Shown here piece by piece: positions 1-64,000 of a stretch of 64,000 nucleotides of DNA (positions are counted from its first letter, which is position 1; each line of letters begins with the position of its first letter). Made by a program: the position numbers and the translations under genes. The stretch covers positions 1,404,950 to 1,468,949 of the forward strand of contig CAWEDP010000002.1 of NCBI GenBank assembly GCA_963807925.1, given 5' to 3'. Source of the stretch: an uncultured Acidobacteriota bacterium (lineage in GTDB: Bacteria; Acidobacteriota; Vicinamibacteria; Vicinamibacterales; CAVVIG01). Below the pieces are notes generated by a model. The model was given only the letters and a program-made list of their open reading frames with translations. It had not been told where the DNA came from and did not search any database.

Positions 1-170
1 CGAGCTGAAATGGCCGCTGGGGCGGCGCTTCCGGGTCGGACTGAGCCTGCTGGCCACGCTCGCGTCCGGTCTGGCGCTCGAGGTCGTCCACGCCGCCAAC
101 CGGACGGCCGGCCGGTACGACGTGGCGCCGGTCAGAGCGCCAGCCTCGCGCTGACGCGCGGCCGGCCGGT

Positions 171-509
171 CTACTTCTTCTTCAAACCCGACAGGTAGGC
201 CACGAGCGCGTCGACGTCGCCCTTGTCGAGGGTGTACACCTTCATCTCCGGCTTGCGGTCCGCCTTCATCTTCGCCGTCATCGCTTTCGCATCGACGATC
301 CACATCCGGATTTCGTCCGCCTTCAGCTTGCTGCCGACGTCGTCGAGCGGCCCCTTGGCGTTGCCTTTCCCGGCGATCGAATGACAGAGCGTGCACTTCT
401 GCTCCGTGAAGAGCTGCTCGCCTTTCTTCGCGTCCTGGGCGGCGGCGGTTGCCACGACGGCCAGGCTCAACACCGCGGTCAGCATCATCAATCGGCGCAT
501 TTTCAACAC
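171..509 (-). CDS. Monoheme c-type cytochrome, secreted
   Basis: Signal peptide (…TAAAQ), CxxCH (CTLCH), distal Met (KPEMK), C-terminal DVDALVAYL helix; GAGGAGG RBS upstream. Confidence 0.88.
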   Translation of the reverse strand: MLKMRRLMMLTAVLSLAVVATAAAQDAKKGEQLFTEQKCTLCHSIAGKGNAKGPLDDVGSKLKADEIRMWIVDAKAMTAKMKADRKPEMKVYTLDKGDVDALVAYLSGLKKK

Positions 510-528
510 CCTCCTCGTTGGTTGGCGA

Positions 529-1056
529 TCAGAACCGTCGAATGCCGCGAAGCGGCCACCAGCGCACCGCGATGCGCCCCAGAATATCGCGTCTTGGCAC
601 CGTGCCCCAATGGCGGCTGTCAGAGCTCTTGTTCCGGTGGTCCCCCATCACGAAGTAGTAGCCGGCCGGAATCCGCGCCGGCCCCCATCGATCGTAGCTG
701 CGGAACGCCGGCGGGACATTCACGTCGTGAGTGAATCGGCCGTCGATCGTCACACGGCCGTCCACGATCTCCACGACGTCGCCCGCCACCGCAATCACGC
801 GCTTCACGATCCACATGTCGGGATCGTGGGGGTACGCGAGCATGACGATGTCCCCGCGGCGCGGATCGGCGAAGTCGTAGGCCAGGCGATCGACGACCAG
901 ATAGTCGCGATTTTCGAGCGTCGGCGCCATGCTGAAACCCTGCACCTGGGCGACCGAGCATCCCCATGCGCTCATCAAGAGGATCGCGGCGGCGCTCGAC
1001 AGAACGGTCGCCACGCCGCGGCGGACCCACCGCCGTGCGTCGAATTCTGCAGGCAT
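529..1056 (-). CDS. lepB: Signal peptidase I (S26)
   Basis: GFSMAPTL (Ser), IVKRVIA (Lys), FVMGDHRNKSSDSRHWG; start taken at ATG 1056 within the longer 529..1920 ORF. Confidence 0.9.
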   Translation of the reverse strand: MPAEFDARRWVRRGVATVLSSAAAILLMSAWGCSVAQVQGFSMAPTLENRDYLVVDRLAYDFADPRRGDIVMLAYPHDPDMWIVKRVIAVAGDVVEIVDGRVTIDGRFTHDVNVPPAFRSYDRWGPARIPAGYYFVMGDHRNKSSDSRHWGTVPRRDILGRIAVRWWPLRGIRRF

Positions 1057-1215
1057 GCGAAGGGCCGAACGGCAAGGGACGTACCGGCGACTCGCGCCGA
1101 CCCGCAGCCGAGGGCAGCCCCTTTTCCTCAGGTTTTCGAGGGCTCCCCGGGCGTGATCGGCCCGACCGTCGCGTCGGCGGCGTGAATATTCCACAATCGG
1201 CGGGGATATTTCACG

Positions 1216-1231
1216 AGGTCCGAGGTTTGCA
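1216..1231 (+). promoter_or_regulatory. Candidate sigma-54 promoter for the APH-AAA gene
   Basis: AGGTCCGAGGTTTGCA = GG-N10-GC with TTGCA; preceded by a near-perfect inverted repeat CGTGAATATTCC…GGATATTTCACG at 1181-1215. Confidence 0.4.
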
Positions 1232-1251
1232 TGCTGAGCCGCGCACGGCCC

Positions 1252-2856
1252 ATGGGCGTCGAGATGCTGCAGGACGACCAGACCCGCCTCATCGAGGCGC
1301 TTCGGAACGCTGCGCTGTACGGCGCATCCGAGGTTCGCCTCCTCGAAACCCATATCTCGTACGTACTGTTGACCGGCGACTACGCCTTCAAGATCAAGAA
1401 GGCGATCCGCCTCAACTTCCTGGACTTCAGCACCCTCGAGGCGCGCCGATTCTACTGCGTTCGCGAGCTCGAACTGAACCGCAGGTTCGCGCCGCACCTG
1501 TACCTGCAAGTGGTGCCGATTACCGGGACGGCGGACCGTCCCGAGATTGCGGGGTCCGGTCCGCCGATCGAGTACGCCGTCAAGATGCGGCAGTTCCCGC
1601 AGGACGCGCTGCTCGGGGCCATGCTCGCCCGCGGCGCGCTCACGCACGCCCACCTCGATGACCTGGCCGCGCGGCTGTCGTCGTTTCACGACCTGGCGGA
1701 GCGGATTGACCCGGCAGTCCCGTTCGGCACCGCCGCCGCCGTCCGCGCGCTGGCGATGGAGAACTTCACCGACATCGACGCGCTGCTCGGAGACGCCGAC
1801 GACCGCACCGACCTCGCCGCACTCTGCGCCTGGACCGACTGGGAGCACCACGCCCTGGGCCCGGTCTTCGACGGGCGCCGGAACGACGGCTTCGTCCGCG
1901 CCTGCCACGGCGATCTGCATCTCGGCAACATCGCCCTGGTCGAGGGCATCGTGACGATGTTCGACGGCATCGAGTTCAACGAGCGGATGCGCTGGGGCGA
2001 CGTGATGGCCGACGTGGCGTTTCTCGTGATGGATCTGCGCTACCGCACGCGTCCGGACTTTGCCGCGCGGCTCTTCAACCTGTACGTCGAAAGCACCGGC
2101 GATTACGCCGGAGTACGCGTGTTTCGCTTCTATGCCGCGTACCGGGCCATGGTTCGCGCCAAGGTGGCCCGCGTCCGCTCAGCCGAGCTCGTGGCCGAAG
2201 ACCTCCGCGCCGGCGCCGACGCCGAGTACCGCGCGCACGTTCGACTCGCCCTGGACTACACCGAGACGCCTCACGCCGGGCTCATCCTCACGCACGGGCC
2301 GTCGGGGGCCGGCAAGACGACCTTGTCGGAGGGCCTCCTGGAGCTGATTGGCGCCGTCAGGATCCGCACCGACGTGGAACGCAAGCGGCTGCACGGCGTG
2401 CCGTCGCTGGCGGCGAGCCAGTCCGCGCTCGACGCCGGGCTCTATTCGCACCGCGAAACCGAGCGGACCTACGAACGGGCCCGGTCCCTGACGCGCGATG
2501 TCGTGGCGGGTGGCTTTCCGGCCATCGTCGACGGCACCTTCCTCAAGCGCTGGCAGCGCGAGATGTTTCGGCAGCTCGCCTCGGAGCTGGCTGTGCCGTT
2601 CGTCATCGTGGACTTCGTGGCCGCGCCCGCCACCATGCGCGCCAGGATCGAGGAGCGGCGCCGGGCGGCATCGGACGCGTCGGAAGCCGACGCACGGGTG
2701 CTGGAAAGCCAGCTGCAGTCGGCTGAGGCGTTTGGCGAGGATGAAGGACCGGCGGTGGTGACTTATGACGCGGCGACCGCGCCCGAGGGCGCGCGGCAGG
2801 CGGCCGTCTGGCAGCCGGTGGTCGCGCGGCTCGGACGAAGGCCCTCGGCAGCGTAG
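1252..2856 (+). CDS. Bifunctional aminoglycoside-phosphotransferase-like / AAA_33 P-loop protein (Rv2004c-like)
   Basis: ETHISYV, KIKK, CHGDLHLGNI, FDGIEFN kinase motifs, then GPSGAGKT and RIRTDVERKRL; start 1252 or 1264. Confidence 0.9.
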   Translation: MGVEMLQDDQTRLIEALRNAALYGASEVRLLETHISYVLLTGDYAFKIKKAIRLNFLDFSTLEARRFYCVRELELNRRFAPHLYLQVVPITGTADRPEIAGSGPPIEYAVKMRQFPQDALLGAMLARGALTHAHLDDLAARLSSFHDLAERIDPAVPFGTAAAVRALAMENFTDIDALLGDADDRTDLAALCAWTDWEHHALGPVFDGRRNDGFVRACHGDLHLGNIALVEGIVTMFDGIEFNERMRWGDVMADVAFLVMDLRYRTRPDFAARLFNLYVESTGDYAGVRVFRFYAAYRAMVRAKVARVRSAELVAEDLRAGADAEYRAHVRLALDYTETPHAGLILTHGPSGAGKTTLSEGLLELIGAVRIRTDVERKRLHGVPSLAASQSALDAGLYSHRETERTYERARSLTRDVVAGGFPAIVDGTFLKRWQREMFRQLASELAVPFVIVDFVAAPATMRARIEERRRAASDASEADARVLESQLQSAEAFGEDEGPAVVTYDAATAPEGARQAAVWQPVVARLGRRPSAA

Positions 2857-2874
2857 CCGGACACGGCCGGCACG

Positions 2875-3322
2875 TTACGCGACTTTCACTTCGATCGTCT
2901 TCGGCTTCGCGAGCGCGATTTTCGGCAGGTGGACGTGAAGCACGCCCTCCTTGAATTCGGCCTGCACCTTGGTGGCATCCACCTCGACCGGCAGCGCGAA
3001 CCGACGGACGAACTTGCCGTACGACCGTTCCACCTTGTGGAATTTCCTGTCCTTCTCGTCCTTCTCGAACTTCCGCTCCCCTTCGATGGTCAGCGCGCCT
3101 TCACGCACTTCCACCTTGACGTCTTCCTTCTTCAGCTCCGGCAGGTCGGCCTTGATCAGAGTACTCCGTCTCTGTTTCCTCGATGTCGACCGCCGGCGCC
3201 CAGTCGCCGAACAGCACCGGTTCCTCGTCGCCGAATCGGCGTGGAAACTCGGCAAACAGTCGATCCAGGCGGGTGTGAATGTCCTGGAATTCCCGGAACG
3301 GATTCCAACGAACGAGAGTCAT
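2875..3322 (-). CDS. Small heat shock protein Hsp20/alpha-crystallin (one +1 frameshift near 3160)
   Basis: MTLVRWNPFRE…WAPAVDIEET in one frame, LIKADLPELKKEDV…ERSYGKFVRRFALP…GVLHVHLPK in the next; span is 3n+1; GGAGG RBS. Confidence 0.9.
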
Positions 3323-3390
3323 GGAACCTCCTTCCCGCGGGTGCGGCGCCGCCGGAAACCCGGCGGATTGACCGGCCCCGAGAAGGAACG

Positions 3391-3406
3391 TGCAACGACG
3401 CTGCCC
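3391..3406 (-). promoter_or_regulatory. Candidate sigma-54 promoter for hsp20
   Basis: GGGCAGCGTCGTTGCA (GG-N10-GC); palindrome GCCGGAAACCCGGC at 3351-3364 lies in the leader. Confidence 0.6.
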
Positions 3407-3420
3407 GGGGTTGCCCGGGG

Positions 3421-4881
3421 TCAGGACGAGACGGCCTGTGCGGGAAACCGCAGCGACACGACGGTGCCGCCGGAGGGCGGACACTCGAGGTCGATGGAGC
3501 CGCCCAGCGCCTCGACCAGCCGCTTCGCCGTCGACAGCCCGAGGCCGGTGCCCCGCGCCTTGGTCGTGAAGAACGGGGTGAACAGGCGGTCACGGACTTC
3601 GGGCGGGATGCCGGGGCCTTCGTCGGCGACGAGAATGCGCCAGCCGTCGCCGTCGACGTGGGTCGAGATGCGAATGGTGCCCTGGCCATCCATGGCATGC
3701 GACGCGTTGATCAACAGGTTCTGCAGGACGATCTTGAGCAGCTCGGGATCGGCCGGCACCGGCGGAATCGTCCCCGACAGCTCGACGTGAAGACCGGCCG
3801 TCGACGGGTCCTGGCACACCAGGTGCGTCACCGTCTCGACGAGCGCCACGACGTTCACATGCGCGATCTTCGGCTGCGGCGGGCGCGCGAAGAGCAGCAT
3901 GTCCTTCATCAGCTCGTTCAGCGCGTCGAGCCGGGCGACGATTTCCCTGGCAATCGCCGCGTCCTTGCCGCCCGGAGGCAGCCTGGTCCCGATCACCTGA
4001 ATCGCCCCCCGAATTCCCGTGAGCGGATTCTTGACTTCGTGCGCCACGACGGCCGCCATCTCGCCCAGCTTGGTGAGCGCCGACTGTTCGCGCAGGCGTT
4101 CCTCCATCGCCACCCGCGCCGTGAGGTCGTGCAGGATGCCGGTGAACTTCCGCTCCCCTTCGATCAGCATCTCGCCGACCGCGAGATGCACCGGGAACGT
4201 GCTGCCATCCTTCCGGAGGCCCGTCACCTCACGCCCGATGCCGATGATGCGCTGCTGGCCGGTCTCGAGATAGCGCTGCAGATACGCGTCGTGCTCTTCG
4301 TGGTACGGCGACGGCATCAGCATCCTGACGTTCCGGCCGACGACCTCCGCCGCGGCGTACCCGAACAGGCGCTCCGCAGCCGGATTGAGCGCCTGGACGA
4401 TCCCGCGCTGGTCGATCACGATGATGCCGTCGACAGCCGACTCGATGACCGAGCGCCAGTGCGCCTCGCTCGATTTGAGCGCGCGCTCCACTCGCTTCTG
4501 CTCGGTGACGTCGCGCACGGTCGCCGAGGCGCCGACAATGCGCCCCTCGCCGTCGCGCAGCGGCCTGAGGCTGACCGACACGTCGATGAGGCGGCCCTCC
4601 TTCGTGCGGCGCACGGTCTGCTGATGCTGAATCCGCTCTCCCGCCTTGATGCGCGGCGGCGTGCGGACGAGCTCGTCGCGCCGATCGTCGGGAATGAGAA
4701 TGCCGATGGATTGGCCGACGATTTCGGCCGCCGAGTAGCCGTACATTTCCTCGGCGCCCCGGTTCCAGGTGAGGATCACTCCTTCCAGATCGGTCGCGAA
4801 GATCGCGTCGTCTGAGGAGTCGACAACGGCCGCAAGCAGGGAACGGGCGTCTCCTTCGGGCCGCTGGCTCGAGTTGGGCAC
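3421..4881 (-). CDS. PAS-PAS sensor histidine kinase with FixL-like heme PAS domain
   Basis: Second PAS LMPSPYHEEHDAYLQRY…RIIGIGREVTGLRKDGSTFPVHLAVGEM matches FixL; HisKA AHEVKNPL; HATPase NLLINA, DEGPGI, FFTTK, GTGLGL; GTG start 6 nt after a TACGAT -10. Confidence 0.9.
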   Translation of the reverse strand: MPNSSQRPEGDARSLLAAVVDSSDDAIFATDLEGVILTWNRGAEEMYGYSAAEIVGQSIGILIPDDRRDELVRTPPRIKAGERIQHQQTVRRTKEGRLIDVSVSLRPLRDGEGRIVGASATVRDVTEQKRVERALKSSEAHWRSVIESAVDGIIVIDQRGIVQALNPAAERLFGYAAAEVVGRNVRMLMPSPYHEEHDAYLQRYLETGQQRIIGIGREVTGLRKDGSTFPVHLAVGEMLIEGERKFTGILHDLTARVAMEERLREQSALTKLGEMAAVVAHEVKNPLTGIRGAIQVIGTRLPPGGKDAAIAREIVARLDALNELMKDMLLFARPPQPKIAHVNVVALVETVTHLVCQDPSTAGLHVELSGTIPPVPADPELLKIVLQNLLINASHAMDGQGTIRISTHVDGDGWRILVADEGPGIPPEVRDRLFTPFFTTKARGTGLGLSTAKRLVEALGGSIDLECPPSGGTVVSLRFPAQAVSS

Positions 4882-4951
4882 GGCAGGATCGTACACCGGG
4901 ACGGCGCCGATCGACCCGCGACCGTCCCGGTCCGAAGGCGAACGTGGAGTC

Positions 4952-5155
4952 CTAACGAGCCAGCACGTAGGCGTTCTTGGCCGTTCGGGAGAGGAACCGC
5001 GCGTCGACGAGCGCGTCGAGCAGCGCATCGCAGAGGTGCTCGTCAAGGCTCCAGAGGCGTCGCACCTGCGACCTGGTGAGATGCAGGCCGGGAATCTCGA
5101 GATACTCCGCCTGAATCAGATCGAGCCATTCGACGACGCTGCGGTCGTTGATCAT
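4952..5155 (-). CDS. Small hypothetical protein, probable winged-helix fold (67 aa)
   Basis: IQAEYLEIPGLHLTRSQVRRLWSLD…LLDALVDARFLSRT; GAGGA RBS; sigma-54 site upstream. Confidence 0.75.
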   Translation of the reverse strand: MINDRSVVEWLDLIQAEYLEIPGLHLTRSQVRRLWSLDEHLCDALLDALVDARFLSRTAKNAYVLAR

Positions 5156-5187
5156 CGGGTGTCCTCGTTCGAGTCGGCACCGGCTGA

Positions 5188-5203
5188 GGCAAGCGGCGTA
5201 CCG
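5188..5203 (-). promoter_or_regulatory. Candidate sigma-54 promoter
   Basis: CGGTACGCCGCTTGCC (GG-N10-GC). Confidence 0.6.
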
Positions 5204-5371
5204 GGACGACCTCGCGGATCCGCGTCGGGTTTCGGAGGAATCCTCGCGGTACCCGCGCGGTCGAGATCCACGCCCGAGCGAAAGTCCCCGCGCGGCGCGG
5301 AATATCCCGCGCTCGTCCAGAGGGCAGGGCCGCTCGGCGAATCCGCAGACCGAGTCGAAGGAGAGGCGGGC

Positions 5372-5452
5372 GCCGGTTTTCCGGCGCGTCCTGGCCAATC
5401 ACGACGTTTCCTGCCCGCGGCCACGCGCACGGTGGTTGGCATCGTCGGTGCG
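5372..5452 (+). promoter_or_regulatory. Palindromic enhancer plus sigma-54 promoter for the cus operon
   Basis: GCCGGTTTTCCGGC (5372-5385), then 52 nt, then GG of TGGCATCGTCGGTGCG (5437-5452). Confidence 0.55.
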
Positions 5453-5465
5453 TGGCAAGGCTGCG

Positions 5466-5816
5466 ATGGCCTTTTGGATTCGACGTCGGGCGGCCGCGGT
5501 GCTGACGGCTGCGTTGATGATGGCGAGCGGGTTGGGGGCCGTTCCCGCCGCGCGCCATGAGGCGTGCGCCCTGAACCAGCATCATTGCGGCGCGACCGCT
5601 ACGTCTGTCCGGTGCTGTTGCGGTCCAGAAAACGACGGCACCCGGTCCAACGGCCTCATCGAGGTGCGATCCAGTCTCTCCGCCGACGCGTCGCCCTGCT
5701 GGCTTCCGCGCCAGGGAACCGGAACACCACCTCTTCTCCACTGCCTCTATGCGCGACCCGGCGGTTGGGATCGGCTGCCGGCTGCCGCCGATTCTCCGCC
5801 TGTCCTCCGCATCTGA
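5466..5816 (+). CDS. Cys/His-rich small exported protein upstream of heavy-metal RND operon
   Basis: Signal-like N-terminus, HEAC…HHC…CCC cluster, C-terminal PPVLRI; position typical of metal-efflux leader ORFs. Confidence 0.55.
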   Translation: MAFWIRRRAAAVLTAALMMASGLGAVPAARHEACALNQHHCGATATSVRCCCGPENDGTRSNGLIEVRSSLSADASPCWLPRQGTGTPPLLHCLYARPGGWDRLPAAADSPPVLRI

Positions 5817-5964
5817 TCCCCATCCGGACATAGTGCATACGTCGGACTGAGCCGCCATCGGCGACTCGGATGCCGACGAGGCCACCACCAATCACAGGCT
5901 GGTGCGGATTGGAAATCGCCGCCTGACAGGCGGGCGATGGACGACCGCCAGGGAGCAGACACGT

Positions 5965-7221
5965 ATGCGGGGCCGAGCTTTTTTCACGATGCTGGGATTG
6001 GTCACGGCGGCGGCTGGCGTTGCGGCCCAGACCGACGGGCGGTTCACGCTGGCGGGTGCGATCGCTGAAGCGCTCGCGCGCAATCCGGAAATCGCCGCCG
6101 CGGACCGCCGCTACGATGCGGCGCTCACACGTCCGGCCCAGGAGCGCAGCCTGCCCGATCCGATGATCTCGGCCGGATACCGTTCGAGCGGAACGCCCCT
6201 GCCCGGGGCGGGCCTGGGCGTCGAGCCGACGGCGAACATCGGCGTCATGCTCACGCAGGAGATTCCCTTCCCGGGGAAGCTCGTCCTGCGCGGCACCATC
6301 GCCGCCCGCGAGGCGGCCGCCGGGCAGGAAGAGGTGGAGGCGGCACGGCTCGGCATCGCCGCACGCGTGAAGCAGACCTACTTCCGTCTGGCATACACCT
6401 ACGCGGCCGGCGACGTGCTGGCGCGGAACCGGGCGCTGCTCGAAACGCTGCTCAAAGCCAGCGAGGCGCGGTACAGCGTCGGCCATGCCGCGCAGCAGGA
6501 CGTTTTTCGCGCTCAGACACAGGTGACCGTCCTCGAGCTGCGGCAGGTCCGCCTCGCGCAGGAGCAGGCGGTGAGAACCGGCGAGCTGAACGCGCTCATG
6601 GGTCGGGCGGCGACCGACCAGCTCGCGCGGCCGGACGACCTGTCGCTCGCGCCGTTCGACCGCCCGCTGGAGTCGCTGGTCGCGCTGGCCGTCGATCGCG
6701 CGCCGGAGCTGCGACGCGACCGGATCGTCATCGATCGCGCGAACATCGCCGTCGACGCGGCGCGGCTGGACTTCAAGCCGGACTTCGCCGTCTCGGGCGG
6801 CTACGCGTACATGGGCGCCATGCCCTCGATGTACGAATTCCGCTTCGACGTCAGGGTCCCGCTTCGACAGCAGCGCCGAGCGGCGGCCGTCGCCGAGCGC
6901 CAGCGCCTGGTCGACGCGGCCCGGCACGCCTACGACGCCAGCCGTCTCTCGATCGAAGCGCGGATGCGGGAGGACTACGAGACCGCCATGACGTCGGCGC
7001 GCCTGGCCCGCCTCTATCGCGACACGCTGCTCGCGCAGACCCGACTCGGACTGGAGTCATCGATGGTCGGCTATCAGACCGGACAGGTCGATTTCCTGAC
7101 GGTGCTGACCAATTTCGGGTCGGTGCTCGAGAACGAGATGACCTATTTCGACGAGGTCGCGTCGTTCCGGGTGGCCATCAGCCGGCTGGAAGAGGTCACC
7201 GGCACGACGCTTCTGGACTGA
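5965..7221 (+). CDS. TolC/CusC-family outer membrane efflux protein
   Basis: Signal peptide, LPDPM, QEIPFPGK, YQTGQVDFLTVL motifs; in an operon with adaptor and RND pump. Confidence 0.9.
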   Translation: MRGRAFFTMLGLVTAAAGVAAQTDGRFTLAGAIAEALARNPEIAAADRRYDAALTRPAQERSLPDPMISAGYRSSGTPLPGAGLGVEPTANIGVMLTQEIPFPGKLVLRGTIAAREAAAGQEEVEAARLGIAARVKQTYFRLAYTYAAGDVLARNRALLETLLKASEARYSVGHAAQQDVFRAQTQVTVLELRQVRLAQEQAVRTGELNALMGRAATDQLARPDDLSLAPFDRPLESLVALAVDRAPELRRDRIVIDRANIAVDAARLDFKPDFAVSGGYAYMGAMPSMYEFRFDVRVPLRQQRRAAAVAERQRLVDAARHAYDASRLSIEARMREDYETAMTSARLARLYRDTLLAQTRLGLESSMVGYQTGQVDFLTVLTNFGSVLENEMTYFDEVASFRVAISRLEEVTGTTLLD

Positions 7222-7228
7222 GGACGCG

Positions 7229-8578
7229 ATGAGAACCCTGAAACGACTCGTCCTGCTGCTGCTCGTCGGCGGCGCTGCCTTCACGAGCGGCTACGCGCTC
7301 CGCGCCATCAAGGGCGCCGGCGCGCCACCCGCGCGCAAGGTGCTGTACTACGTCGATCCGATGCACCCGGCGTACAAGTCCGACAAACCGGGGATTGCGC
7401 CCGATTGCGGAATGGCGCTCGAGCCGGTCTACGCCGACCCGCAGCCGACGGCCCGCGCCGCCGACGACGGTCGGACGCCGGCGGGGGCGATTCACGTTCC
7501 CATCGAACGGCAGCAGCTCATCGGCGTGAAGTTCACGCGGGTGGAAGTCGACAGCAGCTCACGCGCCATCCGCACGGTGGGGACGGTCGCGGCCGACGAG
7601 TCTCGGATCGTACGGGTGCATCCGCGGTTCGACGGATGGATCGAGAAGGTGTTCGTCGACTTCACCGGCGCGCTCGTCACGCAGGGCCAGCCGATGCTGA
7701 CCATCTACAGTCCGGAAATGCTCGCGTCCCAGCAGGAACTGCTGCTCGCCAGCCGCGCCCGTGCGCTCATGCGCGACAATCCGCTTGCGTCGGCCGCCGA
7801 GCACGGCGAGTCGCTCTTCGAGGCGGCCAGGCACCGCCTCTCGCTCTGGCAATTGAGCGCCGCCGACATCGACCGGGTGCTCGAGTCCGGGCAGCCGATC
7901 GCCAGCGTCGCCGTCGCGGCCCCGGCCGCTGGATTCGTCACCGAGCGCAACGCGTTTCCCAACCAACGCGTCACAGGCGATACCGATCTCTACACGATCA
8001 CCGATCTCGGTCGAATCTGGATCATGGCCGACGCGTTCGAGTCCGACGTGGCCGCGATCAAGATAGGCAGCCTCGCGTACGTCTCGTTCCCGAACGGCAG
8101 CGCGCCGCCGCTGGGCGCGAGGGTCGCCTACATTCAGCCGCAGCTCGACCCGGCGACGCGCACGATGAAGGTTCGGCTCGAAGCCGCCAATCCGGGCTTT
8201 CGGATGAAGCCCGACATGTTCGTCAACGTCGAATTCGGCGTGGCCGGCGCCCCGCGGCTGGTCGTGCCGGCCGACGCGGTGCTCGACACGGGCGACCGGA
8301 AGACCGTCTTCGTCGACCTCGGCGGCGGGTATCTCGAGCCGCGCGAGGTCGAGATCGGCGACCGGATCGGCGATCGGCTCGTCGTCGAGCGCGGGCTCGA
8401 GGCCGGCGAGCGCGTGGTCTCGTCCGGCACGTTCCTCATCGATTCCGAGAGCCAGCTGAGGGCGGCGGCGGCCGGCATGGGCGCCCCGCCCGACCGGCCG
8501 CCCCAGGACGGCGGGACGGCCGCATCCGCGACGGCGGCGCCCCGCACTCCGACCCCGGGGGAGCCTCGCCATGATTGA
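7229..8578 (+). CDS. cusB: CusB-like RND periplasmic adaptor with N-terminal heavy-metal-binding domain
   Basis: YYVDPMHP…DKPGIAPDCGMAL; GWIEKV, YSPEM, TRTMKVR, GTFLIDSES. Confidence 0.9.
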   Translation: MRTLKRLVLLLLVGGAAFTSGYALRAIKGAGAPPARKVLYYVDPMHPAYKSDKPGIAPDCGMALEPVYADPQPTARAADDGRTPAGAIHVPIERQQLIGVKFTRVEVDSSSRAIRTVGTVAADESRIVRVHPRFDGWIEKVFVDFTGALVTQGQPMLTIYSPEMLASQQELLLASRARALMRDNPLASAAEHGESLFEAARHRLSLWQLSAADIDRVLESGQPIASVAVAAPAAGFVTERNAFPNQRVTGDTDLYTITDLGRIWIMADAFESDVAAIKIGSLAYVSFPNGSAPPLGARVAYIQPQLDPATRTMKVRLEAANPGFRMKPDMFVNVEFGVAGAPRLVVPADAVLDTGDRKTVFVDLGGGYLEPREVEIGDRIGDRLVVERGLEAGERVVSSGTFLIDSESQLRAAAAGMGAPPDRPPQDGGTAASATAAPRTPTPGEPRHD

Positions 8579-11500
8579 CGCGGTCATCGAGTTCTCTTCG
8601 AAGAACCGGCTCCTCGTCCTGGTGGCCGCCGGCGTTGCCGTGATCGCCGGCGTCTGGTCGATGCGGACGCTGCCGCTCGACGCGATCCCGGATCTGAGCG
8701 ACACGCAGGTGATCGTGTACTCGCGCTGGGATCGCAGCCCCGACATCGTCGAGGACCAGGTGACCTACCCGATCGTGACGGCGATGCTCGGCGCGCCGCG
8801 GGTGAAGGCGGTCCGCGGGTTCTCCGATTTCGGCTACTCGTACGTGTACATCGTGTTCGACGAAGGCACCGACATCTACTGGGCACGATCGCGGACCCTC
8901 GAATATCTCTCGGGCGTGCTCCCGCGCCTGCCGCAGGGCGTCCGCACCGAGCTGGGGCCCGATGCGACCGGCGTCGGATGGGTCTTTCAGTATGCCCTGG
9001 TCGACACCACGGGCCGACGGGGACTCGACGAGCTGCGCAGCTATCAGGACTGGTACCTCAGCGCGTATTTGAAGGCGGTGCCCGGCGTGGCCGAAGTGGC
9101 GCCGCTCGGGGGCTTCGTGCGCCAATATCAGGTCCAGGTGGATCCGAACCGGCTGCGCGCGCTCAACGTGCCAATCGGCAAGGTCGTCGACGCCGTTCGG
9201 ACGGGCAACAACGATGTCGGCGGCCGGCTCGTCGAGATGGCGGGCGCCGAATACATGATCCGGGGGCGCGGCTATGCCAAGACGACCGACGACATCGGCG
9301 AGATCGTGCTGGGGCGGGGCGCCGGGGGCGTGCCGATCCGCGTGCGGGATGTCGGCACCGTCACGGTCGGCCCCGACCTGCGCCGGGGAATCGCCGATCT
9401 CGACGGCCACGGCGACGTGGTCGCCGGCATTGTCGTCATGCGAGAGGGCGAGAACGCGCTCCAGGTGATCGACCGCGTCAAGAGTCGGCTGCACGACCTC
9501 GAGCCGGCCCTGCCGGCGGGCGTGAAGGTGGTGACGGTCTACGACCGATCGGAGCTGATCCTGCGGTCGATCGAGAACCTGAAGCACACGCTGATCGAGG
9601 AAGTGCTGATCGTGTCGGCGATCATCGTGCTGTTCCTCTGGCACGTGCCGAGCGCAGCGATTCCCATCATCACGATTCCGGTGGCGGTGACCGTCGCGTT
9701 CATCCCGATGCGGATGATGGGGCTCAGCGCCAACATCATGTCGCTCGGCGGCATCGCCATTGCCGTCGGCGCCATGGTCGACGCGGCGATTGTCGTCGTC
9801 GAACAGACGCACAAGAAGCTCGAGATCTGGGAGCGGACGGGGCGCCAGGGCGAGTACCGTCGCGTGGTCGTCGACGCGGTAAAGGAGGTGGGCGGACCGA
9901 GCTTCTACGCCCTGCTCGTGATCGCCGTGTCGTTCCTGCCGGTCCTGACGCTCGAGGCGCAGGAGGGACGCCTGTTCCGACCGCTGGCGTACACCAAGAC
10001 CCTCTCGATGATCGTCGCCGCGCTCCTCGCGATTACGCTCGACCCCGCGTTGCGGCTGACCTTCACGCACATGCGTGCGTTCACGTTCCGTCCCGCGTGG
10101 CTGGCGCGCCTGGTGACCGGCGTGTTCGTCGGAAGGATTCATGCCGAAGAGACGCATCCCGTCAGCCGCGCCCTGATCCGCTGGTACGAACCGATCTGCG
10201 CCTGGACGCTGCGGTGGAAATGGTGCGTGCTGGCCGGCGCCGTGGCCACGGTGCTCGCCACGTGGCCGGCGTTCCACCGTCTCGGATCCGAGTTCATGCC
10301 GCCGCTCGACGAAGGCACGCTCCTCTACATGCCCTCGACGCTGCCGGGCATTTCCGTCTCGGAGGCGCAACGGCTGCTCCAGGTGCAGGACCGGATCATC
10401 AGACAGTTCCCGGAGGTGGAACGCGTGCTCGGCAAGGCCGGGCGTGCCGACACCTCCACCGATCCCGCGCCCTTGTCGATGATGGAAACCGTTATCACCC
10501 TGAAGTCGCGAGACCGGTGGCGACACGTGGACACCTGGTACACCGAGTGGGCGCCCGCCTGGCTGACGCCCGCCCTGCGACACATCACGAGCGACCGGTT
10601 GTCGACCGAGCAGCTGGTCCAGCAGATGAACGAGGCGCTGGCGCTGCCGGGCACCACCAACGCGTGGACGATGCCCATCCAGGGGCGGATCGACATGCTC
10701 ACGACAGGCGTCCGGACGCCGGTGGGCATCAAGATCCAGGGATCCGACATCCACCAAATCGAGCGCATCGGCACCGAGATCGAGTCGGTGCTCCCGCCCG
10801 TCGCCGGCACCCGCAGCGTCTTCGCCGAGCGGACCTCGGGCGGCTACTTCGTCGATCTGCAGTGGAAGCGGGACGAGCTGGCGCGCTACGGCCTGTCGAT
10901 CGACGACGCCCAGACGGTCGTGACCTCGGCGATCGGCGGCGAGACGGTGACCACCACGGTCGAAGGACGGGAGCGGTATCCGGTCAACGTCCGGTACCTC
11001 CGCGACTACCGGAGCGATGTCGACCGGCTGCGCCGCGTCGTCGTCCCGGTCATGGACGGACGGATGCAGGTGCCGGTCGGCGAGCTCGCGACCGTCCGCC
11101 TGACGAGCGGTCCGGCGATGCTGCGGGACGAAAACGGGATGCTGACCGGGTACGTGTACGTCGACATCGCCGGCCGTGACATCGGCCGCTATGTGGCCGA
11201 GGCGAAAGGGACCATCGCCCGGCATGTGTCGCTGCCGCCGGGCTACACGCTCACGTGGAGCGGCCAGTACGAGGCGATGGAGCGCGTCAGGAGCCGCCTC
11301 ACCATCGTCCTGCCGGTCACGCTCTGTCTGGTGCTGCTGCTGCTCTATCTCAACACGCGTTCGATGGCGAGGACGTTGATCGTCCTGCTGGCGGTGCCGT
11401 TCTCGGCGGTCGGCGCGGTCTGGCTGCTGTATGGGCTCGGCTACAACATGAGCATCGGCGTGTGGGTCGGTCTCATTGCGCTGCTCGGCGTGGACGCCGA

Positions 11501-11846
11501 GACCGGCGTCTTCATGCTGCTGTACCTCGACCTCTCGTACGACGAGGCACGACGCAGCGGACGGCTGCGCTCTCTGGAAGACCTGCGGCAGGCGGTGCTC
11601 CACGGCGCCGTCAAACGGATTCGGCCCAAGGTCATGACGGTCGCGACGATGGGGCTGGGGCTGGTGCCCATCATGTGGTCGACCGGCACCGGGGCGGACG
11701 TCATGAAACGCATCGCGGCCCCGATGGTCGGCGGCATCTTCACGTCATTCGTCCTCGAGCTGATCGTCTATCCGGCGATCTACGAAATCTGGAAGTGGCA
11801 TTTCGGCTTGAAGCGGGAGCTGCTGGCCGTGCGAGGTGGCCCATGA
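8571..11846 (+). CDS. cusA: CusA/CzcA heavy-metal (Cu/Ag) RND efflux pump
   Basis: DAIPDLSDTQVI, GPDATGVGW, NIMSLGGIAIAVGAMVDAAIV, FMPPLDEG, GAVKRIRPKVMT, MKRIAAPMVGG. Confidence 0.95.
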   Translation: MIDAVIEFSSKNRLLVLVAAGVAVIAGVWSMRTLPLDAIPDLSDTQVIVYSRWDRSPDIVEDQVTYPIVTAMLGAPRVKAVRGFSDFGYSYVYIVFDEGTDIYWARSRTLEYLSGVLPRLPQGVRTELGPDATGVGWVFQYALVDTTGRRGLDELRSYQDWYLSAYLKAVPGVAEVAPLGGFVRQYQVQVDPNRLRALNVPIGKVVDAVRTGNNDVGGRLVEMAGAEYMIRGRGYAKTTDDIGEIVLGRGAGGVPIRVRDVGTVTVGPDLRRGIADLDGHGDVVAGIVVMREGENALQVIDRVKSRLHDLEPALPAGVKVVTVYDRSELILRSIENLKHTLIEEVLIVSAIIVLFLWHVPSAAIPIITIPVAVTVAFIPMRMMGLSANIMSLGGIAIAVGAMVDAAIVVVEQTHKKLEIWERTGRQGEYRRVVVDAVKEVGGPSFYALLVIAVSFLPVLTLEAQEGRLFRPLAYTKTLSMIVAALLAITLDPALRLTFTHMRAFTFRPAWLARLVTGVFVGRIHAEETHPVSRALIRWYEPICAWTLRWKWCVLAGAVATVLATWPAFHRLGSEFMPPLDEGTLLYMPSTLPGISVSEAQRLLQVQDRIIRQFPEVERVLGKAGRADTSTDPAPLSMMETVITLKSRDRWRHVDTWYTEWAPAWLTPALRHITSDRLSTEQLVQQMNEALALPGTTNAWTMPIQGRIDMLTTGVRTPVGIKIQGSDIHQIERIGTEIESVLPPVAGTRSVFAERTSGGYFVDLQWKRDELARYGLSIDDAQTVVTSAIGGETVTTTVEGRERYPVNVRYLRDYRSDVDRLRRVVVPVMDGRMQVPVGELATVRLTSGPAMLRDENGMLTGYVYVDIAGRDIGRYVAEAKGTIARHVSLPPGYTLTWSGQYEAMERVRSRLTIVLPVTLCLVLLLLYLNTRSMARTLIVLLAVPFSAVGAVWLLYGLGYNMSIGVWVGLIALLGVDAETGVFMLLYLDLSYDEARRSGRLRSLEDLRQAVLHGAVKRIRPKVMTVATMGLGLVPIMWSTGTGADVMKRIAAPMVGGIFTSFVLELIVYPAIYEIWKWHFGLKRELLAVRGGP

Positions 11847-11872
11847 GCAGATTGGCGGAGCGGTCCGCCGAC

Positions 11873-12241
11873 TCAATGGTCGGTCGGTTCCGAAACAGGC
11901 GGCCCGGCAGGAGCTCGTGGAGGAGCGTCGGCCCGACGGTACAACGTGTAGCTGAAGCGGCCGTGCAGCCACGCCTCGCCGGTCGCCGGGTCGTGCCGGG
12001 TGTCGATCGCTTCCTCGGTCACGTGGGCGCAGTGGCCGCCCAGCCGGGCGATTTCCTGCCGCAGCCGCGAAGCTGCCTCCCTCATCAGGTCGTCGTAGCA
12101 GCGATCCCACAGCTCGTCGCGGCGGGCGATGGTTCCCGGCACGCGCGCGGAGGCGGCTTCGACGGTGTGATCGCCCAGCGGCACGGCGTCGAGCGGCGGC
12201 AGCTCGCGGTGCCAGAAGACGATGGGGCCGGCGCCGCTCAT
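11873..12241 (-). CDS. Hypothetical protein (122 aa) directly downstream of the Clp ATPase
   Basis: ATG 1 nt after the Clp stop; globular-looking sequence (VFWHRELPPL…GGHCAHV…WLHGRFSYTLY). Confidence 0.7.
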   Translation of the reverse strand: MSGAGPIVFWHRELPPLDAVPLGDHTVEAASARVPGTIARRDELWDRCYDDLMREAASRLRQEIARLGGHCAHVTEEAIDTRHDPATGEAWLHGRFSYTLYRRADAPPRAPAGPPVSEPTDH

Positions 12242-12242
12242 T

Positions 12243-14528
12243 TCATGCCGCCGACCGCGAGCTGTCCCGCACGACGGACAGCGGCGGGCCTGCCTCGACG
12301 ACGACACGGTTGTCTCGAACCGAGACGTGAAACGTCCGGGCGCCTCGCCACGCCGTGCTGATCGGCGCGGCGACTTGCTGCTCGATCACCCGTTTCAGGT
12401 GGCGCGCGCCGAACGCGACGCTGTAGCCATCCGAGGCGAGCCGACTCATGGCGTCCTGGTCGACGGTGAGCGACTTCCCCGCCCGCGCCAGACTGGCCGC
12501 GAGCCGTTGTACTTCGTGCCGGGCAATCTCGGCGACGTTCTCCTCTGTCAGCGGATCGAACAGGACGACTTCGTCGATCCGATTGCGGAACTCGGGCGAG
12601 AACCGGCGCTCGAGCTCCCGCATGACCTCGCCGCGCACGTGACCGAGGCCGACCGGGTGCGACAGGAACCCGAGCGGACTGGTCAGCTCGCGGAAGTGCT
12701 CCGCACCGAGATTGGACGTCATGACGATGATGGCGTCGCTCAAATAGGCGCGCCGTCCCCGTCCGTCAGTCAGCCAGCCTTCGTCGAACGCCTGGAGGAA
12801 CAGATTCCACACCGACGGGCTCGCCTTTTCCACCTCGTCGAGCAGCACGACCGTGCACGGATTGCTGCGCAGTTGGTTGGTGAGGATACCGCCCCAATCG
12901 CTGCCGACGATGCCGCGCGGCATGCCGATCAGCTTGTCCACGGCGACCGTGCCGTCCTGATATTCGGAGAGGTCGACGCGCACCATCTTCTTCTCGTCGC
13001 CGAACACCGTCGCAGCGATCGCCTTCGCGAGCTCGGTCTTGCCCACCCCGGTCGGGCCGAGGAACAGGAGCACGGCGTCCGGCCAATCGAACCCGTCCTT
13101 GAGCGGTCCCTTGTTCAGCCTCAGGCGGCGGGCCACCGCGCGGACCGCCTCCTGCTGTCCCACGACCCGCCTCTCGAGCCGCTCTTCGAGGTGCTCGAAC
13201 CGGTCCGAGACGTCGCGGCACACCATGTCCAGCGGAATTCTGGCGGCTCGCGCAACGACCTTCGTCACGTCGGCGCCGGTGACCTCGCGGCGTCCGTCCA
13301 TCTCGGCCCGCACGGCCGCCGTGTCGAGCCAGCCGAGCGGCTTGTCGGGCAGGCGGAGGTTTCGGAGGTACCGGTCCGAGGAATCCAGCGCCGCATCGAT
13401 GGCCTCGGGACGAAAGTGCACGCCGTAGGTGCGCTCGAGCCGCGGCTGCACGCCGGCGAGAATCCGGCGCGTCTCGGTCGTGGACGGCTCCTCCACGGTG
13501 ACCGTCCGGAAGCGCCTGGCGAGCGCTTCGTCCTCCTCAATCGAGGCCTTGTATTCGTTGACGGTCGTCGCCGCAATCATCCGAATCTCGCCTCGGGCGA
13601 GGCTCTGCTTGAAGACGTCGGCCGCGTCTGCGCTCGCGCCCATCGCGGTTCCCGCGCCCACCATCGTATGCGCTTCGTCGACGAACAGAATCAGGTTCGG
13701 ATGATCCTTCACCTCGTCGATGACGCGCTGCAGACGCTCCTCGAACATCCCCCGCAGCATCGTGCCGGCGACCATCGCATTCATCTGCAGGTTGACGATC
13801 TGGCAGTCGCGCAGCCTCGCCGGGACCCGTTCTGGCTCCCTCTCGATCCGGCACGCGAGCCCTTCGACGATCGCGGTCTTGCCGACGCCCGGCTCGCCCA
13901 GCAGCATCACCGAGTTGGCGCATTCGCGATGGCAGAGCACTTCGACGATCTGATCGATCTCGTCGTCTCGTCCGAAAACGGGCCGGATTCGATCCTGGCG
14001 CGCGAGCAGGTTCATGTTGGTGGCGAACTGGCGCAGATAGGTCGGCAGCTCGTACCGCGCATCGCCGGCGGCTGAGGCGCCCGCCGCACCCGGCGACACC
14101 TCCCACGGCACGGCCGGTGCGGGGTCGGTGTCGACGAGGAGCGACGAGAGGCCGTTGGGCTGGTCCAGGAGCGCGGCCAGCAGGTCGGCTGCGCCGACCA
14201 GATTCCGACCCGCCTCGGTGGCGCGCGTCAGCGCGAGACGCAGCGCGCGATTCGTGATCGGCGAGACGCACGGCTGGACGCCGTGCATCGCCGGCATCAC
14301 GTTGAGGCTGCGCTCCACGCCGCTGAGCATCACGAGCGGGTTCACTCCACGGCCGCGCATGGTCTCCACGAACAGGCCCCAGTCGGTGTGCGCCGCCGCA
14401 TACGCGATGTGCTGGCAGGTGAGAATCGTGTGGTCCCGCCGCTCGGCGTCAACGAGCGCGGCGGCCACAATCTGATGGGTGCCCGCGTCGAGGCTCGACC
14501 CGGGCACCTCGAAATCGTTCACAGTCAC
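12243..14528 (-). CDS. ClpA/ClpC-like double AAA+ Clp ATPase
   Basis: Clp_N region; GEPGVGKT / ILFVDEAH; GPTGVGKT / VLLDEVEK; LGF loop; FSPEFRNRID; GARHLKR; no middle coiled coil. Confidence 0.92.
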   Translation of the reverse strand: MTVNDFEVPGSSLDAGTHQIVAAALVDAERRDHTILTCQHIAYAAAHTDWGLFVETMRGRGVNPLVMLSGVERSLNVMPAMHGVQPCVSPITNRALRLALTRATEAGRNLVGAADLLAALLDQPNGLSSLLVDTDPAPAVPWEVSPGAAGASAAGDARYELPTYLRQFATNMNLLARQDRIRPVFGRDDEIDQIVEVLCHRECANSVMLLGEPGVGKTAIVEGLACRIEREPERVPARLRDCQIVNLQMNAMVAGTMLRGMFEERLQRVIDEVKDHPNLILFVDEAHTMVGAGTAMGASADAADVFKQSLARGEIRMIAATTVNEYKASIEEDEALARRFRTVTVEEPSTTETRRILAGVQPRLERTYGVHFRPEAIDAALDSSDRYLRNLRLPDKPLGWLDTAAVRAEMDGRREVTGADVTKVVARAARIPLDMVCRDVSDRFEHLEERLERRVVGQQEAVRAVARRLRLNKGPLKDGFDWPDAVLLFLGPTGVGKTELAKAIAATVFGDEKKMVRVDLSEYQDGTVAVDKLIGMPRGIVGSDWGGILTNQLRSNPCTVVLLDEVEKASPSVWNLFLQAFDEGWLTDGRGRRAYLSDAIIVMTSNLGAEHFRELTSPLGFLSHPVGLGHVRGEVMRELERRFSPEFRNRIDEVVLFDPLTEENVAEIARHEVQRLAASLARAGKSLTVDQDAMSRLASDGYSVAFGARHLKRVIEQQVAAPISTAWRGARTFHVSVRDNRVVVEAGPPLSVVRDSSRSAA

Positions 14529-14544
14529 GCCTCCGGTCCTTTCT

Positions 14545-15459
14545 TCACCGCTTGATCGTCAACACCGGGCACGACGCGTGACGGACCACCTGGTTCGTCG
14601 TCGAGCCGAGCACCATGAGGTCGACGGCCGACCGGCCGTGCACGCCCATCACGATGACGTCCGGCCGTTCTTCCTCCGCGATCCGCAGAATCTCCGCATG
14701 GGCTTTGCCGTTGCCAACCCGCACGACCGCCGCGCACGCACCCTGGTGTCGGACGGCCAGCGCCTCGAGCCTCCGGCGCGCGTTCGCTGTCGCGTACTGC
14801 CGGAACTCGACGAGCGCGTGGGCCTGCGCCGGTGGAAGCTCGTCGAACGACGGCGGCGGCGGCTCCTGCCACGGCCATTCCAGCACGTGCACGAACGTCA
14901 CGGAGGCGTTCGCTCCGGCGGCCAGCGCGCATGCGAGCGCCACCCCGTCCACCGACGCCTCGCTGAAGTCGACGGCGCAGAGCAGGTGGCGGAACGGAAG
15001 GGTCGAGGTCGCCTGCGCCCGCGGCGGCACCGTCAGAACCGGACAGGGCGCCTTGCGCAACACCTTCTCGGCGACCGACCCGAGCACCAGACGCTCGAAC
15101 CCGCCCGCGCCGTGCGTACCCATCGCAATCAGGCCGGCTGGCCGGACCGCCGCCCGGTCGAGAATGGCGCGCGCCGGCCGCCCCACGTCCACTAGGACCT
15201 CGACGGGGACGCCCCGAGCGGCGGCGGCGGCGAAGCACACCGACAGACGCTCGCGCGCGCGCTCGACCTCGCCCGGAGAGAGGCGATCCTCCGGCGACGG
15301 CAATCCTGGTATAGGCGTGAACAGGCTCTCGCAGACGTGCAGCGCCGTGACTGACGCCCCCAGCCACGCGGCCAGGTAGATCGCCTGCTCAATGGCGTGC
15401 TCGGAGGACTCGGAGAAGTCAACCGGACAGAGGATGGTTCGGATATCGGCCGCAGTCAT
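14545..15459 (-). CDS. Universal stress protein, tandem USP domains
   Basis: ILCPVDFS…MGTHGAGGFERLVLGSVAEKV; LLCAVDFS…MGVHGRS…GSTTNQVVR. Confidence 0.93.
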   Translation of the reverse strand: MTAADIRTILCPVDFSESSEHAIEQAIYLAAWLGASVTALHVCESLFTPIPGLPSPEDRLSPGEVERARERLSVCFAAAAARGVPVEVLVDVGRPARAILDRAAVRPAGLIAMGTHGAGGFERLVLGSVAEKVLRKAPCPVLTVPPRAQATSTLPFRHLLCAVDFSEASVDGVALACALAAGANASVTFVHVLEWPWQEPPPPSFDELPPAQAHALVEFRQYATANARRRLEALAVRHQGACAAVVRVGNGKAHAEILRIAEEERPDVIVMGVHGRSAVDLMVLGSTTNQVVRHASCPVLTIKR

Positions 15460-15498
15460 GACGGAGGCTCGTGGTCGCTGCCTTTCACGATCCGTGCG

Positions 15499-15578
15499 GG
15501 CAAAGGGCGTGCCGGCGATCTCCGCCGCACAGATGCTCGAATCGCTGCCGGGATCGTCGCTGGTGACGGAAATCTGGC
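15499..15578 (-). promoter_or_regulatory. Palindromic enhancer plus sigma-54 promoter for the USP-Clp operon
   Basis: CGGCACGCCCTTTGCC (15499-15514); GACGGAAATCTGGC (15565-15578) lies 51 nt upstream of GG. Confidence 0.7.
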
Positions 15579-15698
15579 GGCTCGCTGGGCCCGCACGCTT
15601 CCAGGCGGCGGACCGCGTCCGCCGGAAGCAGGTCGCTCTCGATCGAGGCGAGCTCCGCCACCGCTCGCCTCTCAACGCCATCGGGACGCCCGGCCCCT

Positions 15699-15769
15699 GC
15701 CGTGATCCCGGCGCTCGCGGCGCCCGCGCAGCCCTTTCAGGGCGATGAACGAGAGGCACGGCTCTCGCT
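15699..15769 (+). promoter_or_regulatory. Palindromic enhancer plus candidate sigma-54 promoter for the beta-barrel gene
   Basis: GCCGTGATCCCGGC (15699-15712), then 42 nt, then GG of AGGCACGGCTCTCGCT. Confidence 0.45.
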
Positions 15770-15813
15770 TGCACCTCTGGCTGGAACACGCACGGGACAG
15801 CGATGGAGGCTTT

Positions 15814-16422
15814 ATGCGCAACGCGGCATGCGGAGCGGCGATGACGTTGCTTCTGGCGCTCCCGCACATCGGTGCGGCCCAGACGCCGCCCGCCGGGAAC
15901 CAGTGGAACCACGCGACAGAGCTCGGCGTCCTCGGCGGCTTCACGACCGCGTCGGTCGGCGACGGCGGAACGCTGGCCGGCACGGCAGCCTGGCAGGTGA
16001 ATCCCTGGATCGCCATCGAGGGACGCGGCACCTGGATCGATCGCGGTGTCGGCGCGAACGCCTTCGCCGCGGATCTCAGCGGCCTCCTCAATCTCGGACG
16101 GAAGTCGTCAGTGACGCCGTTTGTCGGCGCAGGCTACGGCCTCTACCGCGCGTCGTTCGACTCGACGGGACAGGCCATGCCCGGGTTCTATCGCCGTCGC
16201 CTGCTGGACGGCTCGACCTTCGCCGTCAACGCAGTGGCGTTCACCGATCCGGCCACACGCCTGACGGCGGGCGTGGACATCCTGACGCGACGTCATCTGA
16301 CGATACGGCCGGAGGCCTCGGTGCTGCTGGTCCGGTCGGGCGGCGAAACCAACACGATGGTCACCGTCGGCGTGCGGCTGGGCTATCGCTTCGAAGACCA
16401 CCCGATCACGCCGTCACGGTAG
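15814..16422 (+). CDS. Outer-membrane beta-barrel protein (OmpA/OmpW-like)
   Basis: Signal peptide, alternating beta strands, PFVGAGYG, VGVRLGYRF; GGAGG RBS. Confidence 0.8.
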   Translation: MRNAACGAAMTLLLALPHIGAAQTPPAGNQWNHATELGVLGGFTTASVGDGGTLAGTAAWQVNPWIAIEGRGTWIDRGVGANAFAADLSGLLNLGRKSSVTPFVGAGYGLYRASFDSTGQAMPGFYRRRLLDGSTFAVNAVAFTDPATRLTAGVDILTRRHLTIRPEASVLLVRSGGETNTMVTVGVRLGYRFEDHPITPSR

Positions 16423-16446
16423 GGGGCCACCCGGCCGGCTCGGGCT

Positions 16447-16479
16447 CTCGCGCTCCTCAGCCCGGCTCGGGAGCGCGAG
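16447..16479. terminator. GC-rich hairpin between convergent genes, possible bidirectional terminator
   Basis: CTCGCGCTCC…GGAGCGCGAG perfect 10-bp stem; no U-tract. Confidence 0.4.
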
Positions 16480-16481
16480 TG

Positions 16482-17372
16482 TCACCCTCTCAGCGTCAGC
16501 ACGGGACATGTGGCATGGCGCACGACCTGATTGGTCGTGGATCCGAACAGCATCATGTCGAGCGCGTTGCGGCCGCGGACGCCCATCACGATGAGATCGG
16601 TCGCGTCGCGATCGGCGAGGTCCAGGATCTCGCGATAGGGTTTCCCGTACGCGAGCTTCGTCTCGGGCTCGCACCACGTGCGCACCTGCTCGGACACGAG
16701 GCGATCCATCCGCTGGCGCGTGGTCTTCTCGATCTGGCTCCGCAGGTCCGGGGTGTCGACCTGTTCGACCAGCCATTCCTCGTCGGGCGGCCACTCGAAC
16801 ACGTACAGGATCATCAGGTTTGCGTCGGACTCGAGCGCCAGCGACGTGGCGAAGCGAAGGGCCAGCAGCGAGGATGGCGAGAAGTCGACCGGGCAGAGGA
16901 GCCGTTTGTACGGCAGCGTGGTCTCGCGGGCCTTCGGAGGCACTGTCAGCACCGGACACTCGGCCTTGCGCAGCACCTTCTCCGCTACCGATCCCATGAG
17001 CATTCGCTCCACGCCGCTTCGTCCGTGCGTCCCGAGGACGACCAGATCGGCGGGCAGCCCGGCAGCGTACTGGAGGATTCTGCGATGCGGCAGGCCGTCG
17101 GTGACCTGGACGTCGATCGGCACGCCCTGCGTGGGCGTATGGGACACCCACTCGGCGAGCCACTCGCGCGCCTGCGCCCGATCGGTGTCGGACGGCGCCA
17201 TCGCGAAGTCCGCAAAGAGCACGGGCGGGCTCGCGAAGTACAGCGACTGCATGACGTGGAGCGCCGTCACCTTCGAGTGATACCACCCGGCAATCGCCGC
17301 CGCGTGCTCCAGCGCGTGCCGCGACGTGTCGGAAAAGTCGACGGCGCACAGAACGTTTCGGATCTCGACCAT
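16482..17372 (-). CDS. Universal stress protein, tandem USP domains
   Basis: VLCAVDFS…LGTHGRSG…GSVAEKV; LLCPVDFS…MGVRGR…GSTTNQVVR; paralog of 14545..15459. Confidence 0.94.
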   Translation of the reverse strand: MVEIRNVLCAVDFSDTSRHALEHAAAIAGWYHSKVTALHVMQSLYFASPPVLFADFAMAPSDTDRAQAREWLAEWVSHTPTQGVPIDVQVTDGLPHRRILQYAAGLPADLVVLGTHGRSGVERMLMGSVAEKVLRKAECPVLTVPPKARETTLPYKRLLCPVDFSPSSLLALRFATSLALESDANLMILYVFEWPPDEEWLVEQVDTPDLRSQIEKTTRQRMDRLVSEQVRTWCEPETKLAYGKPYREILDLADRDATDLIVMGVRGRNALDMMLFGSTTNQVVRHATCPVLTLRG

Positions 17373-17429
17373 AGAGCCTCCCTGAAGAATCAGGGCGGTT
17401 TCGAATGATCCCGCCGAACCCGGCCGCGC

Positions 17430-17663
17430 TCACTCCTCCCGATGGAGCCCGTGAACGAAATGCGCGCGCGATTCGACCTCGGCGAGCTTCGACGCCGCGT
17501 ATACCGAAGCCTCCTTCAGCAGCCGTCTCGCCTCGTCGGCGGGGAGGCCGGCCAGACTGGCCGGCGTCTGCCCGCGCGAGTGCAGGTACTCATCGATGAG
17601 GGCTGTCTCCAGCCGCCCTTCGGGATCCTGCAGCGGACTGCCTTCCAATGGCTTGGCCGTCAT
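17430..17663 (-). CDS. Hypothetical helical protein (77 aa)
   Basis: GGAGAGG RBS; co-oriented in the operon; LETALIDEYL…YAASKLAEVESRA. Confidence 0.75.
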   Translation of the reverse strand: MTAKPLEGSPLQDPEGRLETALIDEYLHSRGQTPASLAGLPADEARRLLKEASVYAASKLAEVESRAHFVHGLHREE

Positions 17664-17679
17664 GGTCCCTCTCCGCCGG

Positions 17680-17883
17680 TCAGCACTCCGGATCGAGGTC
17701 GCCTGCCGACACGAGATCGAATCGGTCGCGGGACGCGGTCGTCGGCCGCGCCGCGAGCCTGCCGCCCGGATGCGCGGCCCTCGCGGCTGTCGCCTGCGGC
17801 CTCCGACCGACGATCGCCGCGCGGCGGCGAGGCGCCTTCCTGGTGGTCTTCTGCCTGGTCGTCTTCTGCCTGGTCGTCGCCAT
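17680..17883 (-). CDS. Small basic protein with TTRQK repeats
   Basis: GGAGGAG RBS; fills the gap between co-oriented genes; MATTRQKTTRQKTTRKAPRRR. Confidence 0.5.
   Translation of the reverse strand: MATTRQKTTRQKTTRKAPRRRAAIVGRRPQATAARAAHPGGRLAARPTTASRDRFDLVSAGDLDPEC
17839..17878. repeat. 15-bp tandem repeat (~2.7 copies), CCTGGT(G/C)GTCTTCTG
   Basis: Seen directly; encodes TTRQK units on the minus strand. Confidence 0.8.
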
Positions 17884-17902
17884 CATCTCCTCCAACCGCT
17901 CC

Positions 17903-18460
17903 TCACGCGAGCACCGACGGCGGCAGCGGACGCCACGCGCGGATGTTCACGGCGAGCGCCATCAGCAGGACGCCCGAACTGATCGCATAGCCGCCGACGA
18001 TCCAGACAAGCGATGCGGCCCGGGGATCCGGCTGCGCCACGAGCAGCGCGCCGAACCCGAGCGTCAGCAGGCCGCTGGCGGCCAGGATCCATTCGCCGAA
18101 CAGCTTCGCGCCGCCGATGACGTGCGACAGCTCGACGCAGCCCACCAGCTCCATGATACCGGTCAGGAACGCCCAGCCGGCGATCAGACTGACGAACCAC
18201 AACTCAGCCGCGGCCGGATAGACCACCGTGAAGAGGCCGACCACGAACCCGAACACGCCCTCGAGGAACAGCGACAGCCAGTTCAGCGTCAATCCCACGC
18301 CGATGGCGAATCCCGCTTCAGCCAGGGCGAAGACGCCGAAGAGCGACACGAGCGCGGTCAACGTGGCCTTGGGCGCGAGAAGCGCCGCCACCCCGAAGGC
18401 GACAGCGACACTGCCGCGAATCGCCACGATCCACCAGCGACGAATCAATGCGTCAAACAT
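17903..18460 (-). CDS. HdeD/DUF308 family membrane protein
   Basis: RRWWIVAIRGSVAVAFG; multiple TM helices; IAGWAFLTGIMEL. Confidence 0.88.
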   Translation of the reverse strand: MFDALIRRWWIVAIRGSVAVAFGVAALLAPKATLTALVSLFGVFALAEAGFAIGVGLTLNWLSLFLEGVFGFVVGLFTVVYPAAAELWFVSLIAGWAFLTGIMELVGCVELSHVIGGAKLFGEWILAASGLLTLGFGALLVAQPDPRAASLVWIVGGYAISSGVLLMALAVNIRAWRPLPPSVLA

Positions 18461-18509
18461 GGAATCCCTCCTTCAGTCACGTCCAATTGGCGTTCGCGAA
18501 CCGATCCGG

Positions 18510-18984
18510 TCACGAGGGCCGCTGCGCAAACCGGCCCACGATCGGCTGCGTGAGCGCCGCAAAGTCGCGGTACCGCATCGCCACGGCATCGGTGTGGGTG
18601 CCGCCGCAGAACGCGATCTGTTCTTCTTGCGCGAGTGATTGATCGACGAACACGGTCTGGTGGAACAGCGGACCGAGCGGAGGCACCGCCCCTGGTTCGC
18701 AATCCGGATACAGCCAGTCCAGTTCGTCCTCCGCCGCCAGCCTGATCTCGCGCACGCCGGCGAGCGCGGCCAGCCACTCGAGATTCACGCGCTGATTGGC
18801 CGGCACCACGGCTTCAATCGGCTCGCCGTCGGCAAAGCAGATGACTGTCTTGGCCCAGTCGCGCCCCGGAACGTGGATCGTCGCTGCTTCCTCCTGCGCC
18901 GTGTAGGCGGGCAGGTGCGAGAGCACGCTGTACGCAGACATTCGCGCGACGGAGATATTCCTGAACCGATGGAGCGACGGCCAT
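18510..18984 (-). CDS. YbaK/EbsC aminoacyl-tRNA deacylase family (one +1 frameshift near 18937)
   Basis: MAVAPSVQEYLRRANV then AYSVLSHLPAYTAQEEAA…WAKTV…PDCEPGAVPPLG…FCGGTH; span is 3n+1; GGAGG RBS. Confidence 0.88.
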
Positions 18985-19022
18985 GGTGCCTCCTTCCCAG
19001 GGAAACGTGACGCAGGCGCTCC

Positions 19023-19103
19023 TGCAATTCGTCGGCCGCGAGGAACGGGCCGTGCGCCGCCCACCATTGCGCGCCGCACGGCGCGGCGTGCCGCTTTCCC
19101 GGC
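19023..19103 (-). promoter_or_regulatory. Palindromic enhancer plus sigma-54 promoter for the ybaK-hdeD-USP operon
   Basis: CGGCCGACGAATTGCA (19023-19038); GCCGGGAAAGCGGC (19090-19103) lies 52 nt upstream of GG. Confidence 0.6.
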
Positions 19104-19118
19104 AGGCAGCCGCCCGGG

Positions 19119-19865
19119 CTACCGCGCGCCCGCGCGGGGCGCGAGCGCCTCTTCGAGCAGCGTCACACGCTGCCGCGCCGTATCGAGGGCGTCCTGCGAT
19201 CGGGCGAACGCGAAGCGATGAATCGCCTCGGTCGCCTCGACCAGCACCACTTCGACCTGCCGTGCGTGCGTCTCGAGGCCGCTCCGACGCGCGGCCGGCT
19301 CGCGTCGGATCGCGACGCGCGCGGCGGCCAGGCGGCCCCGCATCTCCCGGATGGATTCGAGCAGCACGCGGGCCTCCCTGGCGCGGTCCGCCCGCGGAGC
19401 CACGCCGTCGGGACCATGGCACTCGGCGCATTGTCGTTCGAGGTTCCTCGGCGAGAGTCGATAGCCTTCGACATCCCCATGACAGGTGTCGCAGCTCGGG
19501 CCGCGGAGATCACCGGTCCGCAGCATCTGAAAATGCCAGCTCTCCTGGAAGGCGATGTACGGCCCGAGATGACACCCGCCGCACGTCGCCGGCAGGTTGG
19601 CGGCATTCACCGGACTGGTCGGCGCCTCCGCCTGTTGGACGCCGCGATGGGCAACCAGCGGGTCGTAGGTGCCCGGATTGCCGCCGTGGCATCGATCGCA
19701 GCCGACGCCCGCGCGGCCGTGCGGCGAGAGCGCCCATTGATCGCGATGCCATCCTTCGGGCGCCGCGCGATCGGCGTAATGGCAATCCGCGCAACGACTC
19801 GGCTGCGCGGCTGCCGGGGCCGCCAGCGCGATCACGAAACCGAGCGCCGTCATGACGCCATTCAT
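19119..19865 (-). CDS. Secreted pentaheme c-type cytochrome
   Basis: Signal peptide; five CxxCH (CADCH, CDRCH, CGGCH, CDTCH, CAECH); helical C-terminus; GAGGAGG RBS. Confidence 0.9.
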   Translation of the reverse strand: MNGVMTALGFVIALAAPAAAQPSRCADCHYADRAAPEGWHRDQWALSPHGRAGVGCDRCHGGNPGTYDPLVAHRGVQQAEAPTSPVNAANLPATCGGCHLGPYIAFQESWHFQMLRTGDLRGPSCDTCHGDVEGYRLSPRNLERQCAECHGPDGVAPRADRAREARVLLESIREMRGRLAAARVAIRREPAARRSGLETHARQVEVVLVEATEAIHRFAFARSQDALDTARQRVTLLEEALAPRAGAR

Positions 19866-19905
19866 GAGGCCTCCTCGCTTCCCCCGCAGGGACGCGCGCG
19901 CCGCG

Positions 19906-20064
19906 TCAGATGCCCCGCGTCCCGGCGGCCGCCGCCGGCCTGGCCGGCACACCCGCGCCGCGCACCGACACGACCCCGGCGCCGAGCAGGGCGATGCCCA
20001 CCAGCAGAATCACCGTCGGCGCGATTACGGCGAGCACGAACAAGGAATCGAAGGCTCCGTGCAC
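19906..20064 (-). CDS. Small single-pass membrane protein (52 aa), not in the ORF track
   Basis: GAGGAG RBS, GTG start: MHGAFDSLFVLAVIAPTVILLVGIALLGAGVVSVRGAGVPARPAAAAGTRGI. Confidence 0.6.
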   Translation of the reverse strand: MHGAFDSLFVLAVIAPTVILLVGIALLGAGVVSVRGAGVPARPAAAAGTRGI

Positions 20065-20094
20065 TGAAATTCTCCTCGGATGTGCGAATTTTTA

Positions 20095-20154
20095 CGCATG
20101 CGCCATGCCGGCCGATATTGCGCGCGCTGGCGCCACAGCCGCCGGAAATCCGGC
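20095..20154 (-). promoter_or_regulatory. Candidate sigma-54 promoter plus palindromic enhancer in a divergent region
   Basis: CGGCATGGCGCATGCG (20095-20110); GCCGGAAATCCGGC (20141-20154) lies 31 nt upstream of GG. Confidence 0.55.
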
Positions 20155-20240
20155 AGCCGTGCAGATACGACGACCATCAGCTGCCCCGCGCAGGGCGGAG
20201 CGCGTCTTGTATAGGCGGACTCAGGTTCACGAGGGCCATC

Positions 20241-20681
20241 ATGAAACGCTCACTCGCGCTCTCCACCGTCTTCGCGGCTTCCTTCGCGCTCTCGATGTCG
20301 GTGGCCGTCCAGCCGGCGGCCGCCCAGCGAAGCGTCCAGCCGCCCGCCGTCATCTCCGCAGTGTCGGGAGCCGACCTGTTTCGCTTCTACTGCGCGACAT
20401 GCCACGGCGTGGACGGCAAAGGCGACGGTCCGGTGGTCCCGTCGCTCAGACAGCCGCCTCCCGACCTCACGAAGATCGCGGCGCGGCATCGCGGTCACTT
20501 CCCGAGCGAGGAGCTCCGGCGCTTTGTCGCCGGCACCGATCAGCCGGCGCCTGCGCACGGCTCGCGCGAAATGCCGGTCTGGGGACCGATCTTCCGGAGC
20601 CTCGAACCGCACGACCGACTGACACAGGTCCGAATCGAGAACCTGGTCGCGTACATCGAGACGCTGCAAAAGCCGCAGTGA
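20241..20681 (+). CDS. Monoheme cytochrome c, secreted
   Basis: Signal peptide; CATCHGVDGKGDGP, PPDLT, HGSREMPVWG. Confidence 0.9.
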   Translation: MKRSLALSTVFAASFALSMSVAVQPAAAQRSVQPPAVISAVSGADLFRFYCATCHGVDGKGDGPVVPSLRQPPPDLTKIAARHRGHFPSEELRRFVAGTDQPAPAHGSREMPVWGPIFRSLEPHDRLTQVRIENLVAYIETLQKPQ

Positions 20682-20722
20682 AAAGGCGTGCCCGGATGAG
20701 CGGACGATCGGAGGACGGTCCG

Positions 20723-20995
20723 CTAGGCGCCGCTGCGCCCGGTGCGTGCTCGCTCGGCGGCGTCCTCGGCGTCGAAGCCCCAGCAGGTCCAGGCGATGGC
20801 GATGCCGCAGATGCTGGCCGTCCAGGTGAGCGCCCACGTGAAGACCCACACGCCGACGATGTCCGCCGTGTGCGAGAGCCTGATCTGGGCAAAGGACGGC
20901 ACGGCGTTCATGGTGAGGATCCAGGCGGCGGGCACGAGCGCCAGGGCGCAGACTCCCGCGGCAATCCGCAGCAGCTGATAGACGGTCACGCGCAT
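20723..20995 (-). CDS. Hypothetical two-TM membrane protein
   Basis: Two hydrophobic segments; GGAG just upstream; co-oriented with upstream small genes. Confidence 0.55.
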   Translation of the reverse strand: MRVTVYQLLRIAAGVCALALVPAAWILTMNAVPSFAQIRLSHTADIVGVWVFTWALTWTASICGIAIAWTCWGFDAEDAAERARTGRSGA

Positions 20996-21001
20996 GCTCC
21001 G

Positions 21002-21238
21002 TCAGGCTTCACGCCGCCTGAACACTCGAAATTCGAGATCGTCTGCCAGTTCGCTCGCCAGGTAGCAGTCCGCGCTGCAGGACGGCGCCGTGTGGAACTT
21101 GAAGGCGTCGTCGTGGACGACCTCCTCCCACTCATCGTCGAGACCCATGATGGCATTGGCCGCAGCGGCCACCTGCTGGAATCCCGCACCCGGAAAGCGG
21201 CGCATGAGAATCGCTTCTACTTTCTGTCTGTCCACCAT
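21002..21238 (-). CDS. Hypothetical protein (78 aa)
   Basis: MVDRQKVEAILMRRFPGA…VAAAANAIMGLDDEWEEV; protein-like composition unlike the shadow ORFs. Confidence 0.65.
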   Translation of the reverse strand: MVDRQKVEAILMRRFPGAGFQQVAAAANAIMGLDDEWEEVVHDDAFKFHTAPSCSADCYLASELADDLEFRVFRRREA

Positions 21239-21312
21239 AACCGTTCCGCACGCGGTGGTTGCGGACGCGTCCCCCACCGCGGTGCGCCTCCAGGATCTGA
21301 ACCGGTCCACGT

Positions 21313-21522
21313 TCAGCGCGCCGGCGGCGTGAGTCGCGCAAACAGGCCCGCGATGACCAGCCCCACGCCGAGCAGGCCGACGACAACGCCGACCGGCAGC
21401 ATGATCATGGTGACGCCGAGGCCGAGGCCCACAACGATCATCACGAGGCCAAGCGCGACGACAGCCGCGTGCTCGAAGAAGTGCCCGACGCCGACCATCG
21501 TTCCGTGCACCGAGTAAGTCAT
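21313..21522 (-). CDS. Small two-TM membrane protein (69 aa)
   Basis: GGGAGGG RBS; LGLVMIVVGLGLGVTMIMLPVGVVVGLLG. Confidence 0.75.
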   Translation of the reverse strand: MTYSVHGTMVGVGHFFEHAAVVALGLVMIVVGLGLGVTMIMLPVGVVVGLLGVGLVIAGLFARLTPPAR

Positions 21523-21561
21523 CGCACCCTCCCTTGCCAGTCCACCTGTCCTTCCCGTGCA

Positions 21562-21599
21562 GGCAAGAGCAGTGCCCGGGTTTTCGACGGATTTCCGGC
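21562..21599 (-). promoter_or_regulatory. Sigma-54 promoter with adjacent palindrome
   Basis: GGGCACTGCTCTTGCC (21562-21577); GACGGATTTCCGGC at 21586-21599. Confidence 0.65.
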
Positions 21600-21621
21600 A
21601 TCACGAATCGGCACAGCGGAC

Positions 21622-21703
21622 TGCCGGGAATCCGGCAGGGGGCCACGCGCCGGCGTCAGAAGTCGGGCCTTTGGCGCGGACGCGGGCTGGCATCGGTGTT
21701 GCC
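21622..21703 (+). promoter_or_regulatory. Palindromic enhancer plus sigma-54 promoter for the USP-TonB-PFOR operon
   Basis: TGCCGGGAATCCGGCA (21622-21637); TGGCATCGGTGTTGCC (21688-21703); 52 nt from core to GG. Confidence 0.72.
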
Positions 21704-21728
21704 CCTGTCGGTCGCAGGAGGGCAGGCC

Positions 21729-22217
21729 ATGATCGATCTCAAGCGCATCCTCGTCCCCACGGACTTCAGCGAGACTTCGGCTGCCGCACTGCGGTACGCG
21801 ATCGAGCTCTCGCGGCGGTTCCACGCGCATCTCTGTCTGCTGAACGTGCCCGATCATCCCGGCGAGGCCGCCGAGGCCGAGTACCCGATCGGACTGTTCG
21901 AGACGATGCAGAACGCCGCCCACGATCGGCTCCGGTCGCTCTTGACGCCGCGGGAGGCCGCGGACCTCAATCCGGAATGCGCGATGCGGATCGGACATGC
22001 CGCCGACGAGATCGTGCGCTATGCGCAGGAGCATGCCATCGACCTGATCGTCATGGGCACCCACGGACGCGAAGGGATGTCGCGCGTCCTGCTGGGCAGC
22101 GTGGCCGAAAAAGTAGTGCGCCGCGCAGGCTGTCCCGTGCTGACGGTCCACTGCCCCGGGCACGCGTACGTTCCGGTCACCGATGCGGCCCTCGCGAAGG
22201 CCGGCGCCGCGGCATAG
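21729..22217 (+). CDS. Universal stress protein (single domain)
   Basis: ILVPTDFS…DLIVMGTHGREG…GSVAEKVVRRAGCPVLTV; AGGAGG RBS. Confidence 0.93.
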   Translation: MIDLKRILVPTDFSETSAAALRYAIELSRRFHAHLCLLNVPDHPGEAAEAEYPIGLFETMQNAAHDRLRSLLTPREAADLNPECAMRIGHAADEIVRYAQEHAIDLIVMGTHGREGMSRVLLGSVAEKVVRRAGCPVLTVHCPGHAYVPVTDAALAKAGAAA

Positions 22218-22275
22218 CGCGCGCCGCTCGCCGGGTGCCACCTCTTCAGTCATCCGATCATCGGCGGAGGGCCAC

Positions 22276-23031
22276 ATGTTCGACCTGATTACAGACAAGA
22301 CGGAGCGCCCGCTGCGGCACCGGTCCCTCCTCTCGAGAGCGTTCGCGATCACGGCCCACGTCATCGTGATCCTCGTGGTCGTCGTCATCCCGCTGCTGCG
22401 CGCGACCAACGAGCTGCCGCCGGTCATGCCGACGATGCTGGCGTTCGTCGCGCCGGCGCCGACCGCGCCACCGCCGCCACCGCCGCCGCCAGCTCCGGCG
22501 CCGGCCGCGCCCGCGCGGGCCCCCCAACCGGCGCACACCGCGGGACAGTTCGCCGCGCCGGTCGAGGCGCCGAGCGACATCCGTCCCGAGCCCCCGGCCC
22601 GGCCCGTGGAATCCAACGCGGGCGTTCTGGGCGGTGTCGAGGGTGGAGTGCCGGGCGGTGTGGTGGGAGGCGTCGTCGGCGGTCTCGTCTCGGCGGTGCC
22701 CCCGCCTCCGCCGCCGGCTCCGGCGGCGCCGCCGCCGCCGCGCGTCGTGCGCATCGGCGGGCAGATCACCGCGCCGGCGCTCATCAAGCGAGTCGAGCCG
22801 ATCTATCCGGACGTGGCCGCGCTCGCGCAGCTCTCGGGCGTGGTGATCCTCGAGGCAACGGTCGGCACGGATGGATGCGTGCAGTCGGTCAAACTGCTCC
22901 GCTCGCGGCATCCGCTGCTCGACAAGGCGTCCGAGGAAGCGTTGATGCAATGGCAGTATTCACCGCTCGTGCTGAACGGCATCGCCACGTCGTTCGTCCT
23001 GACCGTGACGTTCCACTTCAGCGTGCGTTGA
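22276..23031 (+). CDS. Energy transducer TonB family protein
   Basis: N-terminal TM, Pro-rich linker, GGVEGGVPGGVVGG, VEPIYP…GVVILEA…LDKAS…QWQY. Confidence 0.88.
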   Translation: MFDLITDKTERPLRHRSLLSRAFAITAHVIVILVVVVIPLLRATNELPPVMPTMLAFVAPAPTAPPPPPPPPAPAPAAPARAPQPAHTAGQFAAPVEAPSDIRPEPPARPVESNAGVLGGVEGGVPGGVVGGVVGGLVSAVPPPPPPAPAAPPPPRVVRIGGQITAPALIKRVEPIYPDVAALAQLSGVVILEATVGTDGCVQSVKLLRSRHPLLDKASEEALMQWQYSPLVLNGIATSFVLTVTFHFSVR

Positions 23032-23090
23032 GCGCGGGGCGTGTCCGGCATCGGTGGCCCTCGTAGACGAGCGGTGATGGAGGAGGTTCC

Positions 23091-26000
23091 GTGAAGGCGC
23101 GTGCGGTCGTCGTGGACGGAAACGATGCGTGTTCGTCGGTCGCCTATCAGCTGAGCGACGCCATCGCCATCTACCCCATCACCCCGTCGTCGAGCATGGC
23201 CGAGAACGCCGATGCCTGGGCCAGCGCCGGCCGGCCGAATCTGTGGGGCGCGACGCCGACCGTCGTCGAGATGCAGAGCGAGGCCGGCGCGGCCGGTACG
23301 GTCCACGGCGTCCTGCAGGCGGGCGCCCTGGCGACGACCTTCACGGCCAGCCAGGGCCTCCTCCTGATGATCCCGAACATGTTCAAGATCGCCGGCGAGC
23401 TCACGCCCGCGGTCTTTCACGTCGCCGCGCGGGCCGTGGCCACGCACGCGCTCTCGATCTTCGGCGACCACAGCGACGTGATGGCCGTGCGCACGACCGG
23501 TTTCGCGATGCTGGCGTCGGCCTCGGTGCAGGAGGCGCAGGACCTGGCGGTCGTCGCGCACCGGGCGACGCTCGAATCGCGCGTGCCGTTCCTGCATTTT
23601 TTCGACGGCTTCCGCACGTCGCACGAACTGGCGAAGATCGCCACGGTGGACGAGGCGGCGCTGAAAGGGATGATCGACAACGGGCTGATCGAGGCGCACC
23701 GGCGGCGTGCGCTCACGCCGGATCACCCGGTGCTCCGCGGCACGGCGCAGAACCCGGACGTGTTCTTCCAGAACCGCGAGGCGCCCAACCGCTATTACGA
23801 TCGGACGCCCGCGACGGTGCAACGCGCCATGGATCGCTTCGCGGAGCTCACGGGCCGTTCCTATCAGCTCTTCGATTACCACGGCGCGCCGGATGCCGAG
23901 CGCGTCGTCGTGATCATGGGGTCGGGCGGGGAAACCGTCGCCGCCACGGTGGACGCACTCGGCGCCGCGGCGCGAGTCGGCGTCCTCGTGGTCCGGCTGT
24001 ACCGGCCGTTCGCTGCCGACGTGTTCGTCGACGCGCTGCCGCCGACCGTGCAGGCGATCGCGGTGCTCGACCGTACCAAGGAGCCGGGCGCGGTTGGCGA
24101 GCCGCTGTTTCAGGACGTCACCGCCGCGGTGGCCGAAGCGTTCGTGCGCGGCCGGACGCCGTTCCTGCGGATGCCGCGCGCCATCGGCGGCCGGTACGGA
24201 CTGGGATCGAAGGAATTCTCCCCCGCCATGGCCAAGGCGGTGTTCGACGAACTGGCGCGTCCTGCGCCCCGATCGCGCTTCACGGTCGGCATTCTCGACG
24301 ACGTGACGCGCCTGTCGCTCCCGGTCGACGACGGCTTCGACATCGAGTCGCCGGACACGGTCCGGGCGGTCTTCTTCGGGCTCGGGTCCGACGGCACCGT
24401 GGGCGCCAACAAGAACTCGGTGAAGATCATCGGCGACGACGCCGGGCGGTGGGCGCAGGGCTACTTCGTGTACGACTCGAAGAAATCCGGCGCGGTGACC
24501 GTTTCGCACCTGCGGTTCGGCCGCCAGCCGATCCACGCCCCGTACCTCGTGTCGCGCGCCTCGTTCGTCGGTTGCCATCAGTTCGGCCTGCTGCAGCGCG
24601 ACGATGTGCTGGACGCGGCTGACACCGGCGCCACGCTGCTCCTGAACGCGCCGGGATCGCCCGACGCCGTGTGGGACATGCTGCCGTTCGAAATCCAGCA
24701 GCAGATCGTCGCGAAACGGCTGCGGCTGTTCGTCATCGATGCCTACGCCGTCGCCCAGTCCGCCGGGCTCGGATCGCGCATCAACACGATCATGCAGACC
24801 TGCTTCTTCGCGATCTCCGGCCTGTTCCCGCGCGAGGACGCGGTCGCGCGCATCAAGGCGGCCATCGAGAAGACGTACGGGCGCCGCGGCCCGGAGGTCG
24901 TCCGGCGGAACTTCGAGGCGGTCGACCGAGCGCTCGCCCACCTCCATGAGGTGGCTGTGCCCGCGTTCCCGACCGCCTCGCGGCACCGCCGATCGTTCGA
25001 CGCCGCCGACGCGCCGGACTTCGTGCGGCGGGTGACGAGCCTGATGCTCGCGGGCCACGGCGACCGGCTGCCGGTGAGCGCGCTGCCGGCCGACGGTACC
25101 TGGCCCACCGGCACCGCGCGGTGGGAAAAGCGCACCATCGCCCTCGACATCCCCGTCTGGGACGAGTTGCTGTGCATCCAGTGCAACAAGTGCGCGCTGG
25201 TCTGCCCCCACGCGGCCATCCGCGTCACCGTCGTCGACCCGGCCCGCGTCGCGGCGGCGCCGCCGACCTACAGGCACGTGCCGTACAAGGGCACCGAACT
25301 GCGGGGGGAGTACACCGTGCAGGTCGCGCCGGAAGACTGCACCGGCTGCATGCTGTGCGTGATGGTGTGCCCGGCGAAGGACAAGATCGCCAGGGACCGC
25401 AAGGCGCTGGCGATGGCGCCCGCGGCGCCGCTTCGGGACGCCGAACGGGAGAATTATGGGTTCTTCCTGAGCCTGCCTCCGGTGGACCGCGCCGCCACCC
25501 GCAGCGACGTCAAAGGAACGCAGTTCCTGCAGCCGCTCTTCGAGTACTCCGGCGCGTGCGCCGGCTGCGGCGAGACGCCGTACGTGAAGCTCCTGACCCA
25601 GCTGTTCGGGGACCGTGCGGTCATCGCGAATGCGACCGGCTGCTCGTCGATCTACGGCGGGAACCTGCCGACCACGCCGTTCACCACCAATCGCGACGGC
25701 CGCGGGCCCGCCTGGGCGAACTCGCTGTTCGAGGACAACGCGGAGTTCGGACTCGGCCTGCGCCTCGGTCTGGACCGCCACGAGGCGCGCGCGCGGGCGC
25801 TGGTGGAGGCGCTGGCGCCGCTACTCCCGCCCGGGACGGCCGAAGAGTTGCTCACGGCGCCGCAGGCGGGCGAGTCGGCGATCAAGGCGCAACGCGAGCG
25901 CGTCACGGCGCTGCGCGGCGCGCTGGCCCCGCTGCAGGGTGGCGAGCGCGACGCCGAGGTCCACGACCTGCTCGCGCTCGCCGATTACCTGGTGAGGAAG

Positions 26001-26639
26001 AGCGTCTGGATCGTCGGCGGCGACGGGTGGGCGTACGACATCGGCTACGGCGGCCTCGACCACGTGCTGGCCAGCGGCGCCAACGTGAACGTCCTCGTGC
26101 TGGATACGGAGGTGTATTCGAACACCGGCGGTCAGCAGTCGAAAGCGACGCCAATCGCCGCGTCGGCGAAATTCGCCGCCGCCGGCAAGCGGATGGCGAA
26201 GAAGGATCTCGGCCTGATGGCCATGTCGTACGGCCACGTGTACGTGGCGCAGGTGGCGCTCGGCGCGAAAGACGCGCAGACGCTGAAGGCGTTCCAGGAG
26301 GCCGAGGCGTATCCGGGGCCGTCGCTGATCATCGCGTACAGCCACTGCATCGCTCACGGCTACGAGATGGCCGACGGCCTGGAACACCAGCGGCTGGCGG
26401 TCGACACCGGATACTGGCCGCTCTACCGGTTCGATCCCCGGCGCGACGCCCAGAACGCCCCGCCGCTGGTGCTCGATTCGGCGGCGCCGAAAACGGACGT
26501 TTCGAAGCTGCTCGCCGTCGAAGGGCGTTTTCAACCGGCGGAGGGACCGGACGGCGGCGCGCTGCTCGATCGGGCGCGCCTGCAGATCACCCGACGGCTG
26601 GCGCTCTATCGCGAGCTCGCCGGTCGGGCGGCACGATAG
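23091..26639 (+). CDS. nifJ: Pyruvate:ferredoxin (flavodoxin) oxidoreductase, homodimeric
   Basis: YPITPSS, EMQSEAGAAG, HFFDGFRTSHE, CIQCNKCALVCP and CTGCMLCVMVCP ferredoxin domain, ACAGCGE, GGDGWAYDIG TPP motif. Confidence 0.96.
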   Translation: MKARAVVVDGNDACSSVAYQLSDAIAIYPITPSSSMAENADAWASAGRPNLWGATPTVVEMQSEAGAAGTVHGVLQAGALATTFTASQGLLLMIPNMFKIAGELTPAVFHVAARAVATHALSIFGDHSDVMAVRTTGFAMLASASVQEAQDLAVVAHRATLESRVPFLHFFDGFRTSHELAKIATVDEAALKGMIDNGLIEAHRRRALTPDHPVLRGTAQNPDVFFQNREAPNRYYDRTPATVQRAMDRFAELTGRSYQLFDYHGAPDAERVVVIMGSGGETVAATVDALGAAARVGVLVVRLYRPFAADVFVDALPPTVQAIAVLDRTKEPGAVGEPLFQDVTAAVAEAFVRGRTPFLRMPRAIGGRYGLGSKEFSPAMAKAVFDELARPAPRSRFTVGILDDVTRLSLPVDDGFDIESPDTVRAVFFGLGSDGTVGANKNSVKIIGDDAGRWAQGYFVYDSKKSGAVTVSHLRFGRQPIHAPYLVSRASFVGCHQFGLLQRDDVLDAADTGATLLLNAPGSPDAVWDMLPFEIQQQIVAKRLRLFVIDAYAVAQSAGLGSRINTIMQTCFFAISGLFPREDAVARIKAAIEKTYGRRGPEVVRRNFEAVDRALAHLHEVAVPAFPTASRHRRSFDAADAPDFVRRVTSLMLAGHGDRLPVSALPADGTWPTGTARWEKRTIALDIPVWDELLCIQCNKCALVCPHAAIRVTVVDPARVAAAPPTYRHVPYKGTELRGEYTVQVAPEDCTGCMLCVMVCPAKDKIARDRKALAMAPAAPLRDAERENYGFFLSLPPVDRAATRSDVKGTQFLQPLFEYSGACAGCGETPYVKLLTQLFGDRAVIANATGCSSIYGGNLPTTPFTTNRDGRGPAWANSLFEDNAEFGLGLRLGLDRHEARARALVEALAPLLPPGTAEELLTAPQAGESAIKAQRERVTALRGALAPLQGGERDAEVHDLLALADYLVRKSVWIVGGDGWAYDIGYGGLDHVLASGANVNVLVLDTEVYSNTGGQQSKATPIAASAKFAAAGKRMAKKDLGLMAMSYGHVYVAQVALGAKDAQTLKAFQEAEAYPGPSLIIAYSHCIAHGYEMADGLEHQRLAVDTGYWPLYRFDPRRDAQNAPPLVLDSAAPKTDVSKLLAVEGRFQPAEGPDGGALLDRARLQITRRLALYRELAGRAAR

Positions 26640-26649
26640 AGGAAGTCCC

Positions 26650-27592
26650 ATGGATCTCGCCACCACCTACCTGGGCCTGGACCTGCCCCACCCGCTGATG
26701 GTGGGGGCGTCGCCGCTCGATGAGGATCTCGCGATGGCGGCGCGCCTCGAAGACGCCGGGGCGGCCGCCCTGGTCATGCACTCGCTGTTCGAGGAGGAGA
26801 TCGAGACATACGGCGGGGCGCCCGATCGGTACCTGGAACACCTGCTCCGGCTCAAACGGCGGGTCGCCCTGCCAGTCATCGCGTCGCTGAACGGCACGAC
26901 GGCCGAGGGGTGGCTGCAGTACGCCCGGCTGATCGAGCGGGCGGGCGCCAGCGCCCTCGAGCTGAACTTCTATCATGTCGCCACCGACCTGCTCGAAGAC
27001 GGACACACCGTCGAACGCCGGGTGGTGGACATCGTCGCGGTTCTCAAGGAGTCGATCCGGATCCCGCTGGCGGTGAAGCTGTCGCCGTTCTATTCGGCCC
27101 TTCCGTATCTGGCCGCCGAGCTCGAACGGATCGGGGCCGACGGCCTGGTCCTCTTCAACCGTTTCTATCAGCCCGACATCGATCCCGATCGGCGCGAAAC
27201 GACCACGCGGCTGCAGGACCTCGACGTCGGCGGAGCTCCTGCTGCGGCTGCACTGGATCGCGATTCTGGCGGGGCGCATCCGCGCGTCGCTGGCGCTGAG
27301 CGGCGGCGTCCACGAGCCGATCGATGCCGTCAAGGGCGTCATGGCGGGGGCCGACGTCGTGCAGGTGGTCTCGGCGCTGATGAAGGACGGCCCCGGACGC
27401 CTGACCGAGCTGCGGGACGGACTGTCCGCCTGGGGCGACCGCCACGGGTACGGCGCGATCGGTGCGATGCGCGGCTGCACGACTCTCGTGCGGGCCGCCA
27501 GCCCGCAGCGCCTCGAACGGCTGAACTATCTGGCGACGCTCCGCTCGAGCCCCGAGACGCTGATTCCCGCTTCTATCGGAGGCACGTCGTGA
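26650..27592 (+). CDS. Dihydroorotate dehydrogenase-like flavoprotein (one +1 frameshift near 27217)
   Basis: YLGLDLPHPLMVGASP, SLFEE, ALELNFY, VKLSPF, LFNRFYQPDID, then shifted frame TSAELLLRLHWIAIL…SGGVH…MAGADVVQVVSALM; span is 3n+1. Confidence 0.88.
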
Positions 27593-27594
27593 TC

Positions 27595-28065
27595 ATGTTG
27601 AAGCGCATCCTGGTCGCCACCGATTTCGGTCTGCAATCCGACAACGCGCTGCAGTACGGACGCGCGCTCGCCCGCACCTTCGGCGCGGCGCTCCATCTGC
27701 TGCACGTCCGCGAGAATTCGTTCTTGAAGGCGACGCCCGCCGACCCCGAGACGCTGCGGGCGGCGACGCTTCGGATTCTGGACCAGCGACTCACCGCCGA
27801 CGATCGTCAGCGCGGCGGGCACGCCGTGCTCGAGACCTCGGATCGGCCCGCCGAGGCGATCGTCCACTACGCCGCCGAGCACCGCATCGACCTGATCATC
27901 ATGGGCACTCATGGACGCGAGGGCTTCGCGCACCTGCTGATGGGCAGCGTTGCCGAGACCGTCGTCCGATCCGCGCCCTGCCCCGTGCTCATCGTCAGGC
28001 ACCCCGAACACGACTTCGTGCATCCCGACACCGCGGTGGGGAGCGCCGCCAGCGGGGTCCGCTAG
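27595..28065 (+). CDS. Universal stress protein (single domain)
   Basis: ILVATDF…DLIIMGTHGREG…GSVAETVVRSAPCPVLIV. Confidence 0.92.
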   Translation: MLKRILVATDFGLQSDNALQYGRALARTFGAALHLLHVRENSFLKATPADPETLRAATLRILDQRLTADDRQRGGHAVLETSDRPAEAIVHYAAEHRIDLIIMGTHGREGFAHLLMGSVAETVVRSAPCPVLIVRHPEHDFVHPDTAVGSAASGVR

Positions 28066-28126
28066 CGCGGCCGCCTCACGGCACCGCGCGCTCCGGGGCT
28101 CGGCAGGGACCCGAACACGCTCGCGG

Positions 28127-28206
28127 GCCGGAAATCCGGCGACAAGACGACGCGACGGCCGCCGCGGTGCTTTTGCGGCGCTGCCCGCCGTGGCACCTCA
28201 CTTGCG
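28127..28206 (+). promoter_or_regulatory. Palindromic enhancer plus sigma-54 promoter for BON-csp-cytochrome operon
   Basis: GCCGGAAATCCGGC (28127-28140), then 51 nt, then GG of TGGCACCTCACTTGCG; related TGGCGGAATTCCGTCA at 28232-28247. Confidence 0.75.
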
Positions 28207-28271
28207 CCACTTCCATCAGGAGCGTGCGAGGTGGCGGAATTCCGTCACCGCACGCGGACGCGGGTGGCGCC

Positions 28272-28925
28272 ATGAAAATCGACCGAGAGATTCAACAGCA
28301 TGTGATCGGCGCTCTCGGGCGCGACCCCGGGCTCGACGCCGCGAGGATTGGCGTGTCGGTGACCGACTGCGTCGTCACGCTGCAGGGCACCGTCACCACG
28401 CTGCGACAGAAGTGGCTCGCCGAGCGCGCCGCCCGGCGCATCGCGCTCGTTCGGGCCGTCGCAAACGACGTCGAAGTCGAACCGGACGAGCACCGGAGCC
28501 GCTCCGACACGGCAATCGCCGGGGCGGCGGCGACGGCACTCGAGTGGGACAGCGCCGTCCCGGACGACAACGTGAAGGCCACGGTGCGGCACGGCTGGGT
28601 GACGCTGACCGGCAACGTCACGTGGCCGTACCAGAAGACGGCAGCCGAGCACGCGGTCGATCGTCTCAACGGCGTGAAAGGCGTGGCCAACTCCATCGTG
28701 GTGGCGCCGAGCGCGAACACGGCCGACGTGAAGGCCGAAATCGAGGCGGCCTTCAGGCGCAGCGCCGAACTCGACGCGCGGCAAATCGCCGTGGACGCGC
28801 ACGGCGGGACCGTCATTCTGACCGGCACGGTGCGATCGCTGCACGAACGGGACGAAGCCGAGCAGGCGGCACGAACGGCTCCGGGCGTCACCAGGGTCGA
28901 CGACCGCCTCGAAGTCGCGCCCTGA
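28272..28925 (+). CDS. Triple BON domain protein (OsmY-like, no signal peptide)
   Basis: Three repeats of VTLxGxV…AE.AA…GV..V.N/D. Confidence 0.9.
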   Translation: MKIDREIQQHVIGALGRDPGLDAARIGVSVTDCVVTLQGTVTTLRQKWLAERAARRIALVRAVANDVEVEPDEHRSRSDTAIAGAAATALEWDSAVPDDNVKATVRHGWVTLTGNVTWPYQKTAAEHAVDRLNGVKGVANSIVVAPSANTADVKAEIEAAFRRSAELDARQIAVDAHGGTVILTGTVRSLHERDEAEQAARTAPGVTRVDDRLEVAP

Positions 28926-28965
28926 GGCGGCGGGAAGAGCTTCACGGAGATCCGGGGAGGAGGTC

Positions 28966-29166
28966 ATGACCGGTAAGGTCAAGAAGCTCACCAGGAATCG
29001 GGCGTTCGGCTTTATCCGGGGTGACAACGGTGTGGACTACTTCTTTCACCGTACGGATCTCGGCGGCACGGTGACGCTCGAACAGCTCGACGAAGGGCAG
29101 CGCGTCACCTTCGAGGTCACCGAGCGCGGCAGGGGTCCGCGTGCGACGCACATCAGCACGAGCTGA
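28966..29166 (+). CDS. Cold shock domain protein
   Basis: GKVK…FGFI…DYFFHRT…GQRVTFEV…GPRA; GGAGGAGG RBS. Confidence 0.92.
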   Translation: MTGKVKKLTRNRAFGFIRGDNGVDYFFHRTDLGGTVTLEQLDEGQRVTFEVTERGRGPRATHISTS

Positions 29167-29226
29167 CCCTCCGCCGCGTCCCGATCCGGGCCGGGACAAC
29201 CGACCCGACACATCTGGAGCAGGGGT

Positions 29227-29634
29227 ATGCGCACATTCTCGAAACTCACGACCGTTCTGGCCCTGGCGGGGGCGCTGAGCGTCACGGCGAGCGCGGATCA
29301 GACGCTTTCGCTGCGGCGCGTCATGCGCGAAAAGCTGGAGCACTCGCAGCTCATGCTCGAGGCCGTCGTCACCAGCGACTGGGCGGCGCTCGAGCAGCAC
29401 ACGCGCGCGCTGCGCGCGCTGACCGACGACCCCGGATGGGCCGTCCTGAAGACGCCCGAGTACGCGCGGCACACGATGGCGTTCGTCACGGCGACCGAGG
29501 ATCTGCTCGACGCGGCGCGGGCCCACGAGCTCGATGCGACACCGCTCGCCTACGTGTCACTGACGCTGTCGTGCGTCCAGTGCCATCGGTACGTCGCACG
29601 GGCGCGCATCGCGCAGGCGCAGCCGGACCGGTAA
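29227..29634 (+). CDS. Cytochrome c'-like four-helix-bundle protein
   Basis: Signal peptide, MREKL near N-terminus, single C-terminal CxxCH (CVQCH). Confidence 0.8.
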   Translation: MRTFSKLTTVLALAGALSVTASADQTLSLRRVMREKLEHSQLMLEAVVTSDWAALEQHTRALRALTDDPGWAVLKTPEYARHTMAFVTATEDLLDAARAHELDATPLAYVSLTLSCVQCHRYVARARIAQAQPDR

Positions 29635-29646
29635 CGCGCCGCGCGC

Positions 29647-30183
29647 TCACTTCACCGTGAACGGCACCGTCGCGATATGGTGCTCCCACTCGAGACGGAG
29701 CTCGCCTTTGCCGCCGCCCCGGTCGGAGAGGGTGTACTTGAGGGCCTCGACGAGGGAGGGCGGTTTCGCCATCGTCATCCTGACGCGGCCGAGATCCAGC
29801 CGCGCGTTGTAGCTCAGCCCCCACTGGCCCGTTTCCCTGTTGACGATCAGTTCCCATGCGTTGGGATCCTTCACCCACACGTACAGGGTGTAGGCGCCCC
29901 GGGGCACCGCCAGGCCCGCAACGTCGAGATCGGCGTCGGTGCGGAAGGTCGTCGCCGCGTTGGCGCCGGCGCGCCACGCCGGATACGTCGGATCGCGCGA
30001 CAGGAGCCCGCCGTCTCCGAAGATCCGGCGCCCGCGGACCGACGGCGCGGAGTACCGGATCGATATCGTCTTCCCGCCGATGGTCACCGATGCCGATGCG
30101 GGAGGGCTCGCCTGCGCCCCCAGCATCCCGTTCATGGCGAGCGCGAGCGCGCCGGTCGCCGCCACAAGTTTCAACGACGTCAT
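29647..30183 (-). CDS. DUF2911 domain secreted protein
   Basis: ASPPA, YSAPSVRGRRIFG, WRAGANAAT, GQWG, LEWE. Confidence 0.88.
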   Translation of the reverse strand: MTSLKLVAATGALALAMNGMLGAQASPPASASVTIGGKTISIRYSAPSVRGRRIFGDGGLLSRDPTYPAWRAGANAATTFRTDADLDVAGLAVPRGAYTLYVWVKDPNAWELIVNRETGQWGLSYNARLDLGRVRMTMAKPPSLVEALKYTLSDRGGGKGELRLEWEHHIATVPFTVK

Positions 30184-31202
30184 CGTCCTCCGTTTCCCTC
30201 CTCGGCGCGCGCGGCGCTGAGAATCGATCGAAGACCGTAGTTGCCTTCGTGGCAGGCGTATTCGAAAACCGGCTGCGACGGGTCCTTCGTGAGGTTCATC
30301 GCAAAGGTCCACGGCCGGGTCCAGGTGCGGGGATCGTCGAGCGTCACCGACCATTCGACCGTCTTCGGCCCCGTCGGCTTGAAGCGTTCGGTGAGCTTCA
30401 GGTTCCTCGACGCCCCGCGGTAGGCCGCCGCTTCCACCAGGTTCGTCGTTTCCACGACGAGTGTGTCGCCCTCGAAGTGACCGCGCGCGTCTCCCATGTA
30501 CATCTCGAGGCGGCTGCCGACGTGCGGGCGGCCGTCGAGTGGAATGACGCGTGTCTCGTGAACCATCTCGTAACGGATGGCCACGTAGCCGGGCCCCTGC
30601 ACGATCTGGTACGAGTTCCCGTAGATGGCCGGCATCATCGATCCCGGGATGCCGCGGGTGATGCAGCGGTCGTACAGCGTCAGATCCTCCGGGCCGTCGA
30701 ACGGTCCAACGTCGAACCCGTTGCCGCCGCGGCGTCTGGCCGCCGTCGCGAGCGCGCGCTGGCGCGCCTCGTCGGTCTGCGGAGGCACTTTCCCGTCCTG
30801 CGGATCGGTGACCAGCCAGGCGCGGCTGTTCTTCGAGTTGTAGTCCTCGAACCAGTGAATCGGGCCGGCGCCCGTTTCGCGGCCGCCGAGCCCCGGCGCG
30901 ACGTCGCGCTTGCGCTGGTTCCGCGCCTGGATGGCCGCGTCGAGCTCGGCCGGCGTCACGTCCTCGAGCCGCTTGCCGGCGAACTCGGCCGGACGCTCGA
31001 ACGGAATCCCGCTTTCGTCCGTGTTGTTGTACGAGCCCTGCAAATCGGGATCGCCCCACGGCGTGCGCGCCACGGTTCCCTTCTTCGTGGACGCGGCCGC
31101 CGTGGAACTCCGGGCCACGCCGCTCTGCGCGGCCATCGGACCGCCAGCGAGAAACGCCAGCGCGAGAGCCATCGCCGACGACCGCGTGCGGCGAGCGTCC
31201 AT
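30180..31202 (-). CDS. Secreted protein of unknown function, WGDPDLxG…EYACHEGN family (paralog 1)
   Basis: Signal peptide; RTPWGDPDLQG, DRCITRG, YEMVHETRVIP, TLVVETTN, EYACHEGNY; GGAGG RBS. Confidence 0.85.
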   Translation of the reverse strand: MDARRTRSSAMALALAFLAGGPMAAQSGVARSSTAAASTKKGTVARTPWGDPDLQGSYNNTDESGIPFERPAEFAGKRLEDVTPAELDAAIQARNQRKRDVAPGLGGRETGAGPIHWFEDYNSKNSRAWLVTDPQDGKVPPQTDEARQRALATAARRRGGNGFDVGPFDGPEDLTLYDRCITRGIPGSMMPAIYGNSYQIVQGPGYVAIRYEMVHETRVIPLDGRPHVGSRLEMYMGDARGHFEGDTLVVETTNLVEAAAYRGASRNLKLTERFKPTGPKTVEWSVTLDDPRTWTRPWTFAMNLTKDPSQPVFEYACHEGNYGLRSILSAARAEEGNGGR

Positions 31203-31216
31203 CTTGGTGCCTCCAA

Positions 31217-32374
31217 TCACGCCGTGTACTTCTTGAGCCAGGCAATCGTGAGCGGCCACGCCTCCTCGGTCGCCTTCATGTTGGCGCCGTCGTTGCCGGT
31301 CTGGGCGCGGAGGAACCCGTGCGCCGCGCCTTCGAAGACATGCGGCTCGTACACCTTCCCGAGCTCCTTCATCTTCATCTCGGTCGCCGGAATGCTGGCG
31401 TCCACCCGCGCATCGGCGCCGCCGTACAGTCCCAGGATCGGCGCCTTGACGTTGGCGAGGCGGTCCGATGGCATGAACGGTGCGCCCCGACCGGCGCCGC
31501 GACCCGCCCCGCGGCCGCCCCCACCGGCCGCACCGGCCGCCGGCGCCCCGCCCGCCGGTGGTGCGCCCCGCGGCGCGGGCGCCACGTCGGTCGGCGCGGT
31601 GCCGTAGTACACGACGGCGGCGTTCAGGGCCGGGTCGCTCACCGCGAACAGGAAGCTCTGGTTCCCGCCGAAGCAGAAGCCGACGCTGCCGCTCCTGCCG
31701 TTCGCGTTCGGCATCTTCAACCCGTACTCGCGCGCCGCCTTGAGCCTCGACACGATCTCCGGTGCCTGGAGGCCGAGGGTCGCCTGCGTGATCTCCTGCT
31801 GACTGGTCAGCGACGACGAGTCGCCGCCGTCCTTGCCGTGGCCGGCGAGCAGATCCGGCGCAATGGCGATGAACCCTTCGGCCGCCAGCTGATCGGCGAC
31901 ACCGCGAATCCAGTCGCTCAGGCCGAAAATCTCCTGGATCACCACGACCACCGGCGCCTTGTCGCGACGGTCCGGCTGGACGACCCACGCCCGCATCGGC
32001 ATGCCGCCCACGTCGATCGTCACGTACTCCGATTTGCGCGTCGACGAGGCGAGGCGCGCCTGCACGCCCATGTCGTCGGCCGGCAGGTTCCGGTTGGCCG
32101 CCGCCGCCGACGCCGCCTGCGCGCGCGCCGCCGCCCAGGCCATCTCGTCCATCGCGTGCCCCGCATGGACGTTGCCTTCCGCGGCCATGTGCGCGATGTG
32201 CTCGGTCGCCGTCATCGCATGGCCGGCGTGCTCGCTCACCGCCGGCGCCGCGGCGACTGCGGGAGCCACCTGATTCATCACGGTGCGCGCGCCGCGGTCC
32301 GATCCGATGGCCGCCAACGCGAGCGCTGCCGTCACTGCTGCCGCCACCGTCCAGGACGTCAAACGTCTGCTCAT
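31217..32374 (-). CDS. Dienelactone hydrolase family protein, secreted
   Basis: IQEIFGL, APDLL, GFCFGG (Cys), DARV, AAHGF (His); GGAGGAG RBS. Confidence 0.9.
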   Translation of the reverse strand: MSRRLTSWTVAAAVTAALALAAIGSDRGARTVMNQVAPAVAAAPAVSEHAGHAMTATEHIAHMAAEGNVHAGHAMDEMAWAAARAQAASAAAANRNLPADDMGVQARLASSTRKSEYVTIDVGGMPMRAWVVQPDRRDKAPVVVVIQEIFGLSDWIRGVADQLAAEGFIAIAPDLLAGHGKDGGDSSSLTSQQEITQATLGLQAPEIVSRLKAAREYGLKMPNANGRSGSVGFCFGGNQSFLFAVSDPALNAAVVYYGTAPTDVAPAPRGAPPAGGAPAAGAAGGGGRGAGRGAGRGAPFMPSDRLANVKAPILGLYGGADARVDASIPATEMKMKELGKVYEPHVFEGAAHGFLRAQTGNDGANMKATEEAWPLTIAWLKKYTA

Positions 32375-32904
32375 GTCTCCTCCAGCACGGGTAAAACTGA
32401 ACACGCAACACCAGAGTCTAGGCGAACCGCCGCCAGTTGGACGCTACCGGTCCCGAGCGCGGTCCTGCGCATAGTGCTCGACGCCCCCCGCGCCCGGCGT
32501 TCGAAATACGCTTCGAGCGGCGGCAGGGCGGCCAGCACGACCAGGGTCACCGCCGTCGTCGCCGCCGCGAGCACGAACTGGCCGGCCCCCACCGCCATGC
32601 CGATCGCCGCATTCACCCAGATCGTCGCCGCCGTGGTCAGGCCGTGAACCGACGCGCGCCCCCGCAGGATGGCGCCGGCGCCCAGGAAGCCGATGCCGGT
32701 CACGATCTGCGCGCTGATCCGGTCGGGCGACCCGCCGTCCCCGCTCGTGAGGATCGAGAGGGTCGTAAAGAGCATCGAACCGACGGCGATCAGGATGTTG
32801 GTACGGAGCCCGGCCGGCTTCTGGTGAAATTCACGCTCGGCGCCGATCGCCGCGCCGAACGCCGCAGCCAGGAACAGTCGCTTGAACAGCTCAACCAGCG
32901 GCAT
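32371..32904 (-). CDS. MgtC/SapB family membrane protein
   Basis: IGAERE…PAGLRT, PDRISAQIVTGIGFLGAGAI, GLTTAATIW; C-terminal tail may be shifted at the G6 run near 32485. Confidence 0.9.
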   Translation of the reverse strand: MPLVELFKRLFLAAAFGAAIGAEREFHQKPAGLRTNILIAVGSMLFTTLSILTSGDGGSPDRISAQIVTGIGFLGAGAILRGRASVHGLTTAATIWVNAAIGMAVGAGQFVLAAATTAVTLVVLAALPPLEAYFERRARGASSTMRRTALGTGSVQLAAVRLDSGVACSVLPVLEET

Positions 32905-32918
32905 TGGCCGCTCATCGC

Positions 32919-33936
32919 CTAGCGGGCCGCTTCAGCGTCCCGGGACGCCCGCAGGATGTTCGGCATCCCGTAGTTCCCTTCGTGGCAGGCGTACTCGGTA
33001 CGGCATCTGCGTCCCGTCCTTCGTCAGCGTCATCGCAAACGTCCACGGCCGCGTCCACGTTTTCGGATCGTCGATGGTCACCGCCCACTCCATCTTGTCG
33101 GGCCCCTTGAGCGTGAATCGCTCGATCAGCTTGAAGGTGTCGCTGCTGGCGTTGCGGTACGTGGTCCGCGGATTGAAGTTCGTGGTTTCGACCACCAGCG
33201 TGTTGCCGTCCCAGTGACCGCGGGCGTCACCCAGGTAGGGTCGCAGGTTCGACGAGAGATGGGGACGGGCGTCGGTGGGAACGACCCGTGTCTCGTGAAT
33301 CATCTCGTACCGAATGCCGACGTAGCCGGGCCCCTGCACGATCTGGTACGAGTTGCCGTAGATGGCCGGCATCATCGATCCGGGAATCCCGCGCGTGATG
33401 CAGCGCTCGTAGAGGCTGAAGTCCGCCGGCGAGTTCCACGGGCCGGCGCCGAAGCTGCTCTTCTGCGGCGGCAGCGCTCGAATGCGGGACTGCGCCTCGG
33501 GCAGCATCGCCGGAATCTTGCCATCGGCCGGATCGATGACCATCCAGGGCCGGCTGTTCTTCGCGTCGAAGTTCTCGTACCAGTGCGTCGGGCCGGCGCC
33601 GGTTTCCATGATGCCGAGGTCCGCCGCGTTCTCGACCGTCGCCTCGTTCCGTTGCTGGATGAGCGCCGTCAGCTCGGTGTCGGTGATGTCCTCGATGCGG
33701 CGGCCGGCGAACTCGTTCGGGCGCTCGAACGGGATGCCGCTCTCGTCCTTGTTGGTGTAGATCCCCTGCAGATCCGGATCGCCCCATGCCGTCCTGGGCG
33801 GCACGTACGGCTTTGCCGACGCCGCGGGCTTCTTCGCCGCGACCGACTGCGCCCGGACCGCGGGCGGAACACCGGCCATCAGCCCCGCCAGCACCAGACC
33901 CGTCACGATTCGATCGCGAACAGCATGCATCATCAT
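32919..33936 (-). CDS. Secreted protein, WGDPDLxG…EYACHEGN family (paralog 2; +1 frameshift near 32997)
   Basis: RTAWGDPDLQG, ERCITRG, YEMIHETR; EYACHEGNYGMPNIL lies in the next frame and ends at TAG 32919. Confidence 0.85.
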
Positions 33937-34024
33937 GGTCGTATACCCCCCGGGACCGGGTGTGCGCGGCCGGCCTGGACTCGTTCTCCCCAGGTGATTC
34001 TAATCCGATTCGGACGCGGCATCG

Positions 34025-34435
34025 CTACCGCGCCGAGGGCCGCAGCTCGGGCAGCTCGTACGCCGAGACCCGGTTCGGGCCGAGGCGCGGCACCAGCATC
34101 AGCCCGCGACCGGCGATGAAGCAGATGTCCGCCGTCTGCGGATCCTGCTGAGCGCAGGACGCGAACTCGCCGCCCGGCGTCACCTGGCAGGATGCGGCCC
34201 GACCCGACGTCGCTGACGAGGAAGCCCCCGCGCGCCGGACACTGATCTTCACCGTCACGTGGCCCGCGGCAATGTCGAAGGCGACGACCTCATCGATGTC
34301 GGCCGCGTACAGCGTGCCCTGGTAGCTCCGCAGCCATTTCGGCGCGTTCAGCCCCCTCGCCCAGTCGGCGGCCACCACCCGTCCCTAGCGCGACAGCACA
34401 CAGAGCGCGAGCCACCCCCACGTCGCGCCACGCAT
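34025..34435 (-). pseudogene. Remnant of an SMP-30/gluconolactonase-like beta-propeller gene
   Basis: W.RGLNAPK…TLYAADIDEVVAFDI and TADI.F…LVP…NRVSAYEL pieces; in-frame TAG near 34386; too short for a full propeller. Confidence 0.5.
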
Positions 34436-36254
34436 CAGTTCGCGTCCCTCGCCCGCGCGTCGGCGGCGCGCGACGCGCTGAGCGCGTTGCGCAGGCCGTA
34501 GTTGCCTTCGTGGCAGGCGTATTCGTACATGCCGTATCCGGCATGCGCGTCAGCGGGAACGCCACCGTCCAGGGCGCGCTCCACGTCCGGGGATCCGACA
34601 CGGTCGCAACGTAACGAATCGTGTCCGGTCCGACCCGCGTGAACCGTTCGAGGAGGCGCATCGACCGGCTGTTCGGGGTCCCGCCGCCGCTCAAGCCGAC
34701 GCCAATCCGGTCGGTGAAGTTCGTGGTCTCGACCACCAGCGTATTCCCGTCCCAGTGGCCGCGGGCATCGCCCATGTACTGCGGAATGGCTGCCGACAGG
34801 TGCGGCCGGCCGTCGAGCGGGATCACGCGCTGATCGTGGATCATCTCGTACCGGATCACGATGTGGTCCGGCCCCTGCGTGATGTCGATGCCACTGTTGT
34901 AGAGGACCGGCAGTGTCGAGCCGAGAGCGCCACGCGAGATGCAGCGCTCCCACATCGTGAAATCGAGCGGGCTGTCGAGCGGCGCGGTGCCCATCGTCCC
35001 GCGCGGCGCGGCGAAGGCGCGGGCCTGGCCCTCGGCGGTGAGGGGCGGCAGGCGTCCGTCGGGCGGATCCACGAGCAGCGACGTCTGGCGCTGCGTCTTC
35101 CCCCACTCCACCCAATCTCCAGGCGCTCCGGTGGCGCCGCCGGCGCCCTCCCTGGCCATCTGGGCGATGCGTTCCTGTTCCTGCTTTTCGACGACCGCGT
35201 GCTCCGCCTCGGTCATGAACAGCCGGCTGCCGTACTGCGCGGCCCGTTGCACCGGCACGCGCACCATGTCGATGCTCGGCCAGATCCCGTTCAGGTCCGG
35301 ATCGCCCCACGGCGTCCGGGGCACTTTGTAGCCCGGGACGGCGGGCGCCACCTGCTCGGCGGCGCGCTCGGCGGCCACCGCGTCCCAGATGGACAGCGAT
35401 CCCGACGGCATCGCCCGCATGAAGGCTTCGACCGCGTGGACCTGTCCGCCGTAGACCTTGAACGCCTCCCACACGCTCAGATCGCGGTCGCTGCCGCGAA
35501 CGGACCCGGGGCCGAGGTTCTGCAGCAGCCAGACGATTCCGATCTCTTCGTCGACGGCGCCGACCCGGTAGGTGATGCCGGACAGCGTCGGAATCGGCTG
35601 CGTCTCGATCTGGTCGCAGCCCGCGATTGCCGTGCACCCGGGACCGGCCGTCAACCGCCCGTTCCTGAACCGGTACGCGTCCGGGGCGAACGGCACGTCG
35701 GAGGCGACAAAGCTGCCGATCTTCAGTCCCGCCGGATACCGCGTGGCGATCGCGATCATCTCCTCGCGCGAATTGAGCGATTCGCGCACGGGCGCGATGG
35801 TCATCGCCGTGCTCGGCGCCTGCAGTTTGTCCACGTCGAAGACGACCCCGTCCTGCTGATTGCGGACCACCATCGTCTCGATCTCGGAGATCTTGCGATC
35901 GGCGAGCCTGAGACGGAGCCCCAGCATGACGGGCGCGCCGTTCTCCTCGACGATGACGTGGGCCGCCGCCACGGCCTCCTGGACGTCGAGGATGTCGAGG
36001 CGGTACGGCCGCAGCCGCGACGCGTGCTGCCACAGCCCCTCCCCGAGCTTCAGCTCGTCGCCGTTCTCGGTGAAGCGCGCACCGGGTGCGAGGGGCAGCG
36101 TCCGCGGGTTGTGCGCGACGAGCGCGTTCAGGTACTCCGTGATGGCGCCGCGAAGGCACTCGCGATCGCAGTCTGGGGCTGATGCATCCGCCGCCGCAGC
36201 CGGGCGCGTCAGGAGCAGGAACGCCGCCGCCAGAGCCGAACAGCGCGTGCGCAT
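34435..36254 (-). CDS. Secreted two-domain protein: CDRECL…-type N-terminal domain fused to WGDPDLxG family domain (paralog 3; -1 frameshift near 34540)
   Basis: Signal peptide; CDRECL, RFTENG, EAFKVYGGQVHAVEA; then PRTPWGDPDLNG, ERCISRG, YEMIHD; EYACHEGNYG in shifted frame; span is 3n+2. Confidence 0.82.
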
Positions 36255-36321
36255 GCGAGGGAGAATACACGATACGACGGCGCAGGGACGAGAATGGATG
36301 CGGTATCATGACGGCGTTTTC

Positions 36322-37095
36322 ATGCGCCGCTCGGCCGCTGCCGCCCTGCTCCGCCTCCACCGCCGGCGCGCCCGCGAGCACTTCTCGAAACCGGGACCGC
36401 GCGGGCTGCTCGTCGCCTTCGAGGGGCCCGACGGATCGGGCAAGACCACCCAGCGCAAGCTGTTCAAGGCCTGGCTCCAGGCGCGTGGCTGCGACGTCGT
36501 CACGACGAAGTGGAATTCGTCGCCGCTCGTCAAGCCGCTCATCAAGAGCCGCAAAGCGCTTCGCGTCCTGAGCGCCGAGGAGTTTTCGCTGCTTCACGCC
36601 GCCGACTTCCGGCACCGCGTCGAGCGCGACATCATGCCGGCGCTCTGGAACGGCAAGATCGTCATCGCGGACCGATTTCTCTTCACCGGCCTGGCGCGCG
36701 ACGTGGCGCGGGGGCTCGATCTCGACTGGGTCCTGAAGCTGTATCAACCGCTGCTCTGGCCCGACCTCGTCTTCTATTTCTCGGTCTCGGCGGCCACCTC
36801 TGGGCTGCGGGTGACGACGACGCGCACGCCGAATTTCTATGAGGCGGGCCAGGACGTCACGCAGGTGGACGATCCGGTGGAGAGCTATCAGCGGTTCATC
36901 ACGCGGGTCATCGCCGATAACAAGGCGCTCGCGCTCATCTTCAACTTCGTGACGATCGACGCCGAGCGGTCGATCAGCGACCAGCACCGCCATATCCGCC
37001 AGCTGTACTCTGAAGGCGAACAGCGGCCGTGGTCGGACTGGAACGTCGATGCCGTCGCGGAATGGCTGGCGCTCGGCGGGGACGGGAGACGGTGA
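36322..37095 (+). CDS. Thymidylate kinase-like P-loop protein
   Basis: LLVAFEGPDGSGKTTQ, TTKWNSS, LLHAADF, IADRFLFT, FYEAGQD; start 36298 or 36322. Confidence 0.85.
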   Translation: MRRSAAAALLRLHRRRAREHFSKPGPRGLLVAFEGPDGSGKTTQRKLFKAWLQARGCDVVTTKWNSSPLVKPLIKSRKALRVLSAEEFSLLHAADFRHRVERDIMPALWNGKIVIADRFLFTGLARDVARGLDLDWVLKLYQPLLWPDLVFYFSVSAATSGLRVTTTRTPNFYEAGQDVTQVDDPVESYQRFITRVIADNKALALIFNFVTIDAERSISDQHRHIRQLYSEGEQRPWSDWNVDAVAEWLALGGDGRR

Positions 37096-37665
37096 CGCAA
37101 CCGGCCGGGACGCTGATCGCGGTCGACGGCCTGGGCGAGAGGGCGGTGCTGGCGGCCGCGCGGCAAGCGCTCTCGAGGGTCGGCCCGCCGCACCGTGGCG
37201 GCATCAGCCGATTCGACGCGTCAGGCCTGTTCGAGCAGCTCGTCGTCGCCCCGGACGAGTCGACTGCGTCGGCCCGCACCCTGTTGCTGCTCTATGCCGC
37301 CGACCTGGCGTTCAGGCTCCGGTGGGAGATCGAGCCGATGCTCGCCGAAGACAAGACGGTCGTCGCCGCGCCGTACGTCGGCACGGCGATTGCGGTCGGA
37401 CGCGCGGCTGGACTGCGCAGCGGCTGGCTGAAGGCGCTGTTCCAGTTCGCTCCGGCGAGCGCAACCCAGCTGGTGAGTCGATTCGCGTCCGCGGCCGCCG
37501 GACCTCGAGGGATTCGTGGCCTTCTGCTGCGCGCGGCTGGCGGGCCGGCAGCTCGGTCTCACCGAACGGGAGCTCTGGACCCGCACGCGGGCGCACCTGC
37601 CGAAGGTCCCGGCCCGACCGAGGCCCTTCGCGGGTCACGGGTCGACCGACCGGCGTGCGTCCTGA
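37092..37665 (+). CDS. Degenerate second Tmk-like protein (probable +1 frameshift near 37475)
   Basis: GTGA overlap; LIAVDG without GKT; TLLLLYAADLAFRLRWEIEPMLAE..TVVAAPY parallels the upstream paralog. Confidence 0.65.
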
Positions 37666-37680
37666 CGCGCGGAGCCACCC

Positions 37681-38529
37681 TCAGCCACGCGCGTCGCCCG
37701 CCGGCACCGGAGTCACCGCGTCGGAAGCCGGCGCGGCGGCCGCGATCTCGTCGAACAGGCGGGAGATTTGGGAGACCGCGTCCGGCTGCTCGACGAGCAC
37801 CGCCACCTCGCGCCTGAAATCCAGACTGAGCGCGCCGAGCGCCAGCGCCCCCACGACGGCCGCGCGATCGTCGACGAGCAGGAACTTGCCGTGCAGTTTC
37901 AGGGCGCCGACGCGTTTGCTCGAATAGATGTCGACCCGGACGCCGGCGGCGCGCCTGACGGCCAGCCGGGCCGAAATCGCCGGGTCGCTCAGCTTCGCGT
38001 CGGCGAGGCGGATGCGCGTGCGCGCGCCGTCGATGAGCGCCGTGAACTGCGCTCGGGCCCGCTCCGGTCCGACGATCAGCCGTTGGCTGAGTGGGTCGGG
38101 CAGCGGGCGGCCGTCGCGATCCGCCGCAAAGAGCGCTTGCAGTCCGGTCACGACACCGGGATCGCCGGTGATGACCAGCGCATCGATCGTCGAGGTCAGG
38201 CACTTCCTCGTGAAGTTCAGCGACGCCACGACCGCCGGGCCGTCGTCTGCGACCAGATACTTCGCGTGGTACTTGACGACGGGATCGCTGTAGACGTGCA
38301 CGGTTGCTCCGGCGGCCGCAAGCGCCGCGCCGAGCTTCTCGAGCCTGCGGCGGCCGCCCTTGGCGCGGGCCGTCACGAGCGCATCGACCGCCACACCACG
38401 CGCCGTCGCCCGCGCGAGCTCGTCAAGAATCGGCGCGTCGTTGCACCGGAACAGCGACAGGACGATGCGTTCGCGGGCCGAGCGAATCACGTCGAGGACG
38501 GCGGGGCGGCGATCGTCGATCGCCGTCAC
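37681..38529 (-). CDS. Phospholipase D superfamily protein with two HKD motifs
   Basis: YHAKYLVAD…SLNF; LHGKFLLVD…RREVAV. Confidence 0.88.
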   Translation of the reverse strand: MTAIDDRRPAVLDVIRSARERIVLSLFRCNDAPILDELARATARGVAVDALVTARAKGGRRRLEKLGAALAAAGATVHVYSDPVVKYHAKYLVADDGPAVVASLNFTRKCLTSTIDALVITGDPGVVTGLQALFAADRDGRPLPDPLSQRLIVGPERARAQFTALIDGARTRIRLADAKLSDPAISARLAVRRAAGVRVDIYSSKRVGALKLHGKFLLVDDRAAVVGALALGALSLDFRREVAVLVEQPDAVSQISRLFDEIAAAAPASDAVTPVPAGDARG

Positions 38530-38643
38530 GATCCGGTCGGGAGCCGCCTGCGGTGCCGTGAGTTGCGGAGTGCGAGCGATGGGCCTCTTATACCAGCAAG
38601 CGGGCCGCGCCGCAACGCGGGTGGGGATCGCGCGTGATCGGGC

Positions 38644-38689
38644 TTGACACCGGCCGCGGATCTTGTGCTATAAATTTAGCACTGTGCTA
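38644..38689 (+). promoter_or_regulatory. Sigma-70 promoter and candidate BlaI operator
   Basis: TTGACA (38644-49), TGcTATAAA (38666-74), perfect palindrome TAGCAC-T-GTGCTA (38677-89), extra half-site GTGCTA at 38665-70. Confidence 0.6.
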
Positions 38690-38703
38690 GGTGTGTAACA
38701 TCT

Positions 38704-39096
38704 ATGAGCCGACCTCTTCACGCGGCCCTCACCCGGCGCGAACGCCAGATCATGGACATTCTCTACCGCCTCGGGCGCGCCACGGCCGGCGACGTCATGG
38801 CGGCACTGGCGGGGAGTCCGAACTACTCGACCGTCCGCACCCAGTTGCGGATCCTCGAGCAGAAGGGCCACGTGCGGCACGAAGAGGAGGGCCTGCGCTA
38901 CGTCTACGTGCCGGTGCTGCCGCGGCGTGCCGCCCGCAAGTCGGCCCTCCGCCATCTCGTCGACACCTTCTTCGATGGCTCCGCCGAGCAGGTCGTCGCC
39001 GCGCTGCTCGGCGGCGAGGGCGCCCGCCTGTCCAAGGAGGAGCTCGATCGCATCGCCGCGCTGGTGGCCGACGCCAGAAAGGAAGAATCGCGATGA
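38704..39096 (+). CDS. BlaI/MecI/CopY family repressor
   Basis: LTRRERQIMDIL, YSTVRTQLRILEQKG, FFDGS. Confidence 0.93.
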   Translation: MSRPLHAALTRRERQIMDILYRLGRATAGDVMAALAGSPNYSTVRTQLRILEQKGHVRHEEEGLRYVYVPVLPRRAARKSALRHLVDTFFDGSAEQVVAALLGGEGARLSKEELDRIAALVADARKEESR

Positions 39097-40871
39097 TCAC
39101 CCTGCTGGACGCGACGCTCCAGACCTCCGCCGGGCTGCTGATCGCCATCCTGCTGACGACCTTCTTCAGCCGCGCGTCGGCCGCGGTGCGACATCGCGTT
39201 CTGGCGGCCGCCGTCATCGGCACGATCGCCGCGGTGTCGCTGCAGGTGGTCGTGCCGCCCGCGCGGAGGCGGTCGATTGCCGGATGGACGCTGCCCCGCG
39301 CCGGCGCGGAGGCCGCCGACGGGTCGGTCGAGCTCTCCGACAGCCCCGGGATCACGGCGGCCGCGGCCGCACGCGTGGACCAGGCACGCGCAGCCTCCGC
39401 CAGGTGGTGGCTGGTCGCCCTGTGGCTCATCGGCGCCGCGGTGAACGCCGCGGCGCTCGCGGCCGGGCTGACGCGGCTGAGGTGGCTGACCGTGCGCGGC
39501 GGTACGCCGCCCACGGCGTGGATCGCCGCCGCGGCCGACGTTTCCTGGGACTACGGCCTGCTCCGGCCCGTTCGCCTGGTGCAGAGCGACCATCCGACGC
39601 TGATTGTCACGTGGGGCTGGCGGCGGCCGGTCGTCATCCTGCCGCAGCATGCGGACGACTGGCCGGCCGACCGCATGCGCGTGGTCCTGCGCCACGAGCT
39701 GGCGCACATCCGTCGCGGCGACTGGCCCGTGCAAATGACCGCGGAACTCCTGCGCGCCGTGCAGTGGTTCAATCCGCTCCCATGGCTCGCCTGCCGGCGC
39801 CTGCGCCGCGAAAGCGAGTATGCCTGCGACGATGTCGTGATCGGCGCCGGCATCGGCAGCTCGGAGTACGCGACGCACCTGCTGGACCTCGCGCGCTCCG
39901 CGGCGCGCCACAGCCCGCCGTGGGCTCCCGCGCTCGCGATCGCGCGCCCGTCTTCGCTCGAAAGGAGAATCCGCGCCATGCTGACCGCCGATCTCAATCG
40001 CCGTCCTCTCTCCAAACGCGGCGGCCTGCTCGCCTCCGTCGCGTGCCTCGCCGTGACGATGCCGGTCGCGGCCTTCACCACGGCGCCGCCGCCTGTGGCT
40101 CCGACGCCGCACAGCGTCGTGCCTCCGGTGACACTCGTGCGCGTGAGCGTCCTGGACCGTCGGCCATCAATCAGTGCGCGCCGTGCCGGCGCCGTCTCTG
40201 GCGCGACCTTGACGCAATCGGCGTTCGCGTCGTTCGCCGGCACGCTGTTCGATCCGTTCGGCGGCCTGCTCCCGGGCGTGACGGTGACGCTCGTCAACTC
40301 GGAGACGCACGCAAAACAGGAAGTGCACAGCGACCAGAACGGGCGGTTCGAGTTTGTCGGGCTGCCCGCAGGGACCTACACGCTCTCGAGCACACTCCTG
40401 GGATTCAAGTCGCTGAGCGAGGCGGTGACCTTCGGGCCCGGCGAGGCGGCGCAACGCGATATCACGCTGTCGATCGGCTCCATTTCGGAAACGCTGACGG
40501 TGACCGACCACGACAACTATCCGGCCGACCACGGCACCCAGCGGTCGGGCCGGCAGGCGCGGACCTGCAGCGCGCCTGTCGCCGGCGGCATCGGCGGCAA
40601 TATCAAGCCGCCGAGCCGGCTGATCGACGTCCGGCCGATCTATCCGGCGACCGCGCGGGACGACAAGATCGAAGGCACGGTCATCGTCGGCGGTCGCATC
40701 GACACGACCGGCTTCGTCACCGATCTCCACGTCCTCAGAACGCCGAGCGCCGACCTCGGCGACGCGGCCGTCCAGGCGATCAGCCAATGGCAGTTCGAGG
40801 CGACACAGCTGAACTGCGTGCCGATCGACACGGCGATGACAGTCGTCGTCAATTTCCAGCTGGCGAAGTGA
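39093..40871 (+). CDS. BlaR1-like M56 metallopeptidase fused to carboxypeptidase-regulatory-like and TonB C-terminal domains
   Basis: HELAHIRRGD, WFNPL, ESEYACDD, LERRI; DPFGGLLPGVTVTL; RPIYP…IEGTV…QWQF; ATGA overlap with blaI. Confidence 0.9.
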   Translation: MITLLDATLQTSAGLLIAILLTTFFSRASAAVRHRVLAAAVIGTIAAVSLQVVVPPARRRSIAGWTLPRAGAEAADGSVELSDSPGITAAAAARVDQARAASARWWLVALWLIGAAVNAAALAAGLTRLRWLTVRGGTPPTAWIAAAADVSWDYGLLRPVRLVQSDHPTLIVTWGWRRPVVILPQHADDWPADRMRVVLRHELAHIRRGDWPVQMTAELLRAVQWFNPLPWLACRRLRRESEYACDDVVIGAGIGSSEYATHLLDLARSAARHSPPWAPALAIARPSSLERRIRAMLTADLNRRPLSKRGGLLASVACLAVTMPVAAFTTAPPPVAPTPHSVVPPVTLVRVSVLDRRPSISARRAGAVSGATLTQSAFASFAGTLFDPFGGLLPGVTVTLVNSETHAKQEVHSDQNGRFEFVGLPAGTYTLSSTLLGFKSLSEAVTFGPGEAAQRDITLSIGSISETLTVTDHDNYPADHGTQRSGRQARTCSAPVAGGIGGNIKPPSRLIDVRPIYPATARDDKIEGTVIVGGRIDTTGFVTDLHVLRTPSADLGDAAVQAISQWQFEATQLNCVPIDTAMTVVVNFQLAK

Positions 40872-40899
40872 CGGAACGATTCGCGTCTAAAATGACGCC

Positions 40900-42672
40900 G
40901 TGAATCTCGCCCGTCTCGCGGTGGTGGCCCTCGTCGCCCAGACGCCGACGGCCCCGCCGCCGCCCTCGGCGACGGTCACAGGGCTCGTCGTGCTGTCCAA
41001 CACCAGACAGCCGGTCGCCGGGGCGTCGGTGCAGCTGTTTCGCGCCGGGGCGCGCGACGCGTCCGGGCGCCAGCCGCCGCAAGGACAGGGCGACGGTCCG
41101 GGCGGGCCAGCCGGGCCGCGCCCGGAGGACCTCGCGCGATACTCGGCTCGAACCGCACAGGACGGCCGGTTCGTCTTCGACCACGTCGCGCCCGGCACCT
41201 ATCGGCTCGTCGCCTTGCACAGCGGCGCGTACGTCCCGGGCGAATTCGCGCAGCGTTCCGCGACCAGTGTAGGCATCCCGCTCGACCTCGCCCCCGGCGA
41301 GCGCCTGGACAACGTTCAGCTCACGCTGACGCCGACCGCATCGATTTCCGGCCGCGTGTACGGCCGCGAGGGCCCGGTCGGCAGGATTCAGGTGCAGGCG
41401 CTTCGACCTGTCTACCGGAACGGCGTGCGCTCGCTTACGATTGTGCAGTCGGTGCAGACCAACGATCGCGGGGAATATCGCCTGTTCTGGCTCCCGCCCG
41501 GTGCGTACCACGTGACGGCGCGGCCGTTCAACGACGGCATGATCAGCGGCGTCAGCATCGTCGAGCCGAGCCGAACCGGCACGTTCGAACTGGCGTCGAG
41601 TCCCGTGATCGTCACGCGCGTGCTGCCGACCGGCGAGACGATCGAGGAAACCCAGTTGCCTGTGTACTTCCCGGGCACGACCGATCCGAGCGGGGCTGCG
41701 AGAATCGAGCTCACGGCCGGCGCCAGTCTGGACGGATTCGACGTGTCGATCGACGACGCCCCCGTCCGCACCCATCACCTGCGGGGCGCGGTCACGGCAA
41801 ACGGACAGCCCGCCGGTGCGGCGGCGATTCTCGCGATTCCTCGGGACGCCGGACCAAGCCCGACGATTGCCGCCGCGCGCACCAACCCCGACGGCTCGTT
41901 CGATGTTCCGGGCGTGCTGCCCGGTTCGTATCTCCTGTTCGCTTCGACCAACAGCGGCACGAGCGGCGCAGTCCCCCTCCAGGTTCCCGACGCCGACGTG
42001 GGCAGCCTCGCCATCTCGCTCATCCCCGGCTTTCGGGTGGCCGGGCGGTTGCTGCTGGACGACCGCGCGCGGGCCAGCGTCTCGGACATCGGCCTGCTGC
42101 GCGCGACGATCACGCGCACCCCAGCGCTTCTCGGCATGCCCGAGGGCGGTCCCACGTTCGCGCCGCCACCGTCAGCCGACGGATCGTTCGTGCTCGAGGG
42201 CGTGCCGCCGGGCGACTTCCAGGTGACCGTCCGCGGCCTTCCGCCGGGCGCCTACCTCAAATCGATTCGACTGGGCGCCGCTGACGTCCTCGAAACCGGG
42301 CTTCACGTGGCGGGGCCGCCGCGCGATCTGCTCGAGATCGTCATCGCGGCCGGCGGGACGGTGTCCGGCGCAGTCGTGGACGGAAGACAGGATCCGGTGG
42401 TAAACAGCCGGGTGGTGCTCGTGCCTGACGCGTCGCTCCGTCACCGCGCCGACCTGTACAGGACCGGACTGACCGATCGATCCGGACGGTTTCGCCTGGA
42501 AGGGGTGGCAGAGGGAACCTATACGGCTCTCGCATGGGACGATGTCGAAGACGGCGCGTGGCAGGATCCCGACTTCGTCAGGCCGTTCGAGAGTCGGGCC
42601 GCGACCGTGCGCGTGCGCGACGCCGCCGATCAGACGATCCAGTTGACCGTCATCTCCGCAGGACAACGATGA
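40900..42672 (+). CDS. Secreted multi-carboxypeptidase-regulatory-like domain protein
   Basis: Repeated DGRFVF..V.PG.Y; TNDRGEYRLFWLPPG; PVYFPGT; AWDDVEDGAWQDPDF. Confidence 0.85.
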   Translation: MNLARLAVVALVAQTPTAPPPPSATVTGLVVLSNTRQPVAGASVQLFRAGARDASGRQPPQGQGDGPGGPAGPRPEDLARYSARTAQDGRFVFDHVAPGTYRLVALHSGAYVPGEFAQRSATSVGIPLDLAPGERLDNVQLTLTPTASISGRVYGREGPVGRIQVQALRPVYRNGVRSLTIVQSVQTNDRGEYRLFWLPPGAYHVTARPFNDGMISGVSIVEPSRTGTFELASSPVIVTRVLPTGETIEETQLPVYFPGTTDPSGAARIELTAGASLDGFDVSIDDAPVRTHHLRGAVTANGQPAGAAAILAIPRDAGPSPTIAAARTNPDGSFDVPGVLPGSYLLFASTNSGTSGAVPLQVPDADVGSLAISLIPGFRVAGRLLLDDRARASVSDIGLLRATITRTPALLGMPEGGPTFAPPPSADGSFVLEGVPPGDFQVTVRGLPPGAYLKSIRLGAADVLETGLHVAGPPRDLLEIVIAAGGTVSGAVVDGRQDPVVNSRVVLVPDASLRHRADLYRTGLTDRSGRFRLEGVAEGTYTALAWDDVEDGAWQDPDFVRPFESRAATVRVRDAADQTIQLTVISAGQR

Positions 42673-44444
42673 AGCTGTTGTTCCTGCTCCTGCTGGCTCT
42701 CGCGCAGAACGCGCCGTCGCAGGCAGCATCGGGCGCAATCGACGGCCGGCTCGTGACGGCCGACGGCGCACCGCTGTCGCGCGCCGCCGTCGAACTTCGG
42801 AACGACAGCCCACCTGCCCCGCCGCCGCCGGGGCTGCCGTCAGGCTTCATCCTCGCGCCCGCGCCTCTCCTGACGACAACGACGGATGCCGGCGGCCGCT
42901 TCGTGTTTCCACGTGTCAGCCCGGGCCGTTACCAGCTCGTCACCACGCACCCGGGCTTCGTCCACGGACCGACGGCGGTCACGGTGGCGTCCGGACAGCG
43001 CGTCGCGGTAGAGGTCACGATGACCGGAACGGGCGCGATCTCGGGACGGGTGTACGCGCCGACCGGTGAGCCGATCGGCAACGTCGGCGTCGAAGCGCTG
43101 ACGATCGTCTACCGCAACGGCCGCCGCGCGCTGATGCCCGCCCAGTCGGTCCGCACCGACGATCGCGGCGAATACCGCCTGTTCTGGCTGGCACCGGGCA
43201 AGTACCTTGTACGTGCCACCCATCCCGAGAGCGAGACGATGCTCGTCGGCGTGATGGCGGGCCGGGGCATGCGGAGTGGCTCCGGTATCGCCATTTCGGG
43301 TTCCGGAGGTCCCGGCGCGAACGGCAACATCTTCGCGATCAGAGGCACGGGCGACGCCACGCTCTTCGATGCGCTTCCGCCCGCCGATGCCGGGTCGCGG
43401 GCGGATCGGTACGTTCCCGTCTACTACCCCGCCACACTCGACGACGAGAGCGCAGCGGTGCTGGAAGTGCGCGCGGCGGGCGAGTTGAGCGGAATCGACA
43501 TTCCCATTGCTGCCGTCCGCGCCCGTCACGTCCGGGGCGCGGTGATCGACGGAACGACGGGGCAGGTGGCGCAGTACGCCGGGCTGCGCGAACTGCGAGC
43601 CGATGGGATGGGCGGGCCGGGCGGCGCGATGGGTCTGTCCGGTAACGGCGAGTCGCCGATCGATCCGAGCGGGTCGTTCGACGTGACGCTGCTGCCCGGA
43701 CGGCATACGCTCGTCGGGACCGCCGGCAGCGGCACCGGCTACCTCACCGTCGTCGTGGGCGACGCCGACCTCGAGGGGGTTCGCATCGTGGCGATGCCGG
43801 AATTCGACGTGCCCGGGCGCCTGCGGATCGACGGATCGATCGCCCCGCAGGATGTGGCACGTCTCCGCATCATGCTGTTGCGCGATCTGCCGGTGCTGGC
43901 GCCGCAGCAGTCCTACAGTGTGCCGCGCGCCGATGGGTCGTTCGTGCTCGCGGCGACCGCGGGGAATTACCGCGTCGCGGTGGCGCCGCTGCTGACGCTC
44001 GGCGTCTGGATGCCGGGGCCACTCGGCGCGTCGGCAGGCCTCGCCGGCGCCTTCGTCCAGGCCATCCGGCTCGGCGGCGTGGACGTGCTGAACGACGGTG
44101 TCCACCTCGAGGGCCGCCCCGGCGACGCGCTGGAGATCGTCATCAGCACTCGCGGCGGCACGGTCGAAGGGTCAGTCCTTCCCGCAGCGGCAGGCGTCAC
44201 GGTCGTGATGGTTCCCGACGTCCGGCACCGGTTCGATCTCTTCCGGACGACGACGAGCGATGGGACGGGCCGATTCCGCTTCGAGGCGATGCCACCGGGC
44301 GACTACCGGATCTTCGCGTGGGAGAATGTGGACGACGGCGCGTGGCAGGACGCCGAGTTCCTGCGGGCGTTCGACGATCGCGGGACGGCCGTACGGGTAC
44401 TGGCCGGCGCCAGCGTGACGGCGCGCGTCAGCGTGGCGCGCTGA
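42669..44444 (+). CDS. Secreted multi-carboxypeptidase-regulatory-like domain protein (tandem paralog)
   Basis: ATGA overlap; MKLLFLLLL signal; TDDRGEYRLFWLAPG; PVYYP; AWENVDDGAWQDAEF. Confidence 0.85.
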   Translation: MKLLFLLLLALAQNAPSQAASGAIDGRLVTADGAPLSRAAVELRNDSPPAPPPPGLPSGFILAPAPLLTTTTDAGGRFVFPRVSPGRYQLVTTHPGFVHGPTAVTVASGQRVAVEVTMTGTGAISGRVYAPTGEPIGNVGVEALTIVYRNGRRALMPAQSVRTDDRGEYRLFWLAPGKYLVRATHPESETMLVGVMAGRGMRSGSGIAISGSGGPGANGNIFAIRGTGDATLFDALPPADAGSRADRYVPVYYPATLDDESAAVLEVRAAGELSGIDIPIAAVRARHVRGAVIDGTTGQVAQYAGLRELRADGMGGPGGAMGLSGNGESPIDPSGSFDVTLLPGRHTLVGTAGSGTGYLTVVVGDADLEGVRIVAMPEFDVPGRLRIDGSIAPQDVARLRIMLLRDLPVLAPQQSYSVPRADGSFVLAATAGNYRVAVAPLLTLGVWMPGPLGASAGLAGAFVQAIRLGGVDVLNDGVHLEGRPGDALEIVISTRGGTVEGSVLPAAAGVTVVMVPDVRHRFDLFRTTTSDGTGRFRFEAMPPGDYRIFAWENVDDGAWQDAEFLRAFDDRGTAVRVLAGASVTARVSVAR

Positions 44445-45099
44445 GGTCGGGAGGGGCGGTGCCGTTGAGGCGCGCGATCGAAGCGACGTGCTGCGCGGCG
44501 AACACGTGCGAATGCTGCGCGCAAATCCGCAGGAACGATCCGGTTTCGGCGTCGTTGAACGCGGTAATCGGATAGGCGCAGCAGAGGGTGAACGCGCATT
44601 GCTGCGCGAGGCGGTTCCACAGTTCCTCGAGGCGGATGGCCGAGTCGGGGTTTCCGTACGCCCAGAGCAAGGCCACCATTTCGCCGAACGCCATCACGCG
44701 CCGACCGGTCGGCCGCCAGCGCTCCGTGATTCCCAGCAGCTTCGCCCCGAGCGTTTCCCGAAACAGCCGCGCGTCGAGCCGGCCGTCGCGCATGAACCGG
44801 CCGAGGGTCGCGGCCGCGTCGAGCATGACGAACGCGCCGCTGGTCTGGGGAATCGAGAGGTTCATGCCACGACGCTTCAGCGCCCCCGTGAGGGCCTCGC
44901 GGTGCGGCCTGGTCGCAATCACGATGGCGACGTCCCCCGAGACGAGGGCGGTCCCGACGTATCGCGTGAGCAGCTCGATCAGATGCCGGTCTTCCGCATA
45001 GAACTGAACGGCGTGTTCACGCTCGCCGATGCCGGACCAGCCGCGCAGATCCACCGACGGCGCAGCCGACGCTTTGTTCCGATGGCGTCTCGTCGTCAT
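44428..45099 (-). CDS. Stand-alone MEDS domain protein
   Basis: EHAVQFY, IATRPHR, FGEMVALLW, LEELWN, LCCAYP, ICAQHSHV. Confidence 0.85.
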   Translation of the reverse strand: MTTRRHRNKASAAPSVDLRGWSGIGEREHAVQFYAEDRHLIELLTRYVGTALVSGDVAIVIATRPHREALTGALKRRGMNLSIPQTSGAFVMLDAAATLGRFMRDGRLDARLFRETLGAKLLGITERWRPTGRRVMAFGEMVALLWAYGNPDSAIRLEELWNRLAQQCAFTLCCAYPITAFNDAETGSFLRICAQHSHVFAAQHVASIARLNGTAPPDLSAPR

Positions 45100-45206
45100 C
45101 TGCCGTTGATGATAGCGTAAATGGTCTGTAAAGCGAGCTCGAGCGGGGCTGCAAGAACGCTGTGGTCGAGCTTCGGGCCGACATGCCCGAGCTGCGGGGC
45201 GCGCGA

Positions 45207-45629
45207 TCAGATGAACAGGGCGTCCTCGTCTTCAGACCGGTGCCGCGCGCGCGCCTGGCGGCGCGCCTCGCGCACGACCTCAATGGCGGCGCGCAGCGCG
45301 CTCATCACCGCCTTGCCCTCCCGCGCGGGCGCGACGATGGCGGCCTGCAGGGTCGCCATCGTCTCCTCGACTTTGTGGGCCAGGTCGCTGAAGAGACGCT
45401 CGGCGCGCTCGACCTGCGCGGTGGCCGAGGCGACCGCGCGCGACGCGTCGCGGCCAATCGCGTCCACGTTCGCGAAGGTCGGCTGCAGATCGCGCTCGAC
45501 CTTCTCCACGAGGCGCGCGACCCGGCGCGCCAGCAGGCCGGCGGCGATGAGCACGCCGATCTGAACGATCGCCGTCGCGAGCGTGGCGGCGGCGATCACT
45601 CCCAGGAAGACGTCCGCCCAGAGCGTCAC
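45207..45629 (-). CDS. DUF948-like membrane-anchored coiled-coil protein
   Basis: N-terminal TM, helical body, acidic DEDALFI tail; GTGA overlap with YtxH-like gene. Confidence 0.75.
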   Translation of the reverse strand: MTLWADVFLGVIAAATLATAIVQIGVLIAAGLLARRVARLVEKVERDLQPTFANVDAIGRDASRAVASATAQVERAERLFSDLAHKVEETMATLQAAIVAPAREGKAVMSALRAAIEVVREARRQARARHRSEDEDALFI

Positions 45630-45898
45630 GGGGTCTCCCGCGTCCGCGCCTGCTGATAGGCTTCCCGGCCGCGCTCGATCGCATGGGCCAGCGTCTCGCG
45701 ACCGTCGTTGAACACCTGCCGGCCCTTGTCGGCCAGCACGGTGGCTCTGTCGCGGCCTTCGCGCGCTTTCTTGTCGAGGAACTCGCGTGTTTCGTCGCCG
45801 GTCCCCGGCGCATACAGCAACGCCACCGCGGCGCCCGCGACCGCGCCGACGAAGAACGCCAACAGGACGGTGCCGGCTCCCGCGCCTTCTCTTGCCAT
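45626..45898 (-). CDS. YtxH domain protein
   Basis: FFVGAVAGAAVALLYAPGTGDETR; AGGAGG RBS. Confidence 0.9.
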   Translation of the reverse strand: MAREGAGAGTVLLAFFVGAVAGAAVALLYAPGTGDETREFLDKKAREGRDRATVLADKGRQVFNDGRETLAHAIERGREAYQQARTRETP

Positions 45899-45920
45899 CG
45901 TTCCTCCTGTCTTCTGTTCT

Positions 45921-46961
45921 CTAGAAGATGCTGACCTTGAGATTCAGATACTTCCTCGGATCCTTCTCGATGTTGTTCAGGAGCGTCCGGAGATCGGTGA
46001 CGGCTCCATTCATGTTCTCATATAACTGCTTGTCTTTCAGCAACTGGCCCGCCGTGCCCTGCCCTTCGTTGAGCCGATTCATCATCCGATCGAACTGTGC
46101 GCTGACCTCGTTCAGCCGATTGAACAGCGTCGGATCGGTGACCAGCTTGCCCGCCGTGCCCTCGCCACGGTCGATGCGTCCGACCACGTCGCGCATGCTC
46201 GCCGTGGTCTCCGACAGCGTCCGCGCGAACGTCCCGTCGTTCAGCAACCGGCCGATGCTGCCCTCGCCCGCGTTGATCCGCTCGGTCATGATCCGCAGGT
46301 TGTCGAGCGAGGCTTCGAGCGAGCGGGCGGCCTGAGGATTCTTCAGCAGCCGCCCGATCGTGCCGTCGCCCTGCTGAATCCCGTGCATGACGGCGGCGGC
46401 GGCGGCAGCGAAGTCGCGCAGCTCGACGTACAGCTGATCGTCGGTCACCACCTTGCCGATCGTGCCCTTTCCCGACCGGATGTCCCGCAGCAGCCCGGTC
46501 AGCTCCTGGACGCCCTGACTCGCCTGCTCGGTGACATCGCTCAACGCCGCCCCGGCGGGGGCGGCCGGGACGTAGCCCCAGTCGGGAATCGGCGTCCCCC
46601 GCGTGGCCGGCGAGATGTCGACCGACCCCTGGCCGAGCAGCGAGATCGACCCCACCCTTGCGAGCGAGGCGGTGGTGATGCGGGACTGCTGCTCCCTGTT
46701 CACCTCGAACACCACGTCCACCTGCTGGCCGGCGAACTCCAGCTCGGTGACCTGGCCGACCTCGACGCCCGCCACGCGCACCGGGGCGCCCCTGTTCAGG
46801 CCGGCGACGTTGTCGAATCGGGTCTTCAGGTGGTACCGCTGCCACACGAAGCCGCGGCTGCCGGTGAGCGTGAAGATGGTCGCGGCGGTGATCACGAGGG
46901 CGGCCAGCGTGATCACGCCGATTTTGAGCTCCGACCAGGCGAGCGATCGCGTTCTCGGCAT
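45921..46961 (-). CDS. mlaD: MlaD/MCE family protein
   Basis: N-terminal TM, VAGLNRGAPVRVAGVEVGQV, SLLG, repeated GxGTIGKL helices, DPRKYL. Confidence 0.9.
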   Translation of the reverse strand: MPRTRSLAWSELKIGVITLAALVITAATIFTLTGSRGFVWQRYHLKTRFDNVAGLNRGAPVRVAGVEVGQVTELEFAGQQVDVVFEVNREQQSRITTASLARVGSISLLGQGSVDISPATRGTPIPDWGYVPAAPAGAALSDVTEQASQGVQELTGLLRDIRSGKGTIGKVVTDDQLYVELRDFAAAAAAVMHGIQQGDGTIGRLLKNPQAARSLEASLDNLRIMTERINAGEGSIGRLLNDGTFARTLSETTASMRDVVGRIDRGEGTAGKLVTDPTLFNRLNEVSAQFDRMMNRLNEGQGTAGQLLKDKQLYENMNGAVTDLRTLLNNIEKDPRKYLNLKVSIF

Positions 46962-46970
46962 GACTGCCCC

Positions 46971-47816
46971 CTACGAAAGAAACGTGCGAATGTAGTCGTC
47001 GGTCGAGTGGCGAAGCGCGTCCGCGTCGCCCTCGAAGACAATCAGGCCGTCGCGCAGCATCAGAAACTCCGTCTCCCGCTCCTTCACGCGCTGGGCCGGG
47101 GCGATGCGAATGGGCCCGTCGGGATCCTTCGACGCCGAATGCGTCGCGACGTAGAAGGCATCCCGCAACTGATGCGTGACGACGATGGAGGTCACGTTCT
47201 CCAGATCGCGCAGCTTGATGATTTCGTCGTCCACGGTCGTGGCGGTGATCGGATCGAGGCCGGTGGTCGCCTCGTCGTAGAGCAGAAGGTGCGGCTTGGA
47301 CGCCATCGCTCTCGCAATCGCGACGCGGCGGCGCTGGCCGCCGGAGAGCGCCGAGGGCATGCGATCGATGAACTCCCCGAGGCCGATGAAGCCGAGCACC
47401 TCCTCGACGCGCCGATCGACCTCGTCGAGGGGCAGCCGCGTCTCTTCGTAGAGGCGGTAGCCGACGTTCTCCCGGACCGTCAGCGAATCGAACAGCGCGC
47501 CCTCCTGGAACACCATGCCGATGTTGGCGCGAATCGCCATCATCTCCGGTTCGCTCAGCCGGTCCACGCGCTCGCCGTTGACGAACACCCTGCCGCCGTC
47601 CGGCTTGAGCAGCCCCAGCAGAATCTTGAGCGACAGCGACTTCCCTGCGCCGCTCGCGCCGAGGATGACCGTCGTATGGCCCGGCAGCACCGTGAAGCTG
47701 ACGTCCTTCAGGATCACCTTGTCGTCGAACGCGAGCGACACGTGCTCGAAGACGACGGCCGGCGTCTCGGCGGCGTGGGCGTCGGTGGTGGCGCGCGGTG
47801 TGGCGTCGGTCAGCAC
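46971..47816 (-). CDS. mlaF: MlaF-like ABC ATPase
   Basis: GASGAGKS, FQEGALFDSL, LSGGQRRR, LLYDE, VVTH. Confidence 0.9.
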   Translation of the reverse strand: MLTDATPRATTDAHAAETPAVVFEHVSLAFDDKVILKDVSFTVLPGHTTVILGASGAGKSLSLKILLGLLKPDGGRVFVNGERVDRLSEPEMMAIRANIGMVFQEGALFDSLTVRENVGYRLYEETRLPLDEVDRRVEEVLGFIGLGEFIDRMPSALSGGQRRRVAIARAMASKPHLLLYDEATTGLDPITATTVDDEIIKLRDLENVTSIVVTHQLRDAFYVATHSASKDPDGPIRIAPAQRVKERETEFLMLRDGLIVFEGDADALRHSTDDYIRTFLS

Positions 47817-47817
47817 G

Positions 47818-48588
47818 CTAGTAGATGAGCGAGATCAGCACGCGCGTGAGGAAGAAGTCCACGGCAATCACCGCCACCGAGCCGGCGACGACCGACATGG
47901 TCGTCGATCGGCCCACCCCCTGCGTGCCGCCGGTGGTCCGCAGGCCGACGTGACAGGCGATCGTCACGATGACGAACCCGAGGACGAACGGCTTGATAAT
48001 CCCCATCCAGACGTCCTGCATGTACAACGCCTGTTCGATCGAGGACCAGTAGAGGCCGGTGGACACCTGCAGCTGGAACCGCGCGACCATCCAGCCGCCC
48101 ACCATCCCCACGAAATCGGAGATCACCGTGAGCACCGGCGCCATGATGATGCCCGAGAGCACGCGCGGCACGACGAGCTTGCGGATCGGGTCGGTCCCGA
48201 GCGCGCGCAGCGCGTTGATCTGGTCGGTGACCACCATCGAACCGAGCTCGGCCGCGATCCCCGACCCGATGCGGCCGGTCAGCATGAGACCGGTCAGAAC
48301 GGGGCCGAGCTCCTTGATCATCGAAGCGCTGACCAGCCGCCCCACGACGGGGCGGGCGCCGAACTGGTCGAGGGTCAGCCCGCTCTGCAGCGCCAGCACG
48401 GCGCCGGTGAAGAACCCCGTGAGCAGCACGACCGTGAGCGAGGCGACGCCGATGGCGTCGAGCTGCTCGATGAAGTCGTACCGGTAGAAGGGCGGCGTCA
48501 CGGCGCTGCGGAACGCGGCGGCGCACAGCCGGACGTACTCCTGCACGTCGAGGACCGCCCGCTTCAGCCACGTGTCGAGCGCGCCCAC
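47818..48588 (-). CDS. mlaE: MlaE ABC permease
   Basis: KELGPVLTGLM, GSGIAAELGSM, DQINALRALG, GVGRSTT. Confidence 0.92.
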   Translation of the reverse strand: MGALDTWLKRAVLDVQEYVRLCAAAFRSAVTPPFYRYDFIEQLDAIGVASLTVVLLTGFFTGAVLALQSGLTLDQFGARPVVGRLVSASMIKELGPVLTGLMLTGRIGSGIAAELGSMVVTDQINALRALGTDPIRKLVVPRVLSGIIMAPVLTVISDFVGMVGGWMVARFQLQVSTGLYWSSIEQALYMQDVWMGIIKPFVLGFVIVTIACHVGLRTTGGTQGVGRSTTMSVVAGSVAVIAVDFFLTRVLISLIY

Positions 48589-48594
48589 GCGGCG

Positions 48595-50610
<2,016 letters not shown>

Positions 50611-50638
50611 GTGAAACTTCCATCGTACCACCATGGGC

Positions 50639-50666
50639 GGGGCTCGGGGTTCGGGGCCCGGGACTC
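50639..50666. repeat. Degenerate heptamer tandem repeat, four copies
   Basis: GGGGCTC GGGGTTC GGGGCCC GGGACTC in the VWA-uvrB gap. Confidence 0.6.
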
Positions 50667-50672
50667 GGGGGG

Positions 50673-51599
50673 TCAATGCTCGGAGTCCGCCTTGCGGTAC
50701 GGCGCGAAATACCCTTTGCGTGCGCGCACGCGCAGATCCCTGGCGCCGCGATGCTTCAGGACGATCTCGACCCTCCGCCACGACCCGTCGGCGCGCTCGT
50801 TGCTGGAGATGTAGCCGACGGCATACTGCGCGCGTATCTCGGCCAGCACCTTGCCGTAGACCTCGTCGAGCTCCTTGATGGACGCGGGAAAGAACGCCTG
50901 TCCGCCGGTCGTCTCCGCGATCCGCTGGAGAACGGCGCGCCCCTGCTCGCGCGCGCCGGGCGACTGATGATCGAGCTCCCCGATCGCGTACACCGTCACG
51001 TCGGACGCCTTGAGCAGGTCGATGAGCTCGGTGAACCGGAGCGAGCTGCGGGTGTCGCCGCCGTCGGTGTAGAGCAGCATCACCTTGCGTCCGTCCTGCT
51101 CCGCCGCGCCGTCGAGATACACGCCGACGGCGTCGTACAGCGCCGTCATGCCCGTCGTCTTCCGCTGGCGGATCCGCTCGACGAGCCGCGCGAACTCGTC
51201 CTGCCCGTAGCGCGCGACCCGCACCTCCGAATCGAAGTCGACCACGGTGACATCGACGGCCGCGGCCAGAGCGTTCACGAACCTGATGGCCGCCGTCCGG
51301 GTGAACCTGACGTCCTCGCCCATGCTCTCGCTGACATCGAGCAGGAGGCCCAGATGCAGCGGCGGCTGCCCGGAAAGGTCGGCGTCGCCCGGCGCAAAGT
51401 AGCGAATCGGCTGGCGCGTCCCGTCCTCGTACACCTCGAAGTCGTCGGCATCGAAGCCGGCGACGGGCCGCCCCTTCCGGTCCGCCACGGTCACGCCGAG
51501 GGTCACGAGATCGACGCCCGCCCGGAAGACGGGCGCCTGCGCAGCCGCGTCCATCGACAGCCGCGGCAGCCACAGCGAGCAGACGAGGGCTGCGACCAT
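50673..51599 (-). CDS. Acidobacterial VWA domain protein, secreted
   Basis: [42 protein letters not shown]. Confidence 0.9.
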
Positions 51600-51680
51600 G
51601 CACCTCACGCCGGCGACCCCTCCGGCCACTGTACACCGGTGTCATCGCCCCGAGGCGTATAATCAGGGCTTGGACACCTG

Positions 51681-53120
51681 ATGCGGTGCGTTGCGGTCTG
51701 TCAAGACGAACTCGTCATCAAGCTGCTCGACGAAATCCTGTTACCCGCCTTCGACCTCGAGGTCATCGTCGAAAGCCGGACCATCGCCCGCCGCCTCCAT
51801 GAAGGCGGCATCCACGCGGTGGCCGGCGACCCGCGCCGCGCGGACACCTTCGTCAAGGCGGACATCGGACCCGGCACCTGCATCATCATCGAGGACAACC
51901 ACCGGCGCAGCCTCAAGCGCGTGCTCGAAGCGGTGAGGGACGCCGGCGGCACGCTCATCTACGTGCTCGGGATCGGCGCCGCTGGGAGCGCCCACCGGAT
52001 CGAAGAGCTCCACGCCGACTTCCCCGACGTCTCGTATCTGGCGATGTCGGAGCTGCTCGGCGGGCCGCTGCTGACCGAATTCAGCCGCTCGCTCACCCGG
52101 GCTCGCGTCCAGCAGTACCAGCGCTATTGCAGCGATGCCGACCGCATCCTGATTCTGCTGCACAACGATCCGGATCCGGACGCGATGGCCAGCGGGCTGG
52201 CGCTGCGCAACATCCTGCGGCGCACCAAGGCGACCGCGATCATCGGGGCCCTCCAGGGAGTCACCCGGCCGGAAAACCTGCGCATGGTGAACCTGCTCGA
52301 CATCCACGTCGAGGCCATCGCGCCGGATTCGCTGGGCGGCTTCGACCGCATCGCCATGGTCGACGTGCAGCCGAACTACTTCGGCGGCCTCATCGATCGC
52401 GTGGATCTCGTCATCGATCACCACCCGGAGCAGCCGGGGTACACGGCGGTGTACAAGGACATCCGCGCCGACTACGGATCGACCTGCACCATCCTCACCG
52501 AGCACCTCCGGGCCGTGGACGTGAACATCTCCGAGCGGACGGCAACCGCCATGCTGTACGCGATCAAGTCCGACACGCTCTTCTTCAGCCGGCACACCAA
52601 TCGCGTCGATCTCGACGCGTTTTCCTATCTCTATCCGCTCGCCGACGCGGCCCTCATCCGGAAGATGGAAGGCGCCGAGATCACGCTCGAACGCCTCGAT
52701 TACGTCCTGAAGGCCTACCGCGGCGGATCGCTGCGCGGTCAGGTGTTCTGTGCGTTTGTCGGGCCGTCGGCGCGCGAAGACTTCATCCCCTACGTCGCCG
52801 ATTTCTTCCTGCAGGTCGAGGACGTGAAATGGACCGTCGTCGCCGGCATCGTCAACGATTCGCTCGTGATTTCGGTCCGGAACCTCGGGTACACGAAGAA
52901 CGCCGGGGAATTCGTCCGGCGGTTCTTCTCCGAGGTCGGCAGCGCCGGCGGCCACCGCGCGATGGCGAAAGCCGTCATCCCGATGCACGCCTTCCGCAGC
53001 AAGTATCCGGACATCGACGGCGAAACGATGGCCGGCTGGCTGCACGACCTGGTGGATCACTTCCTCCACGACATCAAGGAGGTGAAGAGCCACAAGACCG
53101 AGGTGAGAACCGAAGTCTGA
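51681..53120 (+). CDS. DHH/DHHA1 family phosphoesterase with N-terminal extra domain
   Basis: [29 protein letters not shown]; TATAAT at 51658-63. Confidence 0.9.
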
Positions 53121-53133
53121 GGGCTCCCGCCGC

Positions 53134-54576
53134 TCAGCGCCCCACCCGCTCGCCACTCGCCCCGACAATCGGCTCGATGAACTGGTGATACGCGTCCTCG
53201 TATCCCCGCGCCATCAGCTCCGCCAGACCGGGCCGCCGGTCCGATCGATCGTCGAACGCCGCGGAGAAGTCGAAGGGACCGACTGGATTGTGGGCCGGCC
53301 GCAGGGTGTAGATCCGGAGCGGCGGGCCGCCCGCGAGCCGTTCGACGTCGCGGACGAGGGCCGATTCCGCCGAGTGGAGATACTCGCCGATGCGCCCGTG
53401 ACCGTCGAGCCGCGCGGCGCCGAGCGTGTGCGGCCCGGTGGCCTCGGCCGCCGCCGACACGACGATGATCTGCTCGGTTCCGAGCTCGGCGAGCTCGCGG
53501 ACGAGGCGGACCACGGCCGCCGGTCGATCGCAGAGCCGGTGCGTTTCGCCGCGCCAGTACCCGTCGGGTGAAAACGTGATGGCCCGCGGCTCGCACGCAA
53601 TCGGCACCGCGAGCGCGCCGGCGACGACGTCGGGCAGATAGTCCCGGGCCATGCCTGCCAGATCGAAGACCTCGGCCCGCCGCGCCTCGGCCGCCTCCCG
53701 GCTGGCGCGCCGGATCAAGTCGCGCCGGCGCGTCTCGGCGACGACCGCGAACACCAGGTCGCGCCGGCTGTCGAGGTCGTGCACAGCCAGCACGAGCTCG
53801 CGAAACCCCGGCTGTCCGACGTTTTCGGCGACGAGCTCGAGATACCGCCGGCCGAGTTCGACCGGCGAGGGCGCCTTCAACCGCGCCGCGCCGCGCACGA
53901 GATCCCAGATCGACCGCCAGCACAGCGCCGTCGCTTCGGCCGACGAGAGCGGCGCCCGGACCAGCCGCCACCATCGGGGCCCGCGGACCTTCCGGCGGCC
54001 GGCGCCGAGGAGGGCGCCGACGAGCGCGCCGAGCCCGGCGACGCCGAGCACCAGGACGGCGATGCGGGGCAGCCACGTGGGCAATCCGCCGGGGGCGAAC
54101 GCGGCCTCCGCCACGCGGAGGTACGCCGATGTCAGTCCACCCCCGCGGGCGATGCCGATCATCTTGAGGACGAAATCGATCGGGTACACGATCAGCCCGA
54201 GCGCCACGGCGACGAGCGGGACGGCGACCACCGCGACGGCGGCCGCGCAGCACCAGAACAGCAGCCGCACCGTCGGACGCCACCGATAGAGCCGCGCTGC
54301 GCCCGCCGTCCGCCAGAATCCCCTGTCGTCCCACAGCCGCTGCGTGCCGTCGACCGCGCAGAACAGCGCGCCGATGACGCCGACGCCGTGCCCGGCGACG
54401 ATGTCGATCTTCACGCCGGCCTCGTGGAGGGCGCGAAGCACGCCGGCATGGTACGCGCCACCCGTACCGGTCCCGGTCAGCACCAGGCCGGTGCGCCGTT
54501 GCGGGGAATAGGAGTCGGAAGGAGCCGGGTCGATCGGGGCGGAGCGCGCCGGCGCAGACGGCGAGCGCTCGATCAT
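53134..54576 (-). CDS. Patatin-like protein with TM insertion, catalytic Ser absent
   Basis: GLVLTGTGTGGAYHAG, VAGHGVG in place of GxSxG, two hydrophobic helices; ATGA overlap with greA. Confidence 0.8.
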   Translation of the reverse strand: MIERSPSAPARSAPIDPAPSDSYSPQRRTGLVLTGTGTGGAYHAGVLRALHEAGVKIDIVAGHGVGVIGALFCAVDGTQRLWDDRGFWRTAGAARLYRWRPTVRLLFWCCAAAVAVVAVPLVAVALGLIVYPIDFVLKMIGIARGGGLTSAYLRVAEAAFAPGGLPTWLPRIAVLVLGVAGLGALVGALLGAGRRKVRGPRWWRLVRAPLSSAEATALCWRSIWDLVRGAARLKAPSPVELGRRYLELVAENVGQPGFRELVLAVHDLDSRRDLVFAVVAETRRRDLIRRASREAAEARRAEVFDLAGMARDYLPDVVAGALAVPIACEPRAITFSPDGYWRGETHRLCDRPAAVVRLVRELAELGTEQIIVVSAAAEATGPHTLGAARLDGHGRIGEYLHSAESALVRDVERLAGGPPLRIYTLRPAHNPVGPFDFSAAFDDRSDRRPGLAELMARGYEDAYHQFIEPIVGASGERVGR

Positions 54577-55058
54577 TCCTCGGCTGCGTCGTGGATGGTG
54601 AGCAGTTTGACGATTTCGAACTCGCGCGAGCCGCCGGGCGTCGCCACCTTGACCGTGTCGCCGGTCTCCTTGTTCAGAAACGCGCGGCCAATCGGCGACG
54701 TCGTCGAGATGAGTCCCTTGGCCGCGTCGGCGTCCTCCGGCATGACGAGGTGAAACACAAGCTTTTCACCCGTGCTCTCGATGACGTGGATACGGGAGCC
54801 AAAGCCGGCGCGATCGGAAGGAATCCGATCGACGTTGATGAGCGCGATCTCGGCGACGCGCTTCTTCAGCATGCTGATGCGCGCCTCGACCAGCCGCTGC
54901 CGCTCCTTCGCCGCCGCGTACTCCGCGTTCTCGCGCAGGTCCCCCAGCTCACGGGCGCGCCGGATTTCCTTCGGCAGCTCGAGCTTCAGCTCGCGCTCGA
55001 GCGTCGAGATCTCGTCTTCGAACTTCCTGATCAGGCGCTCCTTCATCGCGTCTGGCAT
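54573..55058 (-). CDS. greA: Transcription elongation factor GreA
   Basis: ARELGDLRENAEYAAAK, ISTTSPIGRA, TPGG. Confidence 0.93.
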   Translation of the reverse strand: MPDAMKERLIRKFEDEISTLERELKLELPKEIRRARELGDLRENAEYAAAKERQRLVEARISMLKKRVAEIALINVDRIPSDRAGFGSRIHVIESTGEKLVFHLVMPEDADAAKGLISTTSPIGRAFLNKETGDTVKVATPGGSREFEIVKLLTIHDAAEE

Positions 55059-55142
55059 CGGTTGGCCGATCGTACCACAGTGTTATCCTTCAACGGGCGC
55101 CGGCGCGCGGGGGTCCCGGCCGATCGCGCGAGGTTCCCGGTT

Positions 55143-55940
55143 ATGCCGACGACGATCACGAGCCGCCGCAGTCCGGTCGTCGCGCGCGTTCGCGAGGTCG
55201 CGCGCGGCGGGGATCGCGACCACCTGCTCCTCGACGGTCCGCACCTGGTTCGCGGCGCGGTCGACTGCGATCTGACGATCGAACAGGTCATCGTGTCGAC
55301 CGACGGGCGACACGACGACGAGATCCGGCGGCTGCTCGAGGCGATGCCGCCCGGCGTGAGGGTCGCCACCGTGTCATCGTCGGTCATGCGCGCCGTCAGT
55401 CCGGTCCGGTCGCCGGGCCGAATCGTCGCGATCGCGCGGGCGCCGGCAGGGTCGGCGGATCGGGTGTTCCGGCAGCGGACGGCGATCGTCATTGCCGCCG
55501 ACATCCAGGATCCGGGAAACGTCGGCGCCATCGTGCGCGTTGCAGACGCCGGCGGCGCTGCGGGCGTTCTGGTCGCCGGCCGCACGGCGAACCCGTTCGG
55601 CTGGAAGGCGCTGCGCGGCTCGATGGCCAGCGCGCTGCGTCTTCCGATCGCCCAGTACCGAGACGTGGACGCGGCGATCGACGAGGCCCGCCGCCACGGA
55701 TGGCGGATCGCGGCGACCGCGCCGGCCGGAGGCACGCCGCACGTCGAAGCGGACCTTCGCGGCGCCGTCGCCTTCGTGATCGGCGGCGAAGGCGGCGGGC
55801 TGCCGGCCAGCGTGATTGCGGGCGCCGACCAGCGCCTGACGATCCCGATGGAGCCGGGGGTCGAATCGTTGAACGCCGCCGCGGCCGCCGCCATTCTCGT
55901 GTACGAAGCGCGCCGGCAGCGCCGTGCGCGGGCCGGCTGA
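55143..55940 (+). CDS. TrmH/SpoU family RNA methyltransferase
   Basis: IQDPGNVGAIVR, RGSM, IGGEGGG, IPM..VESLNAA. Confidence 0.92.
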   Translation: MPTTITSRRSPVVARVREVARGGDRDHLLLDGPHLVRGAVDCDLTIEQVIVSTDGRHDDEIRRLLEAMPPGVRVATVSSSVMRAVSPVRSPGRIVAIARAPAGSADRVFRQRTAIVIAADIQDPGNVGAIVRVADAGGAAGVLVAGRTANPFGWKALRGSMASALRLPIAQYRDVDAAIDEARRHGWRIAATAPAGGTPHVEADLRGAVAFVIGGEGGGLPASVIAGADQRLTIPMEPGVESLNAAAAAAILVYEARRQRRARAG

Positions 55941-55964
55941 GGCGGCAACCCGGCCCAACAGGCT

Positions 55965-57299
55965 ATGGACTCTCTGTTCCCTCCCGACAACGCCGGAGCC
56001 GAGCGCCCCGACGCGCCGCTGGCCGAGCGGATGCGGCCGCGGACCTTCGACGAGTTCGTCGGACAGGAGGAACTGCTCGCGCCGGGACGGCCTCTGCGGG
56101 AAGCCATCGAGCGCGACCTCCTGCAGTCGATCATCCTCTGGGGCCCGCCCGGCACCGGCAAGACGACGCTCGCGCGCATCATCGCCGACCGGACGAAGGC
56201 GCGCTTCGTGTCGTTCAGCGCGGTGCTCTCCGGCATCAGGGAGATCCGCGACGTGATGGCCGAAGCCGAGCGGCAGCGCCGCTCCGCAGGACGCCGCACC
56301 ATCGTCTTCATCGACGAGATTCACCGGTTCAACAAGGCGCAGCAGGATGCGTTCCTGCCGCGCGTGGAGGCCGGCGACATCGTGCTCGTCGGCGCCACGA
56401 CCGAGAACCCGTCGTTCGAGGTGACCGCGGCGCTGCTGTCGCGCTCGAAGGTCTTCGTGCTGCGCGGTCTCACGACCGAGGAGGTCGCGTCGATTCTCGC
56501 GCGCGCGGTCGCCGATCCGGTGCACGGCCTGGCCGCGCAGTCGCCCGACGTCTCCTCCGACGCCCTCCAGGCCATCGCCGCGTACGCGAACGGAGACGCC
56601 CGCGTCGCGCTCAATCTTCTCGAGTTGAGCGTCGCCGCCGCGCCGATCGCCGACGGACTGCGGCGGGTGGACGCGTCGCGCGTGCGAGAAGCCATTCAGC
56701 GCCGGGCCCTGCTCTACGACAAGACCGGCGAAGAGCACTACAACCTGATCTCCGCGCTCCACAAGTCGATGCGCAACAGCGATCCCGATGCCGCGGTCTA
56801 CTGGCTGGCCCGGATGGTCGAGGCCGGCGAGGATCCGCTGTACATCGCGCGACGACTCGTCCGCTTCGCGTCCGAGGACGTCGGCAACGCCGATCCCCAG
56901 GCGCTGACCGTGGCCGTCGCCGCCAAGGATGCGGTGCATTTCATCGGCATGCCGGAAGGCAACACGGCGCTCGCCCAGGCGGCGATCTATCTCGCCACCG
57001 CGCCGAAGAGCAACGCCGTGTACGAGGCCTACCGGCGCGCCGCCGGCGACGCGCACGGGGACCTCGCGCAGCCGGTCCCGCTGCACCTCCGGAACGCGCC
57101 GACGGCCCTGATGAAGGAGCTGGAGTACGGACGGGGGTACAGATACGCTCATGCCGAACCGGACGCGGTCGCCGACATGACCTGCCTGCCGCCGGCCCTC
57201 GAAGGACGAACCTACTACCTGCCGACCGGGCGCGGATTCGAGAAGGAACTCAAACAGCGGCTCGACGCGTGGAAGGAACGGAAGCGTCGGCGAGAGTAG
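55965..57299 (+). CDS. rarA: Replication-associated recombination protein A
   Basis: PLAERMRP, GPPGTGKTT, IDEIHRFNKAQQD, ATTENPSF, ISALHKS, APKSNA, VPLHLRNAP. Confidence 0.95.
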   Translation: MDSLFPPDNAGAERPDAPLAERMRPRTFDEFVGQEELLAPGRPLREAIERDLLQSIILWGPPGTGKTTLARIIADRTKARFVSFSAVLSGIREIRDVMAEAERQRRSAGRRTIVFIDEIHRFNKAQQDAFLPRVEAGDIVLVGATTENPSFEVTAALLSRSKVFVLRGLTTEEVASILARAVADPVHGLAAQSPDVSSDALQAIAAYANGDARVALNLLELSVAAAPIADGLRRVDASRVREAIQRRALLYDKTGEEHYNLISALHKSMRNSDPDAAVYWLARMVEAGEDPLYIARRLVRFASEDVGNADPQALTVAVAAKDAVHFIGMPEGNTALAQAAIYLATAPKSNAVYEAYRRAAGDAHGDLAQPVPLHLRNAPTALMKELEYGRGYRYAHAEPDAVADMTCLPPALEGRTYYLPTGRGFEKELKQRLDAWKERKRRRE

Positions 57300-57318
57300 A
57301 AGGACTGAGCCCTCGAGG

Positions 57319-58233
57319 CTACTGAATCTTCGTCGCCAGCACGACCGCGTCGGTCTTGTCGGGCCCGGGAACCTTGCGCAGCATCTCGCGGCGGATCGGC
57401 AGGATGAACGAGAAGCGGTAGTCTCCCTGCATCCGGCCGATCGGAATGCCCACCAGGTTCCCGCGCTGGTCGAGGACGCCGCCGCCGGACACCCCCGGAT
57501 GGCCGTCAGTCAGCGCCGTGACCAGACCGTTCCCGGTCTTCTGGCCCACGTACCCGGTCGCTGCGACGATGCCCTTCGAGTAATCGTTGCCAAGCCGGAA
57601 GATCGGTTCCGCGAAGTCGAACGCGAAGTCGGGATCGACCGCGAGCGGCGGCAGATCCAGATCGCGCGTCTTGAGGATGGCCCAGTCGCCCTTGTCGACC
57701 TCGACCTGCGCGTCACCGTAGTCCACGACCCTGGCGGACACGTCCTTGCCGTTATAGACCACGCGGACCGACGTCACCCTCCGCGTGCCCCGCCGGTTGT
57801 CCTCGTCCTTCAGCGCCACGACCGCGTGCTTGACCGTGACGAAGTAGCCGTGCCCCAGATACCCGGCCGTCCCGTAGCTGGTCTTGCCGAAGTTGTCATC
57901 GGCGTACAGCTCGACGAAGGACGGCCGCCGGTCCCGGATCAGGTTCACCGGCAACAGGCCCATGTCGTGCTGAATCTCCTGCTTGATCTCCGCGATCATT
58001 TCCGCCCGCGAGGCGCGGTCGGCGTCGGTGGCCCGCCCCGACTGGGTCCGGCCGGTCGTGCCGGCGGTCGCCGCCACGTCGCGCTGCAGTTCGTCGCGGA
58101 GCTCGCGAATGCGCTGGTCGTTCAGCGCGCGCTCGGCACGGTCGCCGCCGCGGCGCTGCAGAACACCCAGCGTGAAGCACGAGACGGCAGTGGCCACGAT
58201 CGAAGCGACGAAGACGAGCCGTCGGGACATCAT
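57319..58233 (-). CDS. Membrane-anchored trypsin-like serine protease
   Basis: N-terminal TM and coiled coil; VTVKHAV (His), GDWAIL (Asp), GHPGVSGGG (Ser). Confidence 0.82.
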   Translation of the reverse strand: MMSRRLVFVASIVATAVSCFTLGVLQRRGGDRAERALNDQRIRELRDELQRDVAATAGTTGRTQSGRATDADRASRAEMIAEIKQEIQHDMGLLPVNLIRDRRPSFVELYADDNFGKTSYGTAGYLGHGYFVTVKHAVVALKDEDNRRGTRRVTSVRVVYNGKDVSARVVDYGDAQVEVDKGDWAILKTRDLDLPPLAVDPDFAFDFAEPIFRLGNDYSKGIVAATGYVGQKTGNGLVTALTDGHPGVSGGGVLDQRGNLVGIPIGRMQGDYRFSFILPIRREMLRKVPGPDKTDAVVLATKIQ

Positions 58234-58246
58234 CACAGACTCCAAG

Positions 58247-58322
58247 TTCGGCAGCTAGACCACCTCCGCCTCCGCGCCAGTCTAGAGCGCGATGCCGGTC
58301 GAAGGCTTACAGCTTTGCCCTC
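58247..58322 (-). promoter_or_regulatory. Structured 5' leader resembling a divergent GEMM (c-di-GMP-I) aptamer
   Basis: GGGCAAA…CGC…CUAGAC…GUCUAG-CUGCCGAA ending at the RBS; lacks the GAAA tetraloop and CGCAAA. Confidence 0.3.
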
Positions 58323-58502
58323 CCGCCGTGACGAGCGCCACAGGCGCCGCCGCGACGTCAAGGCCCTTTCGCTTGGAAAGCGTTGAGCTGCTAAGGATTG
58401 TATCGGGTCGGGTCGATGGGATTAGTGTACCAAACGCCCGCGGAGACCGTCAATTGGAATCCCGCACGAGATTCCGATCGAAATCTGTGCAACGGCGTGC
58501 CG

Positions 58503-58676
58503 TTACGACCGCCGGACCGCCCGGGTCAACCCCCAGCCGGCCAGAAAAGCCGCCACGCCTGCCGCGAACAGCCGCGGGTTGGGTCCCATCGGGCCGGCCG
58601 TGAACAGATCGACCAGCAGTATCCACATGCCGACCATCTGCCCGAACCGACCCAGGTAGTACACGGCGCGCGTCAC
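58503..58676 (-). CDS. Small two-TM membrane protein (57 aa), not in the ORF track
   Basis: GGAGAG RBS, GTG start: MTRAVYYLGRFGQMVGMWILLVDLFTAGPMGPNPRLFAAGVAAFLAGWGLTRAVRRS. Confidence 0.7.
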   Translation of the reverse strand: MTRAVYYLGRFGQMVGMWILLVDLFTAGPMGPNPRLFAAGVAAFLAGWGLTRAVRRS

Positions 58677-58743
58677 GGCCCTCTCCAGTTCCAGGCTGAC
58701 CTCCGCGGCGGCGTCCGTCGGCTCCGTCCCGGCCTCAGCCGTA

Positions 58744-60513
58744 TCAGATGCGATCGAAGTTCTTCTCGATCTCGCGGCGTGTCAGGCGGAGCATGACGGG
58801 CCGTCCGTGCGGGCAGACCGTCGAATACGCGGTGGCGCGCAGCTCGTCGAGAATGTGCGTCATCTTCTCGTAGGTCAGCCGGTCGTTGGCTTTGACCGCC
58901 GCGTGGCACGCCGTCGTGGCCGCGATGCGCTGGAGCGCCTGCTGCACGTCGGCGCCGCGGTCGAGGCCGTCGAGATCCTCGGCGAGCGCGGCGATCGTCC
59001 TCGAGCACTCTTCCGGGCCCAGCAGAGCCGGTGTCGACGACACTTTGACGACGGAGGTGCCGAACGCCTCGATCTCGAAGCCCAGACGCCCCAGCTCCCC
59101 GATGCGCCCCACCAGGGCCTGATGCGCCGCGGGCGCGAGCTCGACGACGAGCGGCACCAGCAGCATTTGCGACTCCATCCTGCCGGCGGTCAATCGCTGC
59201 ATGACCCGTTCGAACAGCACGCGCTCGTGCGCCACGTGCTGGTCGATGATCGCCACTCCCTCATCGTCGACCGCGATGATGAACGTGTCGCGAAACTGTC
59301 CGAGCGGGATGAGCGGCCTGACCCTGGCGTCGGGCGCCGTGGTTCCCGCGGTGCCGGCCGGCGCGGAGCCCCAAGCCGGCGCGACCGCCTCCCCCGGAGG
59401 CGCACCGGCGCCGGCGGCAGCGCCCGGGATCCACCGGTTCGGGTACACGCCGCTTCCGACCAGACCGGGAATCGCCGCCGCCGTCGGGTAGCTGACGGCG
59501 ATCTCGGGCCGCAGCTGGAGCGGCGGCGGCCCTCCCTGTCCGATCGCGTCGAGCAGCGCCCGCCGGACCACCTCATGGACGAAGGACGGCTCGCGGAAAC
59601 GGACCTCCGCCTTGGTCGGATGGACGTTCACATCGACGGCCTGGGGCGGCATCTCGATGAAGAGATGGACCTCGGGGCTGCGCTCCTTGATCGATGCCAC
59701 GCTGTACGCGTCGATGACCGCGTGCGCGATGGTGCGGTCCTTGACGATCCGGCGATTGACGAAGACGTGTTGCGGCCCGCGGGTCGGCCCCTGCTCGGCC
59801 AGCGACGCCGCGTAACCGAAGACGCGGATCCCGCCGGCCTCCTTCCGCACCTCGAGCAGATCGGCGCGGTCGCCGTACAGCTGATACAGCCGGTCGCGCA
59901 ACGACGGCGCCGGCGGGCACTCGAGCACGCGGCGGCCGGCGCTGGTCAACGTGAACCCGACATCGGGATACGCGAGTGACAGCTGGGTGACGATGCGGGA
60001 GACCTGGGCCGACTCGGCGCCGTCGGCCTTCAGGAACTTGCGACGCGCCGGCAGGTTGTAGAAGAGATCGTCCACCTGCACCATCGTGCCCTCCGGCGAT
60101 CCGACCTCGGTGACCGACGCCACCGTTCCGCCGTTGACCCGAATCTCGGTGCCGGTCTGCTCTCCGCGCCCGCGGGTCCGCAGGACGAAGTGCGAGACCG
60201 ACGCAATCGAGGGCAGCGCCTCGCCCCGGAATCCGAACGTCGTGATGGCTGCGAGATCGTCCGCCCGCCGGATCTTGCTCGTCGCGTGCCGCTCGATGGC
60301 GAGCCGCGCGTCGTCGGCGTCCATCCCCTCGCCGTCGTCCTCGACACGAACCTGTCTCTTGCCGCCGAGCTCGATGTGAATGGACAGGCGCCGGGCGCCC
60401 GCGTCGATGGCGTTCTCGACGAGCTCCTTGACGACCGACGCGGGCCGCTCCACGACCTCGCCGGCGGCAATCTGGTTAGCCAGTTCGGAGGAGAGACGGG
60501 TGATGCGACTCAC
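58744..60513 (-). CDS. mutL: DNA mismatch repair protein MutL
   Basis: NQIAAGEVVERP, HATSKI, GFRGEAL, DVNVHPTK, DQHVAHER, ACHAA, CPHGRP. Confidence 0.97.
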   Translation of the reverse strand: MSRITRLSSELANQIAAGEVVERPASVVKELVENAIDAGARRLSIHIELGGKRQVRVEDDGEGMDADDARLAIERHATSKIRRADDLAAITTFGFRGEALPSIASVSHFVLRTRGRGEQTGTEIRVNGGTVASVTEVGSPEGTMVQVDDLFYNLPARRKFLKADGAESAQVSRIVTQLSLAYPDVGFTLTSAGRRVLECPPAPSLRDRLYQLYGDRADLLEVRKEAGGIRVFGYAASLAEQGPTRGPQHVFVNRRIVKDRTIAHAVIDAYSVASIKERSPEVHLFIEMPPQAVDVNVHPTKAEVRFREPSFVHEVVRRALLDAIGQGGPPPLQLRPEIAVSYPTAAAIPGLVGSGVYPNRWIPGAAAGAGAPPGEAVAPAWGSAPAGTAGTTAPDARVRPLIPLGQFRDTFIIAVDDEGVAIIDQHVAHERVLFERVMQRLTAGRMESQMLLVPLVVELAPAAHQALVGRIGELGRLGFEIEAFGTSVVKVSSTPALLGPEECSRTIAALAEDLDGLDRGADVQQALQRIAATTACHAAVKANDRLTYEKMTHILDELRATAYSTVCPHGRPVMLRLTRREIEKNFDRI

Positions 60514-60522
60514 GTCAGGCGC

Positions 60523-63279
<2,757 letters not shown>

Positions 63280-63386
63280 TCAACGCTCCGTCGTACGAGT
63301 GGATGGATGACTCTCTTCGCCCGCAACGCCGGCGGCCAGCACGATGGCGGTCGAAGATGGTCGTGGGTCCGCCTGACGACCGTGTT

Positions 63387-64000
63387 TCAGCCCGACCGGG
63401 TCTCTTCGGGCACGATCTCGGAGATGTCGGCCAGCCTGAGAATGCAGGACTCCAGCCGCCGAAGGAGGCGCAGCCGCGCCTCCCGGATCTGGGGATCCGG
63501 CGCCATGACGAGAACGTCCGCGAAGAAGCGGTCGACGGCCGGCTTGAACCTCGCCGCCTCGGCAAACGCCTCGCGATAGCCGTCTCCCGACTCGACCGCC
63601 CGATCGATGACCGGACGCCGCCGCTCGAGCTCCTCGGCGAGGGCGACCTCTGCCGGCTCCTCGAGGACGAGCGGCTGCCCGCCCGCCTCGGTCGCCAGGA
63701 AGCGGTCGAGCGACAGCTCGCGCGCGATGTTGCGCACCCGTTTGAAGGCGATCGCCAGCTGCTGGAACTGCGGCGTTTCGGTGAACTCGGGCAGGACGCT
63801 CAGCTTTCGCAGCGCGTCCGCCGGTTGAATGGCGTCGAGCCGGCGCCCTCGCGTGACCGCCCGCACGTTGCGGGCGTCGAACCCGCGGCTCTCCAGCACG
63901 TATTCCAGGCGCTCCACCATGAAGGCGTGGAACGCCGCCGCGCGGTCGGCCTCCCATTCCCCGAACGGTCTGCCGTGCCCGTCGGCCGCCGCATCGAGCA
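63387..64000 (-). CDS. glyS: Glycyl-tRNA synthetase beta subunit, C-terminal part (runs off the window)
   Basis: AFKRVRNI, VDRFFADVLVM, IREARLRLL, LADIS (DALR domain); upstream of ppdK; frame open to the window edge. Confidence 0.9.
   Translation of the reverse strand, partial: LDAAADGHGRPFGEWEADRAAAFHAFMVERLEYVLESRGFDARNVRAVTRGRRLDAIQPADALRKLSVLPEFTETPQFQQLAIAFKRVRNIARELSLDRFLATEAGGQPLVLEEPAEVALAEELERRRPVIDRAVESGDGYREAFAEAARFKPAVDRFFADVLVMAPDPQIREARLRLLRRLESCILRLADISEIVPEETRSG

Follow-up and report, generated by a model that had tools for sequence, protein, structure and literature searches.

The window, by which we mean the whole 64-kb stretch of DNA that was analysed, covers the right-hand 29 kb of an island of ~88 kb (C2:1.345-1.434 Mb) in genome G000, which belongs to an uncultured soil acidobacterium. 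Proteins encoded in the island include a FixL-type haem-PAS kinase, a [NiFe] hydrogenase with HypF, PFOR and an ADP-forming acetyl-CoA synthetase, as well as FeoB, Hsp20, BON, multihaem cytochromes and many USPs; a B12 radical-SAM enzyme and hydrogenase maturation genes are amongst the island's anoxic-type genes. The features of the window are given below from left to right, with sigma-54 scores from a PWM whose training set was 39 promoters from beyond the island.

1216-1231 (+): AGGTCCGAGGTTTGCA, the first sigma-54 element of the preliminary description; not supported in the regulon
1231-2856 (+): APH + AAA_33 (Rv2004c-like) gene, behind AGGTCCGAGGTTTGCA
2875-3322 (-): Hsp20 gene (Pfam HSP20, E 3.7e-25), split over two frames by a 1-nt frameshift near 3165-3170 (three-frame translation)
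3350-3365 (unstranded): palindrome CGCCGGAAACCCGGCG, in the 5' leader, 25 nt downstream of the Hsp20 sigma-54 element ('downstream class')
3391-3406 (-): sigma-54 -24/-12 element GGGCAGCGTCGTTGCA before Hsp20; PWM 8.2
3421-5046 (-): PAS-PAS histidine kinase; start may be at 4896
5188-5203 (-): weak sigma-54 element CGGTACGCCGCTTGCC, PWM 5.9, before a 67-aa ORF (4952-5155) and the kinase; closest palindrome 168 nt upstream
5371-5386 (unstranded): palindrome CGCCGGTTTTCCGGCG, 51 nt ahead of the GG of the 5437 promoter
5437-5452 (+): sigma-54 element TGGCATCGTCGGTGCG, PWM 10.6, heading a small Cys/His-rich secreted protein (from 5466), then a Cus-like OEP-MFP-RND efflux operon (5902-11846; Pfam OEP, HlyD_D23 + HMBD, ACR_tran)
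12243-15459 (-): operon of tandem-USP (14545-15459) and ClpB-like AAA+ (12243-14522) genes (Pfam)
15499-15514 (-): sigma-54 element CGGCACGCCCTTTGCC before the tandem USP; PWM 8.3
15564-15579 (unstranded): palindrome TGACGGAAATCTGGCG, 50 nt ahead of the GG of the 15499 promoter
15698-15713 (unstranded): palindrome TGCCGTGATCCCGGCG, 41 nt ahead of the GG of the 15754 promoter
15754-15769 (+): sigma-54 element AGGCACGGCTCTCGCT, PWM 8.0, before an outer-membrane beta-barrel gene (15841-16422; Pfam OMP_b-brl)
16482-18984 (-): probable operon of YbaK-like (frameshifted), DUF308, 77-aa ORF and tandem-USP genes (Pfam)
19023-19038 (-): sigma-54 element CGGCCGACGAATTGCA; PWM 7.3
19089-19104 (unstranded): palindrome TGCCGCTTTCCCGGCA, 51 nt ahead of the GG of the 19023 promoter
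20095-20110 (-): weak sigma-54 element CGGCATGGCGCATGCG, PWM 5.1, before a 52-aa ORF and a multihaem cytochrome gene (19119-19865; Pfam)
20140-20155 (unstranded): palindrome CGCCGGAAATCCGGCA, 30 nt from the 20095 promoter and, by hand count on the sequence, 41 nt from the non-canonical 20196 element
20196-20211 (+): possible sigma-54 element CGGAGCGCGTCTTGTA, whose -12 is non-canonical, PWM 2.5, tentative, before a cytochrome c gene (20241-20681)
21562-21577 (-): sigma-54 element GGGCACTGCTCTTGCC, PWM 8.5, before three small proteins (20723-21522; translations)
21585-21600 (unstranded): palindrome CGACGGATTTCCGGCA, with gaps of 8 nt to the 21562 promoter and 88 nt to the 21688 promoter
21622-21637 (unstranded): perfect palindrome TGCCGGGAATCCGGCA, with gaps of 51 nt to the 21688 promoter and 45 nt to the 21562 promoter
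21688-21703 (+): sigma-54 element TGGCATCGGTGTTGCC, PWM 15.4, heading USP (21729-22217), TonB_C (22276-23031), PFOR (23091-26639) and DHOD-like + USP (26650-28065) genes (Pfam)
28126-28141 (unstranded): palindrome GGCCGGAAATCCGGCG, 50 nt ahead of the GG of the 28191 promoter
28191-28206 (+): consensus sigma-54 element TGGCACCTCACTTGCG, 0 mismatches, PWM 16.0, heading BON (28272-28925), cold-shock-domain (28966-29166) and weak cytochrome c'-like (29227-29634) genes (Pfam)
28232-28247 (unstranded): variant palindrome of the 'downstream class', TGGCGGAATTCCGTCA, 25 nt beyond the 28191 element; its centre is 106 nt from that of the 28126 palindrome

The palindrome is 16 bp long, TGCCGG-W4-CCGGCA, and lies where the preliminary description had placed it. 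Five exact copies of GCCGG-N4-CCGGC are present in the window (3351, 5372, 20141, 21623 and 28127), a count reached by none of 100 dinucleotide shuffles (mean 1.08, maximum 4), and the four further copies described (15565, 15699, 19090 and 21586) are found with 1-2 mismatches. All nine are intergenic and none lies past 28.3 kb. Genome-wide, the pattern with any spacer is intergenic in 26 of 151 copies, barely above the 12.6% of intergenic bases given by our own crude gene caller. Its frequency in coding DNA (125/151), and the many genomes in which a loose pattern matches by chance, speak for chance G+C-rich inverted repeats or repeat-element remnants with no regulatory role. The form with an A/T spacer is, however, enriched between genes: GCCGG[AGT]WW[ACT]CCGGC is intergenic in 9/13 cases, and CCGG-W4-CCGG in 10/18, against 19/132 for the G/C spacer. 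When the perfect 5-N-5 inverted repeats that lie upstream of 242 promoters are counted without bias, GCCGG-N4-CCGGC ranks first, with 26 copies upstream and one in the downstream control.

The proposed use of sigma-54 depends on rpoN, which is present in the genome together with 31 PF00158 matches, 23 of them at E 3e-30 or better. Elements of the -24/-12 type require an AAA+ activator. The positions of the 11 elements previously described were all reproduced and, apart from 1216, their sigma-54 type is supported; several score only moderately. The PWM rates 28191, 21688 and 5437 as strong, 21562, 15499, 3391, 15754 and 19023 as moderate, and 5188, 20095 and 1216 (4.6) as weak. Counted crudely, matches to TGGCAC-N5-TTGC with at most two mismatches are not above shuffles in the window (34 against a mean of 50.8). 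Across the genome, elements with high scores are strongly biased towards intergenic DNA, where they lie in 9/9 cases at score 7, 36/63 at score 6, 170/730 at score 5 and 668/5502 at score 4. The element at 1216 is not supported as a regulon promoter; a PWM value such as its own occurs at ~1 in 1000 positions, it overlaps the ATG and it lacks a palindrome. For the Rv2004c-like gene at 1231, earlier counted as a member, no promoter-palindrome pair is credible.

Measured from the 14-mer, the gaps between palindrome and GG are 52, 51, 52, 52, 51, 42 and 31 nt, exactly as first reported; from the 16-mer they are 51, 50, 51, 51, 50, 41 and 30 nt. In the island, 22 intergenic palindromes form 20 outward pairs with sigma-54 elements and three inward ones, with eight pairs at 50-51 nt, whereas 153 palindrome-like sites in the rest of the genome have 30 outward and 29 inward elements. 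Amongst 80 Vicinamibacterales MAG loci (907 kb), 168 palindromes give 151 outward and 37 inward pairs. Gaps in these loci peak at 8-11, 29, 40-41, 50-53, 61-63, 72-74, 83 and 94-95 nt, with a best period of ~10.7 nt (R 0.51, 97 pairs) that was reached by 0/2000 random sets; G000 alone gives R 0.57 at a period of 10.5, equalled by 2.5% of 3000 random sets. Relative to the -24/-12 element, the palindromes occupy a single helical face, and the helical phasing first proposed is borne out. Some pairs fall out of phase, with gaps of 45, 65, 88 and 113.

Palindrome centres cluster near -43, -62, -73, -84, -95 and beyond, with a few near +23; the commonest, -84, is found before USP genes. The enhancer had been thought to lie closer than is typical for sigma-54, but a centre near -84 lies within the usual range of activator sites, at its near edge, and the unusual positions are those at ~-43 and ~+23. 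These two are odd for a looping activator and could be operators instead. Of the nine copies, 3351 lies downstream of its promoter, in the Hsp20 leader. The palindrome might be bound by something other than a sigma-54 activator, for instance an architectural protein, a repressor or a co-regulator of the CRP/FNR kind, which would modulate promoters fired by another activator, as the copies at ~-43 and ~+23 would allow; the 5-N4-5 layout and the centres near -41.5, -62, -73 and -84 are reminiscent of class II and class I CRP/FNR positions. We consider this highly unlikely, since the phasing is relative to elements that need an AAA+ activator, the palindrome co-occurs with a sigma-54 activator gene and is found at the promoter of that same gene (see below), and the genome has only two Crp-type HTH genes, both >1 Mb from the island. 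The outline TGC...GCA over 16 bp also resembles NtrC-family sites.

The same arrangement of palindrome and promoter precedes orthologous genes in other Vicinamibacterales genera, including those for USP, Hsp20, cytochrome c and 2-oxoacid:ferredoxin oxidoreductase. Pfam searches of 61 ORFs downstream of the relatives' sites gave Usp (6), multihaem cytochromes (6), AAA_2 (3) and POR_N (2), so that USPs, multihaem cytochromes, PFOR and ClpB-like genes are targets there as in the window. A stringent pattern, CCGGNWWNCCGG-N38-68-TGGCAY-N6-TGC, is found in 15/60 relatives, and its backwards control matched once in all. The shuffles, the intergenic bias of the A/T-spacer form, the outward excess (20:3 and 151:37), the ~10.7-nt periodicity and this conservation across genera contradict a chance origin of the repeats, which is extremely improbable. 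The palindrome is very likely the sigma-54 activator site of a shared regulon, and the data support it as a candidate upstream site, shared and helically phased. About ten stress and anaerobic-metabolism operons appear to share this one 16-bp candidate docking site, and the regulon would fill the ~88-kb island.

The binder would be a 344-aa protein that consists of AAA+ and Fis-type HTH domains only, lacks a sensor domain and has its gene 44 kb to the left of the window (C2:1359204-1360238). Its gene sits behind a gene for an Nfu-type Fe-S carrier and a sigma-54 promoter that carries the palindrome, implying positive autoregulation. Amongst the 80 loci, 59 have a sigma-54 promoter (PWM >=8) within 700 nt upstream of the activator, and 41 of these 59 have the palindrome upstream of it. 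Of the 26 relatives in which the sensor-less activator has an ortholog, 13 show the stringent arrangement and the other 13 are unmatched, against two of the 34 without one (Fisher p 1.5e-4, a value resting on related and hence non-independent genomes). These two are G049, in which the contig probably ends before the gene, and G018, in which neither this activator nor the NtrC-type regulator discussed below was found at the thresholds used. All 31 orthologs have identical residues in the HTH recognition region and likewise keep Cys229, 236, 238 and 245 (C-x6-C-x-C-x6-C; 31/31), a motif found in 73/80 loci, with Nfu directly upstream in 50/80. The motif lies between the AAA+ domain and the HTH and probably holds a metal or Fe-S centre, which would tie the activator to oxygen or redox state; it might instead bind zinc in a purely structural role. 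Walker B reads DD rather than the usual DE, and the ATPase may be atypical. On this comparative evidence, the Cys4 activator is probably the protein that binds the palindrome.

The island also encodes, just upstream of the nifU-activator operon, a complete REC-AAA+-HTH response regulator of NtrC type (C2:1360659-1362029). As the partner of the FixL-type kinase, an oxygen-sensor type that abuts it in relatives, this protein could bind the palindrome and run the whole regulon, leaving the Cys4 activator as merely one target with another job. That would be the simplest one-activator model, and palindromes at C2:1362705 and 1362750 flank the regulator's operon. On a recount, however, the site-promoter arrangement does not track this gene (10/40 genomes with it, 5/20 without), and the recognition helices of the two proteins differ. 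Sites lie ~4 kb from the sensor-less activator gene in G042 and G060, assemblies of about 10 and 7 contigs with completeness of 97 and 100%, and neither genome has an ortholog of the NtrC-type regulator; where that regulator occurs without the sensor-less activator, the stringent pattern matches only in G049. We judge it unlikely that the NtrC-type regulator is the binder.

A low-oxygen signal is supported by the window's own kinase (3421-5046), whose orthologs lie beside the NtrC-type regulator in at least nine loci of relatives. Its second PAS domain aligns with FixL haem domains (E 1e-36 to 1e-43), with conserved HD-Y and IIGIGR segments that presumably carry the haem-ligand His and Arg, and its core is AtoS/ZraS-like. 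The regulon may be real and yet answer to Fe-S or iron status, to NO or CO, or to general energy starvation: Fe-S supply could be what the Nfu partner and the Cys4 motif report, FeoB is encoded in the island, FixL-type haem binds NO and CO too, and USPs, Hsp20, BON and ClpB are general stress proteins. Such a signal seems rather unlikely given the match to FixL haem domains and the presence of PFOR, ADP-forming acetyl-CoA synthetase, hydrogenase with its maturation genes, the B12 radical-SAM enzyme and multihaem cytochromes, which typify anoxic metabolism. Low oxygen or redox is quite probably the signal.

The proposal of a low-oxygen programme through sigma-54 is plausible in its signal, but its single activator should probably be replaced by two in a cascade. 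At the nifU-activator promoter there is a second palindrome of another kind, GGGGAA-N2-TTCCCC, of which all nine exact copies upstream of promoters lie at nifU/activator promoters (gaps 57-76; 74 in G000). The haem kinase would signal to the NtrC-type regulator, which would switch on the nifU-activator operon at low oxygen, perhaps via this second site, and the Cys4 activator would then drive the regulon. The second palindrome showed no association with the presence or adjacency of the NtrC-type regulator, which makes this step conjecture, and the cascade as drawn falls somewhat short of an even chance. The output would be a survival and anaerobic-energy programme, with USPs, Hsp20, BON and ClpB-like proteins on the one hand, and PFOR with ADP-forming acetyl-CoA synthetase, hydrogenase, cytochromes, FeoB and the Cus-like efflux pump on the other. 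The best overall explanation, and in our view a probable one, is a sigma-54 regulon with the Cys4 activator as binder under oxygen or redox control.

The likeness to DosR of Mycobacterium tuberculosis, drawn in the preliminary description, is one of gene content only; no DosR-type component was seen, and the systems are analogous, not homologous. A literature search found no such regulon in Acidobacteriota, but for Myxococcus a sigma-54 hypoxia regulon with a USP amongst its members is already in print (PMC11841059). Conserved targets and sites appear to mark a conserved low-oxygen survival programme in the Vicinamibacterales, akin to the known sigma-54 hypoxia control by NmpR and FixLJ-NifA.

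Nine copies of a palindrome had been listed for the window in the preliminary description, and all nine are present: five match GCCGG-N4-CCGGC exactly and four are degenerate. Shuffled versions of the window contained a mean of 1.08 exact copies, and none of 100 shuffles reached five. The consensus of the shared site is the 16-mer TGCCGG-W4-CCGGCA. Genome-wide, it is the A/T-rich spacer that matters: GCCGG[AGT]WW[ACT]CCGGC is intergenic at 9 of 13 sites and CCGG-W4-CCGG at 10 of 18, compared with only 19 of 132 for the form with a G/C spacer, in a genome in which approximately 12.6% of bases are intergenic. Ranked by agreement with the 16-mer, the intergenic share is 4/4 for perfect sites, 7/19 at 11/12, 32/166 at 10/12 and 132/1157 at 9/12. 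In an unbiased count of perfect 5-N-5 inverted repeats near 242 promoters, GCCGG-N4-CCGGC ranked first, with 26 copies upstream versus one downstream. The pattern GCCGGNWWNCCGGC alone lacked the stringency needed for genome-wide use and was rejected: 60 of 61 genomes contained it, and many of the spacers were of coding type. A control pattern, in which N9 replaced N8 inside the sigma-54 element that follows the palindrome, matched 24 of the 61 genomes, and the rows inspected looked coding.

The source genome (G000) comprises 4.78 Mb in four contigs, with a G+C content of 68%, and close relatives of its proteins were found in MAGs labelled Vicinamibacterales or Acidobacteriota. The window corresponds to C2:1404950-1468949. 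The best palindromes of the genome are concentrated at 1.345-1.434 Mb of contig C2, a palindrome-rich island of approximately 88 kb; the window therefore contains only the right-hand third of this cluster. Palindromes and palindrome-promoter pairs are absent from 30-64 kb of the window, in agreement with the earlier remark that the pairing was not noticed in its housekeeping half. Genes were called with a simple, crude script based on codon statistics, and were named by Pfam.

Genes of the window and of the left part of the island (Pfam names; coordinates without prefix are window positions)
1231-2856, APH and AAA_33 protein, Rv2004c-like
2875-3322, minus strand, Hsp20
3421-5046, minus strand, PAS-PAS histidine kinase
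5902-11846, Cus-like OEP/MFP/RND efflux operon
12243-15459, minus strand, ClpB-like AAA+ protein and tandem USP
Between 1 and 30 kb, outer-membrane barrel, second tandem USP, DUF308 and YbaK-like protein
Between 1 and 30 kb, multihaem cytochrome and cytochrome c
21729-28065, USP, TonB_C, PFOR and a DHOD-like+USP gene
28272-29634, BON, cold-shock-domain gene and weak cytochrome c'-like gene
Island, left part, [NiFe]-hydrogenase small subunit, HypF and HycI-type protease
Island, left part, Rieske and cytochrome b subunits, multihaem cytochromes and MtrB/PioB-like porin
Island, left part, FeoB
Island, left part, B12 radical-SAM enzyme (TIGR04190)
Island, left part, USP and ADP-forming acetyl-CoA synthetase
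Island, left part, two sigma-54 activators (EBP1 and EBP2)

Two of these genes each span two frames, Hsp20 with a frameshift at 3160-3175 and the YbaK-like gene at 18930-18945. In each case the start of the protein is shifted by one base relative to the remainder, over 53 conserved N-terminal aa in Hsp20 and over the first 16 aa in the YbaK-like protein. With two such frameshifts, each of a single base, in 16 kb, assembly indels seem likelier than decay.

The genome encodes rpoN, represented by a single PF04552 match (E 4.1e-65) in a 508-aa open frame. A crude consensus count in the window gave 34 matches, lower than the shuffle mean of 50.8, and such a count alone is no evidence for sigma-54 elements. 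Elements were taken as GG and GC doublets 10 nt apart (TGGCAC-N5-TTGCW), intergenic and 5' of a gene; those with high scores are intergenic in 9/9 and 36/63 cases genome-wide. The elements of the window were scored with a position weight matrix (PWM), for which 39 promoters from elsewhere in the genome, not in the island, served as the training set.

Sigma-54 elements of the window (PWM score in brackets)
Strong, 28191 (16.0), 21688 (15.4) and 5437 (10.6)
Moderate, 21562 (8.5), 15499 (8.3), 3391 (8.2), 15754 (8.0) and 19023 (7.3)
Weak, 5188 (5.9), 20095 (5.1) and 1216 (4.6)

Eight of the 11 elements originally proposed thus score between 7.3 and 16.0, but those at 1216, 5188 and 20095 are weak (5.9-4.6), and the element at 1216 was not counted because it overlaps an ATG and lacks a palindrome. 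Some promoters with a perfect -24 region and a non-GC -12 doublet (GT or TC) also occur at the canonical distance from palindromes. These include C2:1362815, with a gap of 50 nt before a USP gene; a TGGTAC element 51 nt to the right of the palindrome at C2:1345195; and, tentatively, window position 20196, with a gap of 41 nt and a PWM score of only 2.5. This hints that the -12 requirement may be relaxed in this regulon.

The gaps previously given between palindrome and promoter, measured to the GG of the -24 element, were reproduced exactly. Intergenic palindromes scoring at least 9/12 were then paired with sigma-54 elements of PWM score 5 or more within 130 nt. The 22 intergenic palindromes of the island are paired with 20 elements that point outward, away from the palindrome, and three that point inward, whereas the 153 palindrome-like intergenic sites elsewhere in the genome gave 30 outward and 29 inward. 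Among the 20 island gaps, eight are of 50-51 nt, four of 40-41 nt and two of 29-30 nt; the others are 8, 10 and 12, and also 45, 65, 88, 95 and 113 nt. Their phasing reaches R 0.57 at a period of 10.5, a value reached by 2.5% of random sets.

A larger spacing set came from 80 MAG loci (907 kb) around orthologs of one activator. These hold 168 palindromes, approximately 4.7 times the density in the G000 genome by division of counts, and 151 outward versus 37 inward pairs. The gap histogram peaks at 8-11, 29, 40-41, 50-53, 61-63, 72-74, 83 and 94-95 nt. The period that fits 97 pairs best is 10.7 nt (R 0.51), and for the 66 pairs that remain without the proximal class it is 11.1 (R 0.51); in each case none of 2000 random sets reached R, figures that are not true probabilities, as orthologous promoters in related MAGs are not independent. 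More generally, the relatives are kin, and statistics across them overstate. The separate peaks belong to different genes. Gaps of 50-52 and 61 are those of USPs, 53, 72-73 and 97 those of multihaem cytochromes, and 78 that of PFOR; the NifU-domain gene (Nfu) that precedes EBP2 has gaps of 10-11 or 29, and the gene for an 80-aa protein has one of 8. Enrichment of motif and spacing over background is seen both in the genome (20:3 outward to inward) and in its relatives (151:37, period 10.7). Orientation bias, the period of approximately 10.7 nt and the top rank in the unbiased repeat count all point to the shared, helically phased enhancer first suggested for the window.

A downstream class, in which the palindrome lies 3' of the promoter, recurs at a fixed offset, 25-26 nt after the sigma-54 16-mer in 6 of 13 cases. 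Palindromes of this class are found at 3350-3365 and 28232-28247 in the window, at C2:1399385 and in relatives' loci L098, L161 and L162. The one at 28232 lies 106 nt, or approximately 10 turns, from the upstream site at 28126. Sites near -43 and +23 may act negatively.

The targets recur in relatives. The pattern CCGGNWWNCCGG-N50-54-GGC-N8-TGC was searched in 60 related genomes, and matches were located 5' of USP genes (L040, L041, L044 and L050), Hsp20 (L060), cytochrome c (L037) and 2-oxoacid:ferredoxin oxidoreductase genes (L045 and L064). These loci come from other genera of the family; the same search also gave chance matches in coding DNA, a background illustrated by the N9 control pattern. 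Pfam was run on 61 of 89 downstream ORFs, most Nfu and activator ORFs having been left out, and gave Usp (6), multihaem cytochromes (6), AAA_2 (3), POR_N (2) and NifU (2). In the window, a small secreted Cys/His-rich protein (5466-5790) is the first gene of the Cus-like efflux operon, and comparable small proteins follow palindrome-sigma-54 pairs in L113, L114, L118, L172 and L176, with gaps of 60-61 and 94-95 nt. Metal efflux would then share control with the regulon.

There are 31 PF00158 matches in the genome, 23 of them at E 3e-30 or better, and two of these 23 lie in the island.

Sigma-54 activators of the island
C2:1360659-1362029, EBP1, an NtrC-type regulator with REC, AAA+ and HTH_8 domains, directly after a single-domain receiver gene
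C2:1359204-1360238, EBP2, a 344-aa activator with AAA+ and HTH_8 domains only

EBP2 is preceded by the gene for a 74-aa NifU-domain (Nfu-type) protein and by a palindrome-bearing sigma-54 promoter. The domains of EBP2 are PF00158 (E 2.4e-66; AAA+ Pfam stretch 6-171), PF25601 and PF02954 (E 1.3e-10); a GAFTGA loop is visible in the sequence, and it qualifies as a bacterial enhancer-binding protein. Walker B of sigma-54 activators is usually D-E. In EBP2 it is D104-D105 in 31 of 31 orthologs (alignment reference L001:15204-16238:-).

The recognition helices of the two activators differ. EBP1 is the more widespread, with orthologs in 40 of the 60 relatives (63-84% identity; paralogs at most 50%) versus 26 of 60 for EBP2. 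The stringent arrangement CCGGNWWNCCGG-N38-68-TGGCAY-N6-TGC occurs in 15 of the 60 relatives, and its backwards control gave one match in total. It is present in 13 of 26 relatives with an EBP2 ortholog and in 2 of 34 without (Fisher p 1.5e-4, among relatives that are kin), compared with 10 of 40 with an EBP1 ortholog and 5 of 20 without. One of the two genomes with the arrangement and no EBP2, G049, has Nfu at a contig end, adjoining EBP1, so its EBP2 has probably been cut off; the other, G018, has neither activator at the thresholds used. Conversely, G042 and G060 (97 and 100% complete, in approximately 10 and 7 contigs) contain EBP2 with sites approximately 4 kb away and no EBP1 ortholog. 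Of the 80 loci, 59 have a promoter of PWM score 8 or more in the 700 nt that precede EBP2, with a palindrome upstream of the promoter in 41 of these 59. The palindrome gaps of this operon are 10-11 and 29 nt before Nfu, and 82-120 nt directly before EBP2 where Nfu is absent. The HTH recognition region of EBP2 is invariant in 31 orthologs. From these genomic patterns we conclude that EBP2 is the best candidate binder of the palindrome.

In L091, from the relative G001, a short ORF downstream of EBP1 matches only the HTH end of EBP2 (residues 274-337), and this genome has no full EBP2 ortholog. In another lineage, a gene for a protein of approximately 150 aa lies just 3' of the activator, with its own sigma-54 promoter and an inverted repeat, CGGCG-N4-CGCCG, 82-87 nt upstream of it (L133, L138, L140, L142, L146, L149, L151, L152, L155 and L170).

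EBP2 carries a Cys4 motif, C-x6-C-x-C-x6-C, which follows the GNVRELEN segment directly. All 31 aligned orthologs share this motif without change, and it is present in 73 of the 80 loci, with Nfu immediately upstream of EBP2 in 50 of the 80. None of the solved relatives displayed has these cysteines, the best match being NifA (9qq6_C, E 6.8e-80). Classification of EBP2 as NifA itself was rejected, as its 338.8 bits fall below the NCBIfam nifA cut-off of 528.85 and it has no N-terminal GAF domain. The C-terminal part of EBP2 matches 2781 metagenome proteins, all generically named, and by this count the Cys4 activator family is large. No longer homologues were found at 603-2000 aa, a range that misses a Nfu-activator fusion of approximately 420 aa. 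Prediction of a complex between EBP2 and Nfu gave a median of 0.31, against a mark of 0.32, and speaks neither for nor against such a complex.

The second PAS domain of the histidine kinase at 3421-5046 matches the FixL haem domains 1d06, 1dp6 and 8js5 at E 1e-36 to 1e-43, and the stretch around HD-Y, IIGIGR and RKDGSTFP is conserved in the alignment. By this criterion it is a FixL-type domain, and is predicted to bind haem. AtoS and ZraS, kinases that pair with NtrC-type regulators, give the best scores for the kinase core, and full-length orthologs of the kinase adjoin EBP1 in at least nine relatives' loci (L084, L092, L079, L080, L077, L073, L096, L082 and L075). Core type and adjacency together make it very likely that the FixL-type kinase and EBP1 are a cognate pair.

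A second palindrome, GGGGAA-N2-TTCCCC, was recognized at the Nfu/EBP2 promoter. All nine exact copies upstream of promoters are located there, with gaps of 57-76 nt (L103, L106, L108, L120, L123, L126, L130, L137 and L173); with up to two mismatches it is found at 34 of 59 Nfu/EBP2 promoters, and the G000 copy lies at C2:1360615-1360628, with a gap of 74 nt. It may be the site of EBP1. Its occurrence showed no association with adjacency of EBP1 (13/23 versus 21/36) or with presence of EBP1 (8/18 versus 1/2). A similar site precedes FeoB at C2:1396039. Immediately 5' of the Rv2004c-like gene, at 1179-1210 of the window, there are two direct copies of a GAATATTCCAC-like word; these words and the second palindrome have a GAATATTCC core in common.

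As the second palindrome is special to the Nfu/EBP2 promoter, a cascade is suggested in which the kinase would signal to EBP1, EBP1 would switch on the Nfu-EBP2 operon, and EBP2 would in turn drive the regulon. A further reading, possible but doubtful, is that EBP2 belongs to a new class of sigma-54 activators that sense oxygen or redox state directly, with an Fe-S cluster, delivered or held by a dedicated Nfu, in the invariant C-x6-C-x-C-x6-C linker. With the FixL-type kinase and EBP1 it would form a two-tier oxygen switch. Acting from sites in fixed helical register, some as near as -43 and some even at +23, this switch would drive a dormancy-plus-fermentation programme throughout Vicinamibacterales.

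Taken together, the genome comparisons argue that the conserved sigma-54 regulon with a phased enhancer is real; its more novel part is the regulator candidate, EBP2. Soils contain Vicinamibacteria (Acidobacteriota subdivision 6) in great abundance, and Vicinamibacterales are among the most abundant and least cultured soil lineages; to our knowledge, almost all known genomes of Vicinamibacteria are uncultured MAGs. A defined cis-element with a strict spacing rule would make a low-oxygen regulon readable directly from such MAGs. Concrete candidates for biochemistry are the two activators, EBP2 and EBP1, together with the Nfu-type protein and the FixL-type kinase. The site-to-promoter distances, as a natural series over many promoters and genera, are informative about the action of sigma-54 activators at very short range.

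No description of a sigma-54 hypoxia regulon in Acidobacteriota or Vicinamibacteria was found among the listed literature matches, and a term search of the main text of a 2025 survey of sigma-54 regulons gave no mention of Acidobacteria. The island contains no Crp/FNR-type regulator; two are encoded elsewhere in the genome, both far off. The preliminary description regarded the region as a DosR-like programme. This holds as an analogy of gene content with DosRST of Mycobacterium tuberculosis, in that several USPs, an alpha-crystallin/Hsp20 protein and a Rv2004c-like gene lie close together with a predicted haem kinase, but the Rv2004c-like gene has no site. DosR itself is of the LuxR/NarL type and works at sigma-70-type promoters, where it uses another palindrome, of 20 bp; its sensors are GAF-haem kinases. 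Neither a NarL/LuxR-type DosR, nor GAF-haem kinases, nor a DosR box was seen among the annotated island genes.

Like PspF and other sensor-less enhancer-binding proteins, EBP2 consists of AAA+ and HTH domains with no N-terminal regulatory domain and appears to be autoregulated via its own site; control must therefore be exerted in trans or by the core itself. PspA restrains PspF, which regulates itself negatively at a sigma-70 promoter. The EBP2 gene, in contrast, lies behind a sigma-54 promoter, has a conserved Nfu-type neighbour and encodes four invariant cysteines. Classic promoter studies established that close activator sites for NifA and NtrC are active only on the correct helical face. 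The period of approximately 10.7 nt agrees with this; the difference is that here the series is natural, covers many promoters and genera, and reaches site centres as close as about -43, and also about +23.

In the rhizobial FixLJ-NifA/FixK system, a haem-PAS kinase senses oxygen and its response regulator turns on the gene for a sigma-54 activator, NifA, which is itself oxygen-sensitive via cysteines near the AAA+/HTH linker, giving two tiers of oxygen control. The proposed cascade resembles this two-tier logic, and NifA is the best solved match of EBP2. However, the kinase neighbour in relatives is an NtrC-type REC-AAA+-HTH regulator rather than a FixJ/LuxR-type one, EBP2 lacks the GAF domain and begins at the AAA+ domain, and C-x6-C-x-C-x6-C is absent from the matched NifA (9qq6_C). 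There are no nif genes among the annotated genes of the window and island.

The nearest published system is NmpRSTU of the soil bacterium M. xanthus, which combines a set of sigma-54 promoters with an NtrC-like activator and a haem-based kinase (PMC11841059). The NmpR hypoxia regulon includes USP, cbb3 oxidase, HemN and respiratory genes, as well as the operon of the regulator itself. NmpR sites have the form GCGCA-N5-TGCGC and occur in pairs 14-15 bp apart, and the sensor is a protoglobin kinase, NmpU, within a phosphorelay (PMC11841059). The two systems share sigma-54 promoters, an NtrC-like activator, a haem-type kinase (here predicted), an oxygen-limitation regulon with USP (the oxygen signal being a prediction here), and inverted repeats as sites, no more than about 100 bp from the promoter. 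They differ in the site itself, which here is TGCCGG-W4-CCGGCA, and in the kinase, which here is of the FixL PAS type; protoglobin (PF11563) was not found in G000, which is 96% complete. The likely binder here lacks a receiver domain and is distinguished by its Cys4 motif and Nfu partner. Compared with the NmpR regulon, the present regulon is also much larger, is fermentative and belongs to a different phylum.
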